Positions 1 through 64,000 of a stretch of DNA of 64,000 nt are shown one piece after another. The notes below the pieces were generated by a model. The model did not search any database and was not told where the DNA came from. It worked only from the letters and a program-made list of their open reading frames with translations. This DNA is from an uncultured Alistipes sp. (GTDB lineage: Bacteria; Bacteroidota; Bacteroidia; Bacteroidales; Rikenellaceae). The number at the start of each line of letters is the position of its first letter. Positions within the stretch are counted from its first letter, which is position 1. The position numbers and the translations under genes were made by a program. The DNA is taken from contig CALUOX010000001.1 in assembly GCA_944322375.1 (NCBI GenBank), positions 5,392 through 69,391 of the forward strand, in the 5' to 3' direction.

Positions 1-763
1 ACTGCCATCCCACATATCCCTTGTAGGAGATGGAGAAACGTTCGGTGGAGCTTCGCTTGGTGGTGACGAGGATCACGCCGTTCGCGGCCCGTGATCCGTA
101 AATGGAGGAGGAAGCGGCATCCTTGAGGATGGAGATGGATTCGATCAGGGAGGGATCGACGCTGTCCAGACTGCCTTCGATTCCGTCGATGAGTACGAGC
201 GGGGCGGTAGAGCTTCCGCCGAAGGAGTTGATGCCGCGGATGCGGATCGATCCGCTGTCGGCACCGGGGGCGCCGGAGGGGGTCGTTACGGTGACGCCGG
301 GCGCCATGCCCTGCAATGCGACCGACGCGGAGACGACGGGCCGTTTGTCGAATGTCGAGGCGTCGATGGTCGATACGGATCCCGTGACGTTGACTTTTTT
401 CTGCGTTCCGTAGCCGACGACTACCACTTCGTCGATCTGTTCATTGTCGCTCTGGAGGGCGATTTCGTAGTAGGTTTTGGAGGTGATCTCTACCGAAGTG
501 TCTTGGTATCCGATATAGGAAATTGCGAGAAATTGGCCTTTAGAGGCGTTTAGAGTGAATTCACCGTCGGCATTGGTTGTTGTTCCCCCCCCCTCGGGTT
601 GGGCGTTCTCCATGACGATTACGGTGGCTCCTACAAGGGGATCTCCGGCCATGTCGGTAACGATTCCGGTTACGGTAACCTTCTGGGCAAATGCGGCTAC
701 ACTGAGACAGGAGAAGAGGACTGCCATGAGCAGTCTCGTTAACGGGTGTAGTGTTCTTTTCAT
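1..763 (-). CDS. SusC/RagA-family TonB-dependent transporter, N-terminal part (runs off left edge)
   Basis: Not in the ORF track; translated by hand from ATG at 763: MKRTLHPLTRLLMAVLFSCLSVAAFAQKVTVTGIVTD...LVGATVIV...ISYIGY...EVVVVGYGTQKK...VLIDG...ILKDAASSSIYGSRAANGVILVTTK, open to base 1. Signal peptide, carboxypeptidase-regulatory-like domain and SusC plug motif. Confidence 0.95.
   Translation of the reverse strand, partial: MKRTLHPLTRLLMAVLFSCLSVAAFAQKVTVTGIVTDMAGDPLVGATVIVMENAQPEGGGTTTNADGEFTLNASKGQFLAISYIGYQDTSVEITSKTYYEIALQSDNEQIDEVVVVGYGTQKKVNVTGSVSTIDASTFDKRPVVSASVALQGMAPGVTVTTPSGAPGADSGSIRIRGINSFGGSSTAPLVLIDGIEGSLDSVDPSLIESISILKDAASSSIYGSRAANGVILVTTKRSSTERFSISYKGYVGWQ
585..593 (-). 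repeat. G9 homopolymer within left susC (codons 57-60, EGGG)
   Basis: Plus strand reads tgtt-CCCCCCCCC-tcgg; the frame is intact at 9 G. Confidence 0.95.
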
Positions 764-906
764 TGTTTTAAGGTTGAATAAAGAGTTAGCAGGCTGGTGT
801 TCTGGTGTGTTTTAGGTGCAGATGGAGAAGGCTAAGGCCCGGACAGGTTGCAAGTTGATACTTTCATTTTCTTTTCTTTTTTATCATGTTTATTTTGTAA
901 CGACTA

Positions 907-914
907 CAAATATA
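907..914 (-). promoter_or_regulatory. Bacteroidota -7 promoter box (TATATTTG) for left susC
   Basis: Plus strand caaatata is TAnnTTTG on the minus strand, in AT-rich DNA about 145 nt upstream of the ATG. Confidence 0.65.
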
Positions 915-1576
915 AATAAAAAATGTTTATTCCAATGCTTTTTTATGATATATATGGAATATTATAGTCGTTATTTCTGTAAAAAATCATATCAGGGACT
1001 GTTTTCTAATAGTCCAGGTGTGACTGTGTGAATATATGGAGAGTCCAGAACAATATTTCCAATTGAGAAGAATAGACGATTGATATTGAGAGTGTTTTGA
1101 TATGATGTCCGGACCAGTTTGTCCGCCATCTGTTTCTTTTGTTTTGAAGAAAATGCAAACGTTTGCGCAAGGGCGAAATGTATTTATTGTTAGAAGATTT
1201 TGCCCCTTCAAGAGGATTTTTTATAACATTTCGAAGAATAATTATCTACCTCCGGATATCGAAAGAATCAAAATGAAAAGAGGATAATAGTTGAGACGGC
1301 TGTTATATTCAATCAAGGAAGAGTTCTGTCGATACCTTGTTGTTTGATCTTTCCGAGGTTGCCCTTCGATTACGGAGGCGGGTGTCAATAAGAATTGTCG
1401 GCATTCGTGCAGCCCGGTTGGTTCTGCTCGTCGGGGAGGGGCTGCTTGTTTCGTCTGTTTGCAGTGTTCGGCTTTTGTGCAAGTGTTGAATTCCGAGATC
1501 CTGAGCCGAATCGGGTGTTCTGCGGGGGAGGGCATGACGCTGCAGGAATGGCTCTTCTCCGATTTGTTGCGTGGAG

Positions 1577-1625
1577 TTTAAAAGGGAGCGACAGGCTGCA
1601 AACAAGACGCAGCCTGTCGCTCCCT
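1577..1625 (-). terminator. Intrinsic terminator downstream of PHP gene
   Basis: Perfect 17-bp inverted repeat agggagcgacaggctgc/gcagcctgtcgctccct followed by T residues on the minus strand. Confidence 0.7.
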
Positions 1626-1766
1626 CCTGCAGTGACGGTCGATAATCCCAACCGACCGGTCTTTTCACCTCCCCCCCCTCTCCAGGATCTTCCTTTTGCG
1701 CCTTTTCGGGTGGAGGGTGTGGTTGAGATGGATTGTCTTCCCTGCGGAGCTGTCTTCTTCCTCGTG

Positions 1767-2954
1767 CTACAACGCAAACTCGATCTGAAGATGGTCCTTC
1801 TCGGAATACCACATGTTCTCAACGGTCAGATGCAGCGCCTTCCCTTTGGCTACGGTCGTCGTCATCGTCGTAAATGGATTGAGAATAAAGGGATTCTGGC
1901 CCGGAAGGTGCAGAATGTATTGTACCGAGGTGTTGTTTGTCAGAGCGACCGTGCGACGGCCCTTGGCGTCCGTGTGCAGAACGCGCACCTTGACCGATGC
2001 CATGAAGAGGTCTTTCAGCATTTCTTCGTCTCCGGCAATTGTCCCGAAGGAGTAGGCCAGCGTGCGACGTGCCTCGATAGCCTCCCGCAAGGACTCCAGC
2101 GTATTCTCTTTGGCGAAGATCAATGTCATGTTGCGGCGGAATCCCTGCATGCGATAGGCTTCGACCGTCGTGTCGTGGATGTCGGTATTGGACGAGACAA
2201 AGAGATTTCTGGCATGGGCGCGCGCTATGGCCTTGGGGTAGAACTCGCCGCCGTTCATGATCTCGATTCCGTCGATGAGCCCTTCGCCGTACGCCTTGAT
2301 CTCGAACTCGGGATGTTCGAGACTTTTCCGTTCCCAGCCGGGGTGGTTGTGCATGATCAGCGCTCCCTGCGCCCTCGCATTGCGGAGCGACTGAAGCGCA
2401 TCTTCCGCATAGATTGCATTGTTGTCTTTTGTGAAGAGGGCGTTGTAGTGTCCGTATGCGACCGGTTCACGGGTAACCTCGGCTCCGGGGATGATCGTGA
2501 TTCCATATTTCACGGCCGTTTCCTGCGCCAATTTGACCGGAACGTTCAGATCGGATTGAATGCCGCGTTCGTCGCCGGCCTCTCTGATCAGATTGTAGTT
2601 GATGGGCTTTGTCCCTTCGGGGACATATCCTTTGAGGAAGTTGAGCATTTTCCCCTCGAAGCGGCGGTACTCCACATGATCGGTAACGGCCAGGACATCG
2701 AGTCCGTCGTACCAGGCCTCACGAACACGGAATTCGGGGGTACAGTCGCCGTCGGAATAGATCGTATGGGTATGGAGATCGGCCTTGTAGATGTTGTATC
2801 CGTTGACCTGGGGCAGAATGAACTCGGCCCGTTGCGGTGATACCCGCAGGGTGTGCCGCGAGATGTCGGGATTTTTGGCGTCGGGATAGTAATACTGTGC
2901 CGATGCGGAGCAGGCCACCATGAGAGCGGCCAGAAGCATTAAGGTTTTTTTCAT
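1767..2954 (-). CDS. Secreted PHP-domain phosphoesterase (Sb-PDE-like putative phosphodiesterase)
   Basis: Signal peptide MKKTLMLLAALMVACSASAQ; PHP motifs DLHTHT..SDG, AVTDH, GAEVT, HYNALF, NHPGW, NTDIH. Start moved to 2954; -7 box at 2979-2986. Confidence 0.85.
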   Translation of the reverse strand: MKKTLMLLAALMVACSASAQYYYPDAKNPDISRHTLRVSPQRAEFILPQVNGYNIYKADLHTHTIYSDGDCTPEFRVREAWYDGLDVLAVTDHVEYRRFEGKMLNFLKGYVPEGTKPINYNLIREAGDERGIQSDLNVPVKLAQETAVKYGITIIPGAEVTREPVAYGHYNALFTKDNNAIYAEDALQSLRNARAQGALIMHNHPGWERKSLEHPEFEIKAYGEGLIDGIEIMNGGEFYPKAIARAHARNLFVSSNTDIHDTTVEAYRMQGFRRNMTLIFAKENTLESLREAIEARRTLAYSFGTIAGDEEMLKDLFMASVKVRVLHTDAKGRRTVALTNNTSVQYILHLPGQNPFILNPFTTMTTTVAKGKALHLTVENMWYSEKDHLQIEFAL

Positions 2955-3100
2955 GACAGAAAGGTTAATCGTTTCAGGCAAAGATAGGAAAAATATCGCG
3001 AAAAGAGACGTCGTGTTTTGAAATCGTGTCGTTCAGGGTCGTTGTTTTGGCCGGGAGGAGGATTCTCCTTTTTCCTTTTGCGTAGCGGGTGGAGACAAGG

Positions 3101-3145
3101 GAGAGACGGCAATCCCGTTACACCCTAACGGGGATTACCGTCTCT
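3101..3145. terminator. Long hairpin at the end of the glycogen operon
   Basis: About 20-bp near-perfect inverted repeat gagagacggcaatcccgtta / taacgggattaccgtctctc with a 5-nt loop. Confidence 0.6.
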
Positions 3146-3238
3146 CTATGAGTCTGTATTATTCTTCGTATCAGAAGTTCCGTCTGCCTCCCCCTTCTGT
3201 ACGGTCGACCGACCGTCCGTCCGTCGGAAACGGTTTGC

Positions 3239-4453
3239 TCAGGCGCGACGACGGTTCTGCCGGGCCTTGTATGCCTTGTCAACCTCTATTTCGAAGTCCG
3301 AGAGGACATTCATGTAGTTGATGAACGCCTCATAGGAGGATCCGTAGGGGTTGAAGTAGGAGTGTACGTCGCCGTCGGACAACCATTTGGTTGCCATATA
3401 GTAGAAGTGGTCGGAGGTCTGAAGGAAATTCCATACGTAATTGAAATCCTTGTTGTTCAACGCCTTGACCTTCTCCTTCAGCCCGTACAGCTTGGAAAAC
3501 GCTTCGTTCTGCAGCTCATTGCCCAGCCAGGCGGTTACGTCGCGCTCCTCGTCTGCCCAGGACATTTCATGCGGGCAGTGAAGTACGGATACGGGCTGAT
3601 ACTTCTTCGAAGCCTCGCTTACCGTGGCGAACTCCAGCTTGCGTGTGGCCAGCACCTGTTGCGGCAGCGCCTTCATGAAATCGAAAATCCCCGTGTCGGC
3701 TTTCTGGTGCTCGCCGAAGGTTTCATAGTCCATGAAGAGGTTGATCACCTCGCCGGCCATCTCGTCGTCGGCAAGCCAGCCGGCGTATTTCTCGGCCGTC
3801 AGCGGCCACTCCGCCCAGCTGCGGTTCGAGAACCGGAATGCAATGTCGTCGGAGAGTTTGTAGTTGCGCAGCAGCACATGCAGTTTCTGGTTCAATGCGT
3901 TGGCATAGACGTAGTTGGGAGATTTCCATCCCAGGACGTGCTTGGCGCCTTCGGCCAGAATGGTCTTGAAGCCCATCTGTGCGACCATCTCTCCGATGTG
4001 ATCCGAATAGATGAGCTCGGTATTGCGGAAAGCGGTCGGTTTCATCCCGAACTCCTTGCGGACCATGGCCGTGTGGAGCTTTACCTGCTCTTCGAAGTCC
4101 TCCTGCGAGGCGAGCGATGCCAGCGAGTGTGAGTAGGTCTCGGCCAGAAACTCCACGCAGCCCGTCTCGGCCAGTTCGCGGAACGATTCGAGTACTTCGG
4201 GAGCGTAGGCGCGGAACTGTTCGACGACGGTTCCCGTCAGCGAGAACGAGCAGCGGAACCGGCCTTTCTGTTCCTTGATGAGTTTGAGCAGCAGGGCATT
4301 CATCGGCAGATAACATTGCCGTGCGACTTTTTGCAGAATGGCGCGGTTCGACAGGTCGTCGAGGTAGTTGTGGTCCACGCCCATGTTGAAAAACCGGTAG
4401 GTCTTCAGACGCCAGGGTTGATGCACCTGGAAATAAAGACAGATCGTTTTCAT
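3239..4453 (-). CDS. Glycoside hydrolase family 57 (alpha-amylase type)
   Basis: FQVHQP (CSR1), ETYSHSL, FRNTEL (nucleophile), FMDYETFGEH (acid/base). Confidence 0.93.
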   Translation of the reverse strand: MKTICLYFQVHQPWRLKTYRFFNMGVDHNYLDDLSNRAILQKVARQCYLPMNALLLKLIKEQKGRFRCSFSLTGTVVEQFRAYAPEVLESFRELAETGCVEFLAETYSHSLASLASQEDFEEQVKLHTAMVRKEFGMKPTAFRNTELIYSDHIGEMVAQMGFKTILAEGAKHVLGWKSPNYVYANALNQKLHVLLRNYKLSDDIAFRFSNRSWAEWPLTAEKYAGWLADDEMAGEVINLFMDYETFGEHQKADTGIFDFMKALPQQVLATRKLEFATVSEASKKYQPVSVLHCPHEMSWADEERDVTAWLGNELQNEAFSKLYGLKEKVKALNNKDFNYVWNFLQTSDHFYYMATKWLSDGDVHSYFNPYGSSYEAFINYMNVLSDFEIEVDKAYKARQNRRRA

Positions 4454-4626
4454 GCTGGTTATTTCGTTTTAGTATTTTTTCGTGTCATGCGACCGGTCGC
4501 GGGCGTCGCGGAGATTTGGCCTTCTCTGAAGGGCGGCTGTTTGCCGGACGATCCATCGTCGCGCGGTATCTGTCGGCCGGGGCGGGTTGATTTGTTCTTT
4601 GTTTCGTGCGAATCTCTTTTGTCGGG

Positions 4627-5943
4627 TTATTTCCTTGCGGCCGCTTCATCGATGACCTGTTGGTAGATGTCGCGGATCTTTGCTGCGGCGTTGTCCCACT
4701 TCAGTCCCGTTACCTCGTGCAACCCCTTCTCCGCGAACATCTTGGAGAGGGCCGGATAGGTTACCAGACCGTAGATGGCGTCGGAGAGTGCATCGACATC
4801 CCAGTAATCGACCTTGATGGCGTAGTCGAGCACCTCGGCGACACCGCTCTGCTTGGAGATGATGACCGGGACATTCGAACGCATGGCCTCGAGCGGCGAG
4901 ATGCCGAAGGGCTCCGAAACGGAGGGCATGACATAGACATCCGAGAGCTGGAACATGCGGTGAACGTCCTCCCCGCGGAGGAAGCCGGTGAAATGGAACC
5001 GGTCGGCAATACCCAGACGCGCCACTCGCCGAATGATATGGTTCATCATGTCGCCCGATCCGGCCATGACGAACCGGACGTTGGGAACCCGTTTGAGGAC
5101 CTTGGCTGCAGCCTCGACGAAATAGTCGGGCCCCTTCTGATAGGTGATTCGACCGAGGAAGGTGACGATCTTGTCCTTGACGCCGCGTTCGGGCATGGGG
5201 CTCTCCGTTTCGGCGAAGCGCACGGCATTGTGTACCGTTACGACCTTCTCGGCCGGGATTCCGTAACGTGTAATGATGATGTTGCGCGTGAGGTTCGAGA
5301 CGGCGATGACGCGGTCGGCGGCCTCCATTCCGGCGCGTTCGATAGCGTAGGTCTGCGTGTTGATGTTCTCGCCGCTGCGGTCGAACTCCGTGGCATGCAT
5401 GTGCACCACAAGGGGCTTTCCGGAGATCCGCTTGGCGGCGATTCCGGCGAAATAGGTCAGCCAGTCATGGGCGTGGATTACGTCGAACTGTCCCTCCAGA
5501 TCCCGTGCCACCTGTGCCGCCACCATGGCATAGCGTGCCACCTCCTCCATGAGGTTGGCGCCGTATTTTCCGGAGAAGGTGTAGCGCTCTTTCCAGACGT
5601 CGGACTCTCTCCAGCTTTTGTGTCCGCATTTCATGCTGGCTTCGCGATAGGTCTCGAACTCCTCGGGCGAGACGTAGGGGACCATGTTGGAATCGATCTG
5701 GATGAACGACATCTTTTTCCAGAACTCTTCGTCGTGAACTTCGCTCGATGAAAATTGTGTCTCCACATCGCTGGCATTGACCACGCGGACGAAACTCTGG
5801 TCTTCGTCACCGAAGGCACGCGGCATGACGAAAATCACCTCCACGCCATTGTGCGCCAGCCCGCGCGTCATGCCGTAGCAGGCCGTACCGAGACCGCCGG
5901 CGATATGCGGGGGAAATTCCCATCCAAACATCAGAACTCTCAT
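4627..5943 (-). CDS. GT4 glycosyltransferase (glycogen-locus associated)
   Basis: MFGWEFPPHIAGGLG, HAHDW, KGPDYF, EX7E motif SEPFGISPLE. Confidence 0.92.
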   Translation of the reverse strand: MRVLMFGWEFPPHIAGGLGTACYGMTRGLAHNGVEVIFVMPRAFGDEDQSFVRVVNASDVETQFSSSEVHDEEFWKKMSFIQIDSNMVPYVSPEEFETYREASMKCGHKSWRESDVWKERYTFSGKYGANLMEEVARYAMVAAQVARDLEGQFDVIHAHDWLTYFAGIAAKRISGKPLVVHMHATEFDRSGENINTQTYAIERAGMEAADRVIAVSNLTRNIIITRYGIPAEKVVTVHNAVRFAETESPMPERGVKDKIVTFLGRITYQKGPDYFVEAAAKVLKRVPNVRFVMAGSGDMMNHIIRRVARLGIADRFHFTGFLRGEDVHRMFQLSDVYVMPSVSEPFGISPLEAMRSNVPVIISKQSGVAEVLDYAIKVDYWDVDALSDAIYGLVTYPALSKMFAEKGLHEVTGLKWDNAAAKIRDIYQQVIDEAAARK

Positions 5944-5949
5944 GGCTGA

Positions 5950-8151
5950 CTATTTTTTGACGGTTTTACCATCTGTTGTTTTACCTTTGGCAGCGGCCCG
6001 TTTTTTTGCCGTTGCACTCTTTTTGGCCTTGTTCTCCGGCTCCTGCAGCGACTCGGCCCCACCTCTCTTTGTTTTCGTGGCAGCTGCCGTTTTCGCCGCG
6101 GCCGCGGTCTTTGCGGAAGCTGCCGTCGATCTGCTCTTCGCCGTTTTTCCGGCAGCCGGTTTGCTCTTTCCGCCTTTGGGAGCCTTTCCAGTCGTTTCCG
6201 GATCCGATTTGCGGAAACTGCCGGCCCGATCCATGAGCCGGTAAAGCTGCAGGACGGCGCCGACGCTCCAGGCATAGGAGATGGCGCTTTTGGGTGCATA
6301 GGGGGGATCGGCATCGTACATTTTCGAGATCGATCCGATTCCGTGGCACTGGATGTCTTCATCGAAGTTTTCGATGATCTGTTTGACGGTCGGCGTGTAA
6401 TCGGGACCGTAGAGTGTATAGCAGGCCTTTACGTAGAAGGGCAGCGGCCATACCCAGACCGTGCCGTTCATGGCTGCGTGGGCGCGCGTGCGGTCGTCGC
6501 CGGCATAGGTCCCGTTGTAGAGCGGATTTTGCGGCGACAGGGATCGCAGGCCCTTGGGTGTGAGCAGATACTGGTTGACGGTGCGCAGAACGCCGATAAG
6601 CTGTTCTTCGTCAAGCATGGTGTAATTGAGGCCTGCGGCGACGATCATGTTGGGACGGATGAAACGGTTGGTTTCGGCGCCGTTGACGTAATCGGCCAGA
6701 TAGCCCTCGTCGGGCAGCCAGAACATCTCCAGAAACGCTTTCCGGGTCCGTTCGGGCATCTGCTGCCAGGCTTCGACGAACGTCGAGTCCTTTGCTTCGG
6801 CAGCCAGCGTCAGGGTGTAGCATACGGCATTGTACCACAGGGCATTTGTCTCGACCTGATATCCGTTTCGCGGAGTTACGGGACGTCCGTCCACGTAGGA
6901 GTTCATCCAGGTGAGGGCAATTTTGTCGTCCGCAGCCCAGATCAGTCCGTTGTCGTGCAGCGCCACGCGATTTTCGAAACCGTTCCGATACCCTTCGAGG
7001 ATCGCCTTCATTGTCGTTCCGTAACGTTTCCAGATCTCGCGGCTGCCGATCTCCGTTTCGAGCTCCTGCAGCGTATAGAAGAACCAGAGCGGAGCGTCCG
7101 CCTCCTGCAGTGCGGATGCGGAACCGCCGAAGTTGCCGTTGTGCAGGGTCCGGCATACGCAGTCCAGGACGTCGATGCAGTCCTCCTTGTGCTGTTGTTC
7201 AAGCGTGATGCCGGGCAGCGACATGAAGGCTTCGCGTGCGATCTGGGCGGTAAGCCAGGGATAGCCGGCCAACAGTTCGGTCCGGCCGTCGGCACGCCGT
7301 ACGACAAACTGGCGGGCCGAGTGGCGCAGCATGCTGTGGAAGTCGATCTTGTGCGTGCGGCGGCTCAGCGCGCGGTTGAAGAGCTCCTCGATCTCGGCCG
7401 TGGAACGCATCTCCTCGACCGAGGCCGAGAAGATTACGCTCTCGCCCTTGCGGAGCGGAAGCTCGAAATACCCGGTCGTAAGCAGATCCTCGTAGCCGTC
7501 ATATCCGCGTTCGAGCTCCTGCGGATATTCGAACCCGTAGTACCAGTCGGGAGCTGCGATGAATTCGGTGTCGGGCTGGTTCGTCTGGAGATAGAGCCAG
7601 GGATATCCGTCATAGAGTCTGTTCTTGACTCCGTTGAATACCGGATAGGAGCGGCCGTTGGCCTCCATGTTGGCATGTGTCAGCGCCTCCTTGTCGCGAT
7701 AGGCGAAGAAGGGCCGGAGACGAAGGCGGATCACCGACGGCGAATCGACGAGCGTGTAGCGGATCATCAGCTGTGTCCGTTTGTGGATCCACAGCAGCTC
7801 CTTTCGGAGAATGACACCCCCTACGCGATAGGTGATCGTCGGTGTCGGCGTATAGTGGAAGTCGGTGATGTATTTGTGGCCGCGCGGTTCATAGACGCCG
7901 CGATAGCGGTGGATGGCCAGGTTGAACGTCTGGCCCTCCTCGATGATCGTCTCGTCGAGCGACGAGAGCAGCACGCAGGTTCGGTCGCCGTCACCGACGG
8001 GCGCCACCATCAGACCGTGGTACCTCCGGGTATTGCAGCAGACGATGGTGGTGCTCATGTAACCTCCTCTGCGGTCGGTCGAGAGCATCTCGCGTTGCAG
8101 CGAATACTCCAGGTTGCCCAATTCGTTCTTGTCGAAAGTAAGTGCTGACAT
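5950..8151 (-). CDS. Glycogen debranching enzyme (amylo-alpha-1,6-glucosidase) with Lys/Ala-rich C-terminal extension
   Basis: GDE N-terminal motif RRYHGL, LAGYPW, GYQVETNALWYNA, NGTVWVW, AWSVG; extra roughly 90-aa basic tail. Confidence 0.92.
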   Translation of the reverse strand: MSALTFDKNELGNLEYSLQREMLSTDRRGGYMSTTIVCCNTRRYHGLMVAPVGDGDRTCVLLSSLDETIIEEGQTFNLAIHRYRGVYEPRGHKYITDFHYTPTPTITYRVGGVILRKELLWIHKRTQLMIRYTLVDSPSVIRLRLRPFFAYRDKEALTHANMEANGRSYPVFNGVKNRLYDGYPWLYLQTNQPDTEFIAAPDWYYGFEYPQELERGYDGYEDLLTTGYFELPLRKGESVIFSASVEEMRSTAEIEELFNRALSRRTHKIDFHSMLRHSARQFVVRRADGRTELLAGYPWLTAQIAREAFMSLPGITLEQQHKEDCIDVLDCVCRTLHNGNFGGSASALQEADAPLWFFYTLQELETEIGSREIWKRYGTTMKAILEGYRNGFENRVALHDNGLIWAADDKIALTWMNSYVDGRPVTPRNGYQVETNALWYNAVCYTLTLAAEAKDSTFVEAWQQMPERTRKAFLEMFWLPDEGYLADYVNGAETNRFIRPNMIVAAGLNYTMLDEEQLIGVLRTVNQYLLTPKGLRSLSPQNPLYNGTYAGDDRTRAHAAMNGTVWVWPLPFYVKACYTLYGPDYTPTVKQIIENFDEDIQCHGIGSISKMYDADPPYAPKSAISYAWSVGAVLQLYRLMDRAGSFRKSDPETTGKAPKGGKSKPAAGKTAKSRSTAASAKTAAAAKTAAATKTKRGGAESLQEPENKAKKSATAKKRAAAKGKTTDGKTVKK

Positions 8152-8560
8152 GTTTATGTTGTAATTATGTAGTCGTCTTTCCCGTAAAGTTATTGAAAAA
8201 TATTGTTTTTGTCAACGATAAAAACAAAAAAAAAGAACCTTTTGCCGGAGGAATTCCATAGCAGGAACAGTTTTGTTCGCCTCAAAATTCCGTTTCCCGT
8301 CGGATTCGGACGTGGCTGTTCGCATGCAGCACGGCCGGTGCGACCTTGCGGCGCCGAATCGTATGATCGTATCTCCGCGTACCTCCGTATTTGCGGAGGC
8401 TGTCTGCCGATCGTTTGCCGCAACCGGGCTCTGGCGTACAGGCAACTTCCCGTTTCTGCAACCGGCGGGGTATGTCAACGTCTGCGGAGTTCCTGCGCTC
8501 CGGACACGGGACGGCACCGCTTGCGTGCGGCCGGGTGCCCGGAGCGCGTCTCCGCAGGGA

Positions 8561-11500
8561 TCAGGCCCATTTTACCAGCGCGAAGTCCATCCGATGAGGA
8601 AGTCGCGGATTCGAAGGGTAGATACGCAGGGCGACATCGAAGGTGCCCGAACGGCCCGAGCGGTAGTCGCGCGTGTAGGTGACGGTCGATCCTTCGACCT
8701 TGGTGCGCTCCAGCGCCACGGTCTCCAGTACATTGACGGGTTGCCCCTGCTCGATCTGCTTGGCCACGACGAGTTCGGCTCCGATGTCCTCCGGACGGAG
8801 GTTGGCGACATCGACCTTGAGTTCGAAGTGGAAACTGTCCCCGACATACATCGCCTTCTCGTCGATCTTGGCCTGTTGAACCTCCACGACGCGGACTTTG
8901 TCCCAGGCTGCCGAGATCTTCCGTTTCCAGGCGGCAATCTCCCGGGCAAGGGCATAGTCGTCAGCGGTAATCTCCCGACGGCGTGCCGCCAGCTTGTTGT
9001 AGAAGCGCTCTTCGTAGTCGCGCATCATGCGGTTCGTGGTGAAGTTCGACGCGATGTCGGCAATGCAGCGTTTGACGGCCTCGACCCAGTCGTAAGGGAT
9101 ATTCTGCGTGTCGCGGCGGTAGTAGAGCGGGACGATCTGATCCTCGATGGTGTTGTAGATCATCTCGGCGTCGAGTTCGTCCTGGAACTGTTGTTCGGCG
9201 AAGGTCCGCTCCATCGGCAGTGCCCAGCCGGCACCCTCCTTGTATCCCTCGACCCACCAGCCGTCGAGTACGGAGAACTGCAGCACGCCGTTCATGACGG
9301 CCTTCTCGCCCGATGTTCCCGACGCTTCGAGCGGCCGGGTCGGGGTGTTGAGCCATACATCGACGCCCTGTACCATCTTGCGTGCCAGCTCCATGTCGTA
9401 ATTCTGCAGGAAGAGAATCTTGCCCACGAACTGCGGCATGGCGGCCACCTCGACGATCCGTTTGATGAGATCCTGTCCGGGCTTGTCGTTGGGGTGCGCC
9501 TTGCCCGCGAAGATGAACTGTACGGGCCGTTCCTTGTTGTTGACGATGGCCGAGAGCCGGTCGAGATTCGTGAAGAGCAGGTAGGCGCGCTTGTATGTCG
9601 CGAAGCGGCGTGCGAATCCGATGGTCAGAACGTCGGGCTTGAGGCCCTCGATGATCTGTACCATCTGACGCGGCGAGTCGGTTCTCACCTGTGCGGGGTC
9701 GCTGAAGCGCTTGCGGATATGATCGATGAGCTTGCGCTTGAGGAAGATCCGTTCCTGCCACAGCTCTGCGGCGGGGATGTCGTGCACCTTCTGCCAGGCG
9801 GGAATGTCGTAGTCGTGTCCCGAGAACCCTTCGGGGAAGTAGCGTGCGTAGAGCCGTCGGAGGTTCGAGGCACACCAGGTGGGGAAGTGTACGCCGTTGG
9901 TGACGTATCCGATATGCAGTTCGTTCTTGAAGTATCCGGGCCACATGTTGTTGAAGATCTCCTTGGTCACCTCGCCATGGAGCCAGGAGACGCCGTTGAC
10001 CTCCTGGGAGAGGTTGGCGGCCAGCACCGACATCGAGAAACGTTCGTTCGGATCATTGGGGTTGGTCTTGCCGAGGTTGATGAACTGATCCCAGGTGATC
10101 TCGAGCGTATCGGGGTAGTGGGCCATGTATTGGCGCATCATCGATTCGGGGAATGCGTCGTGGCCGGCCGGTACGGGGGTGTGGGTCGTGAAGAGCGACG
10201 ACGAACGTACGACCTCCAGCGCTTCGGAGAAGGAGAGGTGCTGGAGGCGGATCAGATCGCGGATGCGTTCCAGTCCGATGAAGGCGGCATGGCCTTCGTT
10301 GCAGTGGTAAACCTCCTGCTTGATGCCCAGCGCCCTCAGTACCCGGATTCCGCCCAGTCCGAGCAGCAGCTCCTGCTTGAGACGGTTCTCCCAGTCGCCG
10401 CCGTAGAGGTGGTGCGTGATCTGCCGGTCCTCATCCAGATTGGCCTCGTAGTCGGTGTCGAGCAGATAGAGATCCGTCCGTCCGACCTGGCATTTCCATA
10501 CGCGGGCCGAGAGCGTTCGACCGGGCAGGGCGATCTGTACGGTGATCCAGTTTCCCAATTCGTCGCGCACGGCCGAGATCGGCAGCTTCGAGAAGTTCTG
10601 TGCCTCGTACGTTGCCTCCTGGGCGCCTTGTGCGGAGAGCCGTTGCGTGAAGTATCCGTAGCGGTAGAGAAGCCCGACGGCAACCATCGGGATGTTTTTG
10701 TCCGAAGCCTCCTTGAGGTAGTCGCCGGCAAGGATGCCCAGACCGCCGGAGTAGATCTTCAGCGAGGAGTGCAGTCCGTACTCCATCGAGAAGTAGGCGA
10801 TCTTCGGCGCTGTCGGATCGGGCTTTTCGCTCATGTATTCATTGAACATGGCATATACGCCGTCGAGCATGGCCAGGAACGAGGAGTCCTGTTCGAGCTC
10901 CCGCAGCCGGTCGAGCGAGAGCCGGTCGAGGAAGACGATCGGGTTCTTTTCGCATTCGCTCCAGAGTTTGTGGTCGATGTATTCGAAGAGGTCGCGGGCG
11001 CCGCTGTTCCAGCACCACCAGAGGTTGTGCGACAGCACTTCGAGCGCGTGGAGACGCGACGGAAGGACCTTCTCGACCATGACGCGGTTCCAGCGGGGTT
11101 TCTCGGTGATGAGCTGCTGCCGCACGAAGTTGATCTGTTCGGCCGACGCTCCGCCGTCGTTGTAGATTGCACGGTTGGTTCGGGCCACCGAACGCTCGAT
11201 GGCCTCGGAGTAGGCCTTCTCATAGGCGATATAGAGTTCGCTCCAGAGAGCGGTCCGTGCAATCTCGTCCGCAGCGCCGCGGGCCTTCTGAATCTCCTCC
11301 TGCGTGTATTTCGAGAAGCGGAGCAGCGATGTCGCAATTTCGTGGGTCGCTTCGGCGTAGTTGTCGTCGTTGCGCGAGATGATCCGCACCCCTTCGTGTT
11401 CGGCGTGGGCTCCGGCCCAGAGACCGAATCCGGCCAGCGTGGTGGTGAGCGTCGGCACCGAGAAGGCGACGGATTCGAGCGGCGTATAGCCCCAGGGCTC

Positions 11501-12814
11501 GTAATAGGAGGGGTAGAGCGTCAGATCGAGCCCTGCGAGCAGTTCGTAGTAGCTCATGTTGAAGATGCCGTCCTGGCCGTTGAGATAGGTCGGCACGAAG
11601 ATGACCTTGACCTTCGACGACGGATTGGCCAGCACGCTTCCGTTGATCGAGTTGAGAATCTGATCCCACTCCGGATGTTCGAGGTAGTGGGTGCAGAAGC
11701 GGTTCTGCTTCAGATCGATGGGGTCCTTCTCATCGGCCAGGTGCGCCTGCAGGTCCTTGCGGGGGCCGGTCGTTGCGGCCGGCACGGTGATGTATGCCAG
11801 CACTTCGCGGTCGAGTGCATCGTTCTCGGCCAACTGCTTGAGGGCGTCGAGGAAGATGTCGAGACCCTTGTTGCGGAATTCGTAGCGGCCGCTGGTTCCG
11901 ATGATGAGGGGCTCTTTCTGGAACTTGTAGCTCAACATCGCTTCGGCCGTGCGGATCATGGCCTGTCGGGCTGCGGTGCGTTTCTGTGCGAAGAGCTGAT
12001 CGTCCCATACGAAGTCGTCTTCGAAACCGTTGGGCGTGATGACATCCACCTCGGAACCCAGCAGACTTTCACATTCGCGTGCGGTGATTTCACTTACGGT
12101 GCAGAAGACGTCGTGCTCCTTCGCCGCGGTCTTCTCGATCGAGTGCTTGGCCGTGACGTTGAACTGACGGGCCAGATCGTCGGCGTTCAGCCGGTTGAGA
12201 TCCTTGTAGAGCGGCAGTCCGTTTCCGGCAATGCAGCGTCCCGTGACGGTGGCGTGCGTGGTGAATACGGTGGCGATATAGGGGGAATACTTGCGCAGGT
12301 AGAGTCCGCCGGCGGCAGTCATCCACTCGTGGAAATGAGCCACGACCTTGTCGGTCGAGGCGCAGAATGTCTTGACATAGGAGGCGATCACCTCGCCTGC
12401 GGCGTGTCCGAAGAGTACGGGTTCGATGTAGTCCCATTGTCCGGAGATCGAATCCACGTGGTAGGTCTCCCAGAGGTATTTCAGAATATCGTCCTTTTTC
12501 GGGAAGAGGGAGGTGTAGTCGACAAGTACCACCAACGGTTGGCCGATGATCTTCCAGCGGCCGATGCGGATGCGTATTCCGTCGTTATAGACGCTTTGGC
12601 GCCAGGCCTTGAGCAACTCGTCGTCCTCCTCGAATTCGGGGTTGTCGCCTTCGCGCGAGACGTCGGGGCCGACAAGGATGTAGTTGTCGCCCATCTTGTT
12701 CTGAACCGTACGGGCTTTGGTCGAGATGACGGTGTGGATGCCGCCCACTTTGTTGCATACCTCCCAGCTTACTTCGAAGAGGTAATTGGGAGTCAACAGT
12801 TCTTGTTCGTTCAT
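8561..12814 (-). CDS. glgP: Fused GT3-type glycogen synthase + GT35 alpha-glucan phosphorylase (1417 aa)
   Basis: N-half: LFEVSWEVCNKVGGIHTV and SYYEPWGYTPLE (GT3). C-half: YFSMEYG..YSGGLGILAGDYLK, NEGHAAF, ARRFATYKRA and PLP motif EASGTSGEK. One continuous frame. Confidence 0.93.
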   Translation of the reverse strand: MNEQELLTPNYLFEVSWEVCNKVGGIHTVISTKARTVQNKMGDNYILVGPDVSREGDNPEFEEDDELLKAWRQSVYNDGIRIRIGRWKIIGQPLVVLVDYTSLFPKKDDILKYLWETYHVDSISGQWDYIEPVLFGHAAGEVIASYVKTFCASTDKVVAHFHEWMTAAGGLYLRKYSPYIATVFTTHATVTGRCIAGNGLPLYKDLNRLNADDLARQFNVTAKHSIEKTAAKEHDVFCTVSEITARECESLLGSEVDVITPNGFEDDFVWDDQLFAQKRTAARQAMIRTAEAMLSYKFQKEPLIIGTSGRYEFRNKGLDIFLDALKQLAENDALDREVLAYITVPAATTGPRKDLQAHLADEKDPIDLKQNRFCTHYLEHPEWDQILNSINGSVLANPSSKVKVIFVPTYLNGQDGIFNMSYYELLAGLDLTLYPSYYEPWGYTPLESVAFSVPTLTTTLAGFGLWAGAHAEHEGVRIISRNDDNYAEATHEIATSLLRFSKYTQEEIQKARGAADEIARTALWSELYIAYEKAYSEAIERSVARTNRAIYNDGGASAEQINFVRQQLITEKPRWNRVMVEKVLPSRLHALEVLSHNLWWCWNSGARDLFEYIDHKLWSECEKNPIVFLDRLSLDRLRELEQDSSFLAMLDGVYAMFNEYMSEKPDPTAPKIAYFSMEYGLHSSLKIYSGGLGILAGDYLKEASDKNIPMVAVGLLYRYGYFTQRLSAQGAQEATYEAQNFSKLPISAVRDELGNWITVQIALPGRTLSARVWKCQVGRTDLYLLDTDYEANLDEDRQITHHLYGGDWENRLKQELLLGLGGIRVLRALGIKQEVYHCNEGHAAFIGLERIRDLIRLQHLSFSEALEVVRSSSLFTTHTPVPAGHDAFPESMMRQYMAHYPDTLEITWDQFINLGKTNPNDPNERFSMSVLAANLSQEVNGVSWLHGEVTKEIFNNMWPGYFKNELHIGYVTNGVHFPTWCASNLRRLYARYFPEGFSGHDYDIPAWQKVHDIPAAELWQERIFLKRKLIDHIRKRFSDPAQVRTDSPRQMVQIIEGLKPDVLTIGFARRFATYKRAYLLFTNLDRLSAIVNNKERPVQFIFAGKAHPNDKPGQDLIKRIVEVAAMPQFVGKILFLQNYDMELARKMVQGVDVWLNTPTRPLEASGTSGEKAVMNGVLQFSVLDGWWVEGYKEGAGWALPMERTFAEQQFQDELDAEMIYNTIEDQIVPLYYRRDTQNIPYDWVEAVKRCIADIASNFTTNRMMRDYEERFYNKLAARRREITADDYALAREIAAWKRKISAAWDKVRVVEVQQAKIDEKAMYVGDSFHFELKVDVANLRPEDIGAELVVAKQIEQGQPVNVLETVALERTKVEGSTVTYTRDYRSGRSGTFDVALRIYPSNPRLPHRMDFALVKWA

Positions 12815-13198
12815 AGCTGTATCGGATTACGGTTTCGGGATCCTGCATGCCACCTTGCGGCGTTCCGAGGCATCGGACGTTCGAAGGTGGAGCGGAGCGG
12901 TGCCGGGCTGCGGCTCTGACGGTCCTTGCGGCGTGTCGGTCGTTTGTCTCTTGTGTCTCTTGCGGCGAACCTTGCGGATTCCGCAAGGATGTACGGGATG
13001 TACAGACCGAACCGTATCTCTCTGTCCAACACTTTTCACCTGTCGTCTGTCCCCGCTCTTTCAGGCAGCGGCAGAAGACATGCCGAATCCCTCCTTGATT
13101 TTTAATTTTTTGTAGTGTTTTTTCCTGTTCTGCGCCCTTTGCAGCCGGTATTTTCCGCGATTGTCCGGCGGCTTGTCGGTGCTGAATCAATCCAATTG

Positions 13199-13206
13199 CA
13201 AAGGTA
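13199..13206 (-). promoter_or_regulatory. -7 box (TACCTTTG) for synthase-phosphorylase gene, implying a leader of about 380 nt
   Basis: Plus strand caaaggta beside an AT-rich tract; nearest clear consensus upstream of 12814. Confidence 0.5.
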
Positions 13207-13262
13207 CGCGCTTCTCGTCAAAAACGGTTGTTTTTATAAAAAAATTTAATAATAACTTAACA

Positions 13263-14381
13263 TTAACATTCCCAGAATAAAGCGGCTATTACGGCGTCGG
13301 AGATCAAAAAGTGCTCGGGCGGGATGTAGAGCCGTCCGTTGCGGAGCACAAGATCTCCCGCCTCGATCCAGGGTTTTGCCGCATCAAGCAGCGTCTTCCG
13401 GCGATGCTCTCCGAAGCTGACGGCCAGACTGTCGAGGTCGATTCCCCGGGCGGTGCGCAGGGCCGTCATGACCGTTTCGTTGTAGCGGTCGCGAAGCGAG
13501 AGCCGTTCGGATTCATGGCAATCGGGATCGGCGAGGTAACGTCCGATGTCGGCCGGTGCCCAGCGGCGTTGCTGTCCGTCGAAGGAGTGTGCGGCCGGTC
13601 CGATTCCGAGGTAGGGTACTCCCTGCCAGTAGGCGCTGTTGTGCAGCGCCCGATATCCGGATCGGGCGTAGTTCGAAATTTCGTAGTGTTCGAATCCCGC
13701 GTCGGTCAGCATGCGGTGTACGAGGAGATACTCCTCTTCACTGACACGTTCGCCGACGGGCGTGAATTTTCCGCGGGCCATCAGACGTCCGAATGCCGTT
13801 TGGGGCTCAACCGTCAAATGGTATGCCGAAACGTGCTGCACGTCGAGGTCGAGAAGTTCGGAGAGCGTGCGCTGCAGGATCTCGGCGCCGAATCCCGGCA
13901 CGCCGAAGATCACATCGACCGTGATGTTGCCGAATCCTGCGTTACGGGCCAGTCGGATGGCGTTTCGAGCCGTTTGCGCCGTGTGGCGGCGGTTCATCCT
14001 GCGCAGCTCGTCGTCGTTGAGGGACTGCACGCCGATGGAGAGCCGGTTGACCCGGGTCCGGGCGAGACGTGCGAGGTAGTCGGGTGTCAGGTCGTCGGGA
14101 TTGGCTTCGAGGGTGCACTCCTCCACCGCGGAGCAGTCGAAGAGTCCGGCGGCCTGATCGATGAAGGATTGAATCGTTTCGGGATCGAGCAGCGAGGGGG
14201 TGCCGCCTCCGAAATAGATCGTTCGCAGACAACGTTCGGGAAGGAATCCGGCCTCCTGCCGCAATTCGCGGTGCATGGCGTCGATGACCGGTTCGCGCAA
14301 CCGCAGGTCTGCCGACTTGTAGAAGTCGCAGTAGGCGCAGATGCGCTTGCAGAAAGGGATATGGAAATAGAGTCCGGCCAT
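13263..14381 (-). CDS. hemW: Radical SAM heme chaperone HemW
   Basis: LYFHIPFCKRICAYCDF, YFGGGTPS, TLEANP, RLSIGVQS, HYEISNYA, HNSAYW. Confidence 0.93.
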   Translation of the reverse strand: MAGLYFHIPFCKRICAYCDFYKSADLRLREPVIDAMHRELRQEAGFLPERCLRTIYFGGGTPSLLDPETIQSFIDQAAGLFDCSAVEECTLEANPDDLTPDYLARLARTRVNRLSIGVQSLNDDELRRMNRRHTAQTARNAIRLARNAGFGNITVDVIFGVPGFGAEILQRTLSELLDLDVQHVSAYHLTVEPQTAFGRLMARGKFTPVGERVSEEEYLLVHRMLTDAGFEHYEISNYARSGYRALHNSAYWQGVPYLGIGPAAHSFDGQQRRWAPADIGRYLADPDCHESERLSLRDRYNETVMTALRTARGIDLDSLAVSFGEHRRKTLLDAAKPWIEAGDLVLRNGRLYIPPEHFLISDAVIAALFWEC

Positions 14382-14821
14382 CGTTCCGATGAACTAACAA
14401 ATTTAACGAAAAAACGGAGAAAAAAGTGGGTGTGGCGCGAAAAAAACAGCTAAATCGATCTTTTTTGCCGTCTTGTTCGACAGAACATCCTTTGCGGGCC
14501 GGCCTTGCCTTTTCGGGTCGGGGAGGGATCTCGCGGAGAGACGGGCGGTATTTTCCATGAAGAGGCGATCTGGAAGTCCGGTTTAAAGGCGCGGTTGGGA
14601 GATTGGTTCGAGGGTGAGGCTTGAGAGCGCGTCTTCAACAAGAAGGCTTGAAGGTTTGGACTGGGGGTCTGAAGACGCGGTTTGAGGGCACGGCGCCGGA
14701 GGATGCGGTACCGAAGATTGATGCGGAGAATCGTTCTGGGCCGGCCCGGTGGATGCGGAAGCTGCAAGGAAGCGTCGCAAGGGGTTGAATTATGAAAAAT
14801 ATTTATTAATTTTGCCCCGCC

Positions 14822-15589
14822 ATGAAAACCTCCGAAGAGTTGACCGAACTGCTCGACTTCATCGCCGAGTATGCGACCTACCTGCTGGGATCGGGCGTCC
14901 ATACGTCGCGTGTGGTCCGCAACGCCTGCCGGATCGGTGCGTCGCAGGGCGTGGAGGTCCACCTGACGACCTTCCAGCGGACAACGATTCTGACGTTGCG
15001 CGAAGAGGGTAATCCGCAGGTGGTGACGCAGGTGGTCAATATCCCGCATCTCCCGATCAGTTTCGAACGCAATTCGGACCTCAGTTCCCTGAGTTGGGAG
15101 GCCGTGGACCGGCGGCTGCCGTTGTCGGTCATCCGCGAAAAATACCGGCAGTTGATTGCCCGGCCGCGCATGGATCCGATTTTCGTCCTGTTGGTCGTCG
15201 GACTGGCCAATGCCTCGTTCTGCCGGCTTTTCGATGGAGACTGGATCGCTTCGGGAATCGTATTTACCTCGACCCTGGCGGGCTTTGCGGCCAAGCAGCA
15301 GCTGTTGAAGGCCGGTGTGAACCACTTCATCGTCTTTATTCTCTCGGCATTCATCGCTTCGCTGTGTGCCTCGATGTCGCTGCGCTTCGACTGTACGGCC
15401 GAGACGGCGATCGCCACAAGCGTGCTCTATCTCGTACCGGGAGTGCCGCTCATCAACGGGGTGATCGATATTGTCGAGGGCCACATCCTGATCGGGTGCA
15501 GCCGTCTGATCAATGCCCTGCTTCTGATTCTGTGCATTGCGGTGGGGCTGTCGATCAATCTGTTGTTGATAAAGGGAAGCCTCTTGTGA
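14822..15589 (+). CDS. Threonine/serine exporter ThrE family, large subunit
   Basis: LLGSGVHTSRV, multiple TM helices, LYLVPGVPLING; -7 box TAATTTTG at 14807-14814. Confidence 0.88.
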   Translation: MKTSEELTELLDFIAEYATYLLGSGVHTSRVVRNACRIGASQGVEVHLTTFQRTTILTLREEGNPQVVTQVVNIPHLPISFERNSDLSSLSWEAVDRRLPLSVIREKYRQLIARPRMDPIFVLLVVGLANASFCRLFDGDWIASGIVFTSTLAGFAAKQQLLKAGVNHFIVFILSAFIASLCASMSLRFDCTAETAIATSVLYLVPGVPLINGVIDIVEGHILIGCSRLINALLLILCIAVGLSINLLLIKGSLL

Positions 15590-15590
15590 T

Positions 15591-16094
15591 ATGATTGTTG
15601 CGGATATTCTTTTCGACGGACTCTTTGCGGCGGTTGCCGCGGTCGGCTTCGGAGCCATCTCGGATCCTCCGATGCGGGCGTTTCCCTATATTGCCGTGCT
15701 GGCAGCCGTGGGACATGCGCTGCGTTACTGCCTGATGACGTGGGCGGGAATCGACATCTCGACCGCGACGCTGTGTGCGTCGCTTGTCATCGGCCTGGGC
15801 AGCCTCTGGCTGGGCGGACGGATCTATTGTCCCACAACCGTGTTGTCAATTCCCGCACTCTTGCCGATGGTGCCGGGCATCTACGCCTACAAGACGGTTT
15901 TTGCCCTCATCATGCTGATGCAGCATACGGCCGACCCCGAAGTGGCCCGTCACTACATGGAGGCCTTCCTGCTCAATGCGACCGTCGCCTTCAGCGTCAT
16001 ATTCATGCTTGCCGTCGGATCGACCATTCCGATCGTACTGTTCAGCCGCCGGGCCTTCTCCCTGACGCGGCGCCGTGACTATTCCGAATCGTAA
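15591..16094 (+). CDS. Threonine/serine exporter ThrE family, small subunit
   Basis: Hydrophobic; IPALLPMVPGIYAY motif; directly follows the large subunit. Confidence 0.87.
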   Translation: MIVADILFDGLFAAVAAVGFGAISDPPMRAFPYIAVLAAVGHALRYCLMTWAGIDISTATLCASLVIGLGSLWLGGRIYCPTTVLSIPALLPMVPGIYAYKTVFALIMLMQHTADPEVARHYMEAFLLNATVAFSVIFMLAVGSTIPIVLFSRRAFSLTRRRDYSES

Positions 16095-16103
16095 CAACCG
16101 CCC

Positions 16104-16835
16104 ATGGAGATCTTCTGGAATACCATTGCCCGATACAATGCCGCGACGTGGCGTTGGCAGATCGTCATCGTTGCGGCGGCCGTGCTGCTTACCCTGATGT
16201 TGTATCGACATCCCGGGAAACGGGTGGAGCAGGCCATGAAGCTCTTTCTGGCGCTGCTCAATGTCTGGATAGCCCTGGTCTATTATCTGGTTTACGGTTA
16301 TGAACGCAGCTACAGCAATGTCATGGTGCTGTTCTGGGCGCTCATGGCCGTATTGTGGCTGTATGACCTCTTTGCGGGGACTACGCATTTCAGACGTACG
16401 CGGCGTCCGGGACTGCTGTCGATGCTGCTCTATCTGATGCCGATGATCTACCCGCTCTTCTCGCTGATGCGCGGGTTGACCTTCCCGATGATGACCATGC
16501 CGGTCATGCCTTGTTCCGTGGTGGTGTTTACGCTTGGACTGATGGTGGCCTTCACGGAGCGTATCAATCTCTTTGCCGTACTGTATCTGGGACACTGGGC
16601 CTTCATCGGACTGGCAAAGGTCTATTTCTTCGGAATCCCCGAGGACTATCTGCTGGCGGTCTCGACGATTCCGGCGCTCTACCTCTTTTTCCGGGAGTAT
16701 GTCCGCAGCGACACGAACCGGAACCGCAAACCCGATGCCCGGGTCTTCAACCTGCTTCTGACGGTGATCTGCCTTGTGGTCGGAGCCTTCTTCATGGCAA
16801 CACTGCTGCCCTACCTCCATCCGGATCTTTGGTAA
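16104..16835 (+). CDS. DUF6064-like integral membrane protein
   Basis: MEIFWNTIARYNAATW start, about 8 TM segments, PCSVVVFTLG. Confidence 0.72.
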   Translation: MEIFWNTIARYNAATWRWQIVIVAAAVLLTLMLYRHPGKRVEQAMKLFLALLNVWIALVYYLVYGYERSYSNVMVLFWALMAVLWLYDLFAGTTHFRRTRRPGLLSMLLYLMPMIYPLFSLMRGLTFPMMTMPVMPCSVVVFTLGLMVAFTERINLFAVLYLGHWAFIGLAKVYFFGIPEDYLLAVSTIPALYLFFREYVRSDTNRNRKPDARVFNLLLTVICLVVGAFFMATLLPYLHPDLW

Positions 16836-17098
16836 CCGGTACGGTCTTGCGGAGGATGCCTGCTCCGCGTTCATCGGGCGGATGATGCGCGAAACGGAAA
16901 AATTCGTACCTTTGTTCGGCCCGTCGGCAAGACGGATCGGGGGACGAATCGGGGGCGGATCGCACCGTTGCCGTTATGCCGCAATGTCCGGATCCGTGTC
17001 GCGACGGCCGGCAGCCGGACCCGTCGCAGCGGAGCGTTGGCGGCATGCGGGAAGTCTCCGGTTCGGGCGGCGCCAGACGTTATTCGAATGAACGAAAG

Positions 17099-19588
17099 AT
17101 GATGGAATCTCCGATATTGCAGGGCTTGAATCCTGCGCAGCGGGCGGCGGTCGAGGCTTACGACGAGCCGTCGCTCATCATTGCCGGTGCGGGGTCGGGC
17201 AAAACCCGTGTGTTGACCTCGCGCATCGCCTACATGATTGAATGCGGCGTGAAACCGGAGAACATATTGGCCCTGACCTTCACCAACAAGGCGGCCGATC
17301 AGATGCGGGAGCGTATTCGCGGAATGGTTCCGGGCGGGCGGAGCCGTTCGATCTTCATGGGTACGTTCCACTCGATCTTTTTGCGGATACTGCGGGCCGA
17401 AGCCGATCGGATCGGCTTCCCGGCAAACTTTACCGTTTACGACACGTCGGATGCGAAGAACCTCTTGAAGATGCTGGTCAAGGAGCTGAATCTTCCGGAC
17501 GACCGGTACAAGCCGGCGTCGATGTTGTCGCGCATCTCGCTCTACAAGAACGGTCTGATCACGCCGGGCGCCTATCTGGCCAGTTCGGTCCATGCGACGG
17601 AGGACCGCAAGGCGCAGATTCCCGAATTCGGCAACCTCTACAACCTTTACTGCCAGCGGTGCAAGCACAACGGAGCGATGGATTTCGACGATCTGCTGCT
17701 GCAGACCAATATCCTGCTGCGGGACTGTCCCGACGTGCTGGCGCGCTACCAGGAGCAGTTCAAGTATATTCTGGTCGATGAGTATCAGGATACGAACTAC
17801 GCCCAATACATCATCATCCGCCGTTTGTCGCAGCTTCACGGGAAGGTCTGCGTGGTGGGTGACGATGCACAGTCGATCTATTCGTTCCGGGGCGCCAAGA
17901 TCGAAAACATTCTGTCGTTCCAGCGCGACTATCCCGATGCGAAGGTCTTCAAGCTGGAGCAGAACTATCGCTCCACGCGCACGATCGTCGATGCCGCCAA
18001 TTCGGTGATTGAGCATAACGCCCGCCGCATGAAGAAGAGCTGTTTCTCGGAGGGGGCCGAAGGCGAGAAGATCAAGGTGCTGAAGGCCTATACCGATCGG
18101 GAGGAGGCGGAACTTGTGACCCAGGATCTGCGGGAGCGGATCCGCGAGTCGGGCGACCGGTGGAACGAAGCGGCGGTGCTGTATCGTACGAACAGCCAGT
18201 CGCAGGCGATCGAGGAGTCGATGCGCCGCAAGGGTATTCCCTATCGGATCTACAAGGGCAGTTCGTTTTACGACCACAAGGAGATCAAGGATCTGCTGGC
18301 CTACATCCGGCTGATTGTCAATCCGCGGGATGACGAGGCGTTCCGTCGGGTGGTGAATTATCCGTCGCGGGGCATCGGCGAACAGACGGTGCAGCGTATA
18401 TCGGATCTGGCGGCGGCGCGGGGGATCTCGATGTGGGAGGCGGTCGATGCGCTGGTGCAGGAGCCGCCGGCCGATGCCGTGCAGCGTACCTTGGTGCGGA
18501 AGGTGTCGGAATTCGTATCGTTGATTCGCGAATTGTCGCTCGGACGGGCGCAGAAGGGGCTGTACGAGTTCGGTGAGGAGGTGGCCCGCCGCTCGGGTAT
18601 CCTGGCGCTTTACCGTCGGGAGAATACCCCCGAATCGGCCTCGGCACTCGACAATATCGAGGAGCTGCTCAATTCGATGCAGTTGTTCAAGGAGCAGCGC
18701 GACGCCGAGATCCGCAACGGCGAGGAGCAGGCCGAGGCGAGCATCGAGGAGTGGTTGCAGAGCGTGATGCTTACGACCGACATGGATCGCCGCGAGGAGC
18801 AGGGTGACGACGACAAGGTGACCCTGATGACGGTCCATTCGGCCAAGGGTCTGGAATTCAAGTATGTCTATATCGTCGGCATGGAGGAGAACCTCTTCCC
18901 TTCGCAGCGGGCCGCCGAGACGCCCGAAGGGTTGGAGGAGGAGCGGCGGCTCTTCTATGTGGCCCTGACGCGAGCCAAGTGCCGCGCCGTACTTTCGTAT
19001 GCCGAGATGCGTTTCAAGTGGGGCAACATGGAGTTTTCGCATCCGAGTTGTTTTCTGCGCGAGATCGATCCGAAATACCTTGAGCCCGATGCCGATACGG
19101 GTGACACGTCGCCGCGCGGAACCGCCGCGGCCGGCGGCCGTACGGCGATCGAGGAGCTGCGCCGGCGTTTCGACGTGCGTTATCAGCAGCGGGGAGCTGC
19201 GCCGGCGGGAGGCGTTTCCGGGTTTACACGTTCGGCTGCGTCGTTCGGCGCACGCCGCGACGGCTCCTTTTCGGGCGGTTCCGCGCGCTTTGGCGCTTCG
19301 CGTCCTGCGGGGGCCGGAACGAATCCATCCGCGTCGCGGCCGGTGGTGCCGCGTCCCGTCCAACCGGCATCCCTGCGGCGTCTGGCTCCCGGAGCCGCGT
19401 CCGTACCGGGAAGCGGAGCCGGAAGTTCGGGCTATGCGTCGGGCGACCGGGTCGAGCATGCGACCTTCGGCCGGGGAACGATCGTGCGCGTGGAGACGTT
19501 GACGACCGACGACAAGCTGATCGTGTCGTTCGACAATTGCGGAGAGAAGACACTGTTGGCCAAATTTGCCAAATTGAAGAAATTATGA
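17099..19588 (+). CDS. pcrA: UvrD/PcrA ATP-dependent DNA helicase
   Basis: AGAGSGKTRV, LTFTNKAA, LVDEYQDTN, VGDDAQSIYSFRGA, EQNYRS, TVHSAKGLEF, EERRLFYVALTRA, C-terminal Tudor GDRVEHATFGRG. Start placed at MMESPIL; -7 box at 16907-16914. Confidence 0.96.
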   Translation: MMESPILQGLNPAQRAAVEAYDEPSLIIAGAGSGKTRVLTSRIAYMIECGVKPENILALTFTNKAADQMRERIRGMVPGGRSRSIFMGTFHSIFLRILRAEADRIGFPANFTVYDTSDAKNLLKMLVKELNLPDDRYKPASMLSRISLYKNGLITPGAYLASSVHATEDRKAQIPEFGNLYNLYCQRCKHNGAMDFDDLLLQTNILLRDCPDVLARYQEQFKYILVDEYQDTNYAQYIIIRRLSQLHGKVCVVGDDAQSIYSFRGAKIENILSFQRDYPDAKVFKLEQNYRSTRTIVDAANSVIEHNARRMKKSCFSEGAEGEKIKVLKAYTDREEAELVTQDLRERIRESGDRWNEAAVLYRTNSQSQAIEESMRRKGIPYRIYKGSSFYDHKEIKDLLAYIRLIVNPRDDEAFRRVVNYPSRGIGEQTVQRISDLAAARGISMWEAVDALVQEPPADAVQRTLVRKVSEFVSLIRELSLGRAQKGLYEFGEEVARRSGILALYRRENTPESASALDNIEELLNSMQLFKEQRDAEIRNGEEQAEASIEEWLQSVMLTTDMDRREEQGDDDKVTLMTVHSAKGLEFKYVYIVGMEENLFPSQRAAETPEGLEEERRLFYVALTRAKCRAVLSYAEMRFKWGNMEFSHPSCFLREIDPKYLEPDADTGDTSPRGTAAAGGRTAIEELRRRFDVRYQQRGAAPAGGVSGFTRSAASFGARRDGSFSGGSARFGASRPAGAGTNPSASRPVVPRPVQPASLRRLAPGAASVPGSGAGSSGYASGDRVEHATFGRGTIVRVETLTTDDKLIVSFDNCGEKTLLAKFAKLKKL

Positions 19589-20580
19589 AAAACCGCACCG
19601 CACCCATTGAACTCTTGGCCGAATCCGACGGAACCGTCGTGTCGGATCCGCTGGTTTCGGTCTGCATGACGACCTACAACCAAGCGCCCTATCTTGCGCA
19701 GGCAATCGAAGGGGTGCTGGCGCAGCGGACATCGTTCGATGTGGAGCTGGTGCTGAGCGACGACTGTTCGACGGACGGCACGGCGGAGCTCTGTGCGGCT
19801 TATGCGGCGCAATATCCGACGGTGATCCGGCTGGTCACGGGACCGGTGAATGTGGGCTGGCGGGCCAACTATCGGCGGACGTTCGAGGCGTGTCGCGGGA
19901 CGTATGTCGCCTATTGCGACGGCGATGATTACTGGAGTGATCCGTTCAAGCTGCAGAAGCAGGTCGATCTGTTGGAGACGGATGCCGCGTGCGGGATGTG
20001 TTATACCCGTTCGGAGCGGGTGGTCGAGGCGACCGGCCAACGGTGGTCCTATCCGCAGCGGGAGTCGTTCTGCGATTTCGACAGCCTGCTCTTCAACAAT
20101 ACGGTAGAGAACTGTACGGCCGTGGCCCGCCGCGAGCTGATCGGCCGCTATTATGCGGAGGTGCGTCCCGAGGAGCATCCGCAGTGGCTGACCGACGATG
20201 CTCCGATGTGGATCTGGTTTTCACGTTTCAGCCGCATCCGGGCGCTGGACTGCGTGACGGCCGTCCACCGGCTGCTGCCGCAGAGCGTCAGCCAGAGCGG
20301 TGCCGTTGAACGCCGTATCGCCTTCTGCGATTCGCTGGCCGATATCTCGCTGTGGTTCGATCATCGTTACGGGAAGAACCGTCACGCCCGGGCCTTGCAT
20401 CGCCGGCGCATGGAGGTTGCCCTGTGGGTCTTGTCGCGGGACGGTTCGACGGCGGAGTATCTGTCGCGCTGGTGGCGGGATGTGCGGCGCACGCCGTGTC
20501 TGCTGTTCGATGCGGCGGGTTATGGATTGCTGGTGAAGAGCTGGCTGCGGAAGCTGTCGTCAAAAAGGAGAAGACAATGA
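19585..20580 (+). CDS. GT2 family glycosyltransferase
   Basis: VSVCMTTYNQ, SDDCSTDGT, YCDGDDYW; ATGA overlap with helicase stop. Confidence 0.9.
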   Translation: MKNRTAPIELLAESDGTVVSDPLVSVCMTTYNQAPYLAQAIEGVLAQRTSFDVELVLSDDCSTDGTAELCAAYAAQYPTVIRLVTGPVNVGWRANYRRTFEACRGTYVAYCDGDDYWSDPFKLQKQVDLLETDAACGMCYTRSERVVEATGQRWSYPQRESFCDFDSLLFNNTVENCTAVARRELIGRYYAEVRPEEHPQWLTDDAPMWIWFSRFSRIRALDCVTAVHRLLPQSVSQSGAVERRIAFCDSLADISLWFDHRYGKNRHARALHRRRMEVALWVLSRDGSTAEYLSRWWRDVRRTPCLLFDAAGYGLLVKSWLRKLSSKRRRQ

Positions 20581-21227
20581 CACTGAAGGAGCGTTACGAG
20601 GGCGTCATCGGGTGGTTTCAGGAACACATGCCGGTGGCAGAGAGCGAATTGCACTACAAGTCCCCCTATGAACTGCTTGTGGCGGTGATCCTTTCCGCCC
20701 AATGCACGGACAAGCGGGTGAACATGACCACGCCGGCGCTGTTTGCGGCCTATCCGACACCGGAGGCAATGGCCGCCGCCACGCCGGAGGAGATCTACGG
20801 CTACATCAAAAGCATCTCCTATCCGAACAACAAGGCGAAGAACCTTGCCGCAATGGCCCGCATGCTGTGTTCGGAGTTCGGAGGCGTCGTGCCGTCGGAT
20901 CTGGATGCACTGCAGCGGCTGCCGGGTGTCGGGCGCAAGACGGCCAACGTGGTCGGCGCCGTGATCTGGGGCAAGGAGGTGATGCCGGTCGATACGCACG
21001 TTTTCCGGGTCTCGGCCCGCATCGGACTGACGCGTGGTGCGAAGACGCCGCTGCAGACGGAGCTGCAGCTCGAGAAACACATCCCGTCGCATCTGCTGCC
21101 CGTGGCGCATCATTGGTTGATACTTCACGGCCGTTACGTCTGCACGGCACGCTCTCCGCACTGTGCGGATTGCGGTATCCGTTCCTGGTGCCGGAGTTAC
21201 GAAACATCAAAAAACGCTTCGGAGTAG
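20577..21227 (+). CDS. nth: Endonuclease III
   Basis: ELLVAVILSAQCTDKRVN, HhH LPGVGRKTANVV, VDTHVFRV, Fe-S motif CTARSPHCADC..RSWC. Confidence 0.97.
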   Translation: MTLKERYEGVIGWFQEHMPVAESELHYKSPYELLVAVILSAQCTDKRVNMTTPALFAAYPTPEAMAAATPEEIYGYIKSISYPNNKAKNLAAMARMLCSEFGGVVPSDLDALQRLPGVGRKTANVVGAVIWGKEVMPVDTHVFRVSARIGLTRGAKTPLQTELQLEKHIPSHLLPVAHHWLILHGRYVCTARSPHCADCGIRSWCRSYETSKNASE

Positions 21228-21247
21228 GAAATTTGCAATCCTTTTCG

Positions 21248-21255
21248 TACCTTTG
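21248..21255 (+). promoter_or_regulatory. -7 box (TACCTTTG) 5 nt before nrnA ATG
   Basis: Exact TAnnTTTG consensus. Confidence 0.65.
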
Positions 21256-21260
21256 GAACG

Positions 21261-22292
21261 ATGAAGTTCGAGAACGATAAAATTGCAGCACTCGGCAGCC
21301 TGATTTCAGAAGGCCCCCGCAAGATCGTGCTGGTCGCACATACCAATCCGGATGGCGATGCCATCGGAGCCTCGCTGGCGTGGCGTGAAGTGCTGGTGTC
21401 GAAGGGGCACGAGGTGACGATGATCGTTCCCAACAAATATCCCTATTTCCTTGACTGGATGCCGGGTATCGACGAAATCACGATATTCCGGTTCGATGCG
21501 AAACGGGCAACGTCGGCCATACGGGCTGCGGATCTGATCTTCTGTCTTGACTTCAATGCATTGTCCCGGCTGGAGGCCTTGAGCGAGGCCCTGGCTGAGA
21601 ACGACACGGCGCAGCGCGTGCTGATCGATCATCATCTGTCGCCCGAGAAGGGTTTTGATCTCGAGTTCTCCTGCCCCACGGCATCAAGTACCTGTTTTCT
21701 GCTGTACTGTCTGATCGAACAGTTGTGCGGAACGGAGGCCATCACCCGTCGGATGGCCGAATCGCTCTATGTGGGGATGATGACCGATACGGGGAACTTC
21801 TCGTTTTCGTTCCTGACACCGGAACTGTATCGGGCCGTAGCCGTTCTGGCGGAGAAGGGGATCGACATCCCCCAGATCCACAACAACGTGTACAACGGCT
21901 ATACGGAAGACCGTGCGCGGCTCTTCGGCTACACGATTCATCGCAAGATGAATGTCATCCAGGAGGGGACGGTGGCCTACATGTCGCTTACGGAGGCGGA
22001 GATGCGGCGCTACCGGTTTCAGCAGGGCGACAGCGAGGGCTTTGTGAACTACCCGCTGACGATCAAGAAGATGAAGATGTCGGCGATGTTCCTCGGCCAT
22101 CACAAGTTCATTCGCGTGTCGCTGCGTTCGCGCGGCGACGTGGATGTGAATCTTTTTGCCCGCCGTTATTTCAACGGAGGCGGTCACAAGAATGCCGCCG
22201 GCGGGAAATCCTATGTTTCGATGGCGGAGACCATCGCTCATTATATCCGATCCGTGGAGGAGTTTGCCCGTGAGGGCGGTTTGGGCGAGTAG
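21261..22292 (+). CDS. nrnA: DHH/DHHA1 phosphoesterase (NrnA, nano-RNase/pAp phosphatase)
   Basis: HTNPDGDAIG, LDFN, IDHH, TDTG, GGGHKNAAGG. Confidence 0.92.
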   Translation: MKFENDKIAALGSLISEGPRKIVLVAHTNPDGDAIGASLAWREVLVSKGHEVTMIVPNKYPYFLDWMPGIDEITIFRFDAKRATSAIRAADLIFCLDFNALSRLEALSEALAENDTAQRVLIDHHLSPEKGFDLEFSCPTASSTCFLLYCLIEQLCGTEAITRRMAESLYVGMMTDTGNFSFSFLTPELYRAVAVLAEKGIDIPQIHNNVYNGYTEDRARLFGYTIHRKMNVIQEGTVAYMSLTEAEMRRYRFQQGDSEGFVNYPLTIKKMKMSAMFLGHHKFIRVSLRSRGDVDVNLFARRYFNGGGHKNAAGGKSYVSMAETIAHYIRSVEEFAREGGLGE

Positions 22293-22383
22293 GCGTCGCT
22301 TCTCTCATTGCTCGTATCGGTGCCCGGGGCGGAAACGACCCTGAGATTCAGCTTCGAAGACTTACAACCTAAAACTACAATAT

Positions 22384-23250
22384 ATGAAGCGAATCTTATC
22401 TTTGATGTGCTTGGCGTTCTCGTTGAGCATCCAGCAGGGCATTGCCCAGCAGACGATCGTGATGTATCATGAATCTCCGATTCACGGCACGGTCCTGTGG
22501 GACCGGACAACGTCCGACAGAGTTTTCTTTACCCATGAACAGGGTTTGAGTGACACGCTCATACAGTTTGTACCCCGCCGTGAGGTGGAGTATATCGAAT
22601 GCGACAGCAGCAGGTATGTTTACAAGGGAGCCCGCAAGGGGTGGCAGTTGTGGGATGGTACGGCCTTTTCGGCGACCCCGCAACATGGCATGCTGTATGG
22701 TGTTTCGGGCGGTATTGTGAGCAAGGGCTGGAGTGTGGAGGGCTCGGCGATGCACTACCTGAGCCGGTCGAACTTTTTTGGAATCGGAGGCTACTTCCGT
22801 TATGCGAATACCGCTCCGTTCAAGCATGTGAATGAACATTGGGGATACAACTATACGAATCAGGCCTTCTCTTTGGGCGTTCAGTTTGAATTTCGCGGAT
22901 ACCTGCGCAAACTGAAGAGTTTCTATTATATTCAGGTTGGAGGCGGGTGTACCTACCATCGATTCGTCGATTGCAAACCGGAATATTTCATGGATGTTAA
23001 TTTTACGGAGGAGACATGGGAGAATTCATTCCGTTTTCTGAATTTCCCGTCGTCAAAGTGGGCTCCAACGATTCATGGCAGAGTCGGGTTATATACGCGG
23101 TTGACGCAGGGGTTGTATGCCGATCTTTCGGCCGGATGTATTGTCCGTTATTACGCGGAGTCCACGAGTGAGAAGGTCTCCGTATTCCATTTGGCGGATC
23201 AGTATCCGATCGGGATCTCTCTGGGTCTGCGTTTCGGTCGGGAACAGTAA
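22384..23250 (+). CDS. Secreted hypothetical protein, probable outer-membrane beta-barrel (paralog 1)
   Basis: Signal peptide; alternating aromatic/Gly strands; ends GISLGLRFGREQ; 288 aa. Confidence 0.75.
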   Translation: MKRILSLMCLAFSLSIQQGIAQQTIVMYHESPIHGTVLWDRTTSDRVFFTHEQGLSDTLIQFVPRREVEYIECDSSRYVYKGARKGWQLWDGTAFSATPQHGMLYGVSGGIVSKGWSVEGSAMHYLSRSNFFGIGGYFRYANTAPFKHVNEHWGYNYTNQAFSLGVQFEFRGYLRKLKSFYYIQVGGGCTYHRFVDCKPEYFMDVNFTEETWENSFRFLNFPSSKWAPTIHGRVGLYTRLTQGLYADLSAGCIVRYYAESTSEKVSVFHLADQYPIGISLGLRFGREQ

Positions 23251-23352
23251 TTTGTGCCGAAAGACAGATTGAAATGACAAGGGTATTCATTCTCCGTGAA
23301 AAATCTCGATTATTCTATCGGAATAGACCTGATCAACCTAAAATAAACTGCT

Positions 23353-24219
23353 ATGAAAAACATTTTAACGCTTCTTGCGATGTTTTGTCTGGGAGTCAGC
23401 CCCCTTGCCGCCCAGCAAACGATCTTCCTGCAACATGATCCTCCGGTTCAAGGGACCGTATTATGGGACCGTACAAAAGGCGGAGACCGATTGTTTTTTC
23501 TTCAAGCCGACAGTGTCGGCGATACGCTTGTCCAGTTTGTTCCGAGCCGCAAGGTAGAGTATATCGATTGCGACAGTTGCAAGCTTGTATACAAAGGAAC
23601 ACGCAGGGGCTGGCAGCAGTGGAAAGGTAAGAATTTTCATGAGGAACCTCGTCAGCAGATGTTGTATGGTGCATCCGGTAGCTGGATTCTCGATGGATGG
23701 TCGGCAGATGCTTCAGCCATGCGTGTGATGAACCGTAACAGTAAAATCGCTATAGGCGGTTTTATCCGTTATATGTTTACGCAGCCGGTTCCGCTTCCTG
23801 TAAAAACTTCATATGACCACCATGCGATTGTATTTGGCCCTCAGGCAGAATTTAGGGGTTATAGCCGTCGTTTGAAGAGCTACTTCTATCTTGATTTCGG
23901 TTTGGGAGCTACATACCATCGATTTGACTGGGGGAATATGGCATATAGTGATGAGGCGATTGAGGCCATTGACCGGCAGGGCTCTTTTACGACCGAATAT
24001 TTGAATTGGATCCGTGACCATTATCCAACAGACAGATGGACCTATGCATTCAATTACAAAGTCGGTGTATATGTCCGTTTGACTCGGGGTTTATATGCTG
24101 ATGTTGGGTTCGTCGGTGTGGGGCATATTTTCAGCCGTATTCCTCAAAAGTACAATTCGAGTGATCAATATCCTTTTGGCCTCAGTGTCGGTTTGCGTTT
24201 CGGTCGGGAATCGAAGTGA
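23353..24219 (+). CDS. Secreted hypothetical protein, probable outer-membrane beta-barrel (paralog 2)
   Basis: Colinear with paralog 1 (GTVLWDRT, QFVP.R.VEYI.CDS, GLYAD, DQYP.G.S.GLRFGRE); 288 aa. Confidence 0.75.
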   Translation: MKNILTLLAMFCLGVSPLAAQQTIFLQHDPPVQGTVLWDRTKGGDRLFFLQADSVGDTLVQFVPSRKVEYIDCDSCKLVYKGTRRGWQQWKGKNFHEEPRQQMLYGASGSWILDGWSADASAMRVMNRNSKIAIGGFIRYMFTQPVPLPVKTSYDHHAIVFGPQAEFRGYSRRLKSYFYLDFGLGATYHRFDWGNMAYSDEAIEAIDRQGSFTTEYLNWIRDHYPTDRWTYAFNYKVGVYVRLTRGLYADVGFVGVGHIFSRIPQKYNSSDQYPFGLSVGLRFGRESK

Positions 24220-24298
24220 TAAGAGGTGTTGAAGGTGACGATTCATGCAGGGCGGTTCATCATCGGACCGTATGACGGGCCGATCTGCCGCAGACAAG

Positions 24299-24335
24299 AG
24301 GAGCGGGACAACATCATTGTTGTCCCGCTCCTTTT
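24299..24335. terminator. Terminator between convergent units
   Basis: Perfect 15-bp inverted repeat aggagcgggacaaca/tgttgtcccgctcct followed by T residues. Confidence 0.75.
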
Positions 24336-24350
24336 GGCTCGAAGTACCGC

Positions 24351-24665
24351 TCAGTTGCCGGCCGTCGGATCGACCTCTTCTGAAAGAAGCATATCGGCAG
24401 CCGGTTTGTCCGGCGATTTCAACGAATCCCGAGACGGAGATGCCGGGGTTGTCTCTTCAGCAGGAGTCCTCTCTTCCGCTTGCACCGGAACCTCGATCTG
24501 CCGAGAGACCGTGTTGACGCTATGATTTTCGGCAGTACTCTCCGAATTGCCGGCGTGTGGCCACAACGACGTGTATCCCTCCCGGCCCAGAATCGTATAG
24601 ACCAGCACCGCGACAATCGCTGCCGCAAGAATGTATCCGATAAGACGTTTGATCATGCTTTTCAT
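24351..24665 (-). CDS. Small membrane-anchored hypothetical protein
   Basis: Basic N-terminus, one TM helix (IGYILAAAIVAVLVYTIL), polar tail; 29 nt after the S41 gene. Confidence 0.6.
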   Translation of the reverse strand: MKSMIKRLIGYILAAAIVAVLVYTILGREGYTSLWPHAGNSESTAENHSVNTVSRQIEVPVQAEERTPAEETTPASPSRDSLKSPDKPAADMLLSEEVDPTAGN

Positions 24666-24694
24666 TTTTTATGTTTCCCTGTCGCCCCGCCGAT

Positions 24695-26455
24695 CTATTG
24701 CAATGTTTCATCCGGAAGCGATGCCGAATCCGGATCTTCCGGAGCATCAGATGTTGACGGGCCGTTCGTTTCGTCCGGTTGATCCGCTCCCGACGGTTGC
24801 AACCCGGCTCCGGGACGGCTGCTCTCCATGGTGGGACGCTCCAGCTCCCCGATAGCCTTCAGGATCACCTTGTCCTCGGGGTAGATGAAGAGGTAGTATC
24901 CGCTGTCCTCCAACACCGTATTCCGTCCGATGAAAGCTTTGAGCTGCGCCTCGATCAACCGGCGCGAGTGGGCAATCTGTCCGTAATGAGGTGCGACCCC
25001 TTTGCGTGCCGCATAGCGGATGAAGTCATCGACCAGCGTCCGGTCGGCATCGAGCAGGTTCTTCAGTTCGGCCGTGGTCTTTACGACATTCAATGCTTTG
25101 CGGTGGGTGTCGGCATATTCGATCGTGTAGCGGTAGAGAATATTGCGTCCCGACACCTCGATGTAGTATTTCGTGATTTCGGTGGTATCCAGCGGTACGA
25201 AGATATCGGGCATGATGCCGCCACCGCCATAGACGACCTTGCCGCCGGGCGTTACATAGCGCAGCGAATCATTGAACCGGATCGAATCGGCCGAGAAGAA
25301 CTCGTTGTGTTCGTATCGGTTCCACAGATCGGCATCGTAACTCTCGAGATCTCCGGCCGTGTAGGGCTTCTGTATGGAGCGGCCTGTCGGCGTGTAGTAA
25401 CGTGCGATGGTAAGCCGCAGGGCTGAACCGTCGGCATAGGGAATCTGCTGCTGCACCAGCCCCTTGCCGAACGAGCGGCGGCCGATGATCGTTCCGCGAT
25501 CGTTGTCCTGCAGCGCTCCGGCGAGAATTTCACTCGACGAGGCGCTTCCCTCGTCGATCAGAACGACGAGGCCGAGGTCCGTATAGCTTCCCGAGCCGTC
25601 GCTGTAGTCGCTTACGCGCTGGTGGTTGCGGTCTTCGGTATAGACGATCAGCTTCCCGTCGGGGAGAAACTCGTTGGCGATGCCGATGGCCTGATCGAGA
25701 AATCCGCCGGAGTTGCCCCGCAGGTCGAGAATCAGTTTGGTCATTCCTTCGCCGCGCAGGGTTGTCAATGCCGTCCGGAGCTCTTCGAGCGAGGTGCGGG
25801 CGAATTGATCGAGTTTGACGAATGCAATATCGCCGGTGAGCATCAAGGCCGCCGTGATGCTGCGGATCGGGATCTTGTCCCGGATGACCGTTACCTCGAC
25901 ATTGTCGTCGATTCCGCGCCGTTCGAGTCCGAGTTTCACCTCCGTTCCCCGCTGGCCGCGCAGACGGCGCATGATTTCGCGCTGCGGGATCTGTTGCCCT
26001 GCGACCAGCGAATCGTTGATGCGCACGATGCGGTCGCCGGCGGTGATGCCGGCCTTGTCGCTGGGGCCTCCGGGGATGACGTTCAGAACGATGACCGTAT
26101 CCGTAGCCATGTTGAAGACCACGCCGATCCCGTCGAACTCTCCGTCAAGGGGTTCGTTCAATTCGGCCATCTCCGAGGCGGGGATATAGACCGAGTGGGG
26201 GTCGAGTTCCGAGACGATGACCGGCAGGGCGCGCTCGACGAGCGAATCCATCGAGACGGAGTCCACGTATTGGTTTTCGATCAGGGCGAGCGTCCGCGAG
26301 ATTTTGTCCTGCGGCATCGACAGCGAATGGAGGATGCTGCGGATATCGGATTCGGCCGTCGAGCGGCCCAGAAACTGCCCGATGAAGATGCCGGCGGCGA
26401 TGCCGGCGGCGACGATCAGGGGCAGCAGGATGGTAAAACGTGAATTTCTGTACAT
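24695..26455 (-). CDS. S41 family C-terminal processing peptidase
   Basis: LDPHS, PDZ GIGV..GGPS, LILDLRGNSGG, SASSSEILAGALQD.DR, SFGKGLVQ, TIARYYTPTGRSIQ. Confidence 0.95.
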   Translation of the reverse strand: MYRNSRFTILLPLIVAAGIAAGIFIGQFLGRSTAESDIRSILHSLSMPQDKISRTLALIENQYVDSVSMDSLVERALPVIVSELDPHSVYIPASEMAELNEPLDGEFDGIGVVFNMATDTVIVLNVIPGGPSDKAGITAGDRIVRINDSLVAGQQIPQREIMRRLRGQRGTEVKLGLERRGIDDNVEVTVIRDKIPIRSITAALMLTGDIAFVKLDQFARTSLEELRTALTTLRGEGMTKLILDLRGNSGGFLDQAIGIANEFLPDGKLIVYTEDRNHQRVSDYSDGSGSYTDLGLVVLIDEGSASSSEILAGALQDNDRGTIIGRRSFGKGLVQQQIPYADGSALRLTIARYYTPTGRSIQKPYTAGDLESYDADLWNRYEHNEFFSADSIRFNDSLRYVTPGGKVVYGGGGIMPDIFVPLDTTEITKYYIEVSGRNILYRYTIEYADTHRKALNVVKTTAELKNLLDADRTLVDDFIRYAARKGVAPHYGQIAHSRRLIEAQLKAFIGRNTVLEDSGYYLFIYPEDKVILKAIGELERPTMESSRPGAGLQPSGADQPDETNGPSTSDAPEDPDSASLPDETLQ

Positions 26456-26479
26456 GGGTTTCCTTGTACGCCGTGTTTG

Positions 26480-27685
26480 TTACTGCTTGGGCTTGGGCTT
26501 GTTCTGGAACGTATAGCTCAATCCCACGCTCAATATGGTTTGTGTCTGCACGTCATAGCATTGAGCCCGATTGTAGTAGAGCTGGAAATAGATGCTTGTC
26601 GTGAGATATTTCGTAGCCTTGATGTCGATGGTGTTTTCCCACCGCACGGTGGGATGGATGGCCAGAACGGGCTCGTCGTCGGCCTGCTTGTTCTCGAGGG
26701 CGTCCCATTCGGCATGCTTCTGTTTGTAGAGTCCGAAATCGGTGTATTTGTTTTTCTGCCCGATGTCGGTGATCCAGCCGTAGAACGAGAAGAAGGAGGT
26801 ACGGTACCGCAACACCTCCTTTTTGCCGAACTTGCGGTCGAAGTCGATCTGGATGGAGGAACCGCCTTCGTATTTCGATGTTTTGCCGTTGGGCACGCCG
26901 TAAGGGGCTGTCTGGCTGTAGTTGGCCTCTTCGTGGGGCATGAAGTTGTAGTCGAAGTTGTGGCGTATGGAGGCGCTTTCGACGAAGACGGCGCTCAGGG
27001 CGACGGGCGAGAGGTTGATCTTTATGGGGAATCTCGGTGCCGGACAGGTGTAGGTGATACCTCCGGAGACATCGAGGTAGCCTGGAGACATGAAGGTGCT
27101 TTTGCGATGGATCTCTTCCTGCTCGGTTCGGGATTTGTACCCGTTGGCGAGTTGGCTGCGGAACTTGAGCACGGCGCCGTAGGACCAGTTTTTCGAGAAA
27201 CTGAACGACGGGGTGGTTTCGATCCAGAATTCATCCTGGTTCTTGAACCATACGCCGGTGCTTGATGTCGAGCCGTCGTCGTTTGTGGATTCGACCTTCA
27301 TGCGGTTGTATCCGAATTTGGCGCTGACCTTCGTATCGATGGAGAACTTCTCTTTCTTGAAGATGTGGTTGAGGTAGAAGGATCCGATCGTCGCGATGGA
27401 GTTGTCGCCGCCCGAGACGTCGATCCAGGGCTCGTTGAACGAGGTAAGTGTACCCTGTACTGAAGCCGTGACCTCGAGGTAGTTCCGTTCTTTGCGTATG
27501 GCGGCGCGTTCGGCCCGGTATTTTGCCAGCGAGAAGGCGTCGCGTTCGACCTGCTGCGTACGGATCGAGTCGGCGAAATCGACGCGTTCGGACCGGGGTC
27601 GAACCCTGTCGATAGAGATTTGCGCGGCGGCGGGAAGCGTGAGGACCGTCGCAGCCGTCAGAAGGACTATCGAGAGCTTGTTCAT
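26480..27685 (-). CDS. DUF3078-like outer-membrane protein
   Basis: Signal peptide; K..D, FRSQLANGY, FMSPGYL motifs; terminal GLSYTF strand. Confidence 0.72.
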   Translation of the reverse strand: MNKLSIVLLTAATVLTLPAAAQISIDRVRPRSERVDFADSIRTQQVERDAFSLAKYRAERAAIRKERNYLEVTASVQGTLTSFNEPWIDVSGGDNSIATIGSFYLNHIFKKEKFSIDTKVSAKFGYNRMKVESTNDDGSTSSTGVWFKNQDEFWIETTPSFSFSKNWSYGAVLKFRSQLANGYKSRTEQEEIHRKSTFMSPGYLDVSGGITYTCPAPRFPIKINLSPVALSAVFVESASIRHNFDYNFMPHEEANYSQTAPYGVPNGKTSKYEGGSSIQIDFDRKFGKKEVLRYRTSFFSFYGWITDIGQKNKYTDFGLYKQKHAEWDALENKQADDEPVLAIHPTVRWENTIDIKATKYLTTSIYFQLYYNRAQCYDVQTQTILSVGLSYTFQNKPKPKQ

Positions 27686-27745
27686 GACGTTTGGATTTGG
27701 CGTGATAATGATTTTGCAAAATTACAAATTATTCAGGAAATCGAG

Positions 27746-27753
27746 TATATTTG
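27746..27753 (+). promoter_or_regulatory. -7 box (TATATTTG), divergent from the DUF3078 promoter at 27717-27724
   Basis: Back-to-back TAnnTTTG boxes in an AT-rich patch. Confidence 0.6.
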
Positions 27754-27774
27754 CAGGAGGTAAATCTCTCCGAT

Positions 27775-28133
27775 AGGGCGCAACGTACGCGAATGCGGGA
27801 ATATGGCTTTCGCGGTTTTCTCGGTTGAAGCCGGCGGCCGGTGGCGGGCGGGCGATCCTGACTGACGGCAGGATGTATGAGTCCCGTTCAACAGGAAGAT
27901 GTGTCGGTCCCGGCCTGCGGCAAAGTGCAGCGACCCCGTCGGAGGAAGCATGTATCGGTTCCGGTTGGCGAAGGATGTAGCGGCTCCGTCTGGCGGCAAA
28001 GGAGAGCGGATTCGGTCGCGGTGGGCGGCAGGATGCATGAATTCGGGCAACGGCGGAGCGTATCGGTTTGGACCGGCAACGGATGTATTGCCTCCGGACG
28101 GCTGTTGAAGCCGGCGCAGGGCGCAAGCGTACG
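27775..28133. repeat. Degenerate intergenic repeat region upstream of nfo
   Basis: About 7 variants of GATGTATCGGTTCC; exact gttgaagccggcg at 27824 and 28104; agggcgcaa(g)cgtacgc near 27775 and 28118. Confidence 0.5.
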
Positions 28134-28243
28134 CAGTGCACCCGTATGATGGAGCACAATGCTGAATTTGTGAAATGCATGACCGTCGGCTGTGCATGCT
28201 GTGGAATGCGAACAGGGAGAAGTAATTGTAAAAAAGAAGAGAT

Positions 28244-29089
28244 ATGAAATATTTTGGAGCACATGTAAGTGCTGCGGGGGGCGTCGAGAATGCTCCGCGC
28301 AATGCACGGGCGATCGGCGCAACGGCCTTCGCTCTGTTTACGAAGAATCAGCGGCAATGGAGCGCGCCGCCTCTGACTGCCGCGCAGATCGCGGCTTTTC
28401 GTGCGGCGTGCGAGGAGTGCGGCTACGGGCCTTCGCAGATCCTGCCGCACGACAGTTATCTGATCAATCTGGGACATCCCGACGACGAAGCGTTGGAGAA
28501 GTCCCGACGTGCCTTCGAGGAGGAGATGGCGCGTTGCGAGGCGCTGGGTCTCGACCGGTTGAATTTCCATCCGGGGAGCCATCTGCGGCAGATTACGCCC
28601 GAAGCGTCACTTGATCGGATCGCGGCGTCGATCAACCGGGCGCTGGAGCGTACGCACGATGTGACGGCCGTCATCGAGAATACGGCGGGCCAGGGCTCCA
28701 ATCTCGGTTTTTCATTCTACCACCTGGCCTATCTGATCGATCGCGTGGAGGACAAGTCGCGCGTGGGAATCTGTATCGATACCTGCCATGCGTTTGCTGC
28801 GGGTTACGACCTTTCGACCCGCGCCGGATGTGAAGCTGCATTCCGGGAGCTGGACGAGGTGGTCGGACTGAAGTATTTGCGGGGCATGCACCTCAACGAT
28901 GCGATGAAGGGTGTCGGGAGCCATGTGGACCGGCATGCGCCGTTGGGAGAGGGCCTGTTGGGGTTGGAGTGTTTCCGTTATATTGCCGAGGACAGCCGGT
29001 TCGACAACATCCCGCTTGTTCTGGAGACCCCCGACGAGAGCCGGTGGCCCGAAGAGATCGCGCTGCTGAAGAGTTTCGCCGGGCAATAA
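28244..29089 (+). CDS. nfo: Endonuclease IV
   Basis: [65 protein letters not shown]. Confidence 0.97.
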
Positions 29090-29239
29090 CGCGGGCCCGC
29101 AATCAACTTCGATCCACGGCAGGGGGACTGTTTGAACCTTCCACGGACCTGTTGCTCCGTGTGATTCGTGCTTTCCGGACAGCGGGTCGTATTTCTCATC
29201 CTTCGGGCGTTTTGTGCCGGCGTCGGATGCGGAAAATGA

Positions 29240-29268
29240 AAGCGGCGGACGTTGAACGTCCGCCGCTT
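29240..29268. terminator. Hairpin between convergent nfo and aminotransferase
   Basis: Perfect 14-bp inverted repeat aagcggcggacgtt/aacgtccgccgctt. Confidence 0.7.
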
Positions 29269-29409
29269 CTGTTCTGTCTGGCGGTGCTCTTCAGCGATGC
29301 GCTTTAGTCTTCGCTTCTCCCGCCTCCTCTCCCTCTCCGGGATGCAGCTGTTTGCTCATGGGTGCCTGCAACATGGCCCGATGTGTCTCTGACATCGGGA
29401 TGAAGTGCC

Positions 29410-30609
29410 TTAAAGCCGGTCGAGACACGTGCGGATGAGCTGCGCCGAGTCGCGGACCTCCTCGTCGGAGATGGTCAGCGGCGGCGAGATGCGGAACGCC
29501 TTGTCGCAGAAGAGGAACCAGTCGCTCAGAATACCGGCCTCCTTGAAGAGCTCCATGATGCGGTAGAGCTTCTCGGACGACCCTAATTCGACAGCAAGCA
29601 GCAGTCCGCTGCGACGGATCTCCCGTACCTGCGGATGGTCGCGGAGCAGCGACTCGTAAAGGGCACCTTTCTCTTCGACCTGCTCGACGATGCCGTTCCC
29701 GATGAGATAATCGTATGCCGCCAGTCCGGCCGCACAGCAGACGGGATGCCCTCCGAAGGTGGTGATGTGTCCCAGCACGGGTTCGCTTTGCAGCGTATCC
29801 ATGATCTTTTTCGACGAGATGAAGGCTCCGAGGGGCATGCCGCCGCCGAAGGCCTTCGCCAGACAGACGATGTCGGGTGTGACGCCGTATTTCTGCATGG
29901 CGAAGAGACGTCCGGTACGTCCCAGTCCGGTCTGTATCTCGTCGAAGATGAGCAGTGCACCGGTCTGGTCGCAACGTTTGCGCAGCGCCTCCAGCCACCC
30001 TGCGGCCGGCAGTCGCACGCCGGCTTCACCCTGTACGGGCTCGACCAGTACGGCGGCCGTGCGGCGGGTTACGGCCTGCAGGGCATCGAAATCGTTGAAC
30101 TCGATGGCGCGGACGTCGGGCAGCAGCGGCCGGAAGGCCCCTTTCCACTCTTCGCCTTCGGGTGCACCCATCATGCTCATTGCGCCGTGCGTCGAGCCGT
30201 GATAGGCGCGGCGCATGGAGATGAGCTCCGTGCGGCCCGTGAAGCGTTTGGCCAGCTTGAGCGCTCCCTCGACCGCCTCGGCACCGGAGTTGACGAAGTA
30301 GATGCTTTCGAGCGGATCGGGCAGTGCGGCGGCGATGCGTGCGGCATAGGCCACCTGCGGCGATTCGATCAGTTCGCCATAGACCATGATATGCATGTAT
30401 CGCGCAGCCTGCTCCTGCACGGCGCGCACGACGGCGGGATTGGCATGCCCGACGTTGCTCACCGAGACGCCGGCGACCAGATCGTAATAACGTTTTCCTT
30501 CGGGCGTGTAGAAGAACGATCCTTCGGCACGCGCCACCTCGACAAGCATCGGCGACGGCGAGGTCTGACCGACGTGTGCGAGGAATTGTTTGCGTAAAAT
30601 CGTATGCAT
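29410..30609 (-). CDS. Class III PLP aminotransferase (acetylornithine aminotransferase-like)
   Basis: YDLVAGVSV..GH, NSGAEAVEGALK, AYHGST, EPVQGEAG, FDEIQTG.GRTG, LAKAFGGGMP, TTFGGHP. Confidence 0.92.
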   Translation of the reverse strand: MHTILRKQFLAHVGQTSPSPMLVEVARAEGSFFYTPEGKRYYDLVAGVSVSNVGHANPAVVRAVQEQAARYMHIMVYGELIESPQVAYAARIAAALPDPLESIYFVNSGAEAVEGALKLAKRFTGRTELISMRRAYHGSTHGAMSMMGAPEGEEWKGAFRPLLPDVRAIEFNDFDALQAVTRRTAAVLVEPVQGEAGVRLPAAGWLEALRKRCDQTGALLIFDEIQTGLGRTGRLFAMQKYGVTPDIVCLAKAFGGGMPLGAFISSKKIMDTLQSEPVLGHITTFGGHPVCCAAGLAAYDYLIGNGIVEQVEEKGALYESLLRDHPQVREIRRSGLLLAVELGSSEKLYRIMELFKEAGILSDWFLFCDKAFRISPPLTISDEEVRDSAQLIRTCLDRL

Positions 30610-30674
30610 GGAATTATATCGTACAATGGTTGATCCGATTGTCAGTGCAACCGGCAGCCTGGTTCTGTTTCATT

Positions 30675-30733
30675 TCGCTTCTTCCCTTCGTCTCGCTTCT
30701 TCCCTTCGTCCTGCCCCTTCGTCTTGTCCCTTT
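30675..30733. repeat. Pyrimidine-rich tandem repeat
   Basis: tcgcttcttcccttcgtc twice exactly (30675-30710), then decayed copies. Confidence 0.7.
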
Positions 30734-30829
30734 CTCTCGTTTTCGCGGTCCTGCCCGATCCGCACCGAGGCGGGAGGATGCTCCGCCAACGTTGTGCTGC
30801 CGGGGCTGCGGGATGTATTTGCCGTGCGG

Positions 30830-31537
30830 TTATTGCCCGATGTCGTCGGGGAATCGGCGGGCAAGAATCTCCTGCGCACTTCGCACGGAGGCCGTTAACC
30901 ACCGCAGCCGCAGGGCGGACGACTCCTCCGGTGCAAGCTGCCACGTTTCGACCTGTTGCCGCACCCGTTCCGAAAACATGTAGATCAGAATGGCGGCCGA
31001 AGCCGAAACGTTGAGGCTTTCGACCAGTCCGCACATCGGGATGCGCAGGTATTCGTCGGCTGCCGCCATCGCCTCCTGTGAGATGCCGGCATGTTCCGTT
31101 CCGAAGATCAGGGCGAAGGGGCCGCGCGTCACATCGAAGGTTTCAGGCGTGCAGCTTTCGCGGTGCGGGGTCGTCGCCACCAGCCTGTATCCTTCGGCCC
31201 GCAGTGCGGCGAGCGCCTCGGCGGTCGAAGGATGCCGCTGCACGTCGATCCACTTGTCGGTGCCGCGCACGATGCTGGCGTTGGGCTGGAACTTGCAGCG
31301 TGTTTCGACCGTGTGCAGCTCCTGCACGCCGAAGGCGTCGCAGTGACGCATGAGCGCCGAGGCGTTGTGCGGGTGAAAGAGGTTCTCGGTCAGCAGCGTC
31401 ATGTAGCGTGTGCGCATGGCAAGTGCCGCCATGAGCGTGCGATAGCGCTGCGGCGTGACGAACTCCGCGAGGTAGTCGGCCCGCTCGTCGTACCACGCCT
31501 GCGGATGGCTATTTGCGGTATTTGTCATCGTCGTCAA
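30830..31537 (-). CDS. trmH: TrmH/SpoU family RNA methyltransferase
   Basis: ENLFHPHNASA..RHCDAFG, FGTEHAGIS, IPMCGLVESLNVSAS. Confidence 0.9.
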   Translation of the reverse strand: MTTMTNTANSHPQAWYDERADYLAEFVTPQRYRTLMAALAMRTRYMTLLTENLFHPHNASALMRHCDAFGVQELHTVETRCKFQPNASIVRGTDKWIDVQRHPSTAEALAALRAEGYRLVATTPHRESCTPETFDVTRGPFALIFGTEHAGISQEAMAAADEYLRIPMCGLVESLNVSASAAILIYMFSERVRQQVETWQLAPEESSALRLRWLTASVRSAQEILARRFPDDIGQ

Positions 31538-32435
31538 GGATTTTCAGATAGCTTTCGTAGCGCGACCATGCGATGTCACCGCGTTCGACCGCATCGCGTA
31601 CGGCACATCCCGGTTCGTGGGTGTGCGTGCAGTTGTAGAAACGGCAGTCGGGCGCCGTGCGCAGCATTTCGGGGAAGTAGTGCCACACCTCGTGGTCGTC
31701 GATATCGATCAGTCCGAACCCCTTGATTCCGGGAGTATCGATCAGGAACCCGCCGTTCGAGAGGGGGTACATGGCGGAGAAGGTGGTGGTATGGCGTCCC
31801 GTGCCGTGGCTCTCCGAAATGGTTCCCGTGCGGAGTTCCAGACCGGGTTCAAGGGTGCCGACGAGGGTCGATTTCCCGACGCCGGAGTTGCCCGACAGCA
31901 GGGTCGTGCGTCCGGCTGTCATGTCACGAACGGTCTCCACGCCCGTACCGTCGAGCGCCGAGAGGTCGATGACCCGATAGCCGGCCCCTTCGTAGGTGGC
32001 ATGGAAGGCCGTGACGGCTTCGGGATCGGCCGCCGCGAGATCGTATTTGGCCAGCAGAATCGTTGCCGGAATCTTGTAGGCTTCGCACGTCACCAGAAAG
32101 CGGTCGATGAATTCGGGGGCCGTCACGGGCTCCGCAAGCGTCACGACCAGCAGCGCCTGATCGATGTTCGCGGCGATGATGTGCGACTCTTTCGAGAGAT
32201 TCGAGGCGCGTCGGATGATGTAGTTGCGGCGCGGCAGGATGCGGTCGATGACCCATTCTCCGTCGGCGCCCTGCACGCAGACGACCCTGTCGCCCACCAC
32301 GACCGGATTGGTCGAACGAACCCCTTTGAGACGTATGCGGCCGCGTATGCGGCAGGCTATCGTCTCTCCGTTGTGCAGGACATCATACCAGCTGCCGGTC
32401 GCCCTGGTGACCGTTCCTTCGATTTCAGCACTCAT
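31509..32435 (-). CDS. rsgA: Ribosome small subunit-dependent GTPase RsgA
   Basis: OB fold NPVVVGDRV, AANIDQ, GNSGVGKSTL, GRHTTT, DTPGIKGFG, CRFYNCTHTHEPGCAV. Start set at MSAEIEG. Confidence 0.96.
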   Translation of the reverse strand: MSAEIEGTVTRATGSWYDVLHNGETIACRIRGRIRLKGVRSTNPVVVGDRVVCVQGADGEWVIDRILPRRNYIIRRASNLSKESHIIAANIDQALLVVTLAEPVTAPEFIDRFLVTCEAYKIPATILLAKYDLAAADPEAVTAFHATYEGAGYRVIDLSALDGTGVETVRDMTAGRTTLLSGNSGVGKSTLVGTLEPGLELRTGTISESHGTGRHTTTFSAMYPLSNGGFLIDTPGIKGFGLIDIDDHEVWHYFPEMLRTAPDCRFYNCTHTHEPGCAVRDAVERGDIAWSRYESYLKILDDDDKYRK

Positions 32436-33018
32436 GTTCTGCTGTATTTGCATGTGTTGACGGTTGGCCCTTGCCGTTGTCCTTATGCTCCGGAGTGACT
32501 CCGGATGCTTCATGCAGGTCCGGCAGAGCATCCGTTTCCGGAAGATAACGGCGTGCGTAGTCGCTCAGAGGCGGAAAGACGGTATCGGCGACCTGCATGA
32601 TCGGCCCGTAGCATTTCGATTCGCTGCGGGTCTCGGGCGCGATGAGCTTGGGCGCGAAGTAATCGACGGCCGTAAAGAGAAGCCCCAGCAGCAGCACCCC
32701 CTCGACGATCCCGAGCAGAATGCCCAGCAGGGCGTTTACGCCGCCCAGTCCGATTGTGCTGCAGGCCTTGGCGACGATTCGGCCGATGATACCGGCGACG
32801 ATGAGCGTCACGACGAGCAGGACGAGGAACCCCACGATGTCGGCCGCACGGCCTTCGAGCTGCAGGGCTTTGCCGCACTGCGGCCCGTAGGAGAGTGCGA
32901 GCCAGATGCCGGCGACGAGACCTCCGAGACTGAAGATCTTGCCGATGAGACCCTTGCGCCAGCCGTTGAAGACGGCGACGGCCAGTACCAGCCAGACGAT
33001 GATATCGAGCATGTTCAT
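32425..33018 (-). CDS. CvpA family membrane protein
   Basis: MLDII...GWRKGLI, NALLG..LG..EG; -7 box at 33045-33052. Confidence 0.85.
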   Translation of the reverse strand: MNMLDIIVWLVLAVAVFNGWRKGLIGKIFSLGGLVAGIWLALSYGPQCGKALQLEGRAADIVGFLVLLVVTLIVAGIIGRIVAKACSTIGLGGVNALLGILLGIVEGVLLLGLLFTAVDYFAPKLIAPETRSESKCYGPIMQVADTVFPPLSDYARRYLPETDALPDLHEASGVTPEHKDNGKGQPSTHANTAEHEC

Positions 33019-33373
33019 AGCGTGGACGAACGTTCTTTTATGGACAAAGATACGCATTATTTTCCAGGATCGGCGATGTTCTGTCGCAAGAGCCGGAAAA
33101 AAGCTCCGGTATATACTTTCTCCGATAAGTTTTCGTTGATTTTGCGTATCTTTGTACGGGATATGTCCGCGTGAGATGCACGATGTGGAGAGCGGCCGGA
33201 CGGAGGACTTCGAAACCGGATGTTTCGGGGATGCGTGCCGTCGCAGAGGGCCGGAGATGTGCATGGATCCGCTGGCGGCAAGCCCCGGCCGATCCTGTTT
33301 TTGCTCGTGCGGCAGACGTAAAACGGTGGCCTTCGGACGTTGGAGTGCCGGAGGCCCGATTTGGGAGATGAAT

Positions 33374-35413
33374 ATGAAACGTTATCTGTTGTTGATCATC
33401 CTGTTGGCGGCAGGAATTGCGGGCGCGGACGCGCGGGAGACTTACCGGCTGAATGACGACTGGAGTTTCTATTTCCGCAGTGAAAACAGCGCCGACGATG
33501 CGCGGTACGTGACCTTGCCGCATACATGGAACCTTGATGCGCTGGCCGGCAATTCGGAATACCTGCGCACGACGGGAAACTATACACGGAGGCTCTATGT
33601 CCCGGCGGAATGGTCGTCCAAACGGTTGTTCCTCCGCTTCGGAGGCGTGCAGACCGTCGCCGATGTCTTTGTCAACGGCTGCCATGTCGGCGAGCATCGG
33701 GGCGGATTTACGGCCTTCACGTTCGAGATCACCGACCGGGTGAAGTTCGGCGCCGGGAACAACCTGCTCGTAGTGGTGAGCAATACCTTTCAGAACGATG
33801 TTCTTCCGACCTCGACCGAGCAGAACGTCTATGGCGGAATCTACCGCGACGTGGAGTTGATCGTTACCGATCGCACGGCCGTTTCTCCGACGGTGTGGGG
33901 TACCGACGGACTCTTCGTCGAACAACTTTCGGTCGATGAAGATGCCGTGCAGTGTCGTGCCATGATCTATCTTTCGGTGCCGAAAGAGTGTCCCGGAACG
34001 GTGTCGCTGACCGTGCGCGATCCGGAAGGGTATGTCGTTGTCGAGAAGAGCCATCGCAACAACCGTGCGGCGGAGAGTCCCGTGGCCATTCCTTTCGAGG
34101 TGGAGGCGCCGCAGCTGTGGAGCCCCTCGTCGCCGAAACTCTATACGGTGACGGCCCGTGTGGCATGTGATTCGTTGTCCGACGAGGTGACGGTGCGGAC
34201 CGGATTCCGCAAACTGGCCGTGTCGAATCGCGGACTGGTCATCAACGGCGATACGGTCCGTCTGCACGGCGTGGCCCTCTACCACGATCGTGCGAGCGTG
34301 GCCAATGCCTTTACGAAGGCCGACTATGACGAGGATCTGCAACTTATACGGGATGTGGGTGCCAATGCCGTGCATTCGATGTCGGGACCGCACGACAGCT
34401 ACCTTTACGACCGGCTCGACGAGGCCGGAATCGTGGCATGGATCGATCTTCCGCTTACGCGTTCTCCCTATCTGGGCGATATATTCTACTTCCCGACAGA
34501 CCGGTTCCGGCTCAACGGCCGTGAACAGGCGAGGGAAATCATCGCTCAGAATTTCAACCATCCTTCGGTGGTGATGTGGGGAATCTTTTCGGAGGTCTGG
34601 CAGCGCGGCGATGATGTGACACCCTATGTCCGGGAGCTCAACACCCTGGTCAAACAGGCGGATCCGTCGCGTCCGACAGTGGCGCTGAGCAATCAGGACG
34701 GCGAACTGAATACGATTACCGATCTGATTGTCCTCAAACAGAATGTCGGCTGGACGCGCGGCACGACCGACGATGTGGGTTACTGGTGCCGGACGCTCCA
34801 TGCCTCGTGGGGGAATCTGCTCGCGGCTGCCTGCTACGGGGCTCCGGGCTATCCTTCACAGCAGGATGATCTGATCGAACGCCCGACGGCAAGGGCGCAT
34901 TGGCTGCCCGAACGCGGCCAGAGCCGTTTCCATGAGGAGTATGCCAAGGTGATCGTTCCCGATACGCTTTTCTGGGGCGAATGGATCAATGCGATGTTCG
35001 ATTTCGGTACGGCGCGCGGTGCGAACGACCGTTATGCCTGCGGCCTTGTTACGCTCGACCGGCGGCAGTGCAAGGACATCTATTACCTCTACCGGTCGCT
35101 GTGGAACCGGCGCGATACGACGTTGTATCTTGCCGAGCGGCGGTGGCGGGTGCGTCCCGAGGCGAACCAGCGGATCAAGCTCTATGCTTCGGTCGATGAT
35201 GCGGTGCTGCTTGTCAATGACGACAGCGTGGCCCTCACGAAATATGCTCCGGGGCAGTTCTTCGCCGACTGTACGCTACAGCCGGGTGACAACCGGATCG
35301 AGGCACGCTGCGGCACGCGGCGCGACAGCGTGACGCTCAAAGTCGGCACTGCATTAAAATCCCGCGACTTCGGGGCCCTTCGCAAAACAAAAGATCGACG
35401 ATCGAAAGATTAG
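33374..35413 (+). CDS. Secreted GH2-family protein with degenerate catalytic residues
   Basis: LPHTWN, LRFGGV, HRGGFTAF, YGGIYRDV, GFRK, NHPSVVMWG..SE. The nucleophile-site SEYG reads ACYG. Confidence 0.88.
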   Translation: MKRYLLLIILLAAGIAGADARETYRLNDDWSFYFRSENSADDARYVTLPHTWNLDALAGNSEYLRTTGNYTRRLYVPAEWSSKRLFLRFGGVQTVADVFVNGCHVGEHRGGFTAFTFEITDRVKFGAGNNLLVVVSNTFQNDVLPTSTEQNVYGGIYRDVELIVTDRTAVSPTVWGTDGLFVEQLSVDEDAVQCRAMIYLSVPKECPGTVSLTVRDPEGYVVVEKSHRNNRAAESPVAIPFEVEAPQLWSPSSPKLYTVTARVACDSLSDEVTVRTGFRKLAVSNRGLVINGDTVRLHGVALYHDRASVANAFTKADYDEDLQLIRDVGANAVHSMSGPHDSYLYDRLDEAGIVAWIDLPLTRSPYLGDIFYFPTDRFRLNGREQAREIIAQNFNHPSVVMWGIFSEVWQRGDDVTPYVRELNTLVKQADPSRPTVALSNQDGELNTITDLIVLKQNVGWTRGTTDDVGYWCRTLHASWGNLLAAACYGAPGYPSQQDDLIERPTARAHWLPERGQSRFHEEYAKVIVPDTLFWGEWINAMFDFGTARGANDRYACGLVTLDRRQCKDIYYLYRSLWNRRDTTLYLAERRWRVRPEANQRIKLYASVDDAVLLVNDDSVALTKYAPGQFFADCTLQPGDNRIEARCGTRRDSVTLKVGTALKSRDFGALRKTKDRRSKD

Positions 35414-35954
35414 CCGCAAAGGGCATGCGGTCGGAAAAGACCTGTATGTAGGGCACGGGCGTGAAGTTCGTGCCCTGCTTCTTTTTGGGCCGCAGGTCGA
35501 GTGCGGGGGAGCCGTCGTCGTCGAAGGACTCCGCCGGCAGGTAGCGGTCGGAAAGCGGCGGAACCTCCAGATGCAGTATGTCGGCCAAAAGCGCCATGAG
35601 TCCCAGATCGAAGTCAAGGAGGAACTCGTATCGCTGCGTGTAGAAAGGTTCGAAACGCGGGGCGTAATGGTCGAAGTAGGGGGAAGCCTTGTATGCCGAG
35701 ACCAGCGCCGTCCAATGCTGGTGCTGCCAGCGTTTCGAGTAGTCGATGCGCAGGTCGCAGAGCGGCGTGCGCGGACGGTTCGCCCGCACGACCTGCACGG
35801 TGAGATCCAACGGGCCGTTGGCCGTCAGGATGCGTGTGCGGTTGCGTTCGGACCGCTTGACGAAGTGTTCATGCGCATCGATCACGCAACGCTCCTGCGC
35901 CCAGTGGGCGCAGTATTCAATCGAAGGCAGATAGGCGGCGGGAAGTATCGTCAT
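35337..35954 (-). CDS. WbqC family protein
   Basis: AYLPSIEY, EHFVKRSERNRTRI, WQHQHW.AL..AY.ASPYFDHY, NLSIVDLLF. Start at MTILPAAY; overlaps GH2 3' end by 77 nt. Confidence 0.88.
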   Translation of the reverse strand: MTILPAAYLPSIEYCAHWAQERCVIDAHEHFVKRSERNRTRILTANGPLDLTVQVVRANRPRTPLCDLRIDYSKRWQHQHWTALVSAYKASPYFDHYAPRFEPFYTQRYEFLLDFDLGLMALLADILHLEVPPLSDRYLPAESFDDDGSPALDLRPKKKQGTNFTPVPYIQVFSDRMPFAANLSIVDLLFCEGPRSRGILMQCRL

Positions 35955-36040
35955 GGGTCCGATGTATTCCGTTTTCTGGTCCGTGTTGTCCGATTCGGGA
36001 GGGGCTGGAACTGTGTCGTTTTTAGGAGAGCCCTCTCCGC

Positions 36041-37531
36041 TCAATGGGTCTCGTCGATCCAGTCTCCGTTGGCCTTGATGAGGTCGATGAGCCGGTCGCG
36101 CGCCTCCTCCTGCGGGATGTTGCGTTCTACGACCGTCCGCCCCTTGTAGAGGGTGATGCGTCCCGGTGCGGCTCCCACATAGCCGTAGTCGGCATCGGCC
36201 ATCTCGCCGGGCCCGTTGACGATACAGCCCATCACGCCGATACGGAGGTTTTTCAGATGCGACGTGCGGGCCTTGATCCGTTCGAGTGTCCCCTCGATGT
36301 CGTAGAGCGTGCGGCCGCACGACGGGCAGGCAATGTATTCCGTGCGCGAAAAACGGACGCGGGCAGCCTGCAGAATCATCAGCTCCACGTTGCGCAGCTC
36401 CTCCTCGGAGAAACGGTCGCTCAGGATGCGGATTCCGTCGGCGAGGCCGTCGAGAAAGAGCGGACCCAGATCGGCGGCGGCCTTGACGGCGAGTGCCGTG
36501 AGGTCTTCGTCGTTGTAGCGGCGTTCGACGACGACCGGTTCGCTGTCGTCGAGCGAGAGAATGGCGGCCCGCAGTTCGGCCGTCGGATTCTGCGAGGTGC
36601 TGCGCAGTATGCGGAACGCTTCGGTGATCTCGTCGCGCACGACGGGGGTGAGCAGCCGGCTGCGCCGGCGGTAGCGTGCGGGGGAGTAGCGTTCGGGGCG
36701 TTTTACCTCGAAATGTCCGGCGCGATGGCGGAAGTGATCGGCAAGAAGCTGCGCGACGGGTACCTCGTTTTCGGGCGCTTCGGTCAGCGAGACGCGGATC
36801 GTGTCGCCGATGCCTTCGGCCAGCAGCGCGCCGATGCCGACGGCACTCTTGATGCGTCCCTCCAGACCGTTTCCGGCTTCGGTTACACCCAGATGGATCG
36901 GGTAGGTCATCGCTTCGCGGTCCATCGCCTCGCAGAGCAGCCGGTAGGCGGCGACCATGACGCGGGTGTTGCTCGACTTCATCGAGACGACGACCTGATC
37001 GAACGCTTCCTCGCGGCAGATGCGCAGAAACTCCATTGCGGCGGCGACCATTCCTTCGGGCGTGTCGCCCCACCGGTCGAAGATGCGTTTGGAGAGCGAT
37101 CCGTGATTCACGCCGATGCGCAGCGCGACGCCGCGTTGGCGGCAGCGGGCGATGAGCGCCTGCAGTTCGCCGTGATCGGTGCGGTAGTTGCCCGGATTGA
37201 TGCGGACCTTATCGACGTATTGCGCGGCGACGGCCGCCGCTTCGGGCAGGAAGTGGATGTCTGCGACGACGGCCGTCGGGAATCCGTCGGCACGCAGCCG
37301 CGTTACGATATTTCGGAGGTTTTCGGCCTGCCGTGTGCCTTGGGCTGTGAGCCGCACGACGGGTGCTCCGGCACGGGCGATACGCTCGATCTGGGCGACG
37401 CTGGCGGCCGTGTCGAGCGTGTCGGTGTTGGTCATCGACTGGATGGCGACGGGTCGGTCGCCGCCGATGGTACAGCCGCCGATGCGGACTTCGTGTGTCC
37501 GACGGCGGCGGTATTGCGTAAGATCGATCAT
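36041..37531 (-). CDS. ispG: (E)-4-hydroxy-3-methylbut-2-enyl-diphosphate synthase IspG
   Basis: IQSMTNTDT, VADIHF, RINPGNY, RIGVNHGSLS, HLGVTEAG, GDTIRVSLTE, CPSCGRT, MGCIVNGPGEMADAD. Start MIDLTQY; -7 box at 37551-37558. Confidence 0.97.
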   Translation of the reverse strand: MIDLTQYRRRRTHEVRIGGCTIGGDRPVAIQSMTNTDTLDTAASVAQIERIARAGAPVVRLTAQGTRQAENLRNIVTRLRADGFPTAVVADIHFLPEAAAVAAQYVDKVRINPGNYRTDHGELQALIARCRQRGVALRIGVNHGSLSKRIFDRWGDTPEGMVAAAMEFLRICREEAFDQVVVSMKSSNTRVMVAAYRLLCEAMDREAMTYPIHLGVTEAGNGLEGRIKSAVGIGALLAEGIGDTIRVSLTEAPENEVPVAQLLADHFRHRAGHFEVKRPERYSPARYRRRSRLLTPVVRDEITEAFRILRSTSQNPTAELRAAILSLDDSEPVVVERRYNDEDLTALAVKAAADLGPLFLDGLADGIRILSDRFSEEELRNVELMILQAARVRFSRTEYIACPSCGRTLYDIEGTLERIKARTSHLKNLRIGVMGCIVNGPGEMADADYGYVGAAPGRITLYKGRTVVERNIPQEEARDRLIDLIKANGDWIDETH

Positions 37532-37641
37532 CTCTGAGCGGATTTGTCCACAAAAGTAACGATTTATTCGCAATTTTCGTCCCGAGGAGGAAGGGCGAAT
37601 GTTTCCGGCAGGCCGATGCTTGAGATTTCCGGAAAATTCCG

Positions 37642-37649
37642 TATCTTTG
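37642..37649 (+). promoter_or_regulatory. -7 box (TATCTTTG) for lipoprotein/radical SAM operon
   Basis: Exact consensus about 62 nt before ATG 37712. Confidence 0.65.
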
Positions 37650-37711
37650 GCTTTGTATTCCGGCGCTGCCGCTGCGCCGGTTGCCAATGTGAACCTGAAA
37701 AAACGAATCCG

Positions 37712-37918
37712 ATGAGACGAATCTGTATCTTTTGCTTGTCGCTGTTGGGGTTTGCGGCAGGATGCGAACCCGAATCGCCGGACATGTACGGGCCGGCTCC
37801 TGCGGAGTATGAAGTGAAGCCACAGGCCGAAGCTGACGGGGCGGCGGTCGATCCGGCGGAGGGAAACTCTGCGGAACAGGATGTAGCGGATGAGTCGCTT
37901 CCGACGGAGCAGGAGTGA
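37712..37918 (+). CDS. 68-aa lipoprotein, putative radical SAM substrate (TIGR04134-like, truncated)
   Basis: MRRICIFCLSLLGFAAG-C lipobox, then EPESPDMYGPAPAEYEVK and an acidic tail; 38 nt upstream of the radical SAM gene. Confidence 0.8.
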   Translation: MRRICIFCLSLLGFAAGCEPESPDMYGPAPAEYEVKPQAEADGAAVDPAEGNSAEQDVADESLPTEQE

Positions 37919-37956
37919 GGAATGAATCTTCGATACCGAAAAACGGGGGCAGCGAT

Positions 37957-39036
37957 ATGAAACGGCGTCGGATCTCCCTGCGCAAGCGGTTGGGACTGGA
38001 ACTCTATCGGCAGCTTCATCGGGAGGCTGTGGCGCGGCATGAATTGCGGACGCTTTTCTGGGAATGCACGCTGCGGTGCAATCTCCGGTGCGGTCATTGC
38101 GGCTCGGACTGTACGTCATCGCCGTCGTATGCGGATATGCCGGCCGAGGATTTCTTTCGGGTGCTCGACACGCAGATCACGCCGCATGTCGATCCGCATC
38201 GGGTGATGGTGGTTCTTTCGGGCGGCGAGGTGCTGGTGCGCCCCGATCTGGAACGGATTGGACGGGCGCTCTACGATCGGGAATATCCCTGGGGGCTGGT
38301 TACCAACGGCATGGCGCTGACGGCGGAGCGCTTCGATGCGCTGCTGCGTGCGGGCCTTCACTCGATGACCGTCTCGTTGGACGGTTTCGAGGAGGAGCAC
38401 AACCGTTTGCGCCGCCATCCGCTCAGTTTCGCGCGGGCGGCGGAGGCGGTGCGGCGTGCAGCGGCCGAACCGTCGATCGCCTTCGATGTCGTGACGTGTG
38501 TCACACCGGCCCTGCTGCCTCGTCTGGATGCCTTTCGCGATTACCTGATCGGCTTGGGCGTGCGCAGCTGGCGGCTTTTCGCCATCTTCCCTGCGGGACG
38601 TGCGGCGGCGGACGACGCGCTGCAGCTCTCCGACGGGGAGTTTGGCTCTCTCATGGAGTTCATCCGGCGCACGCGGCGTGCCGGAACCATCGAGTGCAAT
38701 TATGCCTGCGAAGGCTTCCTCGGCGGTTATGAAGCCGAGGTGCGCGACTGGTTCTATCATTGCGATGCGGGCGTCTCGACGGCCTCGATCCGGGTCGACG
38801 GCTCGATTTCGGGATGTACCTCCGTGCGGAGCGATTTCTCGCAGGGAAATATCTATCGGGATGATTTCTGGGAGGTGTGGAGCTCCCGCTTCGAGCTTTT
38901 CCGCCGCCGTGAATGGATGCGGACAGGTGCCTGCGCCGAGTGTGCCGTATGGCGCTACTGCGAAGGCGGACCGATGCACCTGCGCCTTGCTGACGGCGGA
39001 GTGATGCATTGCAGCTATAAAAGATTAAATCATTGA
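37957..39036 (+). CDS. Radical SAM/SPASM enzyme (TIGR04133-like rSAM/lipoprotein system)
   Basis: LFWECTLRCNLRCGHCGSDC, LSGGEVL, VTNG, VSLDG; SPASM Cys array CDAG...GC...GNI...CAEC..WRYCEGG...HC. Confidence 0.92.
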   Translation: MKRRRISLRKRLGLELYRQLHREAVARHELRTLFWECTLRCNLRCGHCGSDCTSSPSYADMPAEDFFRVLDTQITPHVDPHRVMVVLSGGEVLVRPDLERIGRALYDREYPWGLVTNGMALTAERFDALLRAGLHSMTVSLDGFEEEHNRLRRHPLSFARAAEAVRRAAAEPSIAFDVVTCVTPALLPRLDAFRDYLIGLGVRSWRLFAIFPAGRAAADDALQLSDGEFGSLMEFIRRTRRAGTIECNYACEGFLGGYEAEVRDWFYHCDAGVSTASIRVDGSISGCTSVRSDFSQGNIYRDDFWEVWSSRFELFRRREWMRTGACAECAVWRYCEGGPMHLRLADGGVMHCSYKRLNH

Positions 39037-39075
39037 TTTCTAAAACGATGGATGGTGTTCCTCCGAAACTTGCGA

Positions 39076-39123
39076 GGGGGGGGGAGAAAAGCGATCGCAA
39101 AGGGCGGTTTTCTCTTTTTTTTG
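39076..39123 (+). terminator. Probable terminator after radical SAM gene (G9-containing arm)
   Basis: G9-agaaaa pairs imperfectly with ttttctc followed by a T run. Confidence 0.5.
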
Positions 39124-39155
39124 TTTATATTTGTCGCGCCGAAGCGTGAAACGAT

Positions 39156-40097
39156 ATGAAATTCCTATTCCGACAAACGTTTGTGCCTGCACTGTTGTCT
39201 TTGTCCGTTGCGGGTTGCAACGGCGATGTCTTTATCGACGATTACCTTCCCGACCCGCCGGCCTCGATTGCCGGACAGAGCGGAGAGACGTCGGAGATCC
39301 GTTTCGAGGCTTCGAACTGGGATATTCTGGGTGTCGGAGGCCTCAGCGGTAGGACATACGATCTGGACGGCAACCTCCTTTCCGTCGGGCCGCTCGGCGG
39401 CGAAGGGCTCCTCTGCATGGAGTACGATGACGGTCTGGTCAGCTTCCGGATCGAGCGCGGCGATTACAGAACCCTGAAGATCGTATTTGAGGAGAACATG
39501 GGCAGCGGCCCTTTCCGCTTCACGCTGACGGTCGGAAACCTGTGCGAGAGCGACAGCATCGACGTGACGTTCAATCCCACCGGAAAGTATCGGGTCGAAC
39601 GTGTCGTCTATGATTACGAGCGGTTCAGTTTTACCTATACACGGGTGGAAACGGTTACGACGTATCACATTGACAACCGCACATCGTCGAAGCCCGTTTC
39701 GATAGAGGCCTATCCCTATGCCGGTCGTTCGCGGCTGATTCGGTTTTACAACAACGAAGACCAGCGTGAGGATATTCTCGGGCTGCCGCTGCCGCTGATA
39801 CCGATTCCCGATATCGAAGACGAACAGCCCGTCATGCGGGAGTCGGAGGTTGCGTTTGCATGTTATTATACGGACGTCATGCTGCCGGCCGACAAACGGG
39901 ATCTCTCGGAGACTGTAACGGTCAATGCCGGTGAAGCCAAAGATATCGAGGTGATGCTCCAATATATGGAGTATTCACTCCCCTATACGCTCTATACCAC
40001 CAATTCCGAAACGGGGAAGGACCGGGCCTTTACCGGAGAACTTCAGGGGGAAGAACCGTACAATTATTTCATCTTCCGCAAAGATTTTGAAAAGTAA
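39156..40097 (+). CDS. Hypothetical lipoprotein
   Basis: Lipobox SVAG-C then NGDVFIDD; beta-rich; own -7 box at 39126-39133. Confidence 0.8.
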   Translation: MKFLFRQTFVPALLSLSVAGCNGDVFIDDYLPDPPASIAGQSGETSEIRFEASNWDILGVGGLSGRTYDLDGNLLSVGPLGGEGLLCMEYDDGLVSFRIERGDYRTLKIVFEENMGSGPFRFTLTVGNLCESDSIDVTFNPTGKYRVERVVYDYERFSFTYTRVETVTTYHIDNRTSSKPVSIEAYPYAGRSRLIRFYNNEDQREDILGLPLPLIPIPDIEDEQPVMRESEVAFACYYTDVMLPADKRDLSETVTVNAGEAKDIEVMLQYMEYSLPYTLYTTNSETGKDRAFTGELQGEEPYNYFIFRKDFEK

Positions 40098-40106
40098 CGG
40101 GTCATC

Positions 40107-41348
40107 ATGAAAGTTTCTTGCAGGTCGTTTGCGGTTTTGGGGTGTGTATTGCTTTTTGCCTGTCATTGTGCGGCGGCACAGGTGCGGGGTGCCGCATGGG
40201 AAAGCCCTCTCACGCCGGCCGACAGCATCACCCACAACCGGAAGATGATTCATAAGGCAGGGTTCGATGTCTGCCCCAGCCATCTCTTTGCGACGGATGA
40301 CTTCTTCAGGGGGACGAACGCTGCGCAGCAGCCGCTTCGCTCGGCGCTTTCCCTGCATTTGAAATACGCCTTCCAATTCGGCCCCGACACGCGGTTCGGG
40401 CGCCGCTACCCCTATACTTCGCAGGGGATCGGCATAAGCGTGAACGACTTCCGGAATCGTGCCGAAGTGGGACGTCCTGTGGCGGTCTATGTCTTTCAGA
40501 ACTCCCGCATCGTCTCTTTGGCCCGCACGCTCTCGCTCGATTACGAGTGGAATTTCGGCGTGTCGTTCGGTTGGGAGAAATACGATGCGGAACGCAATCC
40601 GTTCAATGTCGTGGTCGGTTCGCGCATCAATGCCTACATCAATCTGGGGCTGATGTTCAACTGGCATTTTGCGTCGCAGTGGAATGTGACGGCCGGTGCG
40701 GGGCTGATGCACTTCTCCAACGGCAATACGACCTATCCCAACGGCGGCGTCAATCTGTTGAACGGCCGTTTCGGACTGGTGTACACCTTCGGGCGCGAAG
40801 CGGCCGGAGGCCGGAGGGACAAAGTACGCCGTTTCGGAGACTTCAAGCCTCATGTGAGCTACGACCTGGTTCTTTACGGCGCCATGCGGACGAAGGGCTA
40901 CATCTGGCCCGACCGGGCCTATCTCATCCCCGGAAAATTCGGGGTGGCCGGTGTGAATTTCAATCCGATGTATAATTTCAGCCCCTATTTCCGCGCCGGT
41001 TTGTCGTTCGACGCCCAATACGATGAAAGCGCAAACCTGAAGGACCACATCGCCAACGACAACATCTACGACAATGAACTCAAGTTCCACCGTCCGCCCT
41101 TCCGCGAACAGTTTGCCGCAGGCATCTCGATTCGCGGCGAGATCGTGATGCCGATTTTTTCGATCAATCTGGGGGTCGGTCGGAACTTCATCTGCAAGGG
41201 CGATGATACCGACTCTTTCTATCAGATCTTTGCGCTCAAGGCGGATGTCTCGCGGAATCTCTTTCTGCACATCGGTTACCAGCTCTACAAGTTCAAGAGG
41301 CCCAATAACCTGATGCTGGGTGCAGGGTATCGTTTCAACGGCCGGTGA
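40107..41348 (+). CDS. Acyloxyacyl hydrolase / PagL-like lipid A deacylase family outer-membrane protein
   Basis: Signal peptide; H-x-S motif HFSNGN...GVN; beta-strand pattern; terminal GAGYRF. Confidence 0.78.
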   Translation: MKVSCRSFAVLGCVLLFACHCAAAQVRGAAWESPLTPADSITHNRKMIHKAGFDVCPSHLFATDDFFRGTNAAQQPLRSALSLHLKYAFQFGPDTRFGRRYPYTSQGIGISVNDFRNRAEVGRPVAVYVFQNSRIVSLARTLSLDYEWNFGVSFGWEKYDAERNPFNVVVGSRINAYINLGLMFNWHFASQWNVTAGAGLMHFSNGNTTYPNGGVNLLNGRFGLVYTFGREAAGGRRDKVRRFGDFKPHVSYDLVLYGAMRTKGYIWPDRAYLIPGKFGVAGVNFNPMYNFSPYFRAGLSFDAQYDESANLKDHIANDNIYDNELKFHRPPFREQFAAGISIRGEIVMPIFSINLGVGRNFICKGDDTDSFYQIFALKADVSRNLFLHIGYQLYKFKRPNNLMLGAGYRFNGR

Positions 41349-41568
41349 CATGCCCGTTTGCGGTCGTGCGGTACGTCTCGAAAAGCGGCACGCCGCAAAA
41401 CCGCTTCCGCTGCGGGACGGCCGGCTCTCCTTTTGAGACGGCATGTCCGCCGTCGGAATGCCGCGGGCCGTTTCGCCGCATCGGTCGCCGCCGTTCGATT
41501 TGTTCCCCTTTCGCTTTTTTTTACACGGGCTTTTTATATCTTTGTGGAGAGTTAAAAACCCTCGACCG

Positions 41569-43329
41569 ATGAACAGATACCTTTATGTGTGGATCGTCTC
41601 GGCTGCCGCAATGGTTGCAGCGGCAGCTTGTGACGAGCCGAAACAGCAGCCGACGCTTCCCGATTTTCAGGAGCTGGCCGATCCTGCAGCGCCGTTTGCC
41701 GACTGGTCGGCCGTCGCTGCGGAGCCGCAGGCCTCCTTTGCAAGTATCGATTGCCGCTATGCCAAGTCGCAGCCGCCCGTACTGACCGTGCGGAAAACCT
41801 GTCGTCTGACGGCCTGGCGCGGCGAACGGGTTTCGGCACAACTGCTCGTCTGGAGCAAACGCCCGGTGGCGGAGGTGACCTGTCAGACCGGTATCCTGCG
41901 CTCCGAAAACGGAGCGTTGCCGGCGTCGGCCGTTCGCAGCCGTTTCGTGCGTTATGTGATGAGCGACGAGTTCGCCTGCGGCTGCTGCAAGCGCAAGCCA
42001 CAGAACTTTGCATCCGTGCTTGTGGCCGACATGCTCGACGAGCGGCCCGCAATGGCGCTCGACAGCTGCACGGTGCGGCCCGTCTGGGTAACGGTCGATG
42101 TTCCGGCGGAGGCTGCTCCGGGGCTTTACAGCGCTCCCGTGACGGTGCGCTGCGACGGAACGGAGCTGCCGCTGACGCTCGAACTGGAGGTTGTTGACCG
42201 TACGCTGCCGGCTCCCGCCGCCTGGCGTTATCATCTCGATCTGTGGCAGCATCCGGCGGCTGTTGCCCGCATCGAGGGGGTTGAGGTGTGGAGCGACGCC
42301 CATTTCGAGGCGTTGCGCCCCGTCATGCAGCTCCTGGCCGATGCCGGTCAGAAGGTCGTCACGGCAACGCTCAACAAGGATCCCTGGAACAACCAGTGCT
42401 ACGATGCCTATGCCGACATGATCGTCTGGACGAAACACGACGACGGAACATGGACGTATGACTATGCGGCGTTCGACCGTTGGGTGGAGCTGATGTTCTC
42501 GCTGGGAATCGACAGGCAGATCAACTGCTATTCGATGCTGCCCTGGAACAACGAACTCCATTATCGGGATGCCGTGATGGGGGAATGGGTTGATGTGACC
42601 GCCGAACCCGGCACGCCGGTTTTCGAGGAGATGTGGCGGCCTTTCCTGGCGGATTTCGTGCGCCATCTCGACGAAAAGGGGTGGCTGTCGAAAACCTGTA
42701 TTGCAATGGATGAACGGTCGCCCGAACAGATGGAACAGGCCGTATCGTTCCTTGCCGCGCAGGCGCCGCAGCTCGGTATTGCACTGGCCGACAACCACAA
42801 CAGCTACAAACGTTATCCGCAATTGCGCGATATCTGCGTCTCGGCCCGTCAGAGCGTGGCCCCTGAGGACATTGCCGCGCGGCGCGCCGAAGGCAAGGTC
42901 ACGACCTTCTATGTCTGCTGCTCGCACCGTTATCCCAACATGTTTACCTTCTCGGATCCGGCCGAAGCGACCGTTGCGGCATGGCATGCCGCAGCGAACG
43001 GTTACGACGGGTTCCTGCGCTGGGCCTACAATTCCTGGACGGCCGATCCGCTGCGGGATTCGCGGTTCCGCCGATGGCCGGCCGGCGACACCTATATCGT
43101 CTATCCCGGAGCACGGTCGTCGATCCGCTTCGAACGGTTGCGCGAGGGTATTCAGGATGCCGAGAAGATCCGTCTGCTGCGCGAAGAGCTGCGTGGCGCG
43201 GGCTCCGGGGAGGCCGACGAGAAACTGGGACGTCTGGATGCCGCCGTGGCACCCTTTGCCTCCCGTGAACCCCTCGACAGCCTTCATGAACGGCTGGCAG
43301 CGGCAAAACAGCTGCTCAACGAATTGTAA
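41569..43329 (+). CDS. DUF4091/GH123-like glycoside hydrolase lipoprotein
   Basis: Lipobox AAAC-D; AWRGERV, LDLWQHP, YSMLPWN, catalytic MDER, GFLRWAYNSW, GDTYIVYPG, SIRFERLREGIQD; -7 box at 41537-41544. Confidence 0.85.
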   Translation: MNRYLYVWIVSAAAMVAAAACDEPKQQPTLPDFQELADPAAPFADWSAVAAEPQASFASIDCRYAKSQPPVLTVRKTCRLTAWRGERVSAQLLVWSKRPVAEVTCQTGILRSENGALPASAVRSRFVRYVMSDEFACGCCKRKPQNFASVLVADMLDERPAMALDSCTVRPVWVTVDVPAEAAPGLYSAPVTVRCDGTELPLTLELEVVDRTLPAPAAWRYHLDLWQHPAAVARIEGVEVWSDAHFEALRPVMQLLADAGQKVVTATLNKDPWNNQCYDAYADMIVWTKHDDGTWTYDYAAFDRWVELMFSLGIDRQINCYSMLPWNNELHYRDAVMGEWVDVTAEPGTPVFEEMWRPFLADFVRHLDEKGWLSKTCIAMDERSPEQMEQAVSFLAAQAPQLGIALADNHNSYKRYPQLRDICVSARQSVAPEDIAARRAEGKVTTFYVCCSHRYPNMFTFSDPAEATVAAWHAAANGYDGFLRWAYNSWTADPLRDSRFRRWPAGDTYIVYPGARSSIRFERLREGIQDAEKIRLLREELRGAGSGEADEKLGRLDAAVAPFASREPLDSLHERLAAAKQLLNEL

Positions 43330-43342
43330 CCGCTCCTCTGCC

Positions 43343-45538
43343 ATGTCGATGCATCGCCCGACGGACATATCCACTGCGGACCCTGCCGCTGCGGCGCCCC
43401 TTGCGCAAAAGGACGGAACAGCGGGGCAACGGAGCTGGTATGACGATGACATAAAATATGTCGCCGGAGTCGGCGAGATGCGTGCGAGGTTGTTGTTCAA
43501 GGAGTTGGGTATTGCTACCGTCGGGGAGTTGCTTTACTGTTTCCCGTTCCGTTACATCGATCGTTCGCGGATTTACCGCATCGTGGAGATCGATGCTTCG
43601 GGATCGTCGCTCGTGCAGTTCCGAGGCCGTGTGACAGGAGTGGCGTATGCCGGTACAGGCCGCAAACGCCGCTTTTCGGCGTTTGTTTCCGACGGTACGG
43701 GGCAAGCCGAGCTGGTGTGGTTTCAGGGGATCAAATGGATCGAGAAACGGATCGAAGTGGGACGCGAGTACCTCATCTTCGGACGGCCGTCATCGTTCCG
43801 CAATGAACTTTCGCTGGTGCATCCGGAGATCGAAACGGTCGAAAAGGCCCTGTCGCGGCGCATCGAGAGCGGATTGCAGGGGATCTATTCCTCTACCGAG
43901 CGGTTGTCATCCGTCCTGGGCGCCAAAGGTTTCCATACGATTGTCTGCAATGCGTGGCGATTGGCGCATACGCGGATTGCCGAGACGCTGCCCGACGGAA
44001 TGCGCCGGCGTTACGGCCTGGTGTCGTTACATGACGCATTGTACAACATCCATTTCCCGCAGTCGTCCGAGGCGCTCCGGCAGGCACAATACCGGTTGAA
44101 ATTCGAAGAGTTGCTCGGCGTGCAGCTCAATGTCCTTGCCCGTCGTGCAACCCGGCTCTCGAAAAACAACGGTTTCCTCTTCCCGCATGTGGGTGAGGTG
44201 TTCAATACGTTCTATCGGGAGAAATTGCCCTTCCCCCTTACGGAGGCGCAGAAGCGTGTCGTCCGCGAGATCCGGCAGGATACCGTCACGGGATACCAGA
44301 TGAACCGGCTGTTGCAGGGCGATGTGGGATCGGGAAAGACCCTTGTGGCCCTGCTGTCGATGCTGCTGGCCGTTGACAACGGCTTTCAGGCCTGCATGAT
44401 GGCCCCGACCGAAATCCTTGCCCGCCAGCATTATGCCACCCTGACCCGCCTGCTCGAAGGCCTGCCCGTGCGCGTGGCGATCCTTACCGGCGCCTCGAAG
44501 GCCCGTGAACGGAAGTCCGCATTGGGGGGGATCGCTTCGGGCGACGTGCAGCTGCTTGTGGGTACGCATGCCCTGATCGAAGACCGTGTGCAGTTCCGCA
44601 ATCTGGGTCTTGTGGTCATCGATGAGCAGCACCGATTCGGCGTCGAACAGCGCGCCCGCATGTGGACCAAGAACGAACAGCCGCCCCATGTGCTGGTCAT
44701 GACCGCCACGCCGATTCCGCGCACGTTGGCCATGACGCTTTACGGCGATCTTGACGTCTCGGTCATCGACGAACTGCCGCCCGGACGCCGGCCCGTGCAG
44801 ACGGTCCATTATACCGACGCGATGCGCCTGCGCGTGTGGGGCTTCCTGCGCAAGCAGATCGCACAGGGCCGGCAGGTCTATATCGTCTATCCGCTCATCG
44901 AGGAGTCCGAGGCGATGGATTACAAGAATCTGCAGGAGGGGTACGAAGCCATCTCCCGGGATTTCCCGTTGCCGGAATACGTCACCGAGGTCGTGCATGG
45001 CCGCATGAAGCCCCAGGACAAGGAGGAGGCGATGCGTCGTTTCAAGTCGGGCGAGGCGCAGCTGCTCGTCGCGACGTCGGTCATCGAGGTCGGCGTCGAT
45101 GTGCCCAATGCGACCGTCATGGTCATCGAATCGGCCGAGCGGTTCGGGCTCTCGCAGCTGCACCAGCTGCGCGGACGTGTGGGTCGCGGAGCGCAGCAGT
45201 CGTACTGCATCCTCATGTCGGGCGAGAAGCTTTCGAAGGAGTCGCGGGCGCGTCTCGATGCGATGTGTGAAACGAACGACGGCTTCCGGCTGGCAGAGCT
45301 CGATCTCAAGCTGCGCGGTGCCGGCGATCTGGCCGGTACGCAGCAGAGTGGTATGGCCTTTGATCTGAAAATCGCCAATCCGACGCTCGATGTCCAGATC
45401 CTGGAACGCACGCGCGATGCGGCGGGGGAGGTGCTTGCGGCCGACCCGACCCTCGCGGCGGCGGAGCACGCCGGTCTGCGGCAATTGAAAAAAAGATATT
45501 CCGGAGAGAAATCGATCGATTTTTCGATGATCTCCTGA
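43343..45538 (+). CDS. recG: ATP-dependent DNA helicase RecG
   Basis: LQGDVGSGKT, MAPTEILARQH, IDEQHRFGV.QR, MTATPIPRTL, HGRM, AERFGLSQLHQLRGRVGRG, DLKLRG.GD..GTQQSG. Confidence 0.97.
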   Translation: MSMHRPTDISTADPAAAAPLAQKDGTAGQRSWYDDDIKYVAGVGEMRARLLFKELGIATVGELLYCFPFRYIDRSRIYRIVEIDASGSSLVQFRGRVTGVAYAGTGRKRRFSAFVSDGTGQAELVWFQGIKWIEKRIEVGREYLIFGRPSSFRNELSLVHPEIETVEKALSRRIESGLQGIYSSTERLSSVLGAKGFHTIVCNAWRLAHTRIAETLPDGMRRRYGLVSLHDALYNIHFPQSSEALRQAQYRLKFEELLGVQLNVLARRATRLSKNNGFLFPHVGEVFNTFYREKLPFPLTEAQKRVVREIRQDTVTGYQMNRLLQGDVGSGKTLVALLSMLLAVDNGFQACMMAPTEILARQHYATLTRLLEGLPVRVAILTGASKARERKSALGGIASGDVQLLVGTHALIEDRVQFRNLGLVVIDEQHRFGVEQRARMWTKNEQPPHVLVMTATPIPRTLAMTLYGDLDVSVIDELPPGRRPVQTVHYTDAMRLRVWGFLRKQIAQGRQVYIVYPLIEESEAMDYKNLQEGYEAISRDFPLPEYVTEVVHGRMKPQDKEEAMRRFKSGEAQLLVATSVIEVGVDVPNATVMVIESAERFGLSQLHQLRGRVGRGAQQSYCILMSGEKLSKESRARLDAMCETNDGFRLAELDLKLRGAGDLAGTQQSGMAFDLKIANPTLDVQILERTRDAAGEVLAADPTLAAAEHAGLRQLKKRYSGEKSIDFSMIS

Positions 45539-45635
45539 CATGTCGTACTAAAACGATGAACCGGAGCGTTTTGATGTTGAACCCCCGGGTGAAAACCGGC
45601 ATCCGGAGTCCGCTCCGCATGACAACCGAGAGAAT

Positions 45636-46436
45636 ATGATGAAACGATTGTTTTTGTTGATCTTGCTCGCAGGTATGCTGCAGTCGGCTGCGGCACAGCT
45701 CTATGTGCCGGGCGAGGAGCTCTTTTATCGGGTAAGTTACCGTGCGAAGCTGGTGCCGAATACCGAGGTGGCGACCGTTCTGGTGCGGACCACCGAGACG
45801 CAGCTCGACGGCAAAACCGTCTATAACGTCTTCGGTCATGGAAAAACGCTCCCGACGTTCCGGTGGTTCTTCTCGCTTGATGACCGCTACAACATCTGGA
45901 TCGATACGGCAACGCTGCGTACCGTGCGTTTCACGAGCGACATCCACGAAGGGGAATATACCTTCCGCAGCCGGTATGACTACGACTGGCCGGCCCGGCG
46001 TATTGCGACGTGGTGGCAGAAGCGCAAGCTGCCCGCAAACCGCAAGGAGATGGAGCTGACCGATGTGAGTATGGATGCCGTATCGCTCTTCTTCAACATG
46101 CGCAGCGTCGATGCGTCGATCTTCCGGGTGGGCGAACAGCACGAACTGCAGATGGTCCTCGAGGATACGATCCGCCATCTCAAGTTCCGCTTCGAGGGGC
46201 GTGAGGAGAAAAAGATCCGCAACCTCGGCAAGTTCCGGACGATGAAATTCGCCTGCCAGATCGGAACGTCGGAGAGTTACTCCTTTACCGACGGTTCGGA
46301 ATTCTTCATCTGGCTGTCGGACGATGAAAACAAGATTCCGCTCTGTCTCGAATCCCCGATTCGGGTAGGAAGCGTAAATGCCTACATATCTGGCTACAAG
46401 GGACTCAAATATCCCCTGTCGAGCCAGATCCGGTGA
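45636..46436 (+). CDS. DUF3108 family secreted protein
   Basis: Signal peptide; GEELFY, WLSDD.NKIP...ESPIRVGSV. Confidence 0.8.
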   Translation: MMKRLFLLILLAGMLQSAAAQLYVPGEELFYRVSYRAKLVPNTEVATVLVRTTETQLDGKTVYNVFGHGKTLPTFRWFFSLDDRYNIWIDTATLRTVRFTSDIHEGEYTFRSRYDYDWPARRIATWWQKRKLPANRKEMELTDVSMDAVSLFFNMRSVDASIFRVGEQHELQMVLEDTIRHLKFRFEGREEKKIRNLGKFRTMKFACQIGTSESYSFTDGSEFFIWLSDDENKIPLCLESPIRVGSVNAYISGYKGLKYPLSSQIR

Positions 46437-46450
46437 AACAACATGCATAT

Positions 46451-47224
46451 ATGAAACTGACAGAAATCTATCTTGCGGAGGATCGCTCGCAGGTCGTGCC
46501 GCACTTCGCACCGCAGGAGGCTGTTGCTGCGGTCGAGGCCCTGCCGTTTGGAACGCTGGCGCTGTTTGAACCCGATACGGCACCCCGCGCCGTTGTCGTT
46601 CTCTTCCCCGGCGGCGGTTTCAACAAGGTTAATGCCGATCAGGAGGGAGGTGCGGCCGCCGTGTGGTTTGTGGAACAGGGACTCGCCGCCGCCGTGGTGA
46701 AGTACCGGCTGCCCGAGGGTGATCCCGAACGCCCGTTGCAGGATGCCCGAAAAGCGATGGATACGGTCCGGAGCCGGTTCCCGAATCTTCGGTGCGGTGT
46801 TTTCGGCGCTTCGATCGGCGGCTATCTTGCCGCTGGGGTGGCCCTTGCCGACAAACCCGTTGAACGGCCCGATTTTCAGGTGCTTTTCTATCCTGTCGTA
46901 AGCATGGAGGAGGGTTTCGCCCACCGGCCTTCGATGCTGCGCCTCTTTGGGCACGAAATACAGGGACTCGACGCAAAACGCCGCTCTCCGTTGTTGCGCA
47001 TCGACCGAAGCGCTCCCGAGGCCTTTGTCGCCGCGGCAGCCGATGATGCTGCGGTCACTCCGCTGAACGCCTGCCGCTATGCCGAAACGCTGCTTGCGGC
47101 CGGTGTCGGCGTATCGTTCCATCTCTATGCCTCGGGGGGTCACGGGTTCGGATTCCGTCCCGATTTCCCCTGGCACGACGTGCTGGTGCATGAGCTCGAA
47201 AAATGGTTGAATACGCGGCTGTGA
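46451..47224 (+). CDS. Alpha/beta hydrolase (esterase)
   Basis: FPGGG, KYRLP, GASIGG nucleophile elbow, YPV, DD, GGHGFG. Alternative GTG start at 46433. Confidence 0.88.
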   Translation: MKLTEIYLAEDRSQVVPHFAPQEAVAAVEALPFGTLALFEPDTAPRAVVVLFPGGGFNKVNADQEGGAAAVWFVEQGLAAAVVKYRLPEGDPERPLQDARKAMDTVRSRFPNLRCGVFGASIGGYLAAGVALADKPVERPDFQVLFYPVVSMEEGFAHRPSMLRLFGHEIQGLDAKRRSPLLRIDRSAPEAFVAAAADDAAVTPLNACRYAETLLAAGVGVSFHLYASGGHGFGFRPDFPWHDVLVHELEKWLNTRL

Positions 47225-47276
47225 TTTCGCCGTTCCCGAAAAAAATATTACTTTTGAAACCTAAACAGCCCGGTTT

Positions 47277-48212
47277 ATGGAAGAGAACAGAGATTATCGT
47301 TCGTCGCAGTACGAGGAGGACGAACGGATGGATCCTCGGAAGAGTGCCAAGTCGATTCGCGGTTATCAGACGATCATCATCATTCTGGCCGTGATTCTGG
47401 CTGCCTTGTCGATTCTCTATTTCAACATCCATCGTCAGCAGCAGGAGGAGTATGACCTGTTGCTGATCGATCGTGATTCGATCAAGAGCAATCTGACGGA
47501 TCTGATGGAGGATTTCGACAATCTGCAGATCTCGAATGACAGCATCTCGCAGAGTCTCGGTATCGAACGCAACCGTGCCGATTCGCTCATGGAACGTCTG
47601 AAGAAGGAGCGTTCGTGGAGTTATGCGAAGATCAAGAAGTATGAAAAGGAGATCGGGACGATGCGGACCATCATGCGTGGTTATCTGCGGCAGATCGACT
47701 CGCTCAATACGCTTAACAAGAACCTCATCAAGGAGAACGTCTCCTATCGCAAGGAGATCTCGTCGGCCAACCTGCGGGCCGAGGTAGCCGAAGAAAAAGC
47801 CTCGGAGTATGCCAACAAGGTCCGGCAGGGAGCCGTGATTCTGGCGCGCGGAATCCGACTCATCCCGCTCAATGCACGGGATTCGCAGGTGTCGCGCGTG
47901 AAGAACGCTTCGCGGCTGCGGGTGGACTTCACGCTTGCGGCGAACAACCTTGCGGAGCCCGGTGAACGGGTCGTCTATGTGCGTATCACCTCGCCGGACG
48001 GATATGTGCAGTCGAATGCCGCTGCCGCGACCTTCGAGTTCGAGGGAGAACGGCTGACCTATACCGCCTCGCGCGAGGTCGATTACCAGAATAAGGATCT
48101 CGACGTGGGTGTATATTACAACGACGGAGCCGGATTTACAGCCGGTACCTATTGTGTGGAGATCTATGTCGATGGCCGTCTGGCCGGACAGAACGATATT
48201 GCACTGCGGTAG
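47277..48212 (+). CDS. Membrane-anchored coiled-coil hypothetical protein
   Basis: One TM helix, long heptad region, C-terminal beta domain; -7 box at 47249-47256. Confidence 0.8.
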   Translation: MEENRDYRSSQYEEDERMDPRKSAKSIRGYQTIIIILAVILAALSILYFNIHRQQQEEYDLLLIDRDSIKSNLTDLMEDFDNLQISNDSISQSLGIERNRADSLMERLKKERSWSYAKIKKYEKEIGTMRTIMRGYLRQIDSLNTLNKNLIKENVSYRKEISSANLRAEVAEEKASEYANKVRQGAVILARGIRLIPLNARDSQVSRVKNASRLRVDFTLAANNLAEPGERVVYVRITSPDGYVQSNAAAATFEFEGERLTYTASREVDYQNKDLDVGVYYNDGAGFTAGTYCVEIYVDGRLAGQNDIALR

Positions 48213-48233
48213 GATCTTTGAGACTGATATTAT

Positions 48234-48267
48234 CGGCTCCCGTCGTCAGGCGGGAGCCGTTTTGTTT
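48234..48267 (+). terminator. Intrinsic terminator
   Basis: cggctcccg/cgggagccg followed by ttttgttt. Confidence 0.8.
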
Positions 48268-48554
48268 CGCGGCTGTCTCTGCATCACCGCCCTTGTTCCT
48301 CTTTGGGATCTCCGTTTGCCACTCTCCTTCTTGCCCGGAGTTCCTCTCTCCGCTCTTCCGACGGTTTTTCGTGGACTTATGTTCCTGTTGCCGGGACTGT
48401 CCCTGTCCGGTATGCCGAATGGATTGTCAGTGTCCGGATTCCGAACATCTGGTGGATTGCGGCTGGCCCGGCCGTAAATTGACGGATCGTTCGGCTGCCC
48501 GTTTCCCGTTTCCCGTTTCTTGTTTGGGAAGTTCGGCCTTGTCGGGATTCCGAC

Positions 48555-48589
48555 AAAATAAAAGATGCCGGAATCTGAATTCCGGCATC
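48555..48589 (-). terminator. Intrinsic terminator after HAD gene
   Basis: gatgccggaat/attccggcatc followed by a T tract on the minus strand. Confidence 0.75.
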
Positions 48590-48611
48590 GTCTTGCATCT
48601 GTCCGTTCGTG

Positions 48612-49481
48612 CTATCTGATTCCGCGCGCCTCTTTCAGGATATCTCCGAACTCCTTGAGCGACAATGCCGTGATGTGCGGCTGGGGATCGGCGGCTGCGG
48701 CAATCTCCTCGGTCGTTTCGCCCGACAGAACCAGGACGCCCATCGCGCCCGCATTGTGGGCCATCGCGACATCGGTGTAGATACGGTCGCCCACCATGGC
48801 GATCTCGTCGGCGGCCAGTCCGAAACGCTCCTTGATTCCGGTAAGCATGTTGGGGTCGGGCTTGCCCAGCACGATATCGGGCGTGCGGCCCGTGGCGTGT
48901 TCGAGGCACTTGCAGATCGATCCGCAGTCAACCAGTACGACCGGCTGGTCGGTCGGACATACCCGGTCGGGATTCGTCGCAATGTAGGGAATGCCCTGTG
49001 AAATCCACCATGCCGCACGGCAGAGACGCGGATATACGAGTGTCATGTCGAATGCGGCTACGATAATGTCCGGCACGTCGTCGGCACTGTCGGCCGTCGA
49101 TTCGAAACCGGCAGCCTCGAACTCCGAGATCATGCTCGGCGTCCCCAGCAGAAAGAGCCGTTTGGCCTGCGGGTAGTGCGACCTGATGTAGTCGATCGTG
49201 GCGAGTGCCGTCGTGTACATCTCTTCGCGTGTCGCCGTGATGCCCAGCGTTTCGAGTTTGTGCAGGTAGTCAGCAATGCTCTTCGAAGGGTTGTTCGTCA
49301 GAAACGAGTAGCCGATGCCCATCTGCGTGAGGTCCGAGAGGAACTGCTTCGTCCACGGGAAAAGCGACATGCCCATGTAGATCGTGCCATCCATGTCGAG
49401 TGCTACGTGTTTGATGCGCCGTGCGCGTTCCATCAACTCGTCGTGTGAGAAGGGCGAGCGGTACTTGTCTATTTTTGCCAT
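48612..49481 (-). CDS. HAD-IIA (NagD-like) phosphatase, cytoplasmic
   Basis: LDMDGTIY, LTNNPS, IATNPD, GKP, MVGDRIYTD; no signal peptide; start MAKIDKY; -7 box at 49556-49563. Confidence 0.92.
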   Translation of the reverse strand: MAKIDKYRSPFSHDELMERARRIKHVALDMDGTIYMGMSLFPWTKQFLSDLTQMGIGYSFLTNNPSKSIADYLHKLETLGITATREEMYTTALATIDYIRSHYPQAKRLFLLGTPSMISEFEAAGFESTADSADDVPDIIVAAFDMTLVYPRLCRAAWWISQGIPYIATNPDRVCPTDQPVVLVDCGSICKCLEHATGRTPDIVLGKPDPNMLTGIKERFGLAADEIAMVGDRIYTDVAMAHNAGAMGVLVLSGETTEEIAAAADPQPHITALSLKEFGDILKEARGIR

Positions 49482-49586
49482 TTTTTCTGATTCTGATATT
49501 GTATTCTCGTTTCGTTTCCGTGTGGGCCGCGCCGCCCCAAGGCGGCACAACCGCGCAAAGATAACGATTTTTCCGGGACCGACGAA

Positions 49587-51191
49587 CTATTGTTTCGGAT
49601 AATTCTCGACGGTCGGATAATCCGTTGGCAGGTTGGTCGTGAAGATGTTCTGCGTATAGGTGTTTCCGAACGGATCCGTGGCACGGACCTCGACGGCGGC
49701 ATCCGCATCCTTGAGCGTATAGTAATAGAGATGATCCGTCTGTTTGGGGTATGTCTTCCGTCCCAGGACACCGGCCAGATATCCGCTCGCCCAGGCATCG
49801 TAGTCCCGGAACCGGCTCATCTCACCCGTCTTGACGCCGTTTTCAAAGACCTCCACGGTCCAGTTCTTTGCGTCGGAGTTCCAGATATTGGCCACGATCT
49901 GGCTGTCGTTGTGATAGATGAACTGCGGCCGGTCATCGTAGGCATAGCGGGTGGCGGCACGGTACAGCCGGATCTGGTACTCCTTGTCGTAACGAACCGA
50001 TTTGTAATACCAGTTGGTGAAGGAGTCGCCGTCGATCTCGAAAACACCGTAGCCGTTGGGCGTACCCTCCGCGCAGATCGTCGAACGCCAGTGTGCACCG
50101 CAGACGGCTCCGTGGTTGTGTTCGTAGATGACGTGCTCGGGATCGGACGTCGCATGGAAATAGTTGCGGTTGCGGTGGCTGTGGCCGCTCATGATATGGG
50201 CTTCGGGGAACTGTTCCAGCAATCCGAGGATCGTTTGCTGTTGCCCGGCCGGAATCATGTCGAGTGTAACGTGCGTGCAGAAGATGACCAGCTTGTCCTT
50301 CTCCGTGAGCCCCAGGTCCTGTTGCAGCCATGCAAGCTGGGCCTCCGTGAATCCCCGCTCGTAGCTCGACGGGTTGTGCGTCTCATCCAACAGCAGAACG
50401 CTGTCCATGCCGACGATATGGACATTCCCCCGTTCGAACGAGTAGTCGCAGGGACCGAAGACCGCTTCGAAGTCCCGGCGGGCGGCAAGGTCATACGTGC
50501 TGCTGCCGGGGCTCAGCTCGGGATGGGTCGCCATGTCGTGATTTCCGATGACCTGGAAAAGCGGCATGCCGATCTGTTCCTCGCGCAGTACCTCGACCAT
50601 CAGCGGCATGATTACCGGCGTCACGTATTTTGTCCGGTTGTTGGAGATGACATCGCCGAGGGTAATCCCGTAAACGGGCGGTGTGCATTCGGCGGCATGT
50701 TCCCGGATATCGGGAACGGACTCGCTGACAAAACGGTTGAATTGTTCTGCGTCGCGTGTTTGGGGATCGGCAAGGCAGAAAAGCGTGAAATGCGTCTCGA
50801 CGGGTTGCCGTGCCCCCAATGTGAAATCGTAACGCTGCCGGTTGTCGGACAGCCGCTGCCAGAAGCAGGGCCGGCCGTCGGTCATGGGAACTTCCCGGTC
50901 GGCCGGAATGCGGTAATAGACATGAAAGGCATCCTTGTTGCGCGCCATCTGATAGATGCCGTTGGCATCGCTTGCGACGCAGGTGAATCCGTCGCTCACG
51001 ACGACCCCTTCGACCGGTGCACCCTCCGTATCGACAATCAATCCGTAGAGGTCGTTGCCCTCCTCGATGGGTGTTCGCAGCGCTGCGGCTTGCAATTGTC
51101 CGGATGTGGAGACGACGTTGCCGTCGCTCGGAGAGGCGGCGGTGAAAAATCCGCAGGCAAGCAGGAAAAGTGTGCAGATCAGCTTTTTCAT
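49587..51191 (-). CDS. Calcineurin-like phosphoesterase (MetallophosN/Metallophos/MetallophosC), paralog A
   Basis: ADPQ, LGD, GNHD, CTH, GHSH, HNHGAVCGAHW, GTPNGY. Confidence 0.9.
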   Translation of the reverse strand: MKKLICTLFLLACGFFTAASPSDGNVVSTSGQLQAAALRTPIEEGNDLYGLIVDTEGAPVEGVVVSDGFTCVASDANGIYQMARNKDAFHVYYRIPADREVPMTDGRPCFWQRLSDNRQRYDFTLGARQPVETHFTLFCLADPQTRDAEQFNRFVSESVPDIREHAAECTPPVYGITLGDVISNNRTKYVTPVIMPLMVEVLREEQIGMPLFQVIGNHDMATHPELSPGSSTYDLAARRDFEAVFGPCDYSFERGNVHIVGMDSVLLLDETHNPSSYERGFTEAQLAWLQQDLGLTEKDKLVIFCTHVTLDMIPAGQQQTILGLLEQFPEAHIMSGHSHRNRNYFHATSDPEHVIYEHNHGAVCGAHWRSTICAEGTPNGYGVFEIDGDSFTNWYYKSVRYDKEYQIRLYRAATRYAYDDRPQFIYHNDSQIVANIWNSDAKNWTVEVFENGVKTGEMSRFRDYDAWASGYLAGVLGRKTYPKQTDHLYYYTLKDADAAVEVRATDPFGNTYTQNIFTTNLPTDYPTVENYPKQ

Positions 51192-51410
51192 GATGCAAAT
51201 GTGTATTGGATGTGTGCTGGATTGAAATCAGGGACGCTTCAGGCGGGATGAACTTGATCGGTGTGACTTCGGGCGGCGGTTTTTACCGCCCGTGTTGTTT
51301 CTGCTCGGCGACATTGCGGGACTCATCCGGAAAAAGCGTCCGTCAGAACAGGAGGAACGAAGGAGCGTGGCCGATTGCGGGCATAAAGGCAACATGTGGA
51401 ATCCTGTTGC

Positions 51411-51491
51411 GATTGTCCCCCCCCCTCGGCTGTCTATAGGGCCGTCCGCTATGATTCGGGCCGTATAGACAGCTCCCGACAGGGGGAAATC
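51411..51491. repeat. Long imperfect intergenic hairpin containing C9
   Basis: gctgtctata/tatagacagc core extended by gattgtcccc...ggggaaatc. Confidence 0.65.
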
Positions 51492-51552
51492 GACTCCTCC
51501 GTTCGCCCTGTCCTGCGGACGTTTTCGGCGATGCCGGCTTGCCGCCGGTCGT

Positions 51553-53169
51553 TTACTGTTGCGGATAGTTCGCTACGGTCGGATAATCCGATTGGGAGTT
51601 GGTCGTGAACGTATCCTGCGTATAGACATTTTTAAACTTGTCCGTTGCACGGATCTCGACGGTGGCGGCATTGACATCCTTGAGCGTATAGTAATAGAGG
51701 TGCTCCGTCTGTTTGGTGTATGACGTGTGGCCCAGAACACCGGCGTGATATCCGCAGGCCCATACATCGTAGTCATCGGCCGCAAAACGTGACATCTGTC
51801 CGGTCTTGATGCCGTTTTCATAGACATCCACCGTCCAGTTTTCATCCGAGTTCCAGATGTTGGCCACGATCTGGTTCGCTTCGTGATAGTAGAATTGCTG
51901 GATGGGGGTGTAGTTGAAGCGCATATTGGCGCGGTACATGCGGATCTGGAAGGTCTTGTCGTAGCGCGTGGGCTTGTAGTACCAGTTGGAGAAGTCGGTG
52001 CCGTTGATGACGAAGACGCCGTATCCGTTGGGTGTTCCTTCCGCACAGATCGTCGATTTCCAGTGTGCACCGCACACGGCACCGTGGTTGTGTTCGTAGA
52101 TGCTGTATTCGGGGTCTGCCGCTACGTGCGTGTAGTTCAGATTGCGGTGGCTGTGTCCGCTCATGATATGGACATTGGGGAACTCCTGCAGCATGCCGAT
52201 TACCTTGCTCTGCTGATCGGCCAGAACCTTGTACATCGGTGCGTGAACGCAGAAGATGATCAGTTTGTCCTTCGATACGAAGCTCAGATCCTGTCGCAAC
52301 CACTCGATTTGATCCTCCGAGAATCCCAGTTCGTAGTTCGAGGGGTTGTGTTCGGGTTTCGACAGCAGGATGTTGTCCATGCCGATGATGTGGGCATTTC
52401 CCCGTTCGAACGAGTAGTCGCAGGGTCCGAACTGCGTCTCGAAGTCGCGACGGGCCGCAAGGTCGTAGGTGCTGCTGCCCTCGCTGATTTTCGGCTTGGT
52501 GGCATTGTCGTGGTTGCCCATAACCTGGAAGAGCGGCATCCCGATTTGGTCTTGCCGCATGAGCCGTGCAATTTGCGGCATGATGGTCGGTGTGACGTAC
52601 TCCTTGCTGTTGTTGGAGACAATGTCGCCGAGTGTGATGCCATAAACGGGAGGCGTACATGCTGCGACATGTTTTTTGATGTCAGGGACGGATTCATCGG
52701 CGAAACGGCCGAGTTCCGTAGCGTCGTTCGTTTGCGGATCGGCGAGACAGAAAAGCGTGAATTGCTTCTCGACAGCCTGTTTCGCCCCTATGGAGAAGTC
52801 ATAACGTTGCTGATCCTTCGAGAGTTTCTTCCAAAAACAGGGCGCGCCGTTGGCCATTTGGACGGGCCGGTCGGCCGGAATACGGTAAAAGACATGGTAG
52901 GCATCCTTGTTCCGTGCCATCTGGTAGACTCCGTTTTCATCGCTTGCGACACAGGTGAAACCGTCGCTGACGACGACCCCTTCAACAGGGGTGCCGGCAT
53001 TGTCGATCACGATTCCGTAGAGGTCATTGCCCGCTTCGATCGGGGTTTTCAACTCCGGTGCGGGTGTATCCGGCGTATCCGGTGTGTCGGGTGTATCCTC
53101 TCCGCCGCTTGAGCATGCGAAAATGAAGAACCCGCAAAGTAATAATAACAGCAAATCAGTCTTTTTCAT
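51553..53169 (-). CDS. Calcineurin-like phosphoesterase lipoprotein, paralog B
   Basis: Lipobox IFAC; DTP-repeat linker; ADPQ, LGD, GNHD, CVH, GHSH. Confidence 0.9.
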   Translation of the reverse strand: MKKTDLLLLLLCGFFIFACSSGGEDTPDTPDTPDTPAPELKTPIEAGNDLYGIVIDNAGTPVEGVVVSDGFTCVASDENGVYQMARNKDAYHVFYRIPADRPVQMANGAPCFWKKLSKDQQRYDFSIGAKQAVEKQFTLFCLADPQTNDATELGRFADESVPDIKKHVAACTPPVYGITLGDIVSNNSKEYVTPTIMPQIARLMRQDQIGMPLFQVMGNHDNATKPKISEGSSTYDLAARRDFETQFGPCDYSFERGNAHIIGMDNILLSKPEHNPSNYELGFSEDQIEWLRQDLSFVSKDKLIIFCVHAPMYKVLADQQSKVIGMLQEFPNVHIMSGHSHRNLNYTHVAADPEYSIYEHNHGAVCGAHWKSTICAEGTPNGYGVFVINGTDFSNWYYKPTRYDKTFQIRMYRANMRFNYTPIQQFYYHEANQIVANIWNSDENWTVDVYENGIKTGQMSRFAADDYDVWACGYHAGVLGHTSYTKQTEHLYYYTLKDVNAATVEIRATDKFKNVYTQDTFTTNSQSDYPTVANYPQQ

Positions 53170-53315
53170 ATTGTTGCGGTGGTAATTGTTGTTTGCCTTT
53201 CCTGTCGTGAATATCTATTCGGGAATAAAAATATAAATTTTCAGTTTAATATTTGCCTTTTCTGTTTTTTTCTTGATATCATTCATGCCGGCACGATTGT
53301 CGGAACATTAACCTA

Positions 53316-53365
53316 ATAAACCTTATCGGCAACTTATACAATCGCCAGTCGTCGATAAGGTTTAT
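53316..53365. repeat. Intergenic hairpin after paralog C
   Basis: Perfect 13-bp inverted repeat ataaaccttatcg/cgataaggtttat. Confidence 0.7.
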
Positions 53366-53382
53366 GCCCATGAGTGCCGGTG

Positions 53383-54975
53383 CTACTCCTTCGGGTAGTT
53401 CGCTACGGTCGGATAATCCGATTGGGAGTTGGTCGTAAACATCGTCTGTTTGTAGGTGTTTCCGAATTTGTCCGTTGCGCGAATCTCGACTGCAGCGTCC
53501 TTATCCTGTAATTTATAATAATACAGATGATCGAACGATCCCGTATAGGTCGTTTTACCGAGTACTCCCGCGTGATAACCGACCGCCCAGACATCGTTGT
53601 CGGTGTAACGTGTCATGTTCCCGGTTTTTGCCCCGTCTTCATAGACCTCGACGCTCCAGTTCCGATTGTCGGAATTCCAGATGTTGGCTATGATCTGATC
53701 GGAATTGTGATAAATGAACTGTTGGATGTCGTCGTAGGCAAAACGTTCATTGGCGCGGTACATGCGGATCTGGAACTCTTTCTCCATGCGGGTCGGCTTG
53801 TAATACCAGTTGACAATCGATGCGCCGTCGATTTCATATACGCCGTAACCATTGGGAGTGCCGTCCTTGTTGACCGTCGAGTTCCACCAGGCACCGCAGG
53901 CCGCTCCATGTACATGTTCGTAAATGTTGCGGCTCGTATAGATATAGTTTTGTCCGTAATGTGTATGTCCCGACATGATGTGGCTTTCGGCAAAACCGTT
54001 GAGCAGATCGCACACCTCGTTCATTCTGTTGTCCGAACTGTTGCGGATCGGGATATGAATGCACAGAATGACCATCTTGCTTTTCGGAACCAGCGCAAGA
54101 TCCTGACGGAGCCACTCTACCTGTGCATCGGTAAAGCCTTTTTCATACGTCGAGGGGTTATGCTTTTCGGTTTTGAGCAGGATGTCGTCCATGCAGACAA
54201 TATGTACATTGCCCCGATCGAACGAATAGTCGCAGGGTCCGAACTTGCTCTCGAATTCACGGCGTCCGCCCAGATCGTAGTTGCTGCTCCCCTCGCTGAT
54301 TTTCGGCTTCATCGAGTTGTCGTGATTGCCCATGACCTGGAAGAGCGGAATGCCCGTATTGTCCCGATGCATGACATTGCCCATTTGTGCCATCAGGGTC
54401 GGAAAGACATTTACCGAGGAGGTATTGAAAAGAATATCGCCGAGTGTAACGCCATACACCGGCGTATTGAATGTCGCACTGTGCTTTTTGATGTCGGGAA
54501 TGGTCTCGTCCTTGAATCGTGCGACGTCGGAATCCGATTGCACCTGCGGATCGGCGACGCAGAAAAGCGTGAATTTTGTCTCGACAGCCTGTTGTGCACT
54601 CAGGATAAAATCGTAACGTTGTTGAGAGGTGGAGAGTTTCTGCCAGAAACAGGGCAGTCCGTTGGCAATGGGTACGGCGCGGTCGGCCGGAATCCGGTAA
54701 AAGACATGGTAGGCATCCTTGTTGCGGGCCATCTGATAAACGCCGTTGGCATCGCTTTTGACGCATGAGAAGCCATCGCTTACGACTACGCCTTCAATGG
54801 GCGATCCGGTATTGTCGATCACGATTCCGTAGAGGTCATTGCCCGCTTCGATCGGTGTTTTCAATTCGGGCGCAGGCGTTTGGGCGCCCGGATCATCGTT
54901 GCCGCTGTCGTTTGAGCAGGCTGCAAAGAAAAGACTTCCTGCAACAAACAGGAACGAACAGATCAGTTTTTTCAT
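53383..54975 (-). CDS. Calcineurin-like phosphoesterase lipoprotein, paralog C
   Basis: Lipobox FAAC; ADPQ, LGD, GNHD, CIH, GHTH. Confidence 0.9.
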   Translation of the reverse strand: MKKLICSFLFVAGSLFFAACSNDSGNDDPGAQTPAPELKTPIEAGNDLYGIVIDNTGSPIEGVVVSDGFSCVKSDANGVYQMARNKDAYHVFYRIPADRAVPIANGLPCFWQKLSTSQQRYDFILSAQQAVETKFTLFCVADPQVQSDSDVARFKDETIPDIKKHSATFNTPVYGVTLGDILFNTSSVNVFPTLMAQMGNVMHRDNTGIPLFQVMGNHDNSMKPKISEGSSNYDLGGRREFESKFGPCDYSFDRGNVHIVCMDDILLKTEKHNPSTYEKGFTDAQVEWLRQDLALVPKSKMVILCIHIPIRNSSDNRMNEVCDLLNGFAESHIMSGHTHYGQNYIYTSRNIYEHVHGAACGAWWNSTVNKDGTPNGYGVYEIDGASIVNWYYKPTRMEKEFQIRMYRANERFAYDDIQQFIYHNSDQIIANIWNSDNRNWSVEVYEDGAKTGNMTRYTDNDVWAVGYHAGVLGKTTYTGSFDHLYYYKLQDKDAAVEIRATDKFGNTYKQTMFTTNSQSDYPTVANYPKE

Positions 54976-55022
54976 CGGTGTTGATTTGTTAAAAAAGAGA
55001 TGTTGCCCCTTTTGCTTTCAAG

Positions 55023-55051
55023 CGGGGACTCCCCCCCCCGAGGAGTCCCCG
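55023..55051. repeat. Hairpin after susD with C9 run
   Basis: cggggactcc/ggagtccccg; no U tract on the coding strand. Confidence 0.7.
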
Positions 55052-55074
55052 TGAAAGCTGAAGATCAGAAAGGG

Positions 55075-56880
55075 TTATTCAATCCACATGTAGTTCTGCT
55101 GCAGATTGGGGTTCTTGTCGATGGCCGTCTTCGGAACAGGGTGGATGTACCGTTGTTCGCTGAAGTGACGTTCGACATTGATCGTCAGACGTCCGTAGGT
55201 GTCAAATTCCAATCCTCGTTTTGCAGATAACGTGATGTATTTTACTCCGGGTTCGGTACCTGCGGCGCCGTCCACGACACAAACATCGTTCGTGCCGTCA
55301 TTGTTCAGATCATAGGCCGTATCCAACGCTCCGATGTAGATGCCGTACCACTGCTTGTTGAGCAGATGTCCCAGATGCCAGCGCATCAGGTCGTCGTAGC
55401 GGCGTCCTTCGAGCAGCAGTTCGATGGCACGTTCGCGACGGATCTCCAGAATATCGCTGTTGGTGATCTTGGGATTGCCGTCCTCTGCCGTATAGTAGTA
55501 ATCCTGCAGGTAAGGATCGATCTGCGTGGGGCGATCGCCGTTCACGCCGGCGCGCTCGCGCAACAGACGGATCGTCTTGTCCCAAACCGTATCGTCGAAT
55601 TCGCCCAATTCGGCCTTTGCTTCGGCGTAGTTGAGCAGGATCTCCGCATAGCGCAGAATAGGCAGCGAATTGGTGCAGATGCCCGAGGCTTCATACGAGT
55701 CGTCATCGACATTGAATTTGATGACCTGATAGCCGGAGTAGCTGACAGAGAAGTTCGGTGCGAAGGGTTTCGATACGCCGCTGACCAGTTTGCGATAGGT
55801 CGGCGAGATAATCGATTGCTGGAGCCGGTAGTCCTTGTTTTCGAAGATCTCCTGATAAGTCCTGCTCTTGTAGTCGGGATCATCCGTGAAACGGGTGCCG
55901 TCGAGATTCAGGTAGGTATAGACGAAATCGGCGTCAAGCGACCATCCCTGGCCCATCGAACCCGAGGTGTAGTACCACGTGATGTTGTGCCGCACGTTGA
56001 GTGCATCGTTGTACTCGCGGGCCCAGATGATCTCCTGTGACAGCACGGATTCCGTCGTAAAGAGCGAACGGTACTGCGATGCGACATTCGCCGACGAGCT
56101 GATGAGCGAATATACACCCGCATTCATCAACTCTTCGCAGGCGTCAGCGGCTTCACGCAGCCACTTGTTGTCCTTGTTGTACTCCGGATCCCAAGCCTTG
56201 CCTGTCGAGGGATCCACCGAGTGGTATTTGCGGTAGGTGCCTTCGAAGAGGCAGATGCGCGATTTGATACCCAGTGCGATCCATTTGTTGATCTTGGTGT
56301 TGTTTACCCATTCACTCGAACTGAAGCAGTGTTCGCAGGCATAATTTAAGTCCTCAAGCACTTTATCCATGACATATTCCCGACTGTCGCGCGGCTTGTA
56401 GAGGGCTTCGGTATCGGTCGAAAGAATGACATAGTCGTACCAAGGCACGGCGCCGAAGGTCTTGACCAGTTCGAAATAGTTCCATGCGCGCCAGAAACGG
56501 GCAGTGCCTTCATAGTGTGCATAGGTCTCTTCACTCAGCCCTTCGGCTTCGTGCATACGCTCAAGGAAGGTGTTGATATAGTAAACGAATTTCCATGCGC
56601 TGTTACCCCAACCTCCTTGCAATGCGGAGTTCCAACTGGGTTGATTCAGGTAATTCGATGTCTCTATTACCTGCACGATGTCGCAGTTCCCGTCCCCAAA
56701 TGTAAGTTCGGTGGCCGAAGGCAGGTAGGAGTTGATGAATCCGTTCGTGTATTGTAGCAGCGAAGATTCGTCTTTGAAGAAGTTGTCCGTACCGATCTCT
56801 TCGATCGGCTGCTTGTCGAGAAAATCTTCGCAGGATGCGAATGTCAGACAAGCAAGTACTGCATATATTGCTTTTTTCAT
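55075..56880 (-). CDS. SusD/RagB family lipoprotein
   Basis: Lipobox FASC-EDFLD; RFWRAW.YF.LVK.FGAVPW, LRYAEILLNYAEA, RRERAIEL..EG.RY.DL.RW, NPNL.QN. Confidence 0.96.
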   Translation of the reverse strand: MKKAIYAVLACLTFASCEDFLDKQPIEEIGTDNFFKDESSLLQYTNGFINSYLPSATELTFGDGNCDIVQVIETSNYLNQPSWNSALQGGWGNSAWKFVYYINTFLERMHEAEGLSEETYAHYEGTARFWRAWNYFELVKTFGAVPWYDYVILSTDTEALYKPRDSREYVMDKVLEDLNYACEHCFSSSEWVNNTKINKWIALGIKSRICLFEGTYRKYHSVDPSTGKAWDPEYNKDNKWLREAADACEELMNAGVYSLISSSANVASQYRSLFTTESVLSQEIIWAREYNDALNVRHNITWYYTSGSMGQGWSLDADFVYTYLNLDGTRFTDDPDYKSRTYQEIFENKDYRLQQSIISPTYRKLVSGVSKPFAPNFSVSYSGYQVIKFNVDDDSYEASGICTNSLPILRYAEILLNYAEAKAELGEFDDTVWDKTIRLLRERAGVNGDRPTQIDPYLQDYYYTAEDGNPKITNSDILEIRRERAIELLLEGRRYDDLMRWHLGHLLNKQWYGIYIGALDTAYDLNNDGTNDVCVVDGAAGTEPGVKYITLSAKRGLEFDTYGRLTINVERHFSEQRYIHPVPKTAIDKNPNLQQNYMWIE

Positions 56881-56892
56881 GGTTGTTCAAGT

Positions 56893-59800
56893 TTAGAAGG
56901 TAATGCTCAGACCGATGCTGTAGGAACGCATGACGGGATAACCGTCGCCATCACCCGAACCGTCGCCGCCCCGCGTGCTCGAGAAATCGGAGTCACCGGC
57001 GTAGATGCCTTCGGGATCGTAGTTCTTGGCGTATTTCTTCAACGGAGTGAAGGTCAGCAGGTTCTCGCCCGAAAGATAGATGCGCAGATTCTGAATGCCG
57101 GCCTTGCTCAACAACTTCTTGGGGAAGGTGTAGTCGATGGTCAGGTTCTTCAGACGCAGGTAGCGGGCATTCTGCAGGTAACGTGTATTAGGCTGAGAAA
57201 GAAGCCCTTTCGACGTCTGGGCTATGTAACCCACCAAACGCGGCCAGTAGGCGTTCGTATTTCCATTCTCGTCGGTGTAGCGGTCGCTGTGCCAAGGCAG
57301 AGAGATACTGTACGGACGTCCGTACTGGCCCCAGAAGTAACCCGACTCCTTTGCGGGATACCAGTCGCGGCGGCCTACGCCCTGCCATACCATCGACAGC
57401 CCGATGCCGTTCCAGTTCACACCGGCCGACAACGAATAGCTGTAACGCGGCGAGGTGTTGCCGATAACCGACAGGTCGCCGTGATCCTCCAAGGTGTTGG
57501 AACCATTGTCAATTCGACCGCTGTTATCGAGATCCTCGTATTTAGGATCACCTTTCTGCCAGATAATGGTGTTGTCGGTAAACTGTGAATAATCGAGCGA
57601 CTGGGCTTCTTCGTTGCTTTGGAAGAGTCCGTTGCAGGTGTAACCCCAGATTTCACCAATCGTCATGCCTTCATAGTAGTTGGTCGAATAGTTCGTCGGA
57701 AGCGTATTGGTCGTTGCCGTGAATTTTGTCACTTTCGTCGTGCTGTCCCAAACCATCGCCTTGATGTTGTAGCTGAAGGGCTTGCCTCCCAACTGGAAGC
57801 TGTCTCGCCACGAAATGCTGGCTTCCCAGCCGTTGGTTCGCATGTCGGCGTAGTTGCCTTTGGGAGCATTGTTGCCGAATACTGCCGGCAACTCCGGACC
57901 CGTTACGATCATGTCCTTCGTATCCTTGCGGTAGATATCGGCGACAAGCAACAGGCGACCGTTCAACATCTCCCAGTCCAGACCGAGGTCATAGGTGCTG
58001 ACCGTCTCCCAGGTCAGGCCATCGGGGGCCAAGGTCGGAACGCCGGCATAAACCAGCGGACTGCCGCCGGTCAGGATACCTGTACTGCGCGTGATGGCGA
58101 TCTTGCTTAGATAAACGTAGTCGTCCACCTGTCCGTTACCGGTCGAACCGAACGAGGCGCGGATCTTCAGGTTGTCCAGCCAGTTTTTGGTGCCCTCCAT
58201 GAATTTCTCCTCGGAGATACGCCAGCCGATCGATGCCGAGGGGAAGAAACCCCAACGCTGATTGCTCGGGAACTTCGAGTTACCGTCATATCGACCGCTC
58301 ACCTCGGCAAGATACCGCCCCTTGTAGCTGTAGTTGACGCGGAAGAAGGCACCCACGAGGCTCGACGAATAGCTGCCGTTGCCCTTTGCCGTGGGAAGTT
58401 CACCGGCCAAAAGATCCAGGGTCGGGTGGTCGGCGTCAATGACATCCGTGTTCTTCGCCATCGTGGTTGTGTAGGTGTAGTCTTCGATGTTCCAGCCGCC
58501 CATTACCTTGAGCCAGTGGTTCTCACCCAGTTTGGGAGTCCAGGTCAGCACGGCGTTGCTGGCTACACGTTCGCGGTTGTAGTAGCGCTCCTCATACCAG
58601 GAGGTAGCGGGTCGCTCGCCCGAAGAGTTGGGACCCGTATAGTACGTATAAGGGATAGCGAGCATGTGGCGTTCCGTGTGGTTGCGGTAGTAGTTTACGT
58701 CCACATCGGCTACCAGCACGTCCTTGATGAAGTCAATCGTGAACTTCGTACGGTTGTTGAGGTCGAACTTGTCGTCTTCACGCCAGGTATGGCCCTCGAC
58801 GAAACCGGCCCAGCCCATGTAAACGGCGGCGTCGGTCCATGTTCCGTCGGGGTTCTTCTCCAGCGTCATCGGGAAGCCCTGATGGTTCATCATACGGGTC
58901 GGCGTAACGGTAAAGGACTGTCCGCCGGTGGTCAGTGTCGGCTGGTGCGAGAACCGGCTCATGAACGACATGGTGTTCTCCACGCTCAGCCATTTGTTGA
59001 CTTTAACGGTTCCCTTTGCCAGTACGTTGTACTGGTTGTAGCGTTCGTCACCGGCATTGTAGATGCCGTCCTGATGGAAGTAACGGCCGGAAAGATAGAA
59101 CGAAGCGCGGTCCGTTCCACCCGTGATGGAGAGGTTGTGCTGGTGACCGGTCGTATAGTTCTTGTAGAAGATGTCGTACCAGTTCGTGTTGCCGAAATAC
59201 TCGTAACGCCCGTCGGCGGGGTTGACGCGCCACTTTTCAAAGGACGGATCGGCATCGCGGCGTACCAGTTCGTTGTACCATGTGCGGTTGAAACGGAATA
59301 CGTTGTTGATGTTTGCGGGATCCGTCTGTTTGCAGTTGATATAGGATTCGAGGTAGGAGTTGGTCCAGTTCAGACCGTTGTCCACGAGTTCCGGAGTGAC
59401 GGTACGCTGGTAGAAGTTGTAGGAGCCGTTGTAGGTAATTTTCAGCTGGCCCTTTTCCGGCTTTTTGGTCGTGATGAGGATCACGCCGAAGGTACCGCGC
59501 GAACCGTAAACGGCCGTCGAGGAGGCATCCTTCAGTACAGTTACGCTCTCGACGTCTTCCGGGTTGACGGTTTCAATACCCATCTCGACGCCATCGACGA
59601 GAACGAGTGTCGAACCGCCCGAACCGATCGAGTTCGTGACGCCTCGGATGCGGAGCGTACCGCCGCGAGTCGGTTTACCGTCGGAGAAGGTAACGGTCAG
59701 GCCCGGAATCGATCCTTGCAGGGAACGGGTTACGTTCTGGTAGGAACCGAGGCGGTCTTCGATATCTTTGCTTGTGATTTGCTCTACGGCGCCGACGATG

Positions 59801-60204
59801 TCGCGTTTTTTCTGTACGCCGTAACCTACGACGACGATCTCTTCAAGGCTGGTGTTGTCCTCTTCGAGGGTGACGTTGATTGTGGATTGGTTGTTGACGG
59901 GAACGAGTTGGGTCTTGTAGCCGATGAAGCTGAAATTCAGAGATTCCTTGCTGGAAACGGAGATTGTGTAGTGACCCTCGATATCGGTGGTGGTACCGCG
60001 CGACGTGTCGGGGATTGTGATTGCTGCACCTACGATAGGATTGCCGCTCTTGTCTTTAACGGTACCCGAGACGGTATTCCCCCCCCCTTGTGCCATAACG
60101 GAGGTTGTAAGGGCCGTCAAAACAAGCGCAACCATGAAGAATCCGATACGCCGGCAATGGTCTGCGAGCGAACGGCGTCCTCTCTGAGTAGAACGTTGTT
60201 TCAT
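56893..60204 (-). CDS. SusC/RagA family TonB-dependent transporter
   Basis: Start MKQRSTQ; VSGTVKD, VVVGYGVQKK, LKDASSTAVYGSRGTFGVILITTK, SGRYDGNSKF, RWGFFPS; ends YPVMRSYSIGLSITF. Confidence 0.97.
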   Translation of the reverse strand: MKQRSTQRGRRSLADHCRRIGFFMVALVLTALTTSVMAQGGGNTVSGTVKDKSGNPIVGAAITIPDTSRGTTTDIEGHYTISVSSKESLNFSFIGYKTQLVPVNNQSTINVTLEEDNTSLEEIVVVGYGVQKKRDIVGAVEQITSKDIEDRLGSYQNVTRSLQGSIPGLTVTFSDGKPTRGGTLRIRGVTNSIGSGGSTLVLVDGVEMGIETVNPEDVESVTVLKDASSTAVYGSRGTFGVILITTKKPEKGQLKITYNGSYNFYQRTVTPELVDNGLNWTNSYLESYINCKQTDPANINNVFRFNRTWYNELVRRDADPSFEKWRVNPADGRYEYFGNTNWYDIFYKNYTTGHQHNLSITGGTDRASFYLSGRYFHQDGIYNAGDERYNQYNVLAKGTVKVNKWLSVENTMSFMSRFSHQPTLTTGGQSFTVTPTRMMNHQGFPMTLEKNPDGTWTDAAVYMGWAGFVEGHTWREDDKFDLNNRTKFTIDFIKDVLVADVDVNYYRNHTERHMLAIPYTYYTGPNSSGERPATSWYEERYYNRERVASNAVLTWTPKLGENHWLKVMGGWNIEDYTYTTTMAKNTDVIDADHPTLDLLAGELPTAKGNGSYSSSLVGAFFRVNYSYKGRYLAEVSGRYDGNSKFPSNQRWGFFPSASIGWRISEEKFMEGTKNWLDNLKIRASFGSTGNGQVDDYVYLSKIAITRSTGILTGGSPLVYAGVPTLAPDGLTWETVSTYDLGLDWEMLNGRLLLVADIYRKDTKDMIVTGPELPAVFGNNAPKGNYADMRTNGWEASISWRDSFQLGGKPFSYNIKAMVWDSTTKVTKFTATTNTLPTNYSTNYYEGMTIGEIWGYTCNGLFQSNEEAQSLDYSQFTDNTIIWQKGDPKYEDLDNSGRIDNGSNTLEDHGDLSVIGNTSPRYSYSLSAGVNWNGIGLSMVWQGVGRRDWYPAKESGYFWGQYGRPYSISLPWHSDRYTDENGNTNAYWPRLVGYIAQTSKGLLSQPNTRYLQNARYLRLKNLTIDYTFPKKLLSKAGIQNLRIYLSGENLLTFTPLKKYAKNYDPEGIYAGDSDFSSTRGGDGSGDGDGYPVMRSYSIGLSITF
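60079..60087 (-). repeat. G9 homopolymer within right susC (codons 40-42, AQ-GGG)
   Basis: Plus strand attCCCCCCCCCttg; frame intact at 9 G. Confidence 0.95.
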
Positions 60205-60480
60205 TATTAAAAACAGTTTAAGTTTAGAATTCGGTTCGTGTTGATAGGTTGGCATTGTCGAGGACGTTGAAATAGGACAACGACGAAAAATAAGACAACG
60301 ACGCATGCCGCGCTCTCACTCTGTGCAGGCTGGTCCGCGTTAAACTGTTCCGGAGGATGAAAAATAAGGTTAGTTGAGGTTCATTCTGTAAAGGTGTAAA
60401 GTTTTAAGTTTGGCTTTTATTTGTTTTCGGTCTCTTTTTGGTTTCTCTTCTGTTTCCAAAAAGGAGTTATAAGGTCTTTG

Positions 60481-60717
60481 CAAATATATCGTTATTCTTT
60501 CTTTTTGCAAAATATTTTACGCTTTTTTTATGTTTTCATGTGAGAATTTCTCTGAAATGTAAATAAACACGGTTCAAACACTTTTCCTGAAAAATCGAAC
60601 GCATGAAAATTTATGAGTGTCGGAAGGTGTCGTATCTCTTTTTTGCTCTTTTTTAGCTCAATTTTGCTTTTTTTTGTCTGGAGAAAATTTGGATTATTGA
60701 AAATTTTGTTACCTTTG
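60481..60717. promoter_or_regulatory. Divergent promoter region: -7 box for susC (60481-60488, minus) and for the lipoprotein (60710-60717, plus)
   Basis: caaatata and tacctttg consensus boxes in AT-rich DNA. Confidence 0.65.
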
Positions 60718-60827
60718 TCCTTGCAAGCTGATCTGTATCATTCTTTTCCTGGAGGAAGGGGGCGTCGAAATGATGCGTCCTTGAGCTATTTTGTTACAAT
60801 AGTTATTACTCTAAATCGGAAAACTTT

Positions 60828-63749
60828 ATGAAAATCACAAAATGGATGGCTGCAGCTGCGCTGCTCCTCTCTTTTGGTTTGTCGGGTTGTACAGAGGACC
60901 TTACCGACGAGGTGAGCCAGTTGACCCGCAATACCGATGAGGTGACTGTGGCCTATAATAAAGGTGCTACGACAAGTTTCACCGTGCGTGTCCCCGGAGC
61001 ATGGGCCGCTACGGCAGCTTGTAAGGATGCGGCAGGTCAGAGTACCTCCTCCTGGATTACACTCGAGCCCTCCGAAGGCGTGGGTGACGGCAAGCAGTAT
61101 CAGACCGTGACGGTCATTGCCGACCGCAATGCCGGCGAGGCTCGTGAAGCCATTATTACGGTTGTCGGTGCTACGCGCGGGGATGCCGTAGAGATCAAGG
61201 TTTCGCAGGAAGCCGGTATTTTCGAGGTCGGAGACCCTGTAATCTCCGGCTCGTTGAAAGAGAAGGTGCCTTCGACGGCATCCATAGAAATCAGCTACAC
61301 AAAGGCGCTCGGCGGTGAGGAGGTGACGGTTGAGGCCTCTTTCGAAGGCGACAACTACGGCTTGTCGGTCGAAAAGTATTCGACGACGGTCGAGACGGAA
61401 GGCGACGGCGCATGGAAAGTTCCCATCGAGGGTACTCCGACCAAAATGGGACTTGTCACCATCAATCTTAAGATTACGGCCGGAGAGTTGACGTTCGACA
61501 GGAAGTTCAGTTACGACATCAGCTCCGAAACCACGATCTTCCGTTTCGGATTCGACAAGTTCGTATGGGGCGGCGATGCGATCAACAATGAGGAAGGTGT
61601 GGTGCCGACGGAAGATGGTACGGGCGCAACGGGCTCATATGACGGAACCGAGCCGGCACGTTCTACCTGTACGCGTGGTACCGACGGTACGGGCAACTGC
61701 TTCGCGACGATGGGTGAAGAGTACCGTAAGAACCGGGACATCTCCGACTGGGACGGCACCAGGGTGTATGAGCATCCGGGCTATGTGAAGATCGGCGTCA
61801 CTGCCGAGGGCGGATGGATCATGACCCCGCCGATGAGCGCCATTGCCGGTACGACGGATATCGACGTATCGTTCAAGGCGGCGCATTGGAATGAGGAGAA
61901 CGGCCATACGGATATCGTCTTCGCCGTCGAAGGCGACGGTGTAATCGACGGCAGCGCCGTACTGATCATGCCGGCTGCGGATACATGGAAGAAGGTGAAG
62001 AAGAACGGCTGGACGCAATTCAAGATCCGTGTGCTGGACGCTACATCCAATACCCGTTTGAAGTGGTCGGCTGCGGATCTGACGACCGGCGGTTCGCGCT
62101 TCATGCTTGACGACATTCTGGTGGAGGTCTCGAAGGAGCGAACCGAACCGCTGAATCCCGTTACGGCCGAGACGATTTCCTATACGGCTGAGGAGAATTC
62201 GTTGACCTTCACATGGGATGCCGTGGAGGATGCCTCTGCATATCGGTTGGAACTGGCGCGTGAAGCAACACCGGATTTCATGCAGACGGTCGAAGTTGCG
62301 GAGACGACCTATACCTTCGACAAGCTGGAACCCGATTATTATCTTCTGACCATTCGCGCGCTCTTCTCGCAGAACGAGGAGTTCAATTCGGAACCCGTGA
62401 CGGTAACGGCCGCGACTGCAGGGCTCAGCTATGGAAAGTTGGATACGCCGGCGTTGAACGTCGAATCGACGGCATGGACCGCGAATGTTTCGTGGAATGC
62501 GGTTGAGCGTGCTACGGGATATGAATGCGTGTTGAAGGACGGCGGGCAGCCAATCGACACGCAGACCCTCGATGCAGACCACACGTCGATAAGCTATACG
62601 GGCTTGACGGAGGAACATCAGTACGAAGTCTCGGTCACGGCTCTTTATGACCGTGATCCGCAGTACAATTCGGATGCGGCAACGGCAGCAATCCAGACAA
62701 AGGCGCTGGAGGTCGAGGCTCCGACAAATGTTGCTCTTTACGCGAAGAGCCCGACGACCCTGACCTTTGCTTGGGACGACACTAACAAGAATGGGCGTAC
62801 CTATACGGTTCAGTATGCGTCGGAGGCTTCGGACAAGGCTGCGAAGTTGGCCGAATTCAGCTATACATGGACAACCAAATCGACGGATCCGAGCTGGACC
62901 TGGGCTTATCCGACGCGCATCACGATCGTTTCGTTCATGAACGAGGACCGCACGATCGGTTCGGAGGCAAATCTGATCCGTCCCGGACAGACCTGTTACT
63001 TCCGTGTACGTTGCGGCGGTGCTTCTGATGAAAGCAAGTGGTCGGACTGGGTGTCCGCTACGACCGATACACGCACGGCACCGGCCAATGAGATCTTCTA
63101 CGAAGGTTTCGACAGGTGCTTCGTGGGCGGCGGCGACTGGCTGAACCAGGCAAACTGCTCGGTTATTACGAAAGATAAGAATCAAACGGATATCTGGCAG
63201 TTGAAATTGTCAACGTCATTGGCGTCCAATGCCGTTTCTACCTTCGGCAATATCTATACGGCGGGCAACATGACGACCGATGTCGCTTCGTGGATCGGCT
63301 ATACACGCATCTGGGATCGCGGTACCGGTAATGGTGACCTCCAGCCGTGCCCGGGTTATGTGAAATGCGGCAACGGCTCGAATGTCGGCGCCTTCCGTAT
63401 TCTGGCTTTGGGTACGGACAAGCTGGCGGCCGAAGGCGAGGATGTGACCCTGACATTCAAGGCAACGCCCTGGAGCGAGGTGACGACCGGTGCCGGATAC
63501 ACGATGGACAACAAGCTGGTGGACATCTATGTCAACGACGTGGTTGTGGCGACCGACGTGCGGATTACCGATTCGAATGCGGTTGATGGCGATCCGGCCG
63601 TTCTGACCGACATGAAGTGGAAGACGGTTTCGATCGATATTCCCGCCCTGAAGCCCACCGATCAGATCACGATCATGAGCAAGACCAACGAGGCACTCGG
63701 AGCCAAAGGCCGTTTCTTCCTCGATGAGGTTTCGGTGGTGAAGAAGTAA
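60828..63749 (+). CDS. Large surface lipoprotein: BACON-like domain, FN3-like repeats and two homologous beta-sandwich domains
   Basis: Lipobox LSGC-TED; WITLEPSEG..G..DRNAGEAREA; W.AV..A..Y repeats; duplicated (F/E)GFD..(V)GG.D...PGYVK.G...FKA..W...RF.LD.I.V. Confidence 0.82.
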   Translation: MKITKWMAAAALLLSFGLSGCTEDLTDEVSQLTRNTDEVTVAYNKGATTSFTVRVPGAWAATAACKDAAGQSTSSWITLEPSEGVGDGKQYQTVTVIADRNAGEAREAIITVVGATRGDAVEIKVSQEAGIFEVGDPVISGSLKEKVPSTASIEISYTKALGGEEVTVEASFEGDNYGLSVEKYSTTVETEGDGAWKVPIEGTPTKMGLVTINLKITAGELTFDRKFSYDISSETTIFRFGFDKFVWGGDAINNEEGVVPTEDGTGATGSYDGTEPARSTCTRGTDGTGNCFATMGEEYRKNRDISDWDGTRVYEHPGYVKIGVTAEGGWIMTPPMSAIAGTTDIDVSFKAAHWNEENGHTDIVFAVEGDGVIDGSAVLIMPAADTWKKVKKNGWTQFKIRVLDATSNTRLKWSAADLTTGGSRFMLDDILVEVSKERTEPLNPVTAETISYTAEENSLTFTWDAVEDASAYRLELAREATPDFMQTVEVAETTYTFDKLEPDYYLLTIRALFSQNEEFNSEPVTVTAATAGLSYGKLDTPALNVESTAWTANVSWNAVERATGYECVLKDGGQPIDTQTLDADHTSISYTGLTEEHQYEVSVTALYDRDPQYNSDAATAAIQTKALEVEAPTNVALYAKSPTTLTFAWDDTNKNGRTYTVQYASEASDKAAKLAEFSYTWTTKSTDPSWTWAYPTRITIVSFMNEDRTIGSEANLIRPGQTCYFRVRCGGASDESKWSDWVSATTDTRTAPANEIFYEGFDRCFVGGGDWLNQANCSVITKDKNQTDIWQLKLSTSLASNAVSTFGNIYTAGNMTTDVASWIGYTRIWDRGTGNGDLQPCPGYVKCGNGSNVGAFRILALGTDKLAAEGEDVTLTFKATPWSEVTTGAGYTMDNKLVDIYVNDVVVATDVRITDSNAVDGDPAVLTDMKWKTVSIDIPALKPTDQITIMSKTNEALGAKGRFFLDEVSVVKK

Positions 63750-63770
63750 TTGAAGAAAACCCTCTCTGGC

Positions 63771-63800
63771 AGGCGGGCCGCATGTGCGGCCCGCCTTTTT
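63771..63800 (+). terminator. Intrinsic terminator
   Basis: Perfect 12-bp stem aggcgggccgca/tgcggcccgcct followed by T residues. Confidence 0.88.
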
Positions 63801-63903
63801 AATATGTGAAAAGGGAGCGATATCATTTTGACTGGCTGGATTTTTTGGAGAATTGCCTGAATTTTTCTATATTTACACAATTCAATTAGAAATAACTCGA
63901 AAT

Positions 63904-64000
63904 ATGTTGAGCGTAGCCGAGAGACACAAGTATATTCTCGATCATCTGAACAAGTACGGTTTTGTCCGTATTACCGATGTGGCCAATGAATTGGGCGTTA
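63904..64000 (+). CDS. DeoR/GlpR family transcriptional regulator, N-terminal HTH (runs off right edge)
   Basis: Hand translation MLSVAERHKYILDHLNKYGFVRITDVANELGV fits the DeoR pattern ER...IL..L...G.V.V..LA..LGV. Confidence 0.85.
   Translation, partial: MLSVAERHKYILDHLNKYGFVRITDVANELGV

Follow-up and report, generated by a model that had tools for sequence, protein, structure and literature searches.

A G9 tract near the start of an Alistipes susC gene is a likely slippage-driven ON/OFF switch

Introduction

The closest described parallels to the locus considered here come from pathogens. HmbR and HpuAB, TonB-dependent receptors of the meningococcus, are turned ON and OFF by the length of a poly-G tract within the open reading frame (PMC3786947). 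In Campylobacter jejuni poly-C/G tracts control surface structures (PMC3401435; reviewed in PMC8355987). The modal length of these tracts is nine, a value attributed to the pattern of mutation, in which insertions predominate as long as a tract is short and deletions once it is long (PMC3401435).

Phase variation in the gut Bacteroidales is usually described as DNA inversion. For Bacteroides, 2009 work as it is cited in a 2025 review ascribes variation of SusC/SusD to inversion of promoters by a site-specific recombinase acting between inverted repeats, and invertase-driven variation is the only kind that this review cites for SusC/SusD; it also asks why phase variation driven by repeats at multiple loci seems to be restricted to pathogens (PMC11868660). 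Elsewhere in the Bacteroidota, the Fibrobacter-succinogenes-domain (FSD) adhesin genes of Ornithobacterium hominis are credited with a 'putative phase variation mechanism' (PMC13183296). The homopolymer switch is a classical mechanism known from pathogens, and we found no report of it for this group of gut commensals: our literature search, with most subscription journals outside its reach, returned none of homopolymer phase variation in Alistipes, in Bacteroidales or in SusC.

Here we describe a G9 tract in the 5' coding region of a susC gene of an uncultured Alistipes, together with the natural length alleles of its homologs and the distribution of similar tracts across the genome and the genus. 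We propose that the tract is likely to act as an ON/OFF switch, and we weigh this reading against several alternatives.

Results

The focal susC gene and its tract

The window, by which we mean the whole 64,000-nucleotide stretch analysed (G000:C1:5392-69391), carries nine consecutive C residues, CCCCCCCCC, at positions 585-593 of the + strand, and these read as G9 on the - strand. They fall within an open reading frame on the - strand (2..763) that has its ATG at 763 and remains open past the left edge of the window. The frame begins MKRTLHPLTRLLMAVLFSCLSVAAFAQK, its translation spanning the tract is VMENAQPEGGGTTTNADGEF, and the part contained in the window comprises the first 254 codons of a SusC/RagA transporter. 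Starting with the third base of codon 57 (GAG) and ending with the second of codon 60 (GGA), the G9 is in frame and lies across residues P56-E57-G58-G59-G60. Sequence and frame agree here with the initial annotation, which had placed an in-frame G9 in codons 57-60 (PEGGG), and its remark that glycine codons are mostly other than GGG holds as well, as GGG accounts for only 13% of glycine codons genome-wide.

The complete gene (G000:C1:3065-6154) encodes a protein of 1029 residues (P0002) that matches the SusC/RagA model TIGR04056 with 944.8 bits against a cut-off of 368 (C1:3068-6067, model positions 2-981). Near-identical homologs carry PF13715, PF07715 and PF00593, and a SusD-family gene (PF07980, 3.6e-46; PF14322) lies directly downstream. 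A score of this size over the whole model, together with the adjoining SusD gene, identifies the product as a member of the SusC/RagA family. The translation predicts a signal peptide of residues 1-26 (686..763, - strand) with a putative cleavage site at VAAFA/QK, and the G9 is situated about 30 codons past it, where the N-terminal CarboxypepD_reg-like domain forms a loop.

Contingency loci have a homopolymer of at least about seven bases in the 5' part of the coding sequence, and the G9 at 585..593 is such a run. They also lose their product when a single repeat unit is gained or lost, which modelling predicts for this gene: G8 would give 70 residues, G10 67 residues and G11 71 residues before a stop, while G12 would leave the frame open. 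Over the modelled OFF lengths (G7, G8, G10 and G11) the predicted products span 66-71 residues, with G9 and G12 as the ON lengths. Both the sequence and the length variants described below mark the tract as a candidate slippage switch.

The features expected of an inverton are not seen at this locus. Upstream of the focal susC the long repeat pairs are weak (71-75% complementarity), and the genes found there, which code for a PHP-domain protein and for enzymes of glycogen metabolism (GH57, a glycogen debranching enzyme and a glycosyltransferase), include no recombinase. The suggestion in the initial annotation that this lineage may toggle its transporters by poly-G slippage rather than by DNA inversion is borne out in part, at the focal locus, where convincing inverted repeats and an adjoining recombinase are both lacking.

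Natural length alleles at the focal site

We examined the homologous tract in assembled contigs and records, in which minority alleles within a single sample or clone are not visible. A nucleotide search of 30 relatives gave matches that start past the tract region, and a protein-anchored search was used in its place. Compared across strains, as the initial annotation had recommended, the tract varies in length in a sister allele and in a sister species, and G9 is the only length recorded for the exact allele of the window. At this site G8, G9, G10, G11 and G12 all occur in public assemblies that represent either the sister allele or sister species, and the flanks are the same throughout.

The sister allele belongs to a 90% protein cluster (that of P0004), which shares 93% identity with the focal protein and also includes the window's own allele (P0125, from residue 13) and a recombinant of both alleles (P0132). 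Full-length forms of 1029 residues, for which G9 is deduced at the protein level from the in-frame PEGGG, are found in this cluster alongside products of 67, 70 and 71 residues. The 67-residue product (P0124) comes from a G10 allele present in six independent samples from several studies (L051-L056), and G11 (L057) and G8 (L058) give the products of 71 and 70 residues respectively, with identical flanks. In the sister species, which is 85% identical, the gene is frameshifted by G10 at L047 and L059-L062, whereas G12 at L048 adds a glycine and stays in frame. A truncated gene call of 877 residues from this species is indexed in 2033 blocks, and the five places listed for it have either G10 or a G9 next to which one base has been lost.

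A flank-anchored scan of metagenome contigs, requiring 35 exactly matching flank bases, yielded 46 human-gut contigs of the sister species. G9 followed by A is present in 29 of these and is in frame, and the same arrangement with G10 (nine contigs) or G11 (one contig) is out of frame. Three further contigs have reached G10 through an A>G change and are in frame, and four carry a -1 derivative of that form and are out of frame, so that altogether 32 contigs have the frame open and 14 have it shifted. By comparison, an A8 control run has the same length in 10 sister-species loci. When the 46 loci were searched for further tracts that might vary in length, none was common to at least five of them.

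The tract is also found in more distant orthologs. One of A. timonensis type (66% identity) has G8 in a metagenome contig (L049) and G10 in a record of assembly GCA_015555395.1 (L050), where the gene is annotated as a truncated protein of 967 residues that NCBI labels Alistipes timonensis; the G9 form of this ortholog is deduced from an in-frame protein of 1037 residues (P0025). Two further species, at 80-81% identity, have G9 at the homologous site, and more distant species either encode the GGG by mixed codons or lack it. An ortholog with G4 at the site (L044, 84% identity) was set aside as unreliable, as it comes from a 1.19x assembly in which other homopolymers have collapsed.

Could these variants be sequencing or assembly artefacts, such as the poly-G of two-colour chemistry or miscalled homopolymers? 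Real poly-G artefacts do exist in the focal assembly, at the start of C22 (G13), the end of C72 (G14) and the start of C94, and the collapsed homopolymers at L044 show that one relative is affected too. In the 46-contig scan the four contigs of highest stated coverage (8-48x) all have G9 and the OFF contigs with a stated coverage have 2-6x, and as most OFF calls with a stated coverage are low in it, some of these calls could be errors. However, the true poly-G artefacts are confined to contig ends, whereas the tract is internal, in frame and kept across species and independent assemblies, two single-contig genomes among them, and A/T runs behave normally. The recurrence of one G10 allele across samples and studies argues against miscalling, as does the presence of G10 in a deposited NCBI assembly record. 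The G10 OFF form is found in contigs of 266-452 kb as well, one of which (L062) has a stated coverage of 14x. We consider an artefactual origin to be extremely improbable.

A different possibility is that the tract is a static Gly-Gly-Gly loop, stable in this strain, to which the variation seen elsewhere does not apply. Four of 22 sequencing runs, all in the form of contigs, were compared with the window. The window's own allele has G9 both in the window and in run X1, a strain diverged by 4% (X5) also has G9, and in both runs the bridge across the tract is free of gaps. When metagenome contigs were scanned for this allele by a pattern that left the tract length free, there were 0 matches. The allele is represented by few recorded copies, however, and the sister allele, in the same 90% cluster and with the same tract between near-identical flanks, shows G8, G10 and G11. 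Moreover, another susC and a lipoprotein gene of the same genome are out of frame at their tracts. A static loop is therefore a very unlikely explanation.

The susC in question, on C24, has G8 and is OFF in the focal genome, with the frame of the signal peptide stopping two codons past the tract. Its counterpart in a strain that is 98.9% identical over 3168 nt has G9 and encodes the full 1094 residues (40 cluster members). The lipoprotein gene, on C2, is out of frame at a C10 run, and a susC on C3 has an ortholog that is frameshifted at G9 in one species but open in a second. The OFF alleles at the focal site retain an otherwise intact open reading frame past the tract. Judged from the assembled alleles, the sister allele, the sister species and the C24 susC each differ in tract length in both frames while the rest of the open reading frame is intact, as is characteristic of contingency loci.

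The second susC and other tracts in the window

A second SusC/RagA gene occupies 56893..60204 on the - strand (1103 residues from an ATG at 60204; TIGR04056, 838 bits) and is followed by a susD identified by Pfam (55075-56880). It too has an in-frame G9 (60079..60087, - strand), situated right after the signal peptide (MAQ/GGG/NTVSG), with SVMAQ/GGG/NTVSG as the translation across the junction. The initial annotation had correctly reported this tract near the start of a susC at 60 kb, but had called the two genes unrelated; at 31-32% identity to P0002 the second susC is in fact a paralog, and the two tracts lie at non-homologous sites. A group of susC genes with a similar junction (SAQGGGKAVSG), which we compare with this gene by the likeness of the junction and not as an established ortholog, includes an ON form (P0183) with 1636 cluster members and a G10 OFF form (P0193, L065) with 1452.

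The remaining tracts of the window are intergenic. A G8 at 1671..1678 (- strand) follows the upstream PHP-domain gene, whose stop codon is 88 nt away, and precedes the start of the focal susC by about 900 nt; contigs of run X1 end and start at this G8. There are G9 tracts at 39076..39084 (+ strand), at 51417..51425 (- strand), upstream of the metallophosphoesterase lipoprotein gene of the right-hand susC/susD locus, and at 55031..55039 (- strand), between susD and the next gene, where the G9 forms the loop of a short hairpin (GGGGACT..AGTCCCC). Altogether the window has six G/C runs of at least eight bases, and 11 G8 words as compared with 2.1 in shuffled sequences.

Excess and placement of tracts in the genome

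The focal assembly comprises 2.52 Mb in 139 contigs with 56.4% GC. Its G/C runs have a bimodal length distribution, with 116 runs of six bases, 21 of seven, 44 of eight, 81 of nine and three of ten, whereas the counts of A/T runs in the same genome fall smoothly with length. Extrapolation of the decay from lengths 3-6 predicts 0.44 G/C runs of nine where 81 are seen, which excludes a chance origin of the G9 tracts.

Tracts were placed relative to genes with a crude self-trained gene caller, after which the three frames were read by eye. As the caller trims starts and misses short genes, the counts of intergenic and coding tracts are approximate; genes missed include, for example, those starting 17 nt past the tracts at C64:4730 and C39:13271. 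On this basis about 100 of the 124 non-terminal tracts (approximately 80%) are intergenic and 16 are coding, and 14 of the 16 coding tracts fall within the first 75 or so codons. Seven of the carriers are SusC/RagA genes with the tract in the 5' coding part (C1:5976, which is the focal tract, C1:65470, C3:38026, C21:10818, C22:6424, C24:22619 and C51:5028), and an eighth is another TonB-dependent receptor with a 5' tract (C10:33441). The other six are lipoproteins, with Ig-like, Fib_succ_major or adhesion domains among them: three have Fib_succ_major, one has Lcl_C/adhesion, one is a metallophosphoesterase encoded just upstream of a susC, and one belongs to no family.

The genome has 17 SusC/RagA genes above the TIGR04056 cut-off. 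Tabulated genome-wide, as had been advised at the outset, 5' tracts are strongly enriched in susC and in genes for surface lipoproteins, being present in 7/17 susC genes as against 7/1857 other genes (Fisher p = 4e-12). The tracts are over-represented and concentrated in genes for surface structures, as those of contingency loci are. We propose that the focal tract may be one of about 14 switches in 5' coding regions, which would act on eight TonB-dependent receptors and six surface lipoproteins.

The intergenic majority is placed differently. In the six genomes with exact counts (see below), most G9 tracts lie between genes and have their G on the sense strand; many come closely after a stop codon or a terminator, and purine-rich sequence follows them. 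In the focal genome 24 intergenic tracts separate convergent genes and one separates ftsQ from ftsA. Among tracts between co-directional genes, G is on the sense strand in 56/70 and on the opposite strand in 14/70. The flanks show a preference only for G-A before the run and A-R after it (G-A-[G9]-A-R), and a search for a longer motif around the tracts found none beyond this short preference. The lack of a longer shared motif rules out a repeated mobile element. Similarly, a search for a shared small open reading frame or leader peptide around the intergenic tracts yielded no common motif in 133 candidate peptides. With some 80% of the tracts in intergenic regions, most tracts are not gene switches of the focal type, and the slippage-switch reading does not account for them.

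The strand bias bears on another alternative, in which slippage takes place during expression, by RNA polymerase or by the ribosome. The tract would then tune the level of SusC, with a leaky OFF state or an ON state that also makes a short N-terminal peptide. Long homopolymers can cause transcriptional slippage in bacteria, and the excess of sense-strand G among the co-directional intergenic tracts (56 vs 14) hints at a link with RNA or transcription. No RNA run contains this locus. DNA length alleles are directly shown, however, and are enough for ON/OFF control, and we regard slippage at the level of expression as highly improbable.

Tracts across Alistipes and related families

Tracts of G9 or longer are found in 36/36 genomes of other Alistipes species sampled, with up to about 170 matches each. 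Genomes sampled from 24 other families of the order have mostly 0-5 tracts, or contig-end artefacts only. Exact run lengths were counted in five relatives, two of them single-contig genomes. The numbers of G7, G8, G9 and G10 runs are respectively 27, 40, 124 and 2 in G004; 3, 16, 100 and 9 in G011; 6, 7, 65 and 12 in G043; 9, 7, 54 and 1 in G035; and 67, 48, 159 and 6 in G046. The mode is G9 in all six genomes counted, the focal genome included, in which the number of runs of exactly nine G ranges from about 55 to 160 per genome, and the same sharp mode at nine in six genomes indicates that the phenomenon is biological. In the closed genome G004, at least 7/44 susC genes have a G/C tract of 8-9 within about 130 nt of the mature N-terminus. 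Runs containing the window sequence are metagenomes of chicken gut, bird, other gut and air, and the orthologous loci are recorded under the genus Alistipes. MutS (MutS1) and MutL are intact in the focal genome, so that the instability of the tracts does not stem from missing mismatch repair.

These distributions raise the possibility that the tract is a tolerated mutational hot spot: a bias present in every Alistipes genome examined would draw G runs towards nine and give rise to tracts wherever these are not lethal, and OFF alleles would be ordinary losses of function in dispensable uptake genes, with no element of bet-hedging. This reading is a serious rival because most tracts are intergenic. 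Intergenic regions of all kinds contain them, their flanks show no more than a short preference, mutational bias alone could generate G9 runs, and the sharp mode at G9 fits a mutational attractor (cf. PMC3401435). In addition, the 17 susC genes are individually dispensable. Tolerance alone, however, predicts that coding tracts should be spread along the gene, whereas they are confined to the first 75 or so of about 1000 codons, and the tracts of paralogs arose independently at differing positions. Furthermore, G9 is kept at 80-85% identity even though synonymous glycine codons would break the homopolymer, and intact open reading frames lie behind OFF alleles in thousands of assemblies. We judge the hot spot, acting by itself, to be a rather unlikely explanation of the focal tract.

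A broader proposal is that a dedicated process operating throughout Alistipes makes G9 tracts and uses them to modulate many operons, beyond the classical contingency loci, the coding switches being then just its most conspicuous part. Its basis could be a lineage-specific bias of polymerase or repair, or a signal at the level of RNA or transcription. We put this forward tentatively and consider it unlikely.

Discussion

We consider it likely that slippage at the focal G9 turns a SusC transporter ON and OFF, the assembly having captured the ON state. The tracts of close relatives are 8-12 G long, which makes a slippage switch the most likely interpretation. The slipped-strand switch that the initial annotation put forward as a candidate thereby gains support at the level of populations, from the effects of tract length on the reading frame, the natural alleles, the intact open reading frames and the enrichment in 5' coding regions.

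In the model that we favour, the nascent and template strands would misalign on the G run during replication, with the gain or loss of one G. With G9 or G12 the ribosome would read from the signal peptide through the Gly-Gly-Gly into the SusC barrel and the gene would be ON, and with G8, G10 or G11 it would meet a stop after 67-71 codons, giving no transporter, and the gene would be OFF. Expression of the downstream susD would probably also be reduced in the OFF state through polarity. A later slip may restore the reading frame within the same lineage. In consequence, the population would always be a mixture of cells with and without this outer-membrane importer. The slippage mechanism, the rate of switching, reversibility within a lineage, polarity on susD and a selective benefit are what we infer for this locus. 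A plausible benefit would be escape from a phage, antibody or toxin that uses SusC, or the saving of cost on an uptake system that is not in use.

ON and OFF alleles are both common across thousands of public gut metagenomes. If the switch operates as proposed, many Alistipes susC genes that have been called truncated or pseudogenes would be genes that are switched off, and the use of glycans and the sensitivity to phage of a strain could shift without gain or loss of genes. The ON/OFF state of the tracts, read directly from metagenomic data, could then serve as a marker of gut selection. A major commensal genus would thus have a poly-G repertoire like that of Campylobacter, aimed at nutrient importers and surface lipoproteins, and Alistipes, being proficient in mismatch repair, lends itself to the question of why nine is the length at which G tracts settle.

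Among the known systems, the candidate switch resembles HmbR and HpuAB of Neisseria meningitidis in that a poly-G tract lies within the open reading frame of a TonB-dependent receptor and natural ON and OFF alleles occur. The meningococcal receptors are for iron and haem, whereas the Alistipes protein is a glycan-uptake transporter of the SusC/RagA type with a SusD partner, and the former belong to a pathogen of a different phylum and the latter to a gut commensal. Switching rates and phenotypes have been measured for HmbR and HpuAB, whereas the Alistipes switch is proposed from sequence. Likeness to C. jejuni lies in the large number of G/C tracts with a mode of nine, both intragenic and intergenic (PMC3401435, PMC8355987). 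Alistipes differs from C. jejuni in that its tracts are mostly intergenic with G on the sense strand, in that MutS and MutL are intact, and in its apparent targets, which are SusC-type transporters and lipoproteins with Fib_succ_major or Ig-like domains.

Within the Bacteroidota, the FSD adhesins of O. hominis, an organism of another order than Alistipes, are comparable in that 3/6 of the tract-bearing Alistipes lipoproteins share Fib_succ_major, although SusC has no part in that system. The SusC/SusD invertons of Bacteroides have the protein family, the order (Bacteroidales) and the stochastic ON/OFF outcome in common with the Alistipes system. The difference lies in where control would be exerted: unlike these invertons, the Alistipes switch lies in the coding sequence and would act on the reading frame.

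Tracts within genes

Among the genes of the Alistipes genome studied (G000), a SusC gene on contig C24 is in the OFF frame at a G8 tract situated directly 3' of its signal peptide (C24:22619-22626, locus L018); in another strain, 98.9% identical (L066), the counterpart is at G9 and encodes a complete product of 1094 aa. Also in the OFF frame is the gene for a Big_7 and Fib_succ_major surface lipoprotein on contig C2, whose C10 tract (C2:59080-59089, locus L026) is located 8 codons past the lipobox Cys, and in which a C9 instead of the C10 would restore the frame.

Only two tracts in G000 are found deep within genes, and each is in frame there: one around codon 690 in the gene for a Y_Y_Y/Reg_prop regulator adjoining a susC (C10:14717-14725, L031), the other around codon 430 in a sulfatase gene (C20:25440-25448, L030). 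A G9 tract also lies in the short stretch that separates ftsQ from ftsA, approximately 59 nt upstream of the ftsA start (C4:26073-26081, L027), a housekeeping setting that is at odds with the surface-gene pattern.

At two sites a short perfect inverted repeat encloses a tract as its loop. The first occupies codons 5-9 of a susC on contig C51 (C51:5021-5044, L020; TCTTACT-C10-AGTAAGA), and the second is in the window, in the spacer from a susD to the next gene (55020-55050; GGGGACT..G9..AGTCCCC). The right-hand part of the window (49587-60204) contains a susC/susD pair and then two metallophosphoesterase lipoprotein genes, paralogous to each other (53383-54975 and 49587-51191), and on contig C59 a gene of the metallophosphoesterase family upstream of another susC has a 5' G9 tract.

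Intergenic tracts

Across the whole of G000, about 100 of the 124 G/C tracts of 8-10 nt are intergenic, examples in the window being those at 1671-1678, 39076-39084, 51417-51425 and 55031-55039. Of 70 cases in co-directional intergenic regions, 56 have the G on the sense strand, and 24 G/C tracts lie between convergent gene pairs. Many intergenic tracts are located 4-45 nt 3' of a stop codon, or directly behind a terminator hairpin and T-run (as at C23:20803 and C75:5797), and many are then followed by purine-rich low-complexity sequence. The G-rich junk and long G runs (G13, G14) at contig ends (C22:1-41, C72:14425-14438, C94:1-80) look like artefacts of two-colour-chemistry reads and were left out of every tract count.

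In the metagenome run X1, which is elsewhere identical to the window, one contig stops at 1681 and the next starts at 1659, so that the assembly graph is broken exactly at the intergenic G8 within this stretch, a possible hint that tract lengths are mixed in that sample.

Evolution of alleles and of the ON length

The protein P0132, from the cluster of the sister allele P0004, matches the window allele at its N-terminus, as far as about residue 25, and the allele of P0004 thereafter, a mosaic that indicates recombination between these two susC alleles, which probably belong to one species. In one sub-lineage of the sister species (loci L069, L071, L096 and L077, L080, L084, L097) the A immediately 3' of the tract has become a G, which makes G10 the in-frame length and puts G9 out of frame; the ON length itself thus evolves.

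Follow-up and report, generated by a model that had tools for sequence, protein, structure and literature searches.

The locus described here raises the question of what a radical SAM/SPASM enzyme does with a very small lipoprotein encoded directly upstream of it. In the window, by which we mean the entire 64,000-nucleotide stretch of DNA analysed, from a gut Alistipes bacterium, a gene for a 68-aa lipoprotein precursor (37712-37918) is followed after a gap of 38 nt, on the same strand, by the enzyme gene (37957-39036), so that the pair stands where the original prediction had placed it. We read this pair as a minimal form of the TIGR04133 "rSAM/lipoprotein" type, two genes that together serve protein maturation, and put the probability of that reading at roughly 0.6. 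The TIGR04133 enzyme is already catalogued; in the window pair, a minimal natural form, the peptide keeps only the Met-Tyr-Gly-Pro site of the family. The comparisons presented below reduce the question to a single short stretch, X-Tyr-Gly-x-Pro. Feature coordinates are collected in Table 1.

Table 1. Features of the two-gene locus and its flanks (window coordinates)
Feature	Position	Strand	Basis or remark
ispG, divergent upstream neighbour; synteny marker outside the system	36041..37531	-	TIGR00612, 444.8 bits (cut-off 280)
Promoter-like TTGAGA-16-TATCTT with overlapping TATCTTTG	37620..37649	+	Within the 180 nt that separate ispG (-) from the divergently oriented small ORF
68-aa lipoprotein precursor gene	37712..37918	+	Domainless partner; predicted likely substrate of the radical SAM enzyme
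Lipoprotein signal peptide MRRICIFCLSLLGFAAG, lipobox Cys18 (codon 37763-37765)	37712..37765	+	Read directly from the sequence
M25-Y26-G27-P28, family-wide X-Tyr-Gly-x-Pro site; proposed modification site	37784..37795	+	Motif profile and motif-blind count
APAEYEVK and 32-aa acidic tail	37796..37915	+	Comparison with the L088 partner; tail kept in P0002 and P0003
TIGR04133 radical SAM/SPASM enzyme, 359 aa	37957..39036	+	Profile scores, invariant Cys, structure model
Weak terminator-like hairpin (6 pairs), then T-run	39093..39123	+	2 found versus 1.9 expected in shuffles

The proposed assignment of the enzyme to TIGR04133 was borne out by a profile search, in which it matched positions 1-349 of the 350-position model at 548.4 bits (E = 5.6e-165; cut-off 425). 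Pfam identified Radical_SAM (63.7 bits) and SPASM (35.7 bits) domains. The cluster motif CX3CX2C is formed by C41/C45/C48, and the seven cysteines of the SPASM region (C251, C269, C287, C326, C329, C335, and C352) are invariant among 26 members; the score, both cysteine sets and the adjoining lipoprotein gene, which together characterize TIGR04133, are all present. The enzyme carries neither a signal peptide nor an RRE domain. Its genome contains a single TIGR04133 gene and no full-length TIGR04134 gene. In an even sample of the phylum, TIGR04133 was confined to Bacteroidales, where it occurs in most of the sampled Alistipes genomes and in Bacteroides thetaiotaomicron, a laboratory species that has the pair. 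A search of the accessible literature yielded no experimental or biochemical work on any TIGR04133 member and no description of TIGR04133 or TIGR04134 beyond one mention of the latter, in PMC11611037, as the type B C-terminal domain of type IX secretion; a different accession was apparently meant there.

The AlphaFold2 model of the enzyme (pLDDT 91.8) has a single N-terminal helix, residues 8-27, ahead of the core. The closest solved folds were SkfB, SuiB, BlsE, anSME, and PqqE (TM score of 0.67 for anSMEcpe), and a sequence search of solved structures returned distant radical SAM matches alone (BlsE, AbmM, and PqqE). The fold neighbours are generic SPASM/twitch structures and do not tell the mechanisms apart.

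The precursor reads MRRICIFCLSLLGFAAG followed by CEPESPDMYGPAPAEYEVKPQAEADGAAVDPAEGNSAEQDVADESLPTEQE. Its N-terminus has the appearance of a lipoprotein signal, with a positively charged n-region, a hydrophobic core, and a putative A-A-G-C lipobox ending in Cys18. The mature part, 51 aa long, consists of CEPESPD-MYGP-APAEYEVK and then a 32-aa tail with 10 acidic and 0 basic residues, which we take to be disordered. The original prediction held this peptide to be a truncated relative of TIGR04134 without a folded domain, and both points stood: the protein matched only positions 8-45 of the 150-position profile, at 15.3 bits (E = 0.015), below the 39.8-bit cut-off, and Pfam detected no domain in it, with 40 residues running from the site to the C-terminus. 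Of the features that define TIGR04134, the lipobox signal and the Y-G-x-P motif are present, and the threshold score and the beta-sandwich are absent.

What has been lost can be seen at the closest orthologous locus, L088, where ispG again lies upstream, the two downstream genes match those of the window, and the enzyme shares 83% identity with the window enzyme. The L088 partner is 144 aa long and a true TIGR04134 member (91.2 bits), with Pfam CarboxypepD_reg beginning at residue 33; a C-terminal beta-sandwich with a D-[VI]-D-G-x-x-N-G motif is found in the partners at L088, L034, L038, and L099. Set beside the L088 segment ...MYGSPYAEYSVKGRVTD..., the APAEYEVK stretch is, by resemblance, the probable remnant of the first beta-strand of a lost CarboxypepD_reg-like domain. 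The DNA of the intergenic and small-ORF regions has diverged too far between the window and L088 for the deletion that removed the domain to be reconstructed by alignment. Partners of this family had been expected usually to continue into a folded domain, an expectation that the survey contradicted for this clade, since about two thirds of the adjacent partners at the 80 nearest loci (Alistipes/Rikenellaceae) are domainless and 5 of 19 enzyme-bearing Alistipes genomes have no TIGR04134 match. The window copy is thus minimal, not exceptional. Independent short partners of 51-79 aa adjoin the enzyme in other species, and the folded domain of the partner is dispensable.

A gene this short could be the decaying, functionless remnant of a TIGR04134 member, the real substrate being a 95-102-aa lipoprotein encoded elsewhere in the genome, or no protein at all. 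The full-length partner at L088, the subthreshold score of the small protein and the presence of that second candidate are all compatible with decay; the record of the ORF itself makes it quite improbable. Gene calls from many samples place the identical or near-identical 68-aa protein, its ORF intact, on more than 50 contigs. Two more distant versions, 85% and 72% identical, also adjoin the same enzyme, and one of them differs by an in-frame 6-codon indel. Over these three lineages dN/dS is ~0.3 (binomial p 0.003-0.016), compared with 0.065 for the enzyme, and the M-Y-G-P site and its flanks are unchanged among them. The short form of the partner has therefore been retained in three lineages under purifying selection, and the independent short partners of other species likewise speak against decay. 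Some gene callers report a 100-aa "extended" version of the ORF; the promoter-like site falls within this extension, which argues for the 68-aa start.

The 95-102-aa lipoprotein, also a YG protein, is encoded in the same genome on another contig (C22:23099-23407), unlinked to the pair. The description of the unit as self-contained is therefore accurate for the adjoining genes but not for the genome as a whole. No degraded enzyme gene was found beside this orphan partner on C22, and the same enzyme probably serves it as well.

Comparison of the partners brought out a single shared site. At ~100 related loci, the gene directly upstream of the enzyme nearly always encodes an X-Tyr-Gly-x-Pro lipoprotein. 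In a motif-blind count of the nearest upstream ORF at the 78 related loci with sufficient upstream sequence, 74 had YG, 72 a lipobox-like signal, and 60 YG.P or YG..P, in agreement with the motif that had been predicted for the partners. Among 121 distinct sites, chosen by Y-[G/A] with a Pro nearby, position -1 is M in 62%, C in 14%, and E in 11%, position +1 is G in 88%, and position +3 is P in 78%. The site occurs in 1-3 copies per protein, 1-106 residues from the lipid-anchor Cys, whether or not a domain is present. In an alignment of 24 partners, M1, G13, and C18 were invariant. The Tyr-Gly site is the sole conserved partner feature besides the lipoprotein signal. A second Tyr, as in MYGP(xxxxY), had been put forward as part of the core; as a family feature it failed, because an aromatic residue stands at +7 in only ~46% of the sites and, in the partner copies read, +7 falls in the strand with which the domain, or what remains of it, begins.

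We consider the Tyr-Gly site to be, quite probably, the substrate of the enzyme. In the mechanism that we propose, the cytoplasmic radical SAM/SPASM enzyme would bind the nascent 68-aa prelipoprotein, and its 5'-deoxyadenosyl radical would modify M25-Y26-G27-P28 ahead of export. The general Sec, Lgt, and LspA machinery would then export the peptide, lipidate Cys18, and cleave the signal peptide, giving a lipid-anchored 51-residue peptide that may, as the original prediction proposed, be exposed at the cell surface. The signal peptide would stand in for a RiPP leader, and a dedicated leader protease or transporter would be unneeded. We assume that modification precedes export, given the absence of a signal peptide from the enzyme and the precedent of anSME, which matures sulfatases that are later exported.

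Adjacency alone is no proof of a substrate relation, and it is conceivable that the lipoprotein is a partner, for example a regulator, of an enzyme whose target is a small molecule or some other protein. A natural read-through fusion at L069, where partner and enzyme share one reading frame (the stop being read as Gln), bears on this point. An AlphaFold2 model built on a 24-row fusion alignment did not confidently dock the site in the enzyme: the enzyme was well folded, and partner residues 17-83 had pLDDT values below 50, with a slight rise at the second MYG. The undocked site agrees with a non-substrate role. Against such a role, a short motif kept across otherwise unrelated architectures, often as tandem copies, is what one expects of a site that is modified, not of a protein that merely binds. 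Moreover, the enzyme stays in the cytoplasm and the mature lipoprotein does not, which means that the two could meet only before export. We therefore regard a non-substrate role as the least probable of the alternatives, and a far-fetched one.

If the site is modified, the most likely single chemistry, which we favour at somewhat less than even odds and by analogy, is splicease-like excision of tyramine from X-Tyr-Gly. This reaction would leave a backbone alpha-keto-beta-methionine (a ketoamide) with a mass change of -135.07 Da, and X-Tyr-Gly appears to fit the known tyramine splicease sites (-135 Da) better than it fits a cross-link (-2 Da). Sequence similarity decides for neither. Across 26 members of the TIGR04133 family, TIGR04103 gave the best non-self E-value (2.6e-40); we take TIGR04103 to be IPR026482, the PlpX family. 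PlpX has been assigned to IPR026482 (PMC11002830), and the link from there to TIGR04103 is our own inference. The window enzyme scored 100.8 bits against TIGR04103, far under the cut-off of 725, and the match is effectively tied with those to TIGR04053, AhbD, TIGR03913, and NirJ2. Being tied with unrelated SPASM families, it gives no specific splicease kinship; published binary splicease types may lie outside the TIGR04103 model too. Gly is essential for tyramine splicing, and in a few partners it is replaced by Ala (MYASP, CYAPY, and AYAPL), a substitution with which strict X-Y-G splicing fits less well.

SPASM enzymes often cross-link aromatic residues, as do SuiB, PqqE, and the triceptide cyclophane synthases, and the enzyme could instead install an intramolecular Tyr cross-link, producing a small ring (-2 Da) in a lipidated, cross-linked peptide. 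Candidates would be a cyclophane of three residues that joins Tyr26 to the +2 residue at its beta-carbon, or a link to Tyr33. The presence of SuiB and PqqE among the closest solved folds is in line with this chemistry, as is the fact that every residue found at +2 of the site (V, T, P, A, or S) bears a beta-hydrogen. The partners nevertheless conserve no second residue at a fixed spacing, the +7 aromatic being present in less than half of the sites and part of the domain. The middle residue of a cyclophane motif varies, and the near-invariant Gly at +1 would be unexpected there. Such a Gly after Tyr is a hallmark of splice sites (PMC11414181). On balance, a cross-link is unlikely.

The diversity of SPASM superfamily chemistry leaves room for some other change at or near Tyr-Gly, such as epimerisation, hydroxylation, another alteration of the Tyr side chain, or backbone cleavage; a site changed in such a way could then be used in the envelope for recognition or attachment. 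The scatter of second-best HMM matches over AhbD, NirJ, MftC, and TIGR04053 would be in keeping with such an outcome, as would the occasional Ala in place of Gly. Set against this, none of the specific alternatives draws positive support of its own, and the motif closely resembles a known splice site; we judge this group of possibilities to be slightly less likely again than a cross-link, and tyramine excision remains our preferred, if tentative, chemistry.

The gene pair is solid; its promoter and terminator are only plausible. The Bacteroidetes -7 consensus is TAnnTTTG, which TATCTTTG at 37642-37649 fits, overlapping the TTGAGA-16-TATCTT sequence that spans 37620-37647. The promoter and probable terminator of the original prediction can thus both be located, but neither match goes beyond chance (1 found versus 0.6 expected in shuffles for the promoter, and 2 versus 1.9 for the terminator). 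Upstream, ispG is present in 10 of the 80 related loci, with 1-4 partner genes between it and the enzyme. The 313-aa lipoprotein and the PagL-like barrel encoded downstream were rejected as members of the system, since they recur in the closest relative only. The two downstream genes recur at L088 only, and in the flanks of the 80 related loci no gene for a protease or exporter is conserved beside the pair, in accord with the earlier suggestion that neither is needed. No small PqqD-like gene was found near the pair, and Rfam and tRNA scans of the window gave no matches.

The window precursor is a candidate for nature's minimal substrate: it has a single site, lacks a folded domain, and is 51 residues long when mature. 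Its host genome has a single enzyme and only two candidate substrates. A mass shift would reveal the chemistry: -135 Da for backbone splicing and -2 Da for a cross-link. If it is splicing, beta-amino-acid/ketoamide biochemistry would extend beyond the peptides secreted by cyanobacteria and proteobacteria to proteins anchored in the membranes of bacteria that are abundant in human and animal guts. The housekeeping lipoprotein pathway would then do the work for which a peptide-modification system otherwise has its leader protease and exporter. A broader idea, which we offer as a speculation that is rather doubtful, is that gut Bacteroidales make lipid-anchored "spliceotides", TIGR04133 enzymes excising tyramine from cytoplasmic prelipoproteins to yield alpha-ketoamide peptides of the envelope or of vesicles. 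Were this so, the signal peptide would be the leader, LspA the leader protease, and Sec/Lol/surface export the transporter; the product would be an envelope-tethered or vesicle-borne peptide with an electrophilic alpha-ketoamide, and that of the window, at 51 residues, the smallest natural example. As a pharmacophore, ketoamides are known to inhibit serine and cysteine proteases, and such peptides might serve to block the proteases of the host or of competitors, or might provide a reactive handle in the envelope.

Among known systems, the nearest is the TIGR04133/TIGR04134 pair itself, a set of NCBIfam hypothetical equivalogs. The window pair resembles it in having a full-length enzyme, above threshold, directly 3' of a Y-G-x-P lipoprotein gene, and differs in that the partner retains the signal peptide and the site only, the CarboxypepD_reg-like beta-sandwich, which accounts for most of the TIGR04134 model, being missing.

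Spliceotide systems comprise type I (PlpX/PlpY/PlpA, with PlpX as WP_019503880.1, and PcpXYA) and binary type II (RhaX/RhaA, RcsX, and RasX). Their spliceases are radical SAM/SPASM enzymes that excise tyramine at X-Y-G, with MYG and LYG as native sites and PIRPLYGLPI and AVAA(M/G)YGVVFPG as splice tags; the binary enzymes work without a Y/RRE protein, and PlpXY splices tagged proteins without a leader as well (PMC11414181, PMC10533398, PMC11626197). The tags, too, are x-Y-G-x-P-like. Ketones in PlpXY products have been probed with hydroxylamine, hydrazide or tetrazine reagents (PMC10533398). The likeness lies in a radical SAM/SPASM enzyme gene adjoining an X-Tyr-Gly precursor, in X being mostly Met, in a Pro often two residues past the Gly, and in the possibility of repeated sites. 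The window precursor differs in having a lipoprotein signal peptide instead of a Nif11/NHLP or helical leader, and its enzyme is no closer to TIGR04103 than to several unrelated SPASM families. According to PMC10849128, Scott et al. 2022 (Chem 8:2659) surveyed the YG-rich neighbours of all rSAM-SPASM proteins; that survey, with 189 genera and 27 confirmed pairs, may already list the TIGR04133 family.

SuiB, PqqE, and the synthases of three-residue triceptide cyclophanes are likewise peptide-modifying radical SAM/SPASM enzymes with an aromatic target, the first two also being top fold matches. The triceptide motif, aromatic-X-X with a ring to the +2 beta-carbon, would be permitted by the +2 residues found here. 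These cross-linking enzymes depend on a second conserved residue or on a leader bound by an RRE, both of which are absent here.

The anSME enzymes, the "AS" in SPASM and common in gut Bacteroides, provide a functional parallel: they are compact radical SAM/SPASM proteins of ~360-370 aa without an RRE that modify a short motif in proteins exported afterwards, and must therefore act in the cytoplasm before Sec transport. Their target is the Cys or Ser of the sulfatase motif C/S-x-P-x-R, converted to formylglycine, whereas the target here would be Tyr-Gly, the partners are not enzymes, and the C/S-x-P-x-R motif is absent from the 68-aa peptide. A classical RiPP cluster has a dedicated leader protease or exporter, or an RRE, none of which was seen at the window pair in its flanks or in the enzyme model. 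The product would resemble the selidamides (PMC8784127) in being a ribosomal, posttranslationally modified, lipidated peptide; in those clusters a GNAT acyltransferase adds the lipid, whereas here the housekeeping lipoprotein pathway would do so by way of the lipobox.

Two co-oriented genes occupy the locus, flanked by the divergent ispG and an unrelated lipoprotein gene. The upstream gene encodes a precursor whose N terminus is a textbook lipoprotein signal with the lipobox A-A-G-C; it reads MRRICIFCLSLLGFAAG|CEPESPDMYGPAPAEYEVK and then runs into a 32-residue tail that has 10 acidic residues and lacks basic ones. The original prediction had bounded the unit by a promoter and a terminator; such signals do exist, but neither rises above shuffle expectation. 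The two genes downstream of the enzyme recur only in L088, the closest orthologous locus, and were thus ruled out as members of the system. No protease or transporter gene conserved alongside the pair was found among the related loci compared, in agreement with the proposal that no dedicated protease or exporter is needed.

Features of the locus, in window coordinates
Feature	Position	Strand	Evidence
ispG	36041-37531	minus	TIGR00612, 444.8 bits
Promoter-like site	37620-37649	+	Present; shuffle expectation not exceeded
Lipoprotein precursor gene, 68 residues	37712-37918	+	Sequence read directly
Radical SAM/SPASM enzyme gene, 359 residues	37957-39036	+	Begins 38 nt past the stop codon of the 68-aa gene
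Terminator-like hairpin	39093-39123	+	Present; shuffle expectation not exceeded
Lipoprotein gene, 313 aa	39156-40097	+	No family match; only sub-threshold ETX_MTX2, E 0.083
Outer-membrane beta-barrel gene, 413 aa	40107-41348	+	PagL (lipid A 3-O-deacylase) domain, 34.7 bits

Across many samples, over 50 contigs carry a call for the 68-aa protein in identical or near-identical form; it has no name in NCBI. Several public gene calls (37617-37918) use an upstream ATG and give a 100-aa product (MLEISGKFRIFGF...); since the longer reading would leave the signal peptide internal and take in the promoter-like box, we took 37712 as the start, and the longer version is probably mis-called. Two diverged homologues adjoin the same enzyme on their own contigs, one 85% identical and the other 72% identical, the latter with six extra in-frame codons between Cys and motif, and PDMYGPAP is identical across all three versions. 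Pairwise dN/dS was 0.29 to 0.32 for the peptide and 0.06 to 0.07 for the enzyme, and non-synonymous changes in the peptide were fewer than expected (binomial p 0.003 to 0.016, on small numbers). The intact frame, the in-frame indel, and the conserved tail, small as the numbers are, argue for a translated gene.

By its profile matches, the pair belongs to the catalogued, uncharacterised TIGR04133/TIGR04134 system of a radical SAM/SPASM enzyme and its lipoprotein partner. The enzyme scores 548.4 bits against the NCBIfam TIGR04133 cut-off of 425, is a member by every test of that family, and carries the Pfam Radical_SAM and SPASM domains. The peptide is, as predicted, a truncated relative of TIGR04134, and falls below that family's threshold because the domain is absent. 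The CX3CX2C motif (C41/45/48) and seven Cys of the SPASM region are invariant in 26 family members. The confident AlphaFold2 model of the enzyme (pLDDT 91.8) has a single N-terminal helix (residues 8-27) ahead of the core, and a RiPP recognition element is absent from it; among solved structures, the closest folds are SkfB, SuiB, BlsE, anSME, and PqqE. The best relatives come from Alistipes and Rikenellaceae assemblies, and an evenly drawn set of 251 Bacteroidota genomes yielded the enzyme in 4, every one a member of Bacteroidales. We found no description of TIGR04133/TIGR04134 in the searchable literature. The one paper there that mentions TIGR04134 (PMC11611037) gives the name to the type B variant of the C-terminal domain used in type IX secretion; this appears to be a mistyped accession, unrelated to the family, and was set aside. 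According to a review, Scott et al. 2022 looked for YG-rich neighbours of every rSAM-SPASM protein and recovered such enzymes in 189 genera, with 27 confirmed pairs (PMC10849128); that survey may already include the TIGR04133 family.

The partner set comprised the gene upstream of the enzyme at 22 loci of related genomes and 80 loci of named assemblies. When the nearest upstream ORF was taken without regard to motif at the 78 loci with sufficient upstream DNA, 74 contained Tyr-Gly, so that the conservation on which the original prediction depended is borne out; a lipobox-like signal was present at 72 and YG.P or YG..P at 60. The other 18 comprise 12 variant sites (Pro shifted by one, as in YGVR.P, Ala replacing Gly, or YGPL/YGT), three loci where a second SPASM enzyme occupies the upstream position, two artefacts in which a longer spurious ORF was picked, and one domain-bearing lipoprotein lacking the site. 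Among 121 distinct sites, chosen by Y-[G/A] with a nearby Pro and hence with Tyr fixed by construction, position -1 is Met (62%), Cys (14%), or Glu (11%), +1 is Gly (88%), +2 is Val, Thr, or Pro, and +3 is Pro (78%). The signal peptide and this site are the sole conserved features of the partners. The site lies 1 to 106 residues downstream of the anchor Cys and is present singly or as two or three tandem copies (e.g., CSDPDSVMYGPAPDMYGPPMPMYGPAP, L013/L036). A 384-aa lipoprotein (L036:1020-2174) has three copies of the beta-sandwich domain; E-Y-G-x-P directly precedes two of them, and the site is therefore independent of the lipid anchor. This pattern reads as that of a modification site rather than a binding surface.

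At L042 (4854-5312), the enzyme's immediate upstream neighbour is a lipoprotein that carries the domain but lacks Tyr-Gly (...NSNPVYVSLKGRVTD...); directly before it comes a paralogue with a normal site, and the siteless protein may be a decayed or non-substrate copy. Larger clusters occupy the same ispG-linked locus elsewhere (L078:2008-7071; also L079, L072, L046, and L047). That of L078 holds four TIGR04134-like lipoprotein genes, a 170-aa ORF with no family assignment, a further rSAM/SPASM gene of a distinct kind, a short partner of 61 aa (CEPEGDQQIYPAPAYAPL...), and the gene for the TIGR04133 enzyme. The distinct rSAM/SPASM gene matches GeoRSP_rSAM best, at 110 bits and far under its cut-off; the second rSAM/SPASM enzyme is the immediate upstream neighbour in L046, L047, and L072.

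In full-length TIGR04134 proteins, a CarboxypepD_reg-like beta-sandwich begins straight after the site. The domain is gone here, as originally described, but the minimal form is less unusual than that description had it: about two-thirds of adjacent partners at the 80 nearest loci are domainless. These are of 70 to 110 residues (CSTVKNAPK...R-I-V-V-MYGVRPP), of 110 to 170 residues with extra PDG-type or MYGV repeats and helical spacers, of 51 to 61 residues and acidic, or of 78 to 79 residues with two sites. The enzyme is found in 19 of 25 sampled Alistipes genomes, and five of the 19, the source genome among them, lack any TIGR04134 match. What is specific to this copy is its history. L088 has an 83% identical enzyme, ispG upstream, the same two downstream genes, and a 144-aa partner that is a true TIGR04134 member (91.2 bits; ...CDEPQEDMYGSPYAEYSVKGRVTD...), whereas the window partner retains ...CEPESPDMYGPAPAEYEVK and then diverges into its acidic tail; the domain has thus been lost and the site retained. 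The peptide would offer a minimal natural substrate for a TIGR04133 enzyme.

The adjacent pair is probably not the whole of the system in this genome. Scanning the whole assembly for site-bearing ORFs of lipoprotein type turned up a second candidate outside the window, on another contig (C22:23099-23407, + strand): a domainless YG lipoprotein, ...LFGFGTSCSGTRSATKSG...PPLRLMYGVPPRGY..., with CSGTRSATKSG ahead of PPLRLMYGVPPRGY. Its homologues are domainless partners that other Rikenellaceae encode right beside the enzyme (E as low as 2.5e-16 in a 134-protein database). Its gene comes with a hairpin and subsequent T-run of its own and lies between two genes that, read from their N-termini, look phosphofructokinase-like and ispF-like; no enzyme gene or remnant was found close to it. 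Since the genome has one TIGR04133 gene only, the same enzyme probably serves both lipoproteins. Full-length TIGR04134 lipoproteins also lie far from their own genomes' TIGR04133 genes in the related genomes G011 (C1:2011866-2012273) and G023 (C30:195422-195814), and unlinked substrates thus seem common.

We put the probability that the site is the enzyme's target at about 0.75; AlphaFold2 did not place it confidently in a natural read-through partner-enzyme fusion. Tyramine spliceases, which excise tyramine at X-Y-G, have native MYG and LYG sites, have yielded the protein-engineering tags PIRPLYGLPI and AVAA(M/G)YGVVFPG, include binary systems lacking the accessory Y protein, and, in PlpXY, splice tagged proteins even without a leader (PMC11414181, PMC10533398, PMC11626197, PMC9811515). 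Their X-Y-G sites closely match the Met-Tyr-Gly-x-Pro found here. The original prediction instead had the Tyr cross-linked (-2 Da), with a second aromatic as part of the core. This does not hold for the second aromatic, since position +7 from Tyr is aromatic in only ~46% of sites and is the beginning of the domain's first strand. The near-invariant Gly, replaced by Ala in a few partners, fits splicing better than cyclophane formation, and a cross-link seems unlikely. Evidence from the enzyme itself is neutral: TIGR04103, which we infer, from the assignment of PlpX to IPR026482 (PMC11002830), to represent the PlpX family, gives the best non-self E-value across 26 members, effectively tied with TIGR04053, AhbD, TIGR03913, and NirJ2. 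Overall, tyramine splicing (-135 Da) is our tentative assignment. Its product would be a lipid-anchored peptide bearing alpha-keto-beta-methionine; ketoamides are a known pharmacophore against serine and cysteine proteases (PMC9811515), and a protease-inhibitor role is, at this point, speculation.

Lacking a signal peptide and dependent on SAM and reducing equivalents, the enzyme would act in the cytoplasm; with the mature lipoprotein outside that compartment, the two could meet only ahead of Sec export. The roles of a protease and transporter would then fall to the signal peptide, LspA, and the lipoprotein sorting routes. CEPESPD, with its acidic residues directly after the Cys, resembles the Bacteroidota surface-export signal, and this peptide may be exposed at the surface; since other partner classes have basic residues there, such exposure is not general to partners. 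The proposed order of events follows the pre-export cytoplasmic logic of anSME, the enzyme that matures sulfatases destined for export in this bacterial group.

Follow-up and report, generated by a model that had tools for sequence, protein, structure and literature searches.

A CAZyme-free SusCD locus of gut Alistipes with three metallophosphoesterases and a CBM-like binding module: a candidate utilisation system for phosphodiester substrates

Phosphate utilisation systems (PUS) built on the SusC/SusD-like pairs PusCD1 and PusCD2 have been described from Flavobacterium johnsoniae (Lidbury et al. 2020, PMC8115612; Connolly et al. 2026 preprint, 10.64898/2026.09.03.749221), and pusCD-like pairs beside glpQ-like genes were already noted in gut Bacteroidota (10.64898/2026.09.03.749221). 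As in the Alistipes locus analyzed here, a SusC/SusD-like pair is found together with phosphoesterases assigned to the periplasm, including a PF00149 enzyme, CAZymes are absent, and organophosphorus is, or in Alistipes would be, imported across the outer membrane. However, PUS are induced by phosphate depletion and acquire phosphorus from phosphatidylinositol, GroPI, and IP1, whereas the Alistipes locus has a DeoR-type regulator, a triplicated metallophosphoesterase (MPE) of another family (MetallophosN/C domains, D-P-Q motif) and, in addition, a cytoplasmic HAD-IIA enzyme and a large lipoprotein that bears two CBM-like modules at the cell surface. The host differs as well, as about half of all SusC genes in this gut Alistipes are of this kind. 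The ribose utilisation systems (Rus) of Bacteroides thetaiotaomicron and their Bacteroidetes variants are likewise SusCD loci for non-classical substrates; the gene key to the figure of these variants lists DeoR, GDPD, HAD, cpdA-type phosphodiesterases, BACON, and aldolases, and Alistipes senegalensis is named among the most complex Rus systems (Glowacki et al., bioRxiv 10.1101/574913). What defines Rus, however, are ribokinases, the RusT permease, and RusR, and a profile search of the Alistipes locus found none of them. In common with classical Sus-type PULs, the locus has a central SusC/SusD pair, a binding lipoprotein at the surface with BACON and CBM-like domains, lipoprotein enzymes, and a presumably substrate-responsive regulator, but phosphoesterases stand in for GH, PL, and CE, and a DeoR-type regulator takes the place of HTCS, ECF/anti-sigma, or SusR. 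In Bacillus subtilis and Staphylococcus aureus, teichoic acids are turned over by GlpQ, of the GDPD family, and PhoD, which break these polyol-phosphate polymers down to polyol phosphates that are then reused. These Gram-positive phosphate-starvation enzymes act without outer-membrane import, and the MPEs of the locus, for which teichoic-acid activity is putative, belong to another superfamily; still, a sister locus in the same genome (C24) has a periplasmic GDPD in the position held by the MPEs here.

The window, that is the whole stretch of 64,000 nucleotides analyzed, contains a minus-strand operon in which susC and susD are followed by three paralogous MPE genes, a HAD-IIA phosphatase gene, and a strong terminator. 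Divergent from it stand the gene of a 973-aa lipoprotein and that of a DeoR regulator, which the window edge cuts and which was recovered complete from the contig (256 aa, C1 69295-70062). The features are as follows:

48564..48589, minus strand: intrinsic terminator ending the susC-to-HAD operon, 11-bp stem then TTTTATTTTG, 23 nt past the HAD stop codon
48612..49481, minus strand (ORF extends to 49550): HAD-IIA phosphatase, predicted cytoplasmic, 289 aa from MAKIDKY; TIGR01460 at 126 bits (cut-off 100), Hydrolase_6, Hydrolase_like
49587..51191, minus strand: MPE3, third paralogue (Pfam), invariant motif residues all retained
51553..53169, minus strand: MPE2, lipoprotein paralogue (Pfam), lipobox FIFAC then SSGGEDTPD, 66% identical to MPE3
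53383..54975, minus strand: MPE1, lipoprotein, ancestral copy beside susD (Pfam), lipobox FFAAC then SNDSGNDD
55075..56880, minus strand: SusD-like surface lipoprotein, PF07980 at 146 bits and PF14322
56893..60204, minus strand (ORF open to 60306): SusC-like TonB-dependent transporter, 1103 aa; TIGR04056 at 838 bits (cut-off 368), SusC signature TIGR04057
60324..60356, minus strand: repeat element B in the susC leader, CCTCCGGAACAG...GACCAGCCTGCA, candidate operator, a conserved block in five orthologous intergenic regions
60481..60488, minus strand: putative Bacteroidota-type -7 promoter box of susC, TATATTTG
60710..60717, plus strand: putative -7 promoter box of the lipoprotein gene, TACCTTTG
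60722..60755, minus strand: repeat element A, shortly after the -7 box of the lipoprotein gene, CCTCCAGGAAAAG...GATCAGCTTGCA, candidate operator
60828..63749, plus strand: 973-aa surface lipoprotein with BACON, domain X (aa 234-435), three Fn3-like repeats, and domain X (aa 753-973); lipobox LSGC then TEDLTDE
63771..63796, plus strand: intrinsic terminator in the gap between lipoprotein gene and deoR, 11-bp stem with 10 G-C pairs, then TTTTT
63904..64000, plus strand: first 32 codons of the DeoR-family regulator (HTH_DeoR and DeoRC), the full gene ending 671 bases past the window

All genes listed in a first-pass annotation of the window (susC, susD, three phosphoesterase genes, HAD-IIA, 973-aa lipoprotein, and the DeoR/GlpR gene seen there in truncated form) were found with Pfam or NCBIfam matches. 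The susC-to-HAD interval contains no minus-strand terminator of comparable strength to the one at its end. Left of this terminator, plus-strand genes for a 311-aa protein, an alpha/beta hydrolase, DUF3108, and RecG converge on the operon, and a GH123 (41443-43329) lies on the far side of RecG. Right of deoR, an enolase gene on the opposite strand is followed by the contig end; the orthologous locus L020 has one more non-CAZyme ORF on that side, queA-like by eye. The family profile search gave zero matches of any locus protein to GH, PL, CE, or sulfatase families, and no CAZyme is present on either flank. The earlier claim of a CAZyme-free locus holds also past the window edge.

The intergenic region carries signals for both arms. 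The -7 consensus of Bacteroidota is TAnnTTTG, from which 60481..60488 is taken to be the susC box; it is conserved in four of five aligned orthologues and diverged in L019. Elements A and B form a pair, a twice-repeated 33-nt element whose core motif has no other intergenic occurrence in the genome, and might serve as operator. The block ...TTGCATGACAAAG... at the -7 box of the lipoprotein gene is also found upstream of the lipoprotein paralogues of C24 and C51.

The likely start of susC is the ATG at 60204, matching the gene calls on four metagenome contigs. A check of synteny showed that the core (lipoprotein gene divergent from susC-susD-MPE) is kept in five species of the genus Alistipes, with SusD orthologues of 72-96% identity, and the same arrangement occurs on four independent metagenome contigs. 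Because of this repeated occurrence, the arrangement is neither chance nor an assembly artefact. The only enzyme conserved with susCD is the MPE, triplicated at the present locus, and the five orthologous loci and their flanks contain no CAZyme. The regulator gene adjoins the locus in L020, L022, and metagenome contigs. Orthologues of the HAD-IIA phosphatase, which has the motifs DMDGT and GDRIYTD and no signal peptide, begin with MATIDKY or MATIESY and come after the MPE gene in L020, L022, and L023.

Nine other SusCD systems of the genome have measurable SusC similarity, and eight of them adjoin an MPE, a GDPD, an S1/P1 nuclease, or a NAGPA phosphodiester glycosidase; inspection of the nine related SusCD loci yielded no CAZyme. 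Listed by similarity to the present SusCD, C24 (SusC/SusD identity 56/50%) has the periplasmic GDPD and a DeoR paralogue of 60% identity, C11 (46/41%) an S1/P1 nuclease directly after its lipoproteins, and C51 two MPEs, a GlpT/PgtP-family transporter, a glycerol-1-phosphate-dehydrogenase-like enzyme, and a class II aldolase. C33 and C59 each have an MPE, C28 has the NAGPA phosphodiester glycosidase, and C3 two MPEs, a MINPP-type histidine acid phosphatase, a Zn polyol dehydrogenase, and a PfkB kinase, the latter two with weak IolM- and IolC-like matches, respectively. It is these paralogous loci that contribute a GlpT-family transporter and polyol/sugar-phosphate catabolic genes; the locus itself has neither such a catabolic gene nor an inner-membrane transporter.

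The two copies of domain X in the surface lipoprotein represent a previously unannotated domain, whose boundaries were set by an iterated HMM, while BACON and fn3 were assigned from Pfam. Its AlphaFold model (pLDDT 88) matched CBM35/CBM6/CBM22/CBM4, gingipain adhesin, and MAM structures in Foldseek (E 3e-5 to 1e-3), and the predicted fold is that of a CBM/MAM-like jelly-roll binding module. Only F, R, and D are invariant, and the conserved residues include no nuclease-like catalytic set; considering fold and residues, domain X was rejected as a nuclease. In lipoproteins of 920-1250 aa from other Alistipes, domain X immediately precedes an MPE of the same family as a fusion. A set of 1715 cluster representatives supplied 34 long domain-X proteins, of which eight contain MetallophosN/Metallophos/MetallophosC, one GDPD, one or two esterases, and none a GH, PL, or nuclease domain. 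Exactly six proteins of the genome contain domain X, five of them within SusCD loci with MPE or GDPD; the remaining one lies behind a fragment of an MPE gene where a contig begins, so that any SusCD gene there would be cut off.

The main competing explanation, although a rather unlikely one, is the scavenging of extracellular DNA or RNA. Domain X would then bind or even cut nucleic acid at the cell surface, SusCD would import oligonucleotides, the MPEs would be periplasmic phosphodiesterases/nucleotidases, the HAD-IIA enzyme a NagD-type nucleotide monophosphatase, and DeoR a sensor of pentose phosphate. NCBIfam NF052644, the T9SS surface endonuclease family of Riemerella anatipestifer AS87_RS02955, indeed matches 19 of 23 domain X sequences (E down to 2e-14) and the whole lipoprotein (E 9e-18), but domain X reaches 64 bits against a family cut-off of 260. 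For this Riemerella protein, homologous to domain X and also a surface protein of Bacteroidota, degradation of both DNA and RNA has been reported (Zhu et al. 2022, as cited in PMC12398890); the protein studied here, in contrast, is a lipoprotein with no match to a T9SS C-terminal domain, and its domain X is a predicted binding fold with no conserved catalytic residues. The S1/P1 nuclease of C11 is in line with nucleic acid, as is the MPE superfamily, which holds many nucleases/nucleotidases and from which SMPDL3A is among the profile matches. In E. coli, the HAD-IIA enzyme NagD is a UMP phosphatase and DeoR governs nucleoside catabolism. The HAD enzyme of the locus is, however, not specifically NagD-like (NCBIfam), and the regulator is least like E. 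coli DeoR, with AgaR, SrlR, and GlpR as best NCBIfam matches, all under cut-offs. Family profiles moreover recognised no nuclease, nucleoside hydrolase, nucleoside phosphorylase, or nucleoside transporter in the locus, and GDPD, to which domain X is also tied by fusion or gene linkage, does not act on nucleic acids. Finally, one uniform polymer would hardly explain at least six differently equipped paralogous loci and an MPE family of 12-17 copies in each genome; this expansion fits structurally diverse substrates such as teichoic acids and capsules better.

The MPEs themselves bear on a second alternative. MPE1-3 share the order MetallophosN, Metallophos, MetallophosC (Pfam) at pairwise identities of 59-66%, MPE1 being closest (60-67%) to the single MPE of the orthologous loci L019, L020, and L023. 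The lipoprotein copies might act outside the cell; the N-terminus of MPE3 is long and hydrophobic (LICTLFLLACGFFTAAS) and by eye more like a signal-peptidase-I signal, and MPE3 is therefore probably periplasmic. Of the three "full-motif" phosphoesterases announced by the first-pass annotation, all are present and keep motifs II-V (GD, GNHD, H, GHxH); in place of the D-x-H of motif I, however, they invariably have D-P-Q. Among solved structures, the MPE profile comes closest to purple acid phosphatases (1qfc, 1ute; E 2e-7) and the wheat PAP phytase 6git; GpdQ and Rv0805 match weakly. Since these closest relatives are mainly monoesterases, they speak against MPE1-3 as diesterases, an activity that is putative. 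Motifs II-V align, and an N-terminal beta-sandwich precedes the catalytic domain in both groups; the MPEs, however, are without the PAP tyrosine metal ligand (GDIxxN), have the divergent motif I, and contain MetallophosC as an extra domain. As E-values are about 1e-7 at best, they constitute a distinct family. PAP-like MPEs acting mainly as acid phosphatases/phytases, for phosphorus or carbon, would suit a PusCD-like scavenging of small organophosphates or phosphomonoesters, in which inositol phosphates/phytate, lipid head-group glycerophosphodiesters, or phosphorylated oligosaccharides are imported; we regard this as unlikely. It agrees with PusCD1/PusCD2 binding inositol-1-phosphate (IP1) and glycerophosphoinositol (GroPI) beside metallophosphoesterase-type diesterases (PMC8115612; 10.64898/2026.09.03.749221) and with the MINPP-type phosphatase and weak Iol-like matches of C3, and a locus of another Bacteroidales family (L037), combining an MPE with GH13, GH31, and an organophosphate transporter, would fit phosphorylated alpha-glucan. 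Yet two CBM-like modules on a surface protein of 973 aa, and the fusion of such a module to the enzyme, are hallmarks of capturing polymers, not of taking up small molecules, the tyrosine ligand is missing, and a catabolic repressor of DeoR type instead of a Pho-type regulator would argue against pure phosphate scavenging. An ordinary glycan PUL, with depolymerases unrecognised or encoded elsewhere and MPEs stripping phosphate decorations, is very improbable, for although L037 implies that the MPE family is not restricted to CAZyme-free loci and domain X is likened to carbohydrate-binding modules, the orthologous and related loci are free of CAZymes and the MPE is the sole, here triplicated, conserved enzyme.

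All in all, the locus is probably a SusCD utilisation system for some phosphodiester substrate, nucleic acid included. This is in accordance with the core of the first-pass reading (a SusCD locus without CAZymes that captures a phosphate-linked substrate at the surface, cleaves its phosphoesters, and has a DeoR-type sensor), which gains support from the comparative evidence: the jelly-roll module of the lipoprotein and its fusion to MPE family or GDPD, never to a glycosidase; the phosphodiester enzymes of the paralogous SusCD loci; the setting of five of six domain-X proteins; the DeoR paralogue in the sister locus and the likeness of DeoR to sensors of sugar- or polyol-phosphates; the synteny in Alistipes; and an operon bounded by strong terminators, without CAZymes in locus or flanks. 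As substrate, a teichoic-acid or phosphoglycan-type polymer (polyol- or sugar-phosphate) shed by neighbouring gut bacteria is favoured, tentatively and at somewhat under an even chance, with nucleic acid as main rival and inositol phosphates as a possibility. The teichoic-acid hydrolases known so far are GDPD and PhoD family members, not members of the MPE family, which speaks against this choice, as do the nuclease of C11 and the homology of domain X to a reported DNase/RNase; that catabolic and transporter genes are found in paralogous loci instead of this one, and that GH13 and GH31 stand beside an MPE elsewhere, also weighs against a phosphodiester polymer.

For such a teichoic-acid-like polymer, the two Fn3-spaced domain X modules would capture the chain at the surface, MPE1, MPE2, and the probably periplasmic MPE3 would cut or trim its phosphoester bonds, and fragments would be imported via SusD and SusC. 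The freed polyol- or sugar-phosphate would enter the cell by a transporter encoded elsewhere. A phosphorylated intermediate would be sensed by the DeoR repressor, controlling both divergent promoters, possibly via the 33-nt element, and the HAD-IIA phosphatase may remove its phosphate. The locus most likely represents a still uncharacterised variant, from the gut, of the organophosphate (Pus) systems of soil Flavobacterium, in which gut Alistipes has phosphate-ester-cleaving enzymes and a new binding module in place of sugar-cutting enzymes.

All genes that the first-pass annotation had assigned to the locus were recovered by ORF listing and profile scans. Six of them lie on the minus strand in the order susC, susD, MPE1, MPE2, MPE3 and HAD-IIA, the three MPEs being metallophosphoesterase paralogues:

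56893-60204 (ORF open to 60306), minus strand: susC (TIGR04056, 838 bits, cut-off 368)
55075-56880, minus strand: susD, adjoining susC (PF07980 and PF14322)
53383-54975, minus strand: MPE1 (MetallophosN, Metallophos and MetallophosC)
51553-53169, minus strand: MPE2 (MetallophosN, Metallophos and MetallophosC)
49587-51191, minus strand: MPE3 (MetallophosN, Metallophos and MetallophosC)
48612-49481, minus strand: HAD-IIA phosphatase (TIGR01460, 126.2 bits, cut-off 100.15)
48589-48564, minus strand: strong terminator after the HAD gene
60828-63749, plus strand: 973-aa lipoprotein, divergent from the susC operon
63771-63796: strong terminator of the lipoprotein gene
after this terminator, cut by the window edge after 32 codons: DeoR-family gene (full protein of 256 aa taken from the contig)

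Within the six-gene string no minus-strand terminator as strong as the one at 48589-48564 was found, so that a single operon is plausible. The HAD-IIA protein carries DMDGT, with the DxD nucleophile, at ORF residues 51-55, has no signal peptide and reaches no equivalog model (NagD, PGP); signal peptides and surface exposure were assigned by eye throughout. No part of the locus matched an RNA family of Rfam.

The MPEs are lipoprotein-type enzymes with 59-66% mutual identity. In all three, PF16371 and PF16370 surround PF00149 and each domain scores above its cut-off (70-74, 27-37 and 122-133 bits against 35.6, 21.5 and 29.7), with the PF00149 match starting only at profile position 32-35. An alignment of 20 family members showed motifs II-V (G-D, G-N-H-D, H and G-H-x-H) to be invariant, as is motif I, which reads D-P-Q with a glutamine replacing the histidine of the superfamily D-x-H; all three copies keep every invariant family residue. 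The earlier description of these proteins as full-motif phosphoesterases thus holds for motifs II-V and is slightly overstated with respect to motif I. A profile search of solved structures had purple acid phosphatases as its top matches (E 2e-7), the wheat purple acid phosphatase phytase among them, followed by SMPDL3A, with weak matches to Rv0805 and GpdQ; a PDB sequence search with MPE1 alone gave no match. Purple acid phosphatases use seven ligands including the tyrosine of GDxxY, whereas the MPEs contain GDIxxN or GDVISN with leucine or asparagine at the tyrosine position, and with this ligand missing the family is a distinct, uncharacterised branch. It counts 12 copies in the genome studied and up to 17 in other genomes of the genus. 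A literature search yielded nothing direct on MetallophosN/C or on calcineurin-like phosphoesterases in connection with PULs.

The surface lipoprotein contains two copies of an unannotated module, termed domain X (aa 234-435 and aa 753-973, delimited by iterated HMM). As a whole, the protein matches NF052644 at E 9e-18 with 64.5 bits (equivalog cut-off 260), and 19 of 23 domain X copies match the same model; four of the 23 also match the choice-of-anchor J model. NF052644 is the only NCBIfam model to match the protein, so none for a T9SS C-terminal sorting domain does; it has a lipoprotein signal instead. Since the single-sequence fold of domain X was unusable (pLDDT 37), a 23-row alignment was used, and the resulting AlphaFold model (pLDDT 88) gave 55 PDB matches at E<=1e-3 with target-normalised TM of about 0.5-0.6, mostly to CBM35/6/22/4, the cleaved-adhesin domain of the gingipain Kgp and MAM domains. 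Invariant residues among the copies are limited to one Phe, one Arg and one Asp. In line with these jelly-roll neighbours and the few invariant residues, domain X is read, at the level of the modelled fold, as a putative CBM-like/MAM-like jelly-roll binding module and not as a catalytic nuclease. A nuclease function of the lipoprotein, considered because of the NF052644 match, was set aside as the leading interpretation in view of the score far below cut-off, the binding-module jelly roll and the lack of conserved catalytic residues, and the match counts instead in favour of the nucleic-acid alternative. The member of NF052644 from Riemerella anatipestifer, the T9SS-dependent surface endonuclease AS87_RS02955, is reported to degrade DNA and RNA (PMC12398890), and what the homology says is that relatives of domain X would deal with a polyanionic phosphodiester polymer.

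PDB sequence searches gave no match with the domain X profile and only fibronectin repeats with the lipoprotein alone. As domain X on its own was equally without match in a word-based homologue search, the census was taken instead from an exhaustive profile search of cluster representatives, 1715 of which contain the domain. Among 34 long domain X proteins that were scanned, eight carry MetallophosN/Metallophos/MetallophosC, one a GDPD and one or two an esterase domain, while glycoside hydrolase, lyase and nuclease domains are absent from all of them; in the global search, one protein combines domain X with a BD-FAE esterase. Tandem lipoproteins (920-1250 aa) of three other Alistipes genomes contain domain X fused directly upstream of the MPE family found here. 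The domain X HMM finds exactly six proteins in the genome studied, five of them in a SusCD locus with MPE or GDPD and the sixth at the start of a contig, after a fragment of an MPE gene, where any SusCD gene would be cut off. Tandem arrays of two or three lipoproteins of 817-1246 aa, mostly domain X plus the MPE catalytic core, were also seen at L033 (G003:C22), L034 (G014:C57) and L035 (G022:C7) among housekeeping neighbours with no SusCD nearby; these arrays look like free-standing surface depolymerases.

Neither the eight genes nor their flanks gave a Pfam or NCBIfam match to a glycoside hydrolase, lyase or carbohydrate esterase, and judged by gene content CAZymes are absent from five orthologous loci as well. 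CAZymes just outside the window had been named in the first-pass annotation as what would speak against its reading, and none was found when both flanks were checked. The source genome comprises 2.52 Mb in 139 contigs, of which C1 contains the window at 5392-69391. To the right, the DeoR gene is followed by an enolase gene on the opposite strand and then by the contig end. To the left of the HAD gene, and converging with it on the plus strand, lie genes for a 311-aa coiled-coil protein, an alpha/beta hydrolase, a DUF3108 protein and RecG, past which the sole CAZyme of the neighbourhood, a GH123, is encoded. The possibility that this GH123, about 5 kb to the left, belongs to the locus as a hidden CAZyme was rejected, as the gene lies on the opposite strand with RecG, three other genes and terminators in between. 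An Abhydrolase_3/BD-FAE-type esterase (46433-47224, plus strand) is found just left of the locus together with the 311-aa protein, a membrane protein. By N-terminal similarity, counterparts of both occur near the orthologous locus L020, and only that of the 311-aa protein was seen at L023; a C10 peptidase with Spi inhibitor domain (Pfam) lies between these genes and the HAD gene in L020, with a similar-sized ORF at its position in L023.

A SusD scan of species-representative genomes identified these five orthologous loci (SusD identity 72-96%) and, by this similarity, places the locus in the genus Alistipes; one of the five, L019, belongs to the isolate Alistipes sp. i18-0019-D1. The lipoprotein and the divergent susC-susD-MPE genes are common to all five, the HAD-IIA gene follows MPE in three, and two have DeoR and enolase on the far side of the lipoprotein. 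The MPE is triplicated in no locus but this one and that of the closest relative, and since MPE1 is the copy closest to the one MPE that the other species have, MPE2 and MPE3 are derived duplicates. Four independent metagenome contigs carry an identical MPE1 in unchanged gene order. The gene arrangement is evidently real and appears to be under selection. A G9 homopolymer at 60079-60087, encoding QGGGN in the susC codons just past the signal peptide, is G11 in L020, G9 in L023, G10 in L019 and G8 in the sister susC on contig C24; such length variation between species at a conserved position could make slipped-strand on/off switching possible.

The regulator, which the first-pass annotation had left as an unproven link because its gene is cut, shows HTH_DeoR (57 bits) at the N-terminus and DeoRC (148 bits) at the C-terminus of the full 256-aa protein. 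AgaR (197 bits against a cut-off of 260), SrlR and GlpR are its best family matches, none reaching equivalog level, and E. coli DeoR is among the weakest family matches listed; this pattern speaks mildly for a sugar phosphate or polyol phosphate as effector. The link itself gained from the adjacency kept in orthologues, from a DeoR paralogue embedded in the sister locus on C24, and from an element of 33-34 nt that has two copies (60324-60356 and 60722-60755) between the divergent genes. The two copies lie within conserved blocks of a five-species alignment, and the core motif has no other intergenic occurrence in the genome. The copy at 60722-60755 starts just 3′ of the lipoprotein -7 box TACCTTTG (60710-60717), and the one at 60324-60356 lies in the susC leader of about 270 nt, 3′ of TATATTTG (60481-60488); these boxes were found by eye, as a sigma-70 promoter scan is uninformative for Bacteroidota. 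We infer that the two elements are DeoR operators. In the lipoprotein 5′ UTR a small hairpin (60755-60785), located 3′ of the element at 60722-60755, is kept in five Alistipes orthologues, with three base pairs changed on both sides among the five sequences and no match to an Rfam family; it may be a structured leader or attenuator.

The closest described systems are the PUS/PusCD loci of Flavobacterium (PMC8115612). A PUS is defined there as a SusCD-like pair with co-localised phosphoesterases and without CAZymes, which is also the composition of this locus. PusCD1 and PusCD2 import inositol-phosphate compounds and were termed the first functionally characterised organophosphorus SusCD-type transporters; pusCD-like pairs adjoin glpQ-like genes in gut Bacteroidota, and PusD proteins are polyphyletic (2026 preprint, 10.64898/2026.09.03.749221). 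While PUS are induced by phosphate depletion (PHO regulon), the DeoR regulator suggests substrate control here. In the Rus study, the gene key to a figure of rus-like variants includes DeoR, GDPD, HAD, cpdA-type and BACON, and Alistipes senegalensis is named with one of the most complex systems (bioRxiv 10.1101/574913). Rus systems are defined by ribokinase(s), the RusT permease and RusR next to SusCD, none of which is among the genes of the locus. Given these precedents, loci of this kind are already known. Not described before are the MPE family, domain X and its fusions, the DeoR control and the scale of the expansion in Alistipes.

In the genome studied, 9 of 17 SusC genes lie <=6 kb from an MPE- or GDPD-domain gene, and no glycosidase was seen in the paralogous SusCD loci inspected.

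Paralogous SusCD loci of the genome, ordered by identity to the SusC / SusD of the locus
C24: 56 / 50%; two-domain-X lipoprotein, periplasmic GDPD, DeoR paralogue (60%) directly 3′ of susD
C10: 47 / 47%; no enzyme recognised
C11: 46 / 41%; S1/P1 nuclease
C51: 43 / 42%; two MPEs, GlpT/PgtP-family transporter, glycerol-1-phosphate-dehydrogenase-like enzyme, class II aldolase with GatZ-like partner
C33, C59: 36-37 / 33-35%; MPE
C28: 34 / 32%; NAGPA 'phosphodiester glycosidase'
C3: 31% (SusC); two MPEs, histidine acid phosphatase, Zn polyol dehydrogenase, PfkB kinase
C1-left: 31% (SusC); MPE

The whole transporter clade appears to be wired to phosphodiester chemistry, and these neighbourhoods are the strongest support for the general phosphodiester inference of the first-pass annotation. 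Several of the loci deserve mention in their own right. At C28, a FecR-controlled SusCD is followed by a 444-aa NAGPA-domain protein (L046:6594-7928, minus strand; PF09992, E 2e-20), making it a candidate system for sugar-1-phosphate diester polymers. C11 (L044:622-4228) encodes SusC, SusD, a BACON lipoprotein, a lipoprotein with Big_2 and a five-bladed-propeller-like domain, and the S1/P1 nuclease (PF02265, E 1e-32), and is a candidate nucleic-acid SusCD locus; its propeller-like lipoprotein recurs in C24 and C10 and weakly matches a phage receptor-binding platform domain. At C51 (L042), SusCD, the two MPEs and a domain X lipoprotein stand alongside the glycerol-1-phosphate-dehydrogenase-like enzyme and the GlpT/PgtP-family transporter. 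As sn-glycerol-1-phosphate is the stereoisomer present in lipoteichoic acid, a link between this enzyme and lipoteichoic acid is tempting. In another Bacteroidales family, L037 (G028:C368) combines two members of the same MPE family with GH13, SusC, SusD, GH31, an S15 peptidase and an MFS transporter that is GlpT/UhpC-like by eye, and may be a system for a phosphorylated alpha-glucan, e.g., phosphorylated starch.

For the substrate of the locus itself, the broad class of phosphodiester-linked compounds seems well supported and is probably correct. Within this class a polyol- or sugar-phosphate polymer of the teichoic-acid or phosphoglycan type is favoured with not quite even confidence, since the closest sister locus carries a GDPD and another a NAGPA, since the paralogues are tied to organophosphate import and to polyol or sugar-phosphate catabolism (the catabolic links coming from paralogous loci and not from this one), since the enzymes occur fused to binding modules of the polymer type, and since paralogues so numerous and varied suggest a class of structurally diverse substrates. 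A literature search gave nothing direct on teichoic acid in connection with PULs. Nucleic acid is made a serious rival by the S1/P1 nuclease of a sister locus and by the homology of domain X to the Riemerella NF052644 protein, and is on balance rather unlikely. Small organophosphates or monoesters such as phytate, taken up in the manner of PusCD, could be drawn upon given the purple-acid-phosphatase-like catalytic domain of the MPEs; we regard this as improbable. It is unlikely that the locus is a conventional glycan PUL whose CAZymes are hidden; of the strict Sus-type PUL criteria, the SusC/SusD pair is present and the required CAZyme is missing. Carried further, the teichoic-acid or phosphoglycan reading leads to the more tentative possibility, which we consider less likely than not, that Alistipes has evolved a whole family of utilisation loci for such polymers. 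Domain X would then be a hitherto unrecognised phosphodiester-polymer module and the D-P-Q MPEs its dedicated enzymes, in the roles of CBM and GH, this locus would be a member tuned by MPE triplication, and the family would be the first route for Gram-negative gut commensals to depolymerise and consume the wall polymers of their Gram-positive neighbours.

Few phosphorus-rich polymers of the gut are more abundant than teichoic acids, phosphodiester-linked capsules and nucleic acids, and we know of essentially no account of how Bacteroidota harvest them. The only characterised SusCD-type organophosphate importers that we know of come from soil Flavobacterium and act on small inositol-phosphate compounds. 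The locus and its relatives provide concrete, testable parts: an enzyme family and a binding module, a clade of transporters, and a regulator for which there is a candidate operator. For Alistipes, which is usually described as poorly saccharolytic, they also suggest that nine SusC genes out of 17 adjoin an MPE- or GDPD-type phosphoesterase gene. If confirmed, a new pair of enzyme and binding module would join the Sus paradigm, and part of the niche of Alistipes would be explained as cross-feeding on dead Gram-positive cells or nucleic acid.
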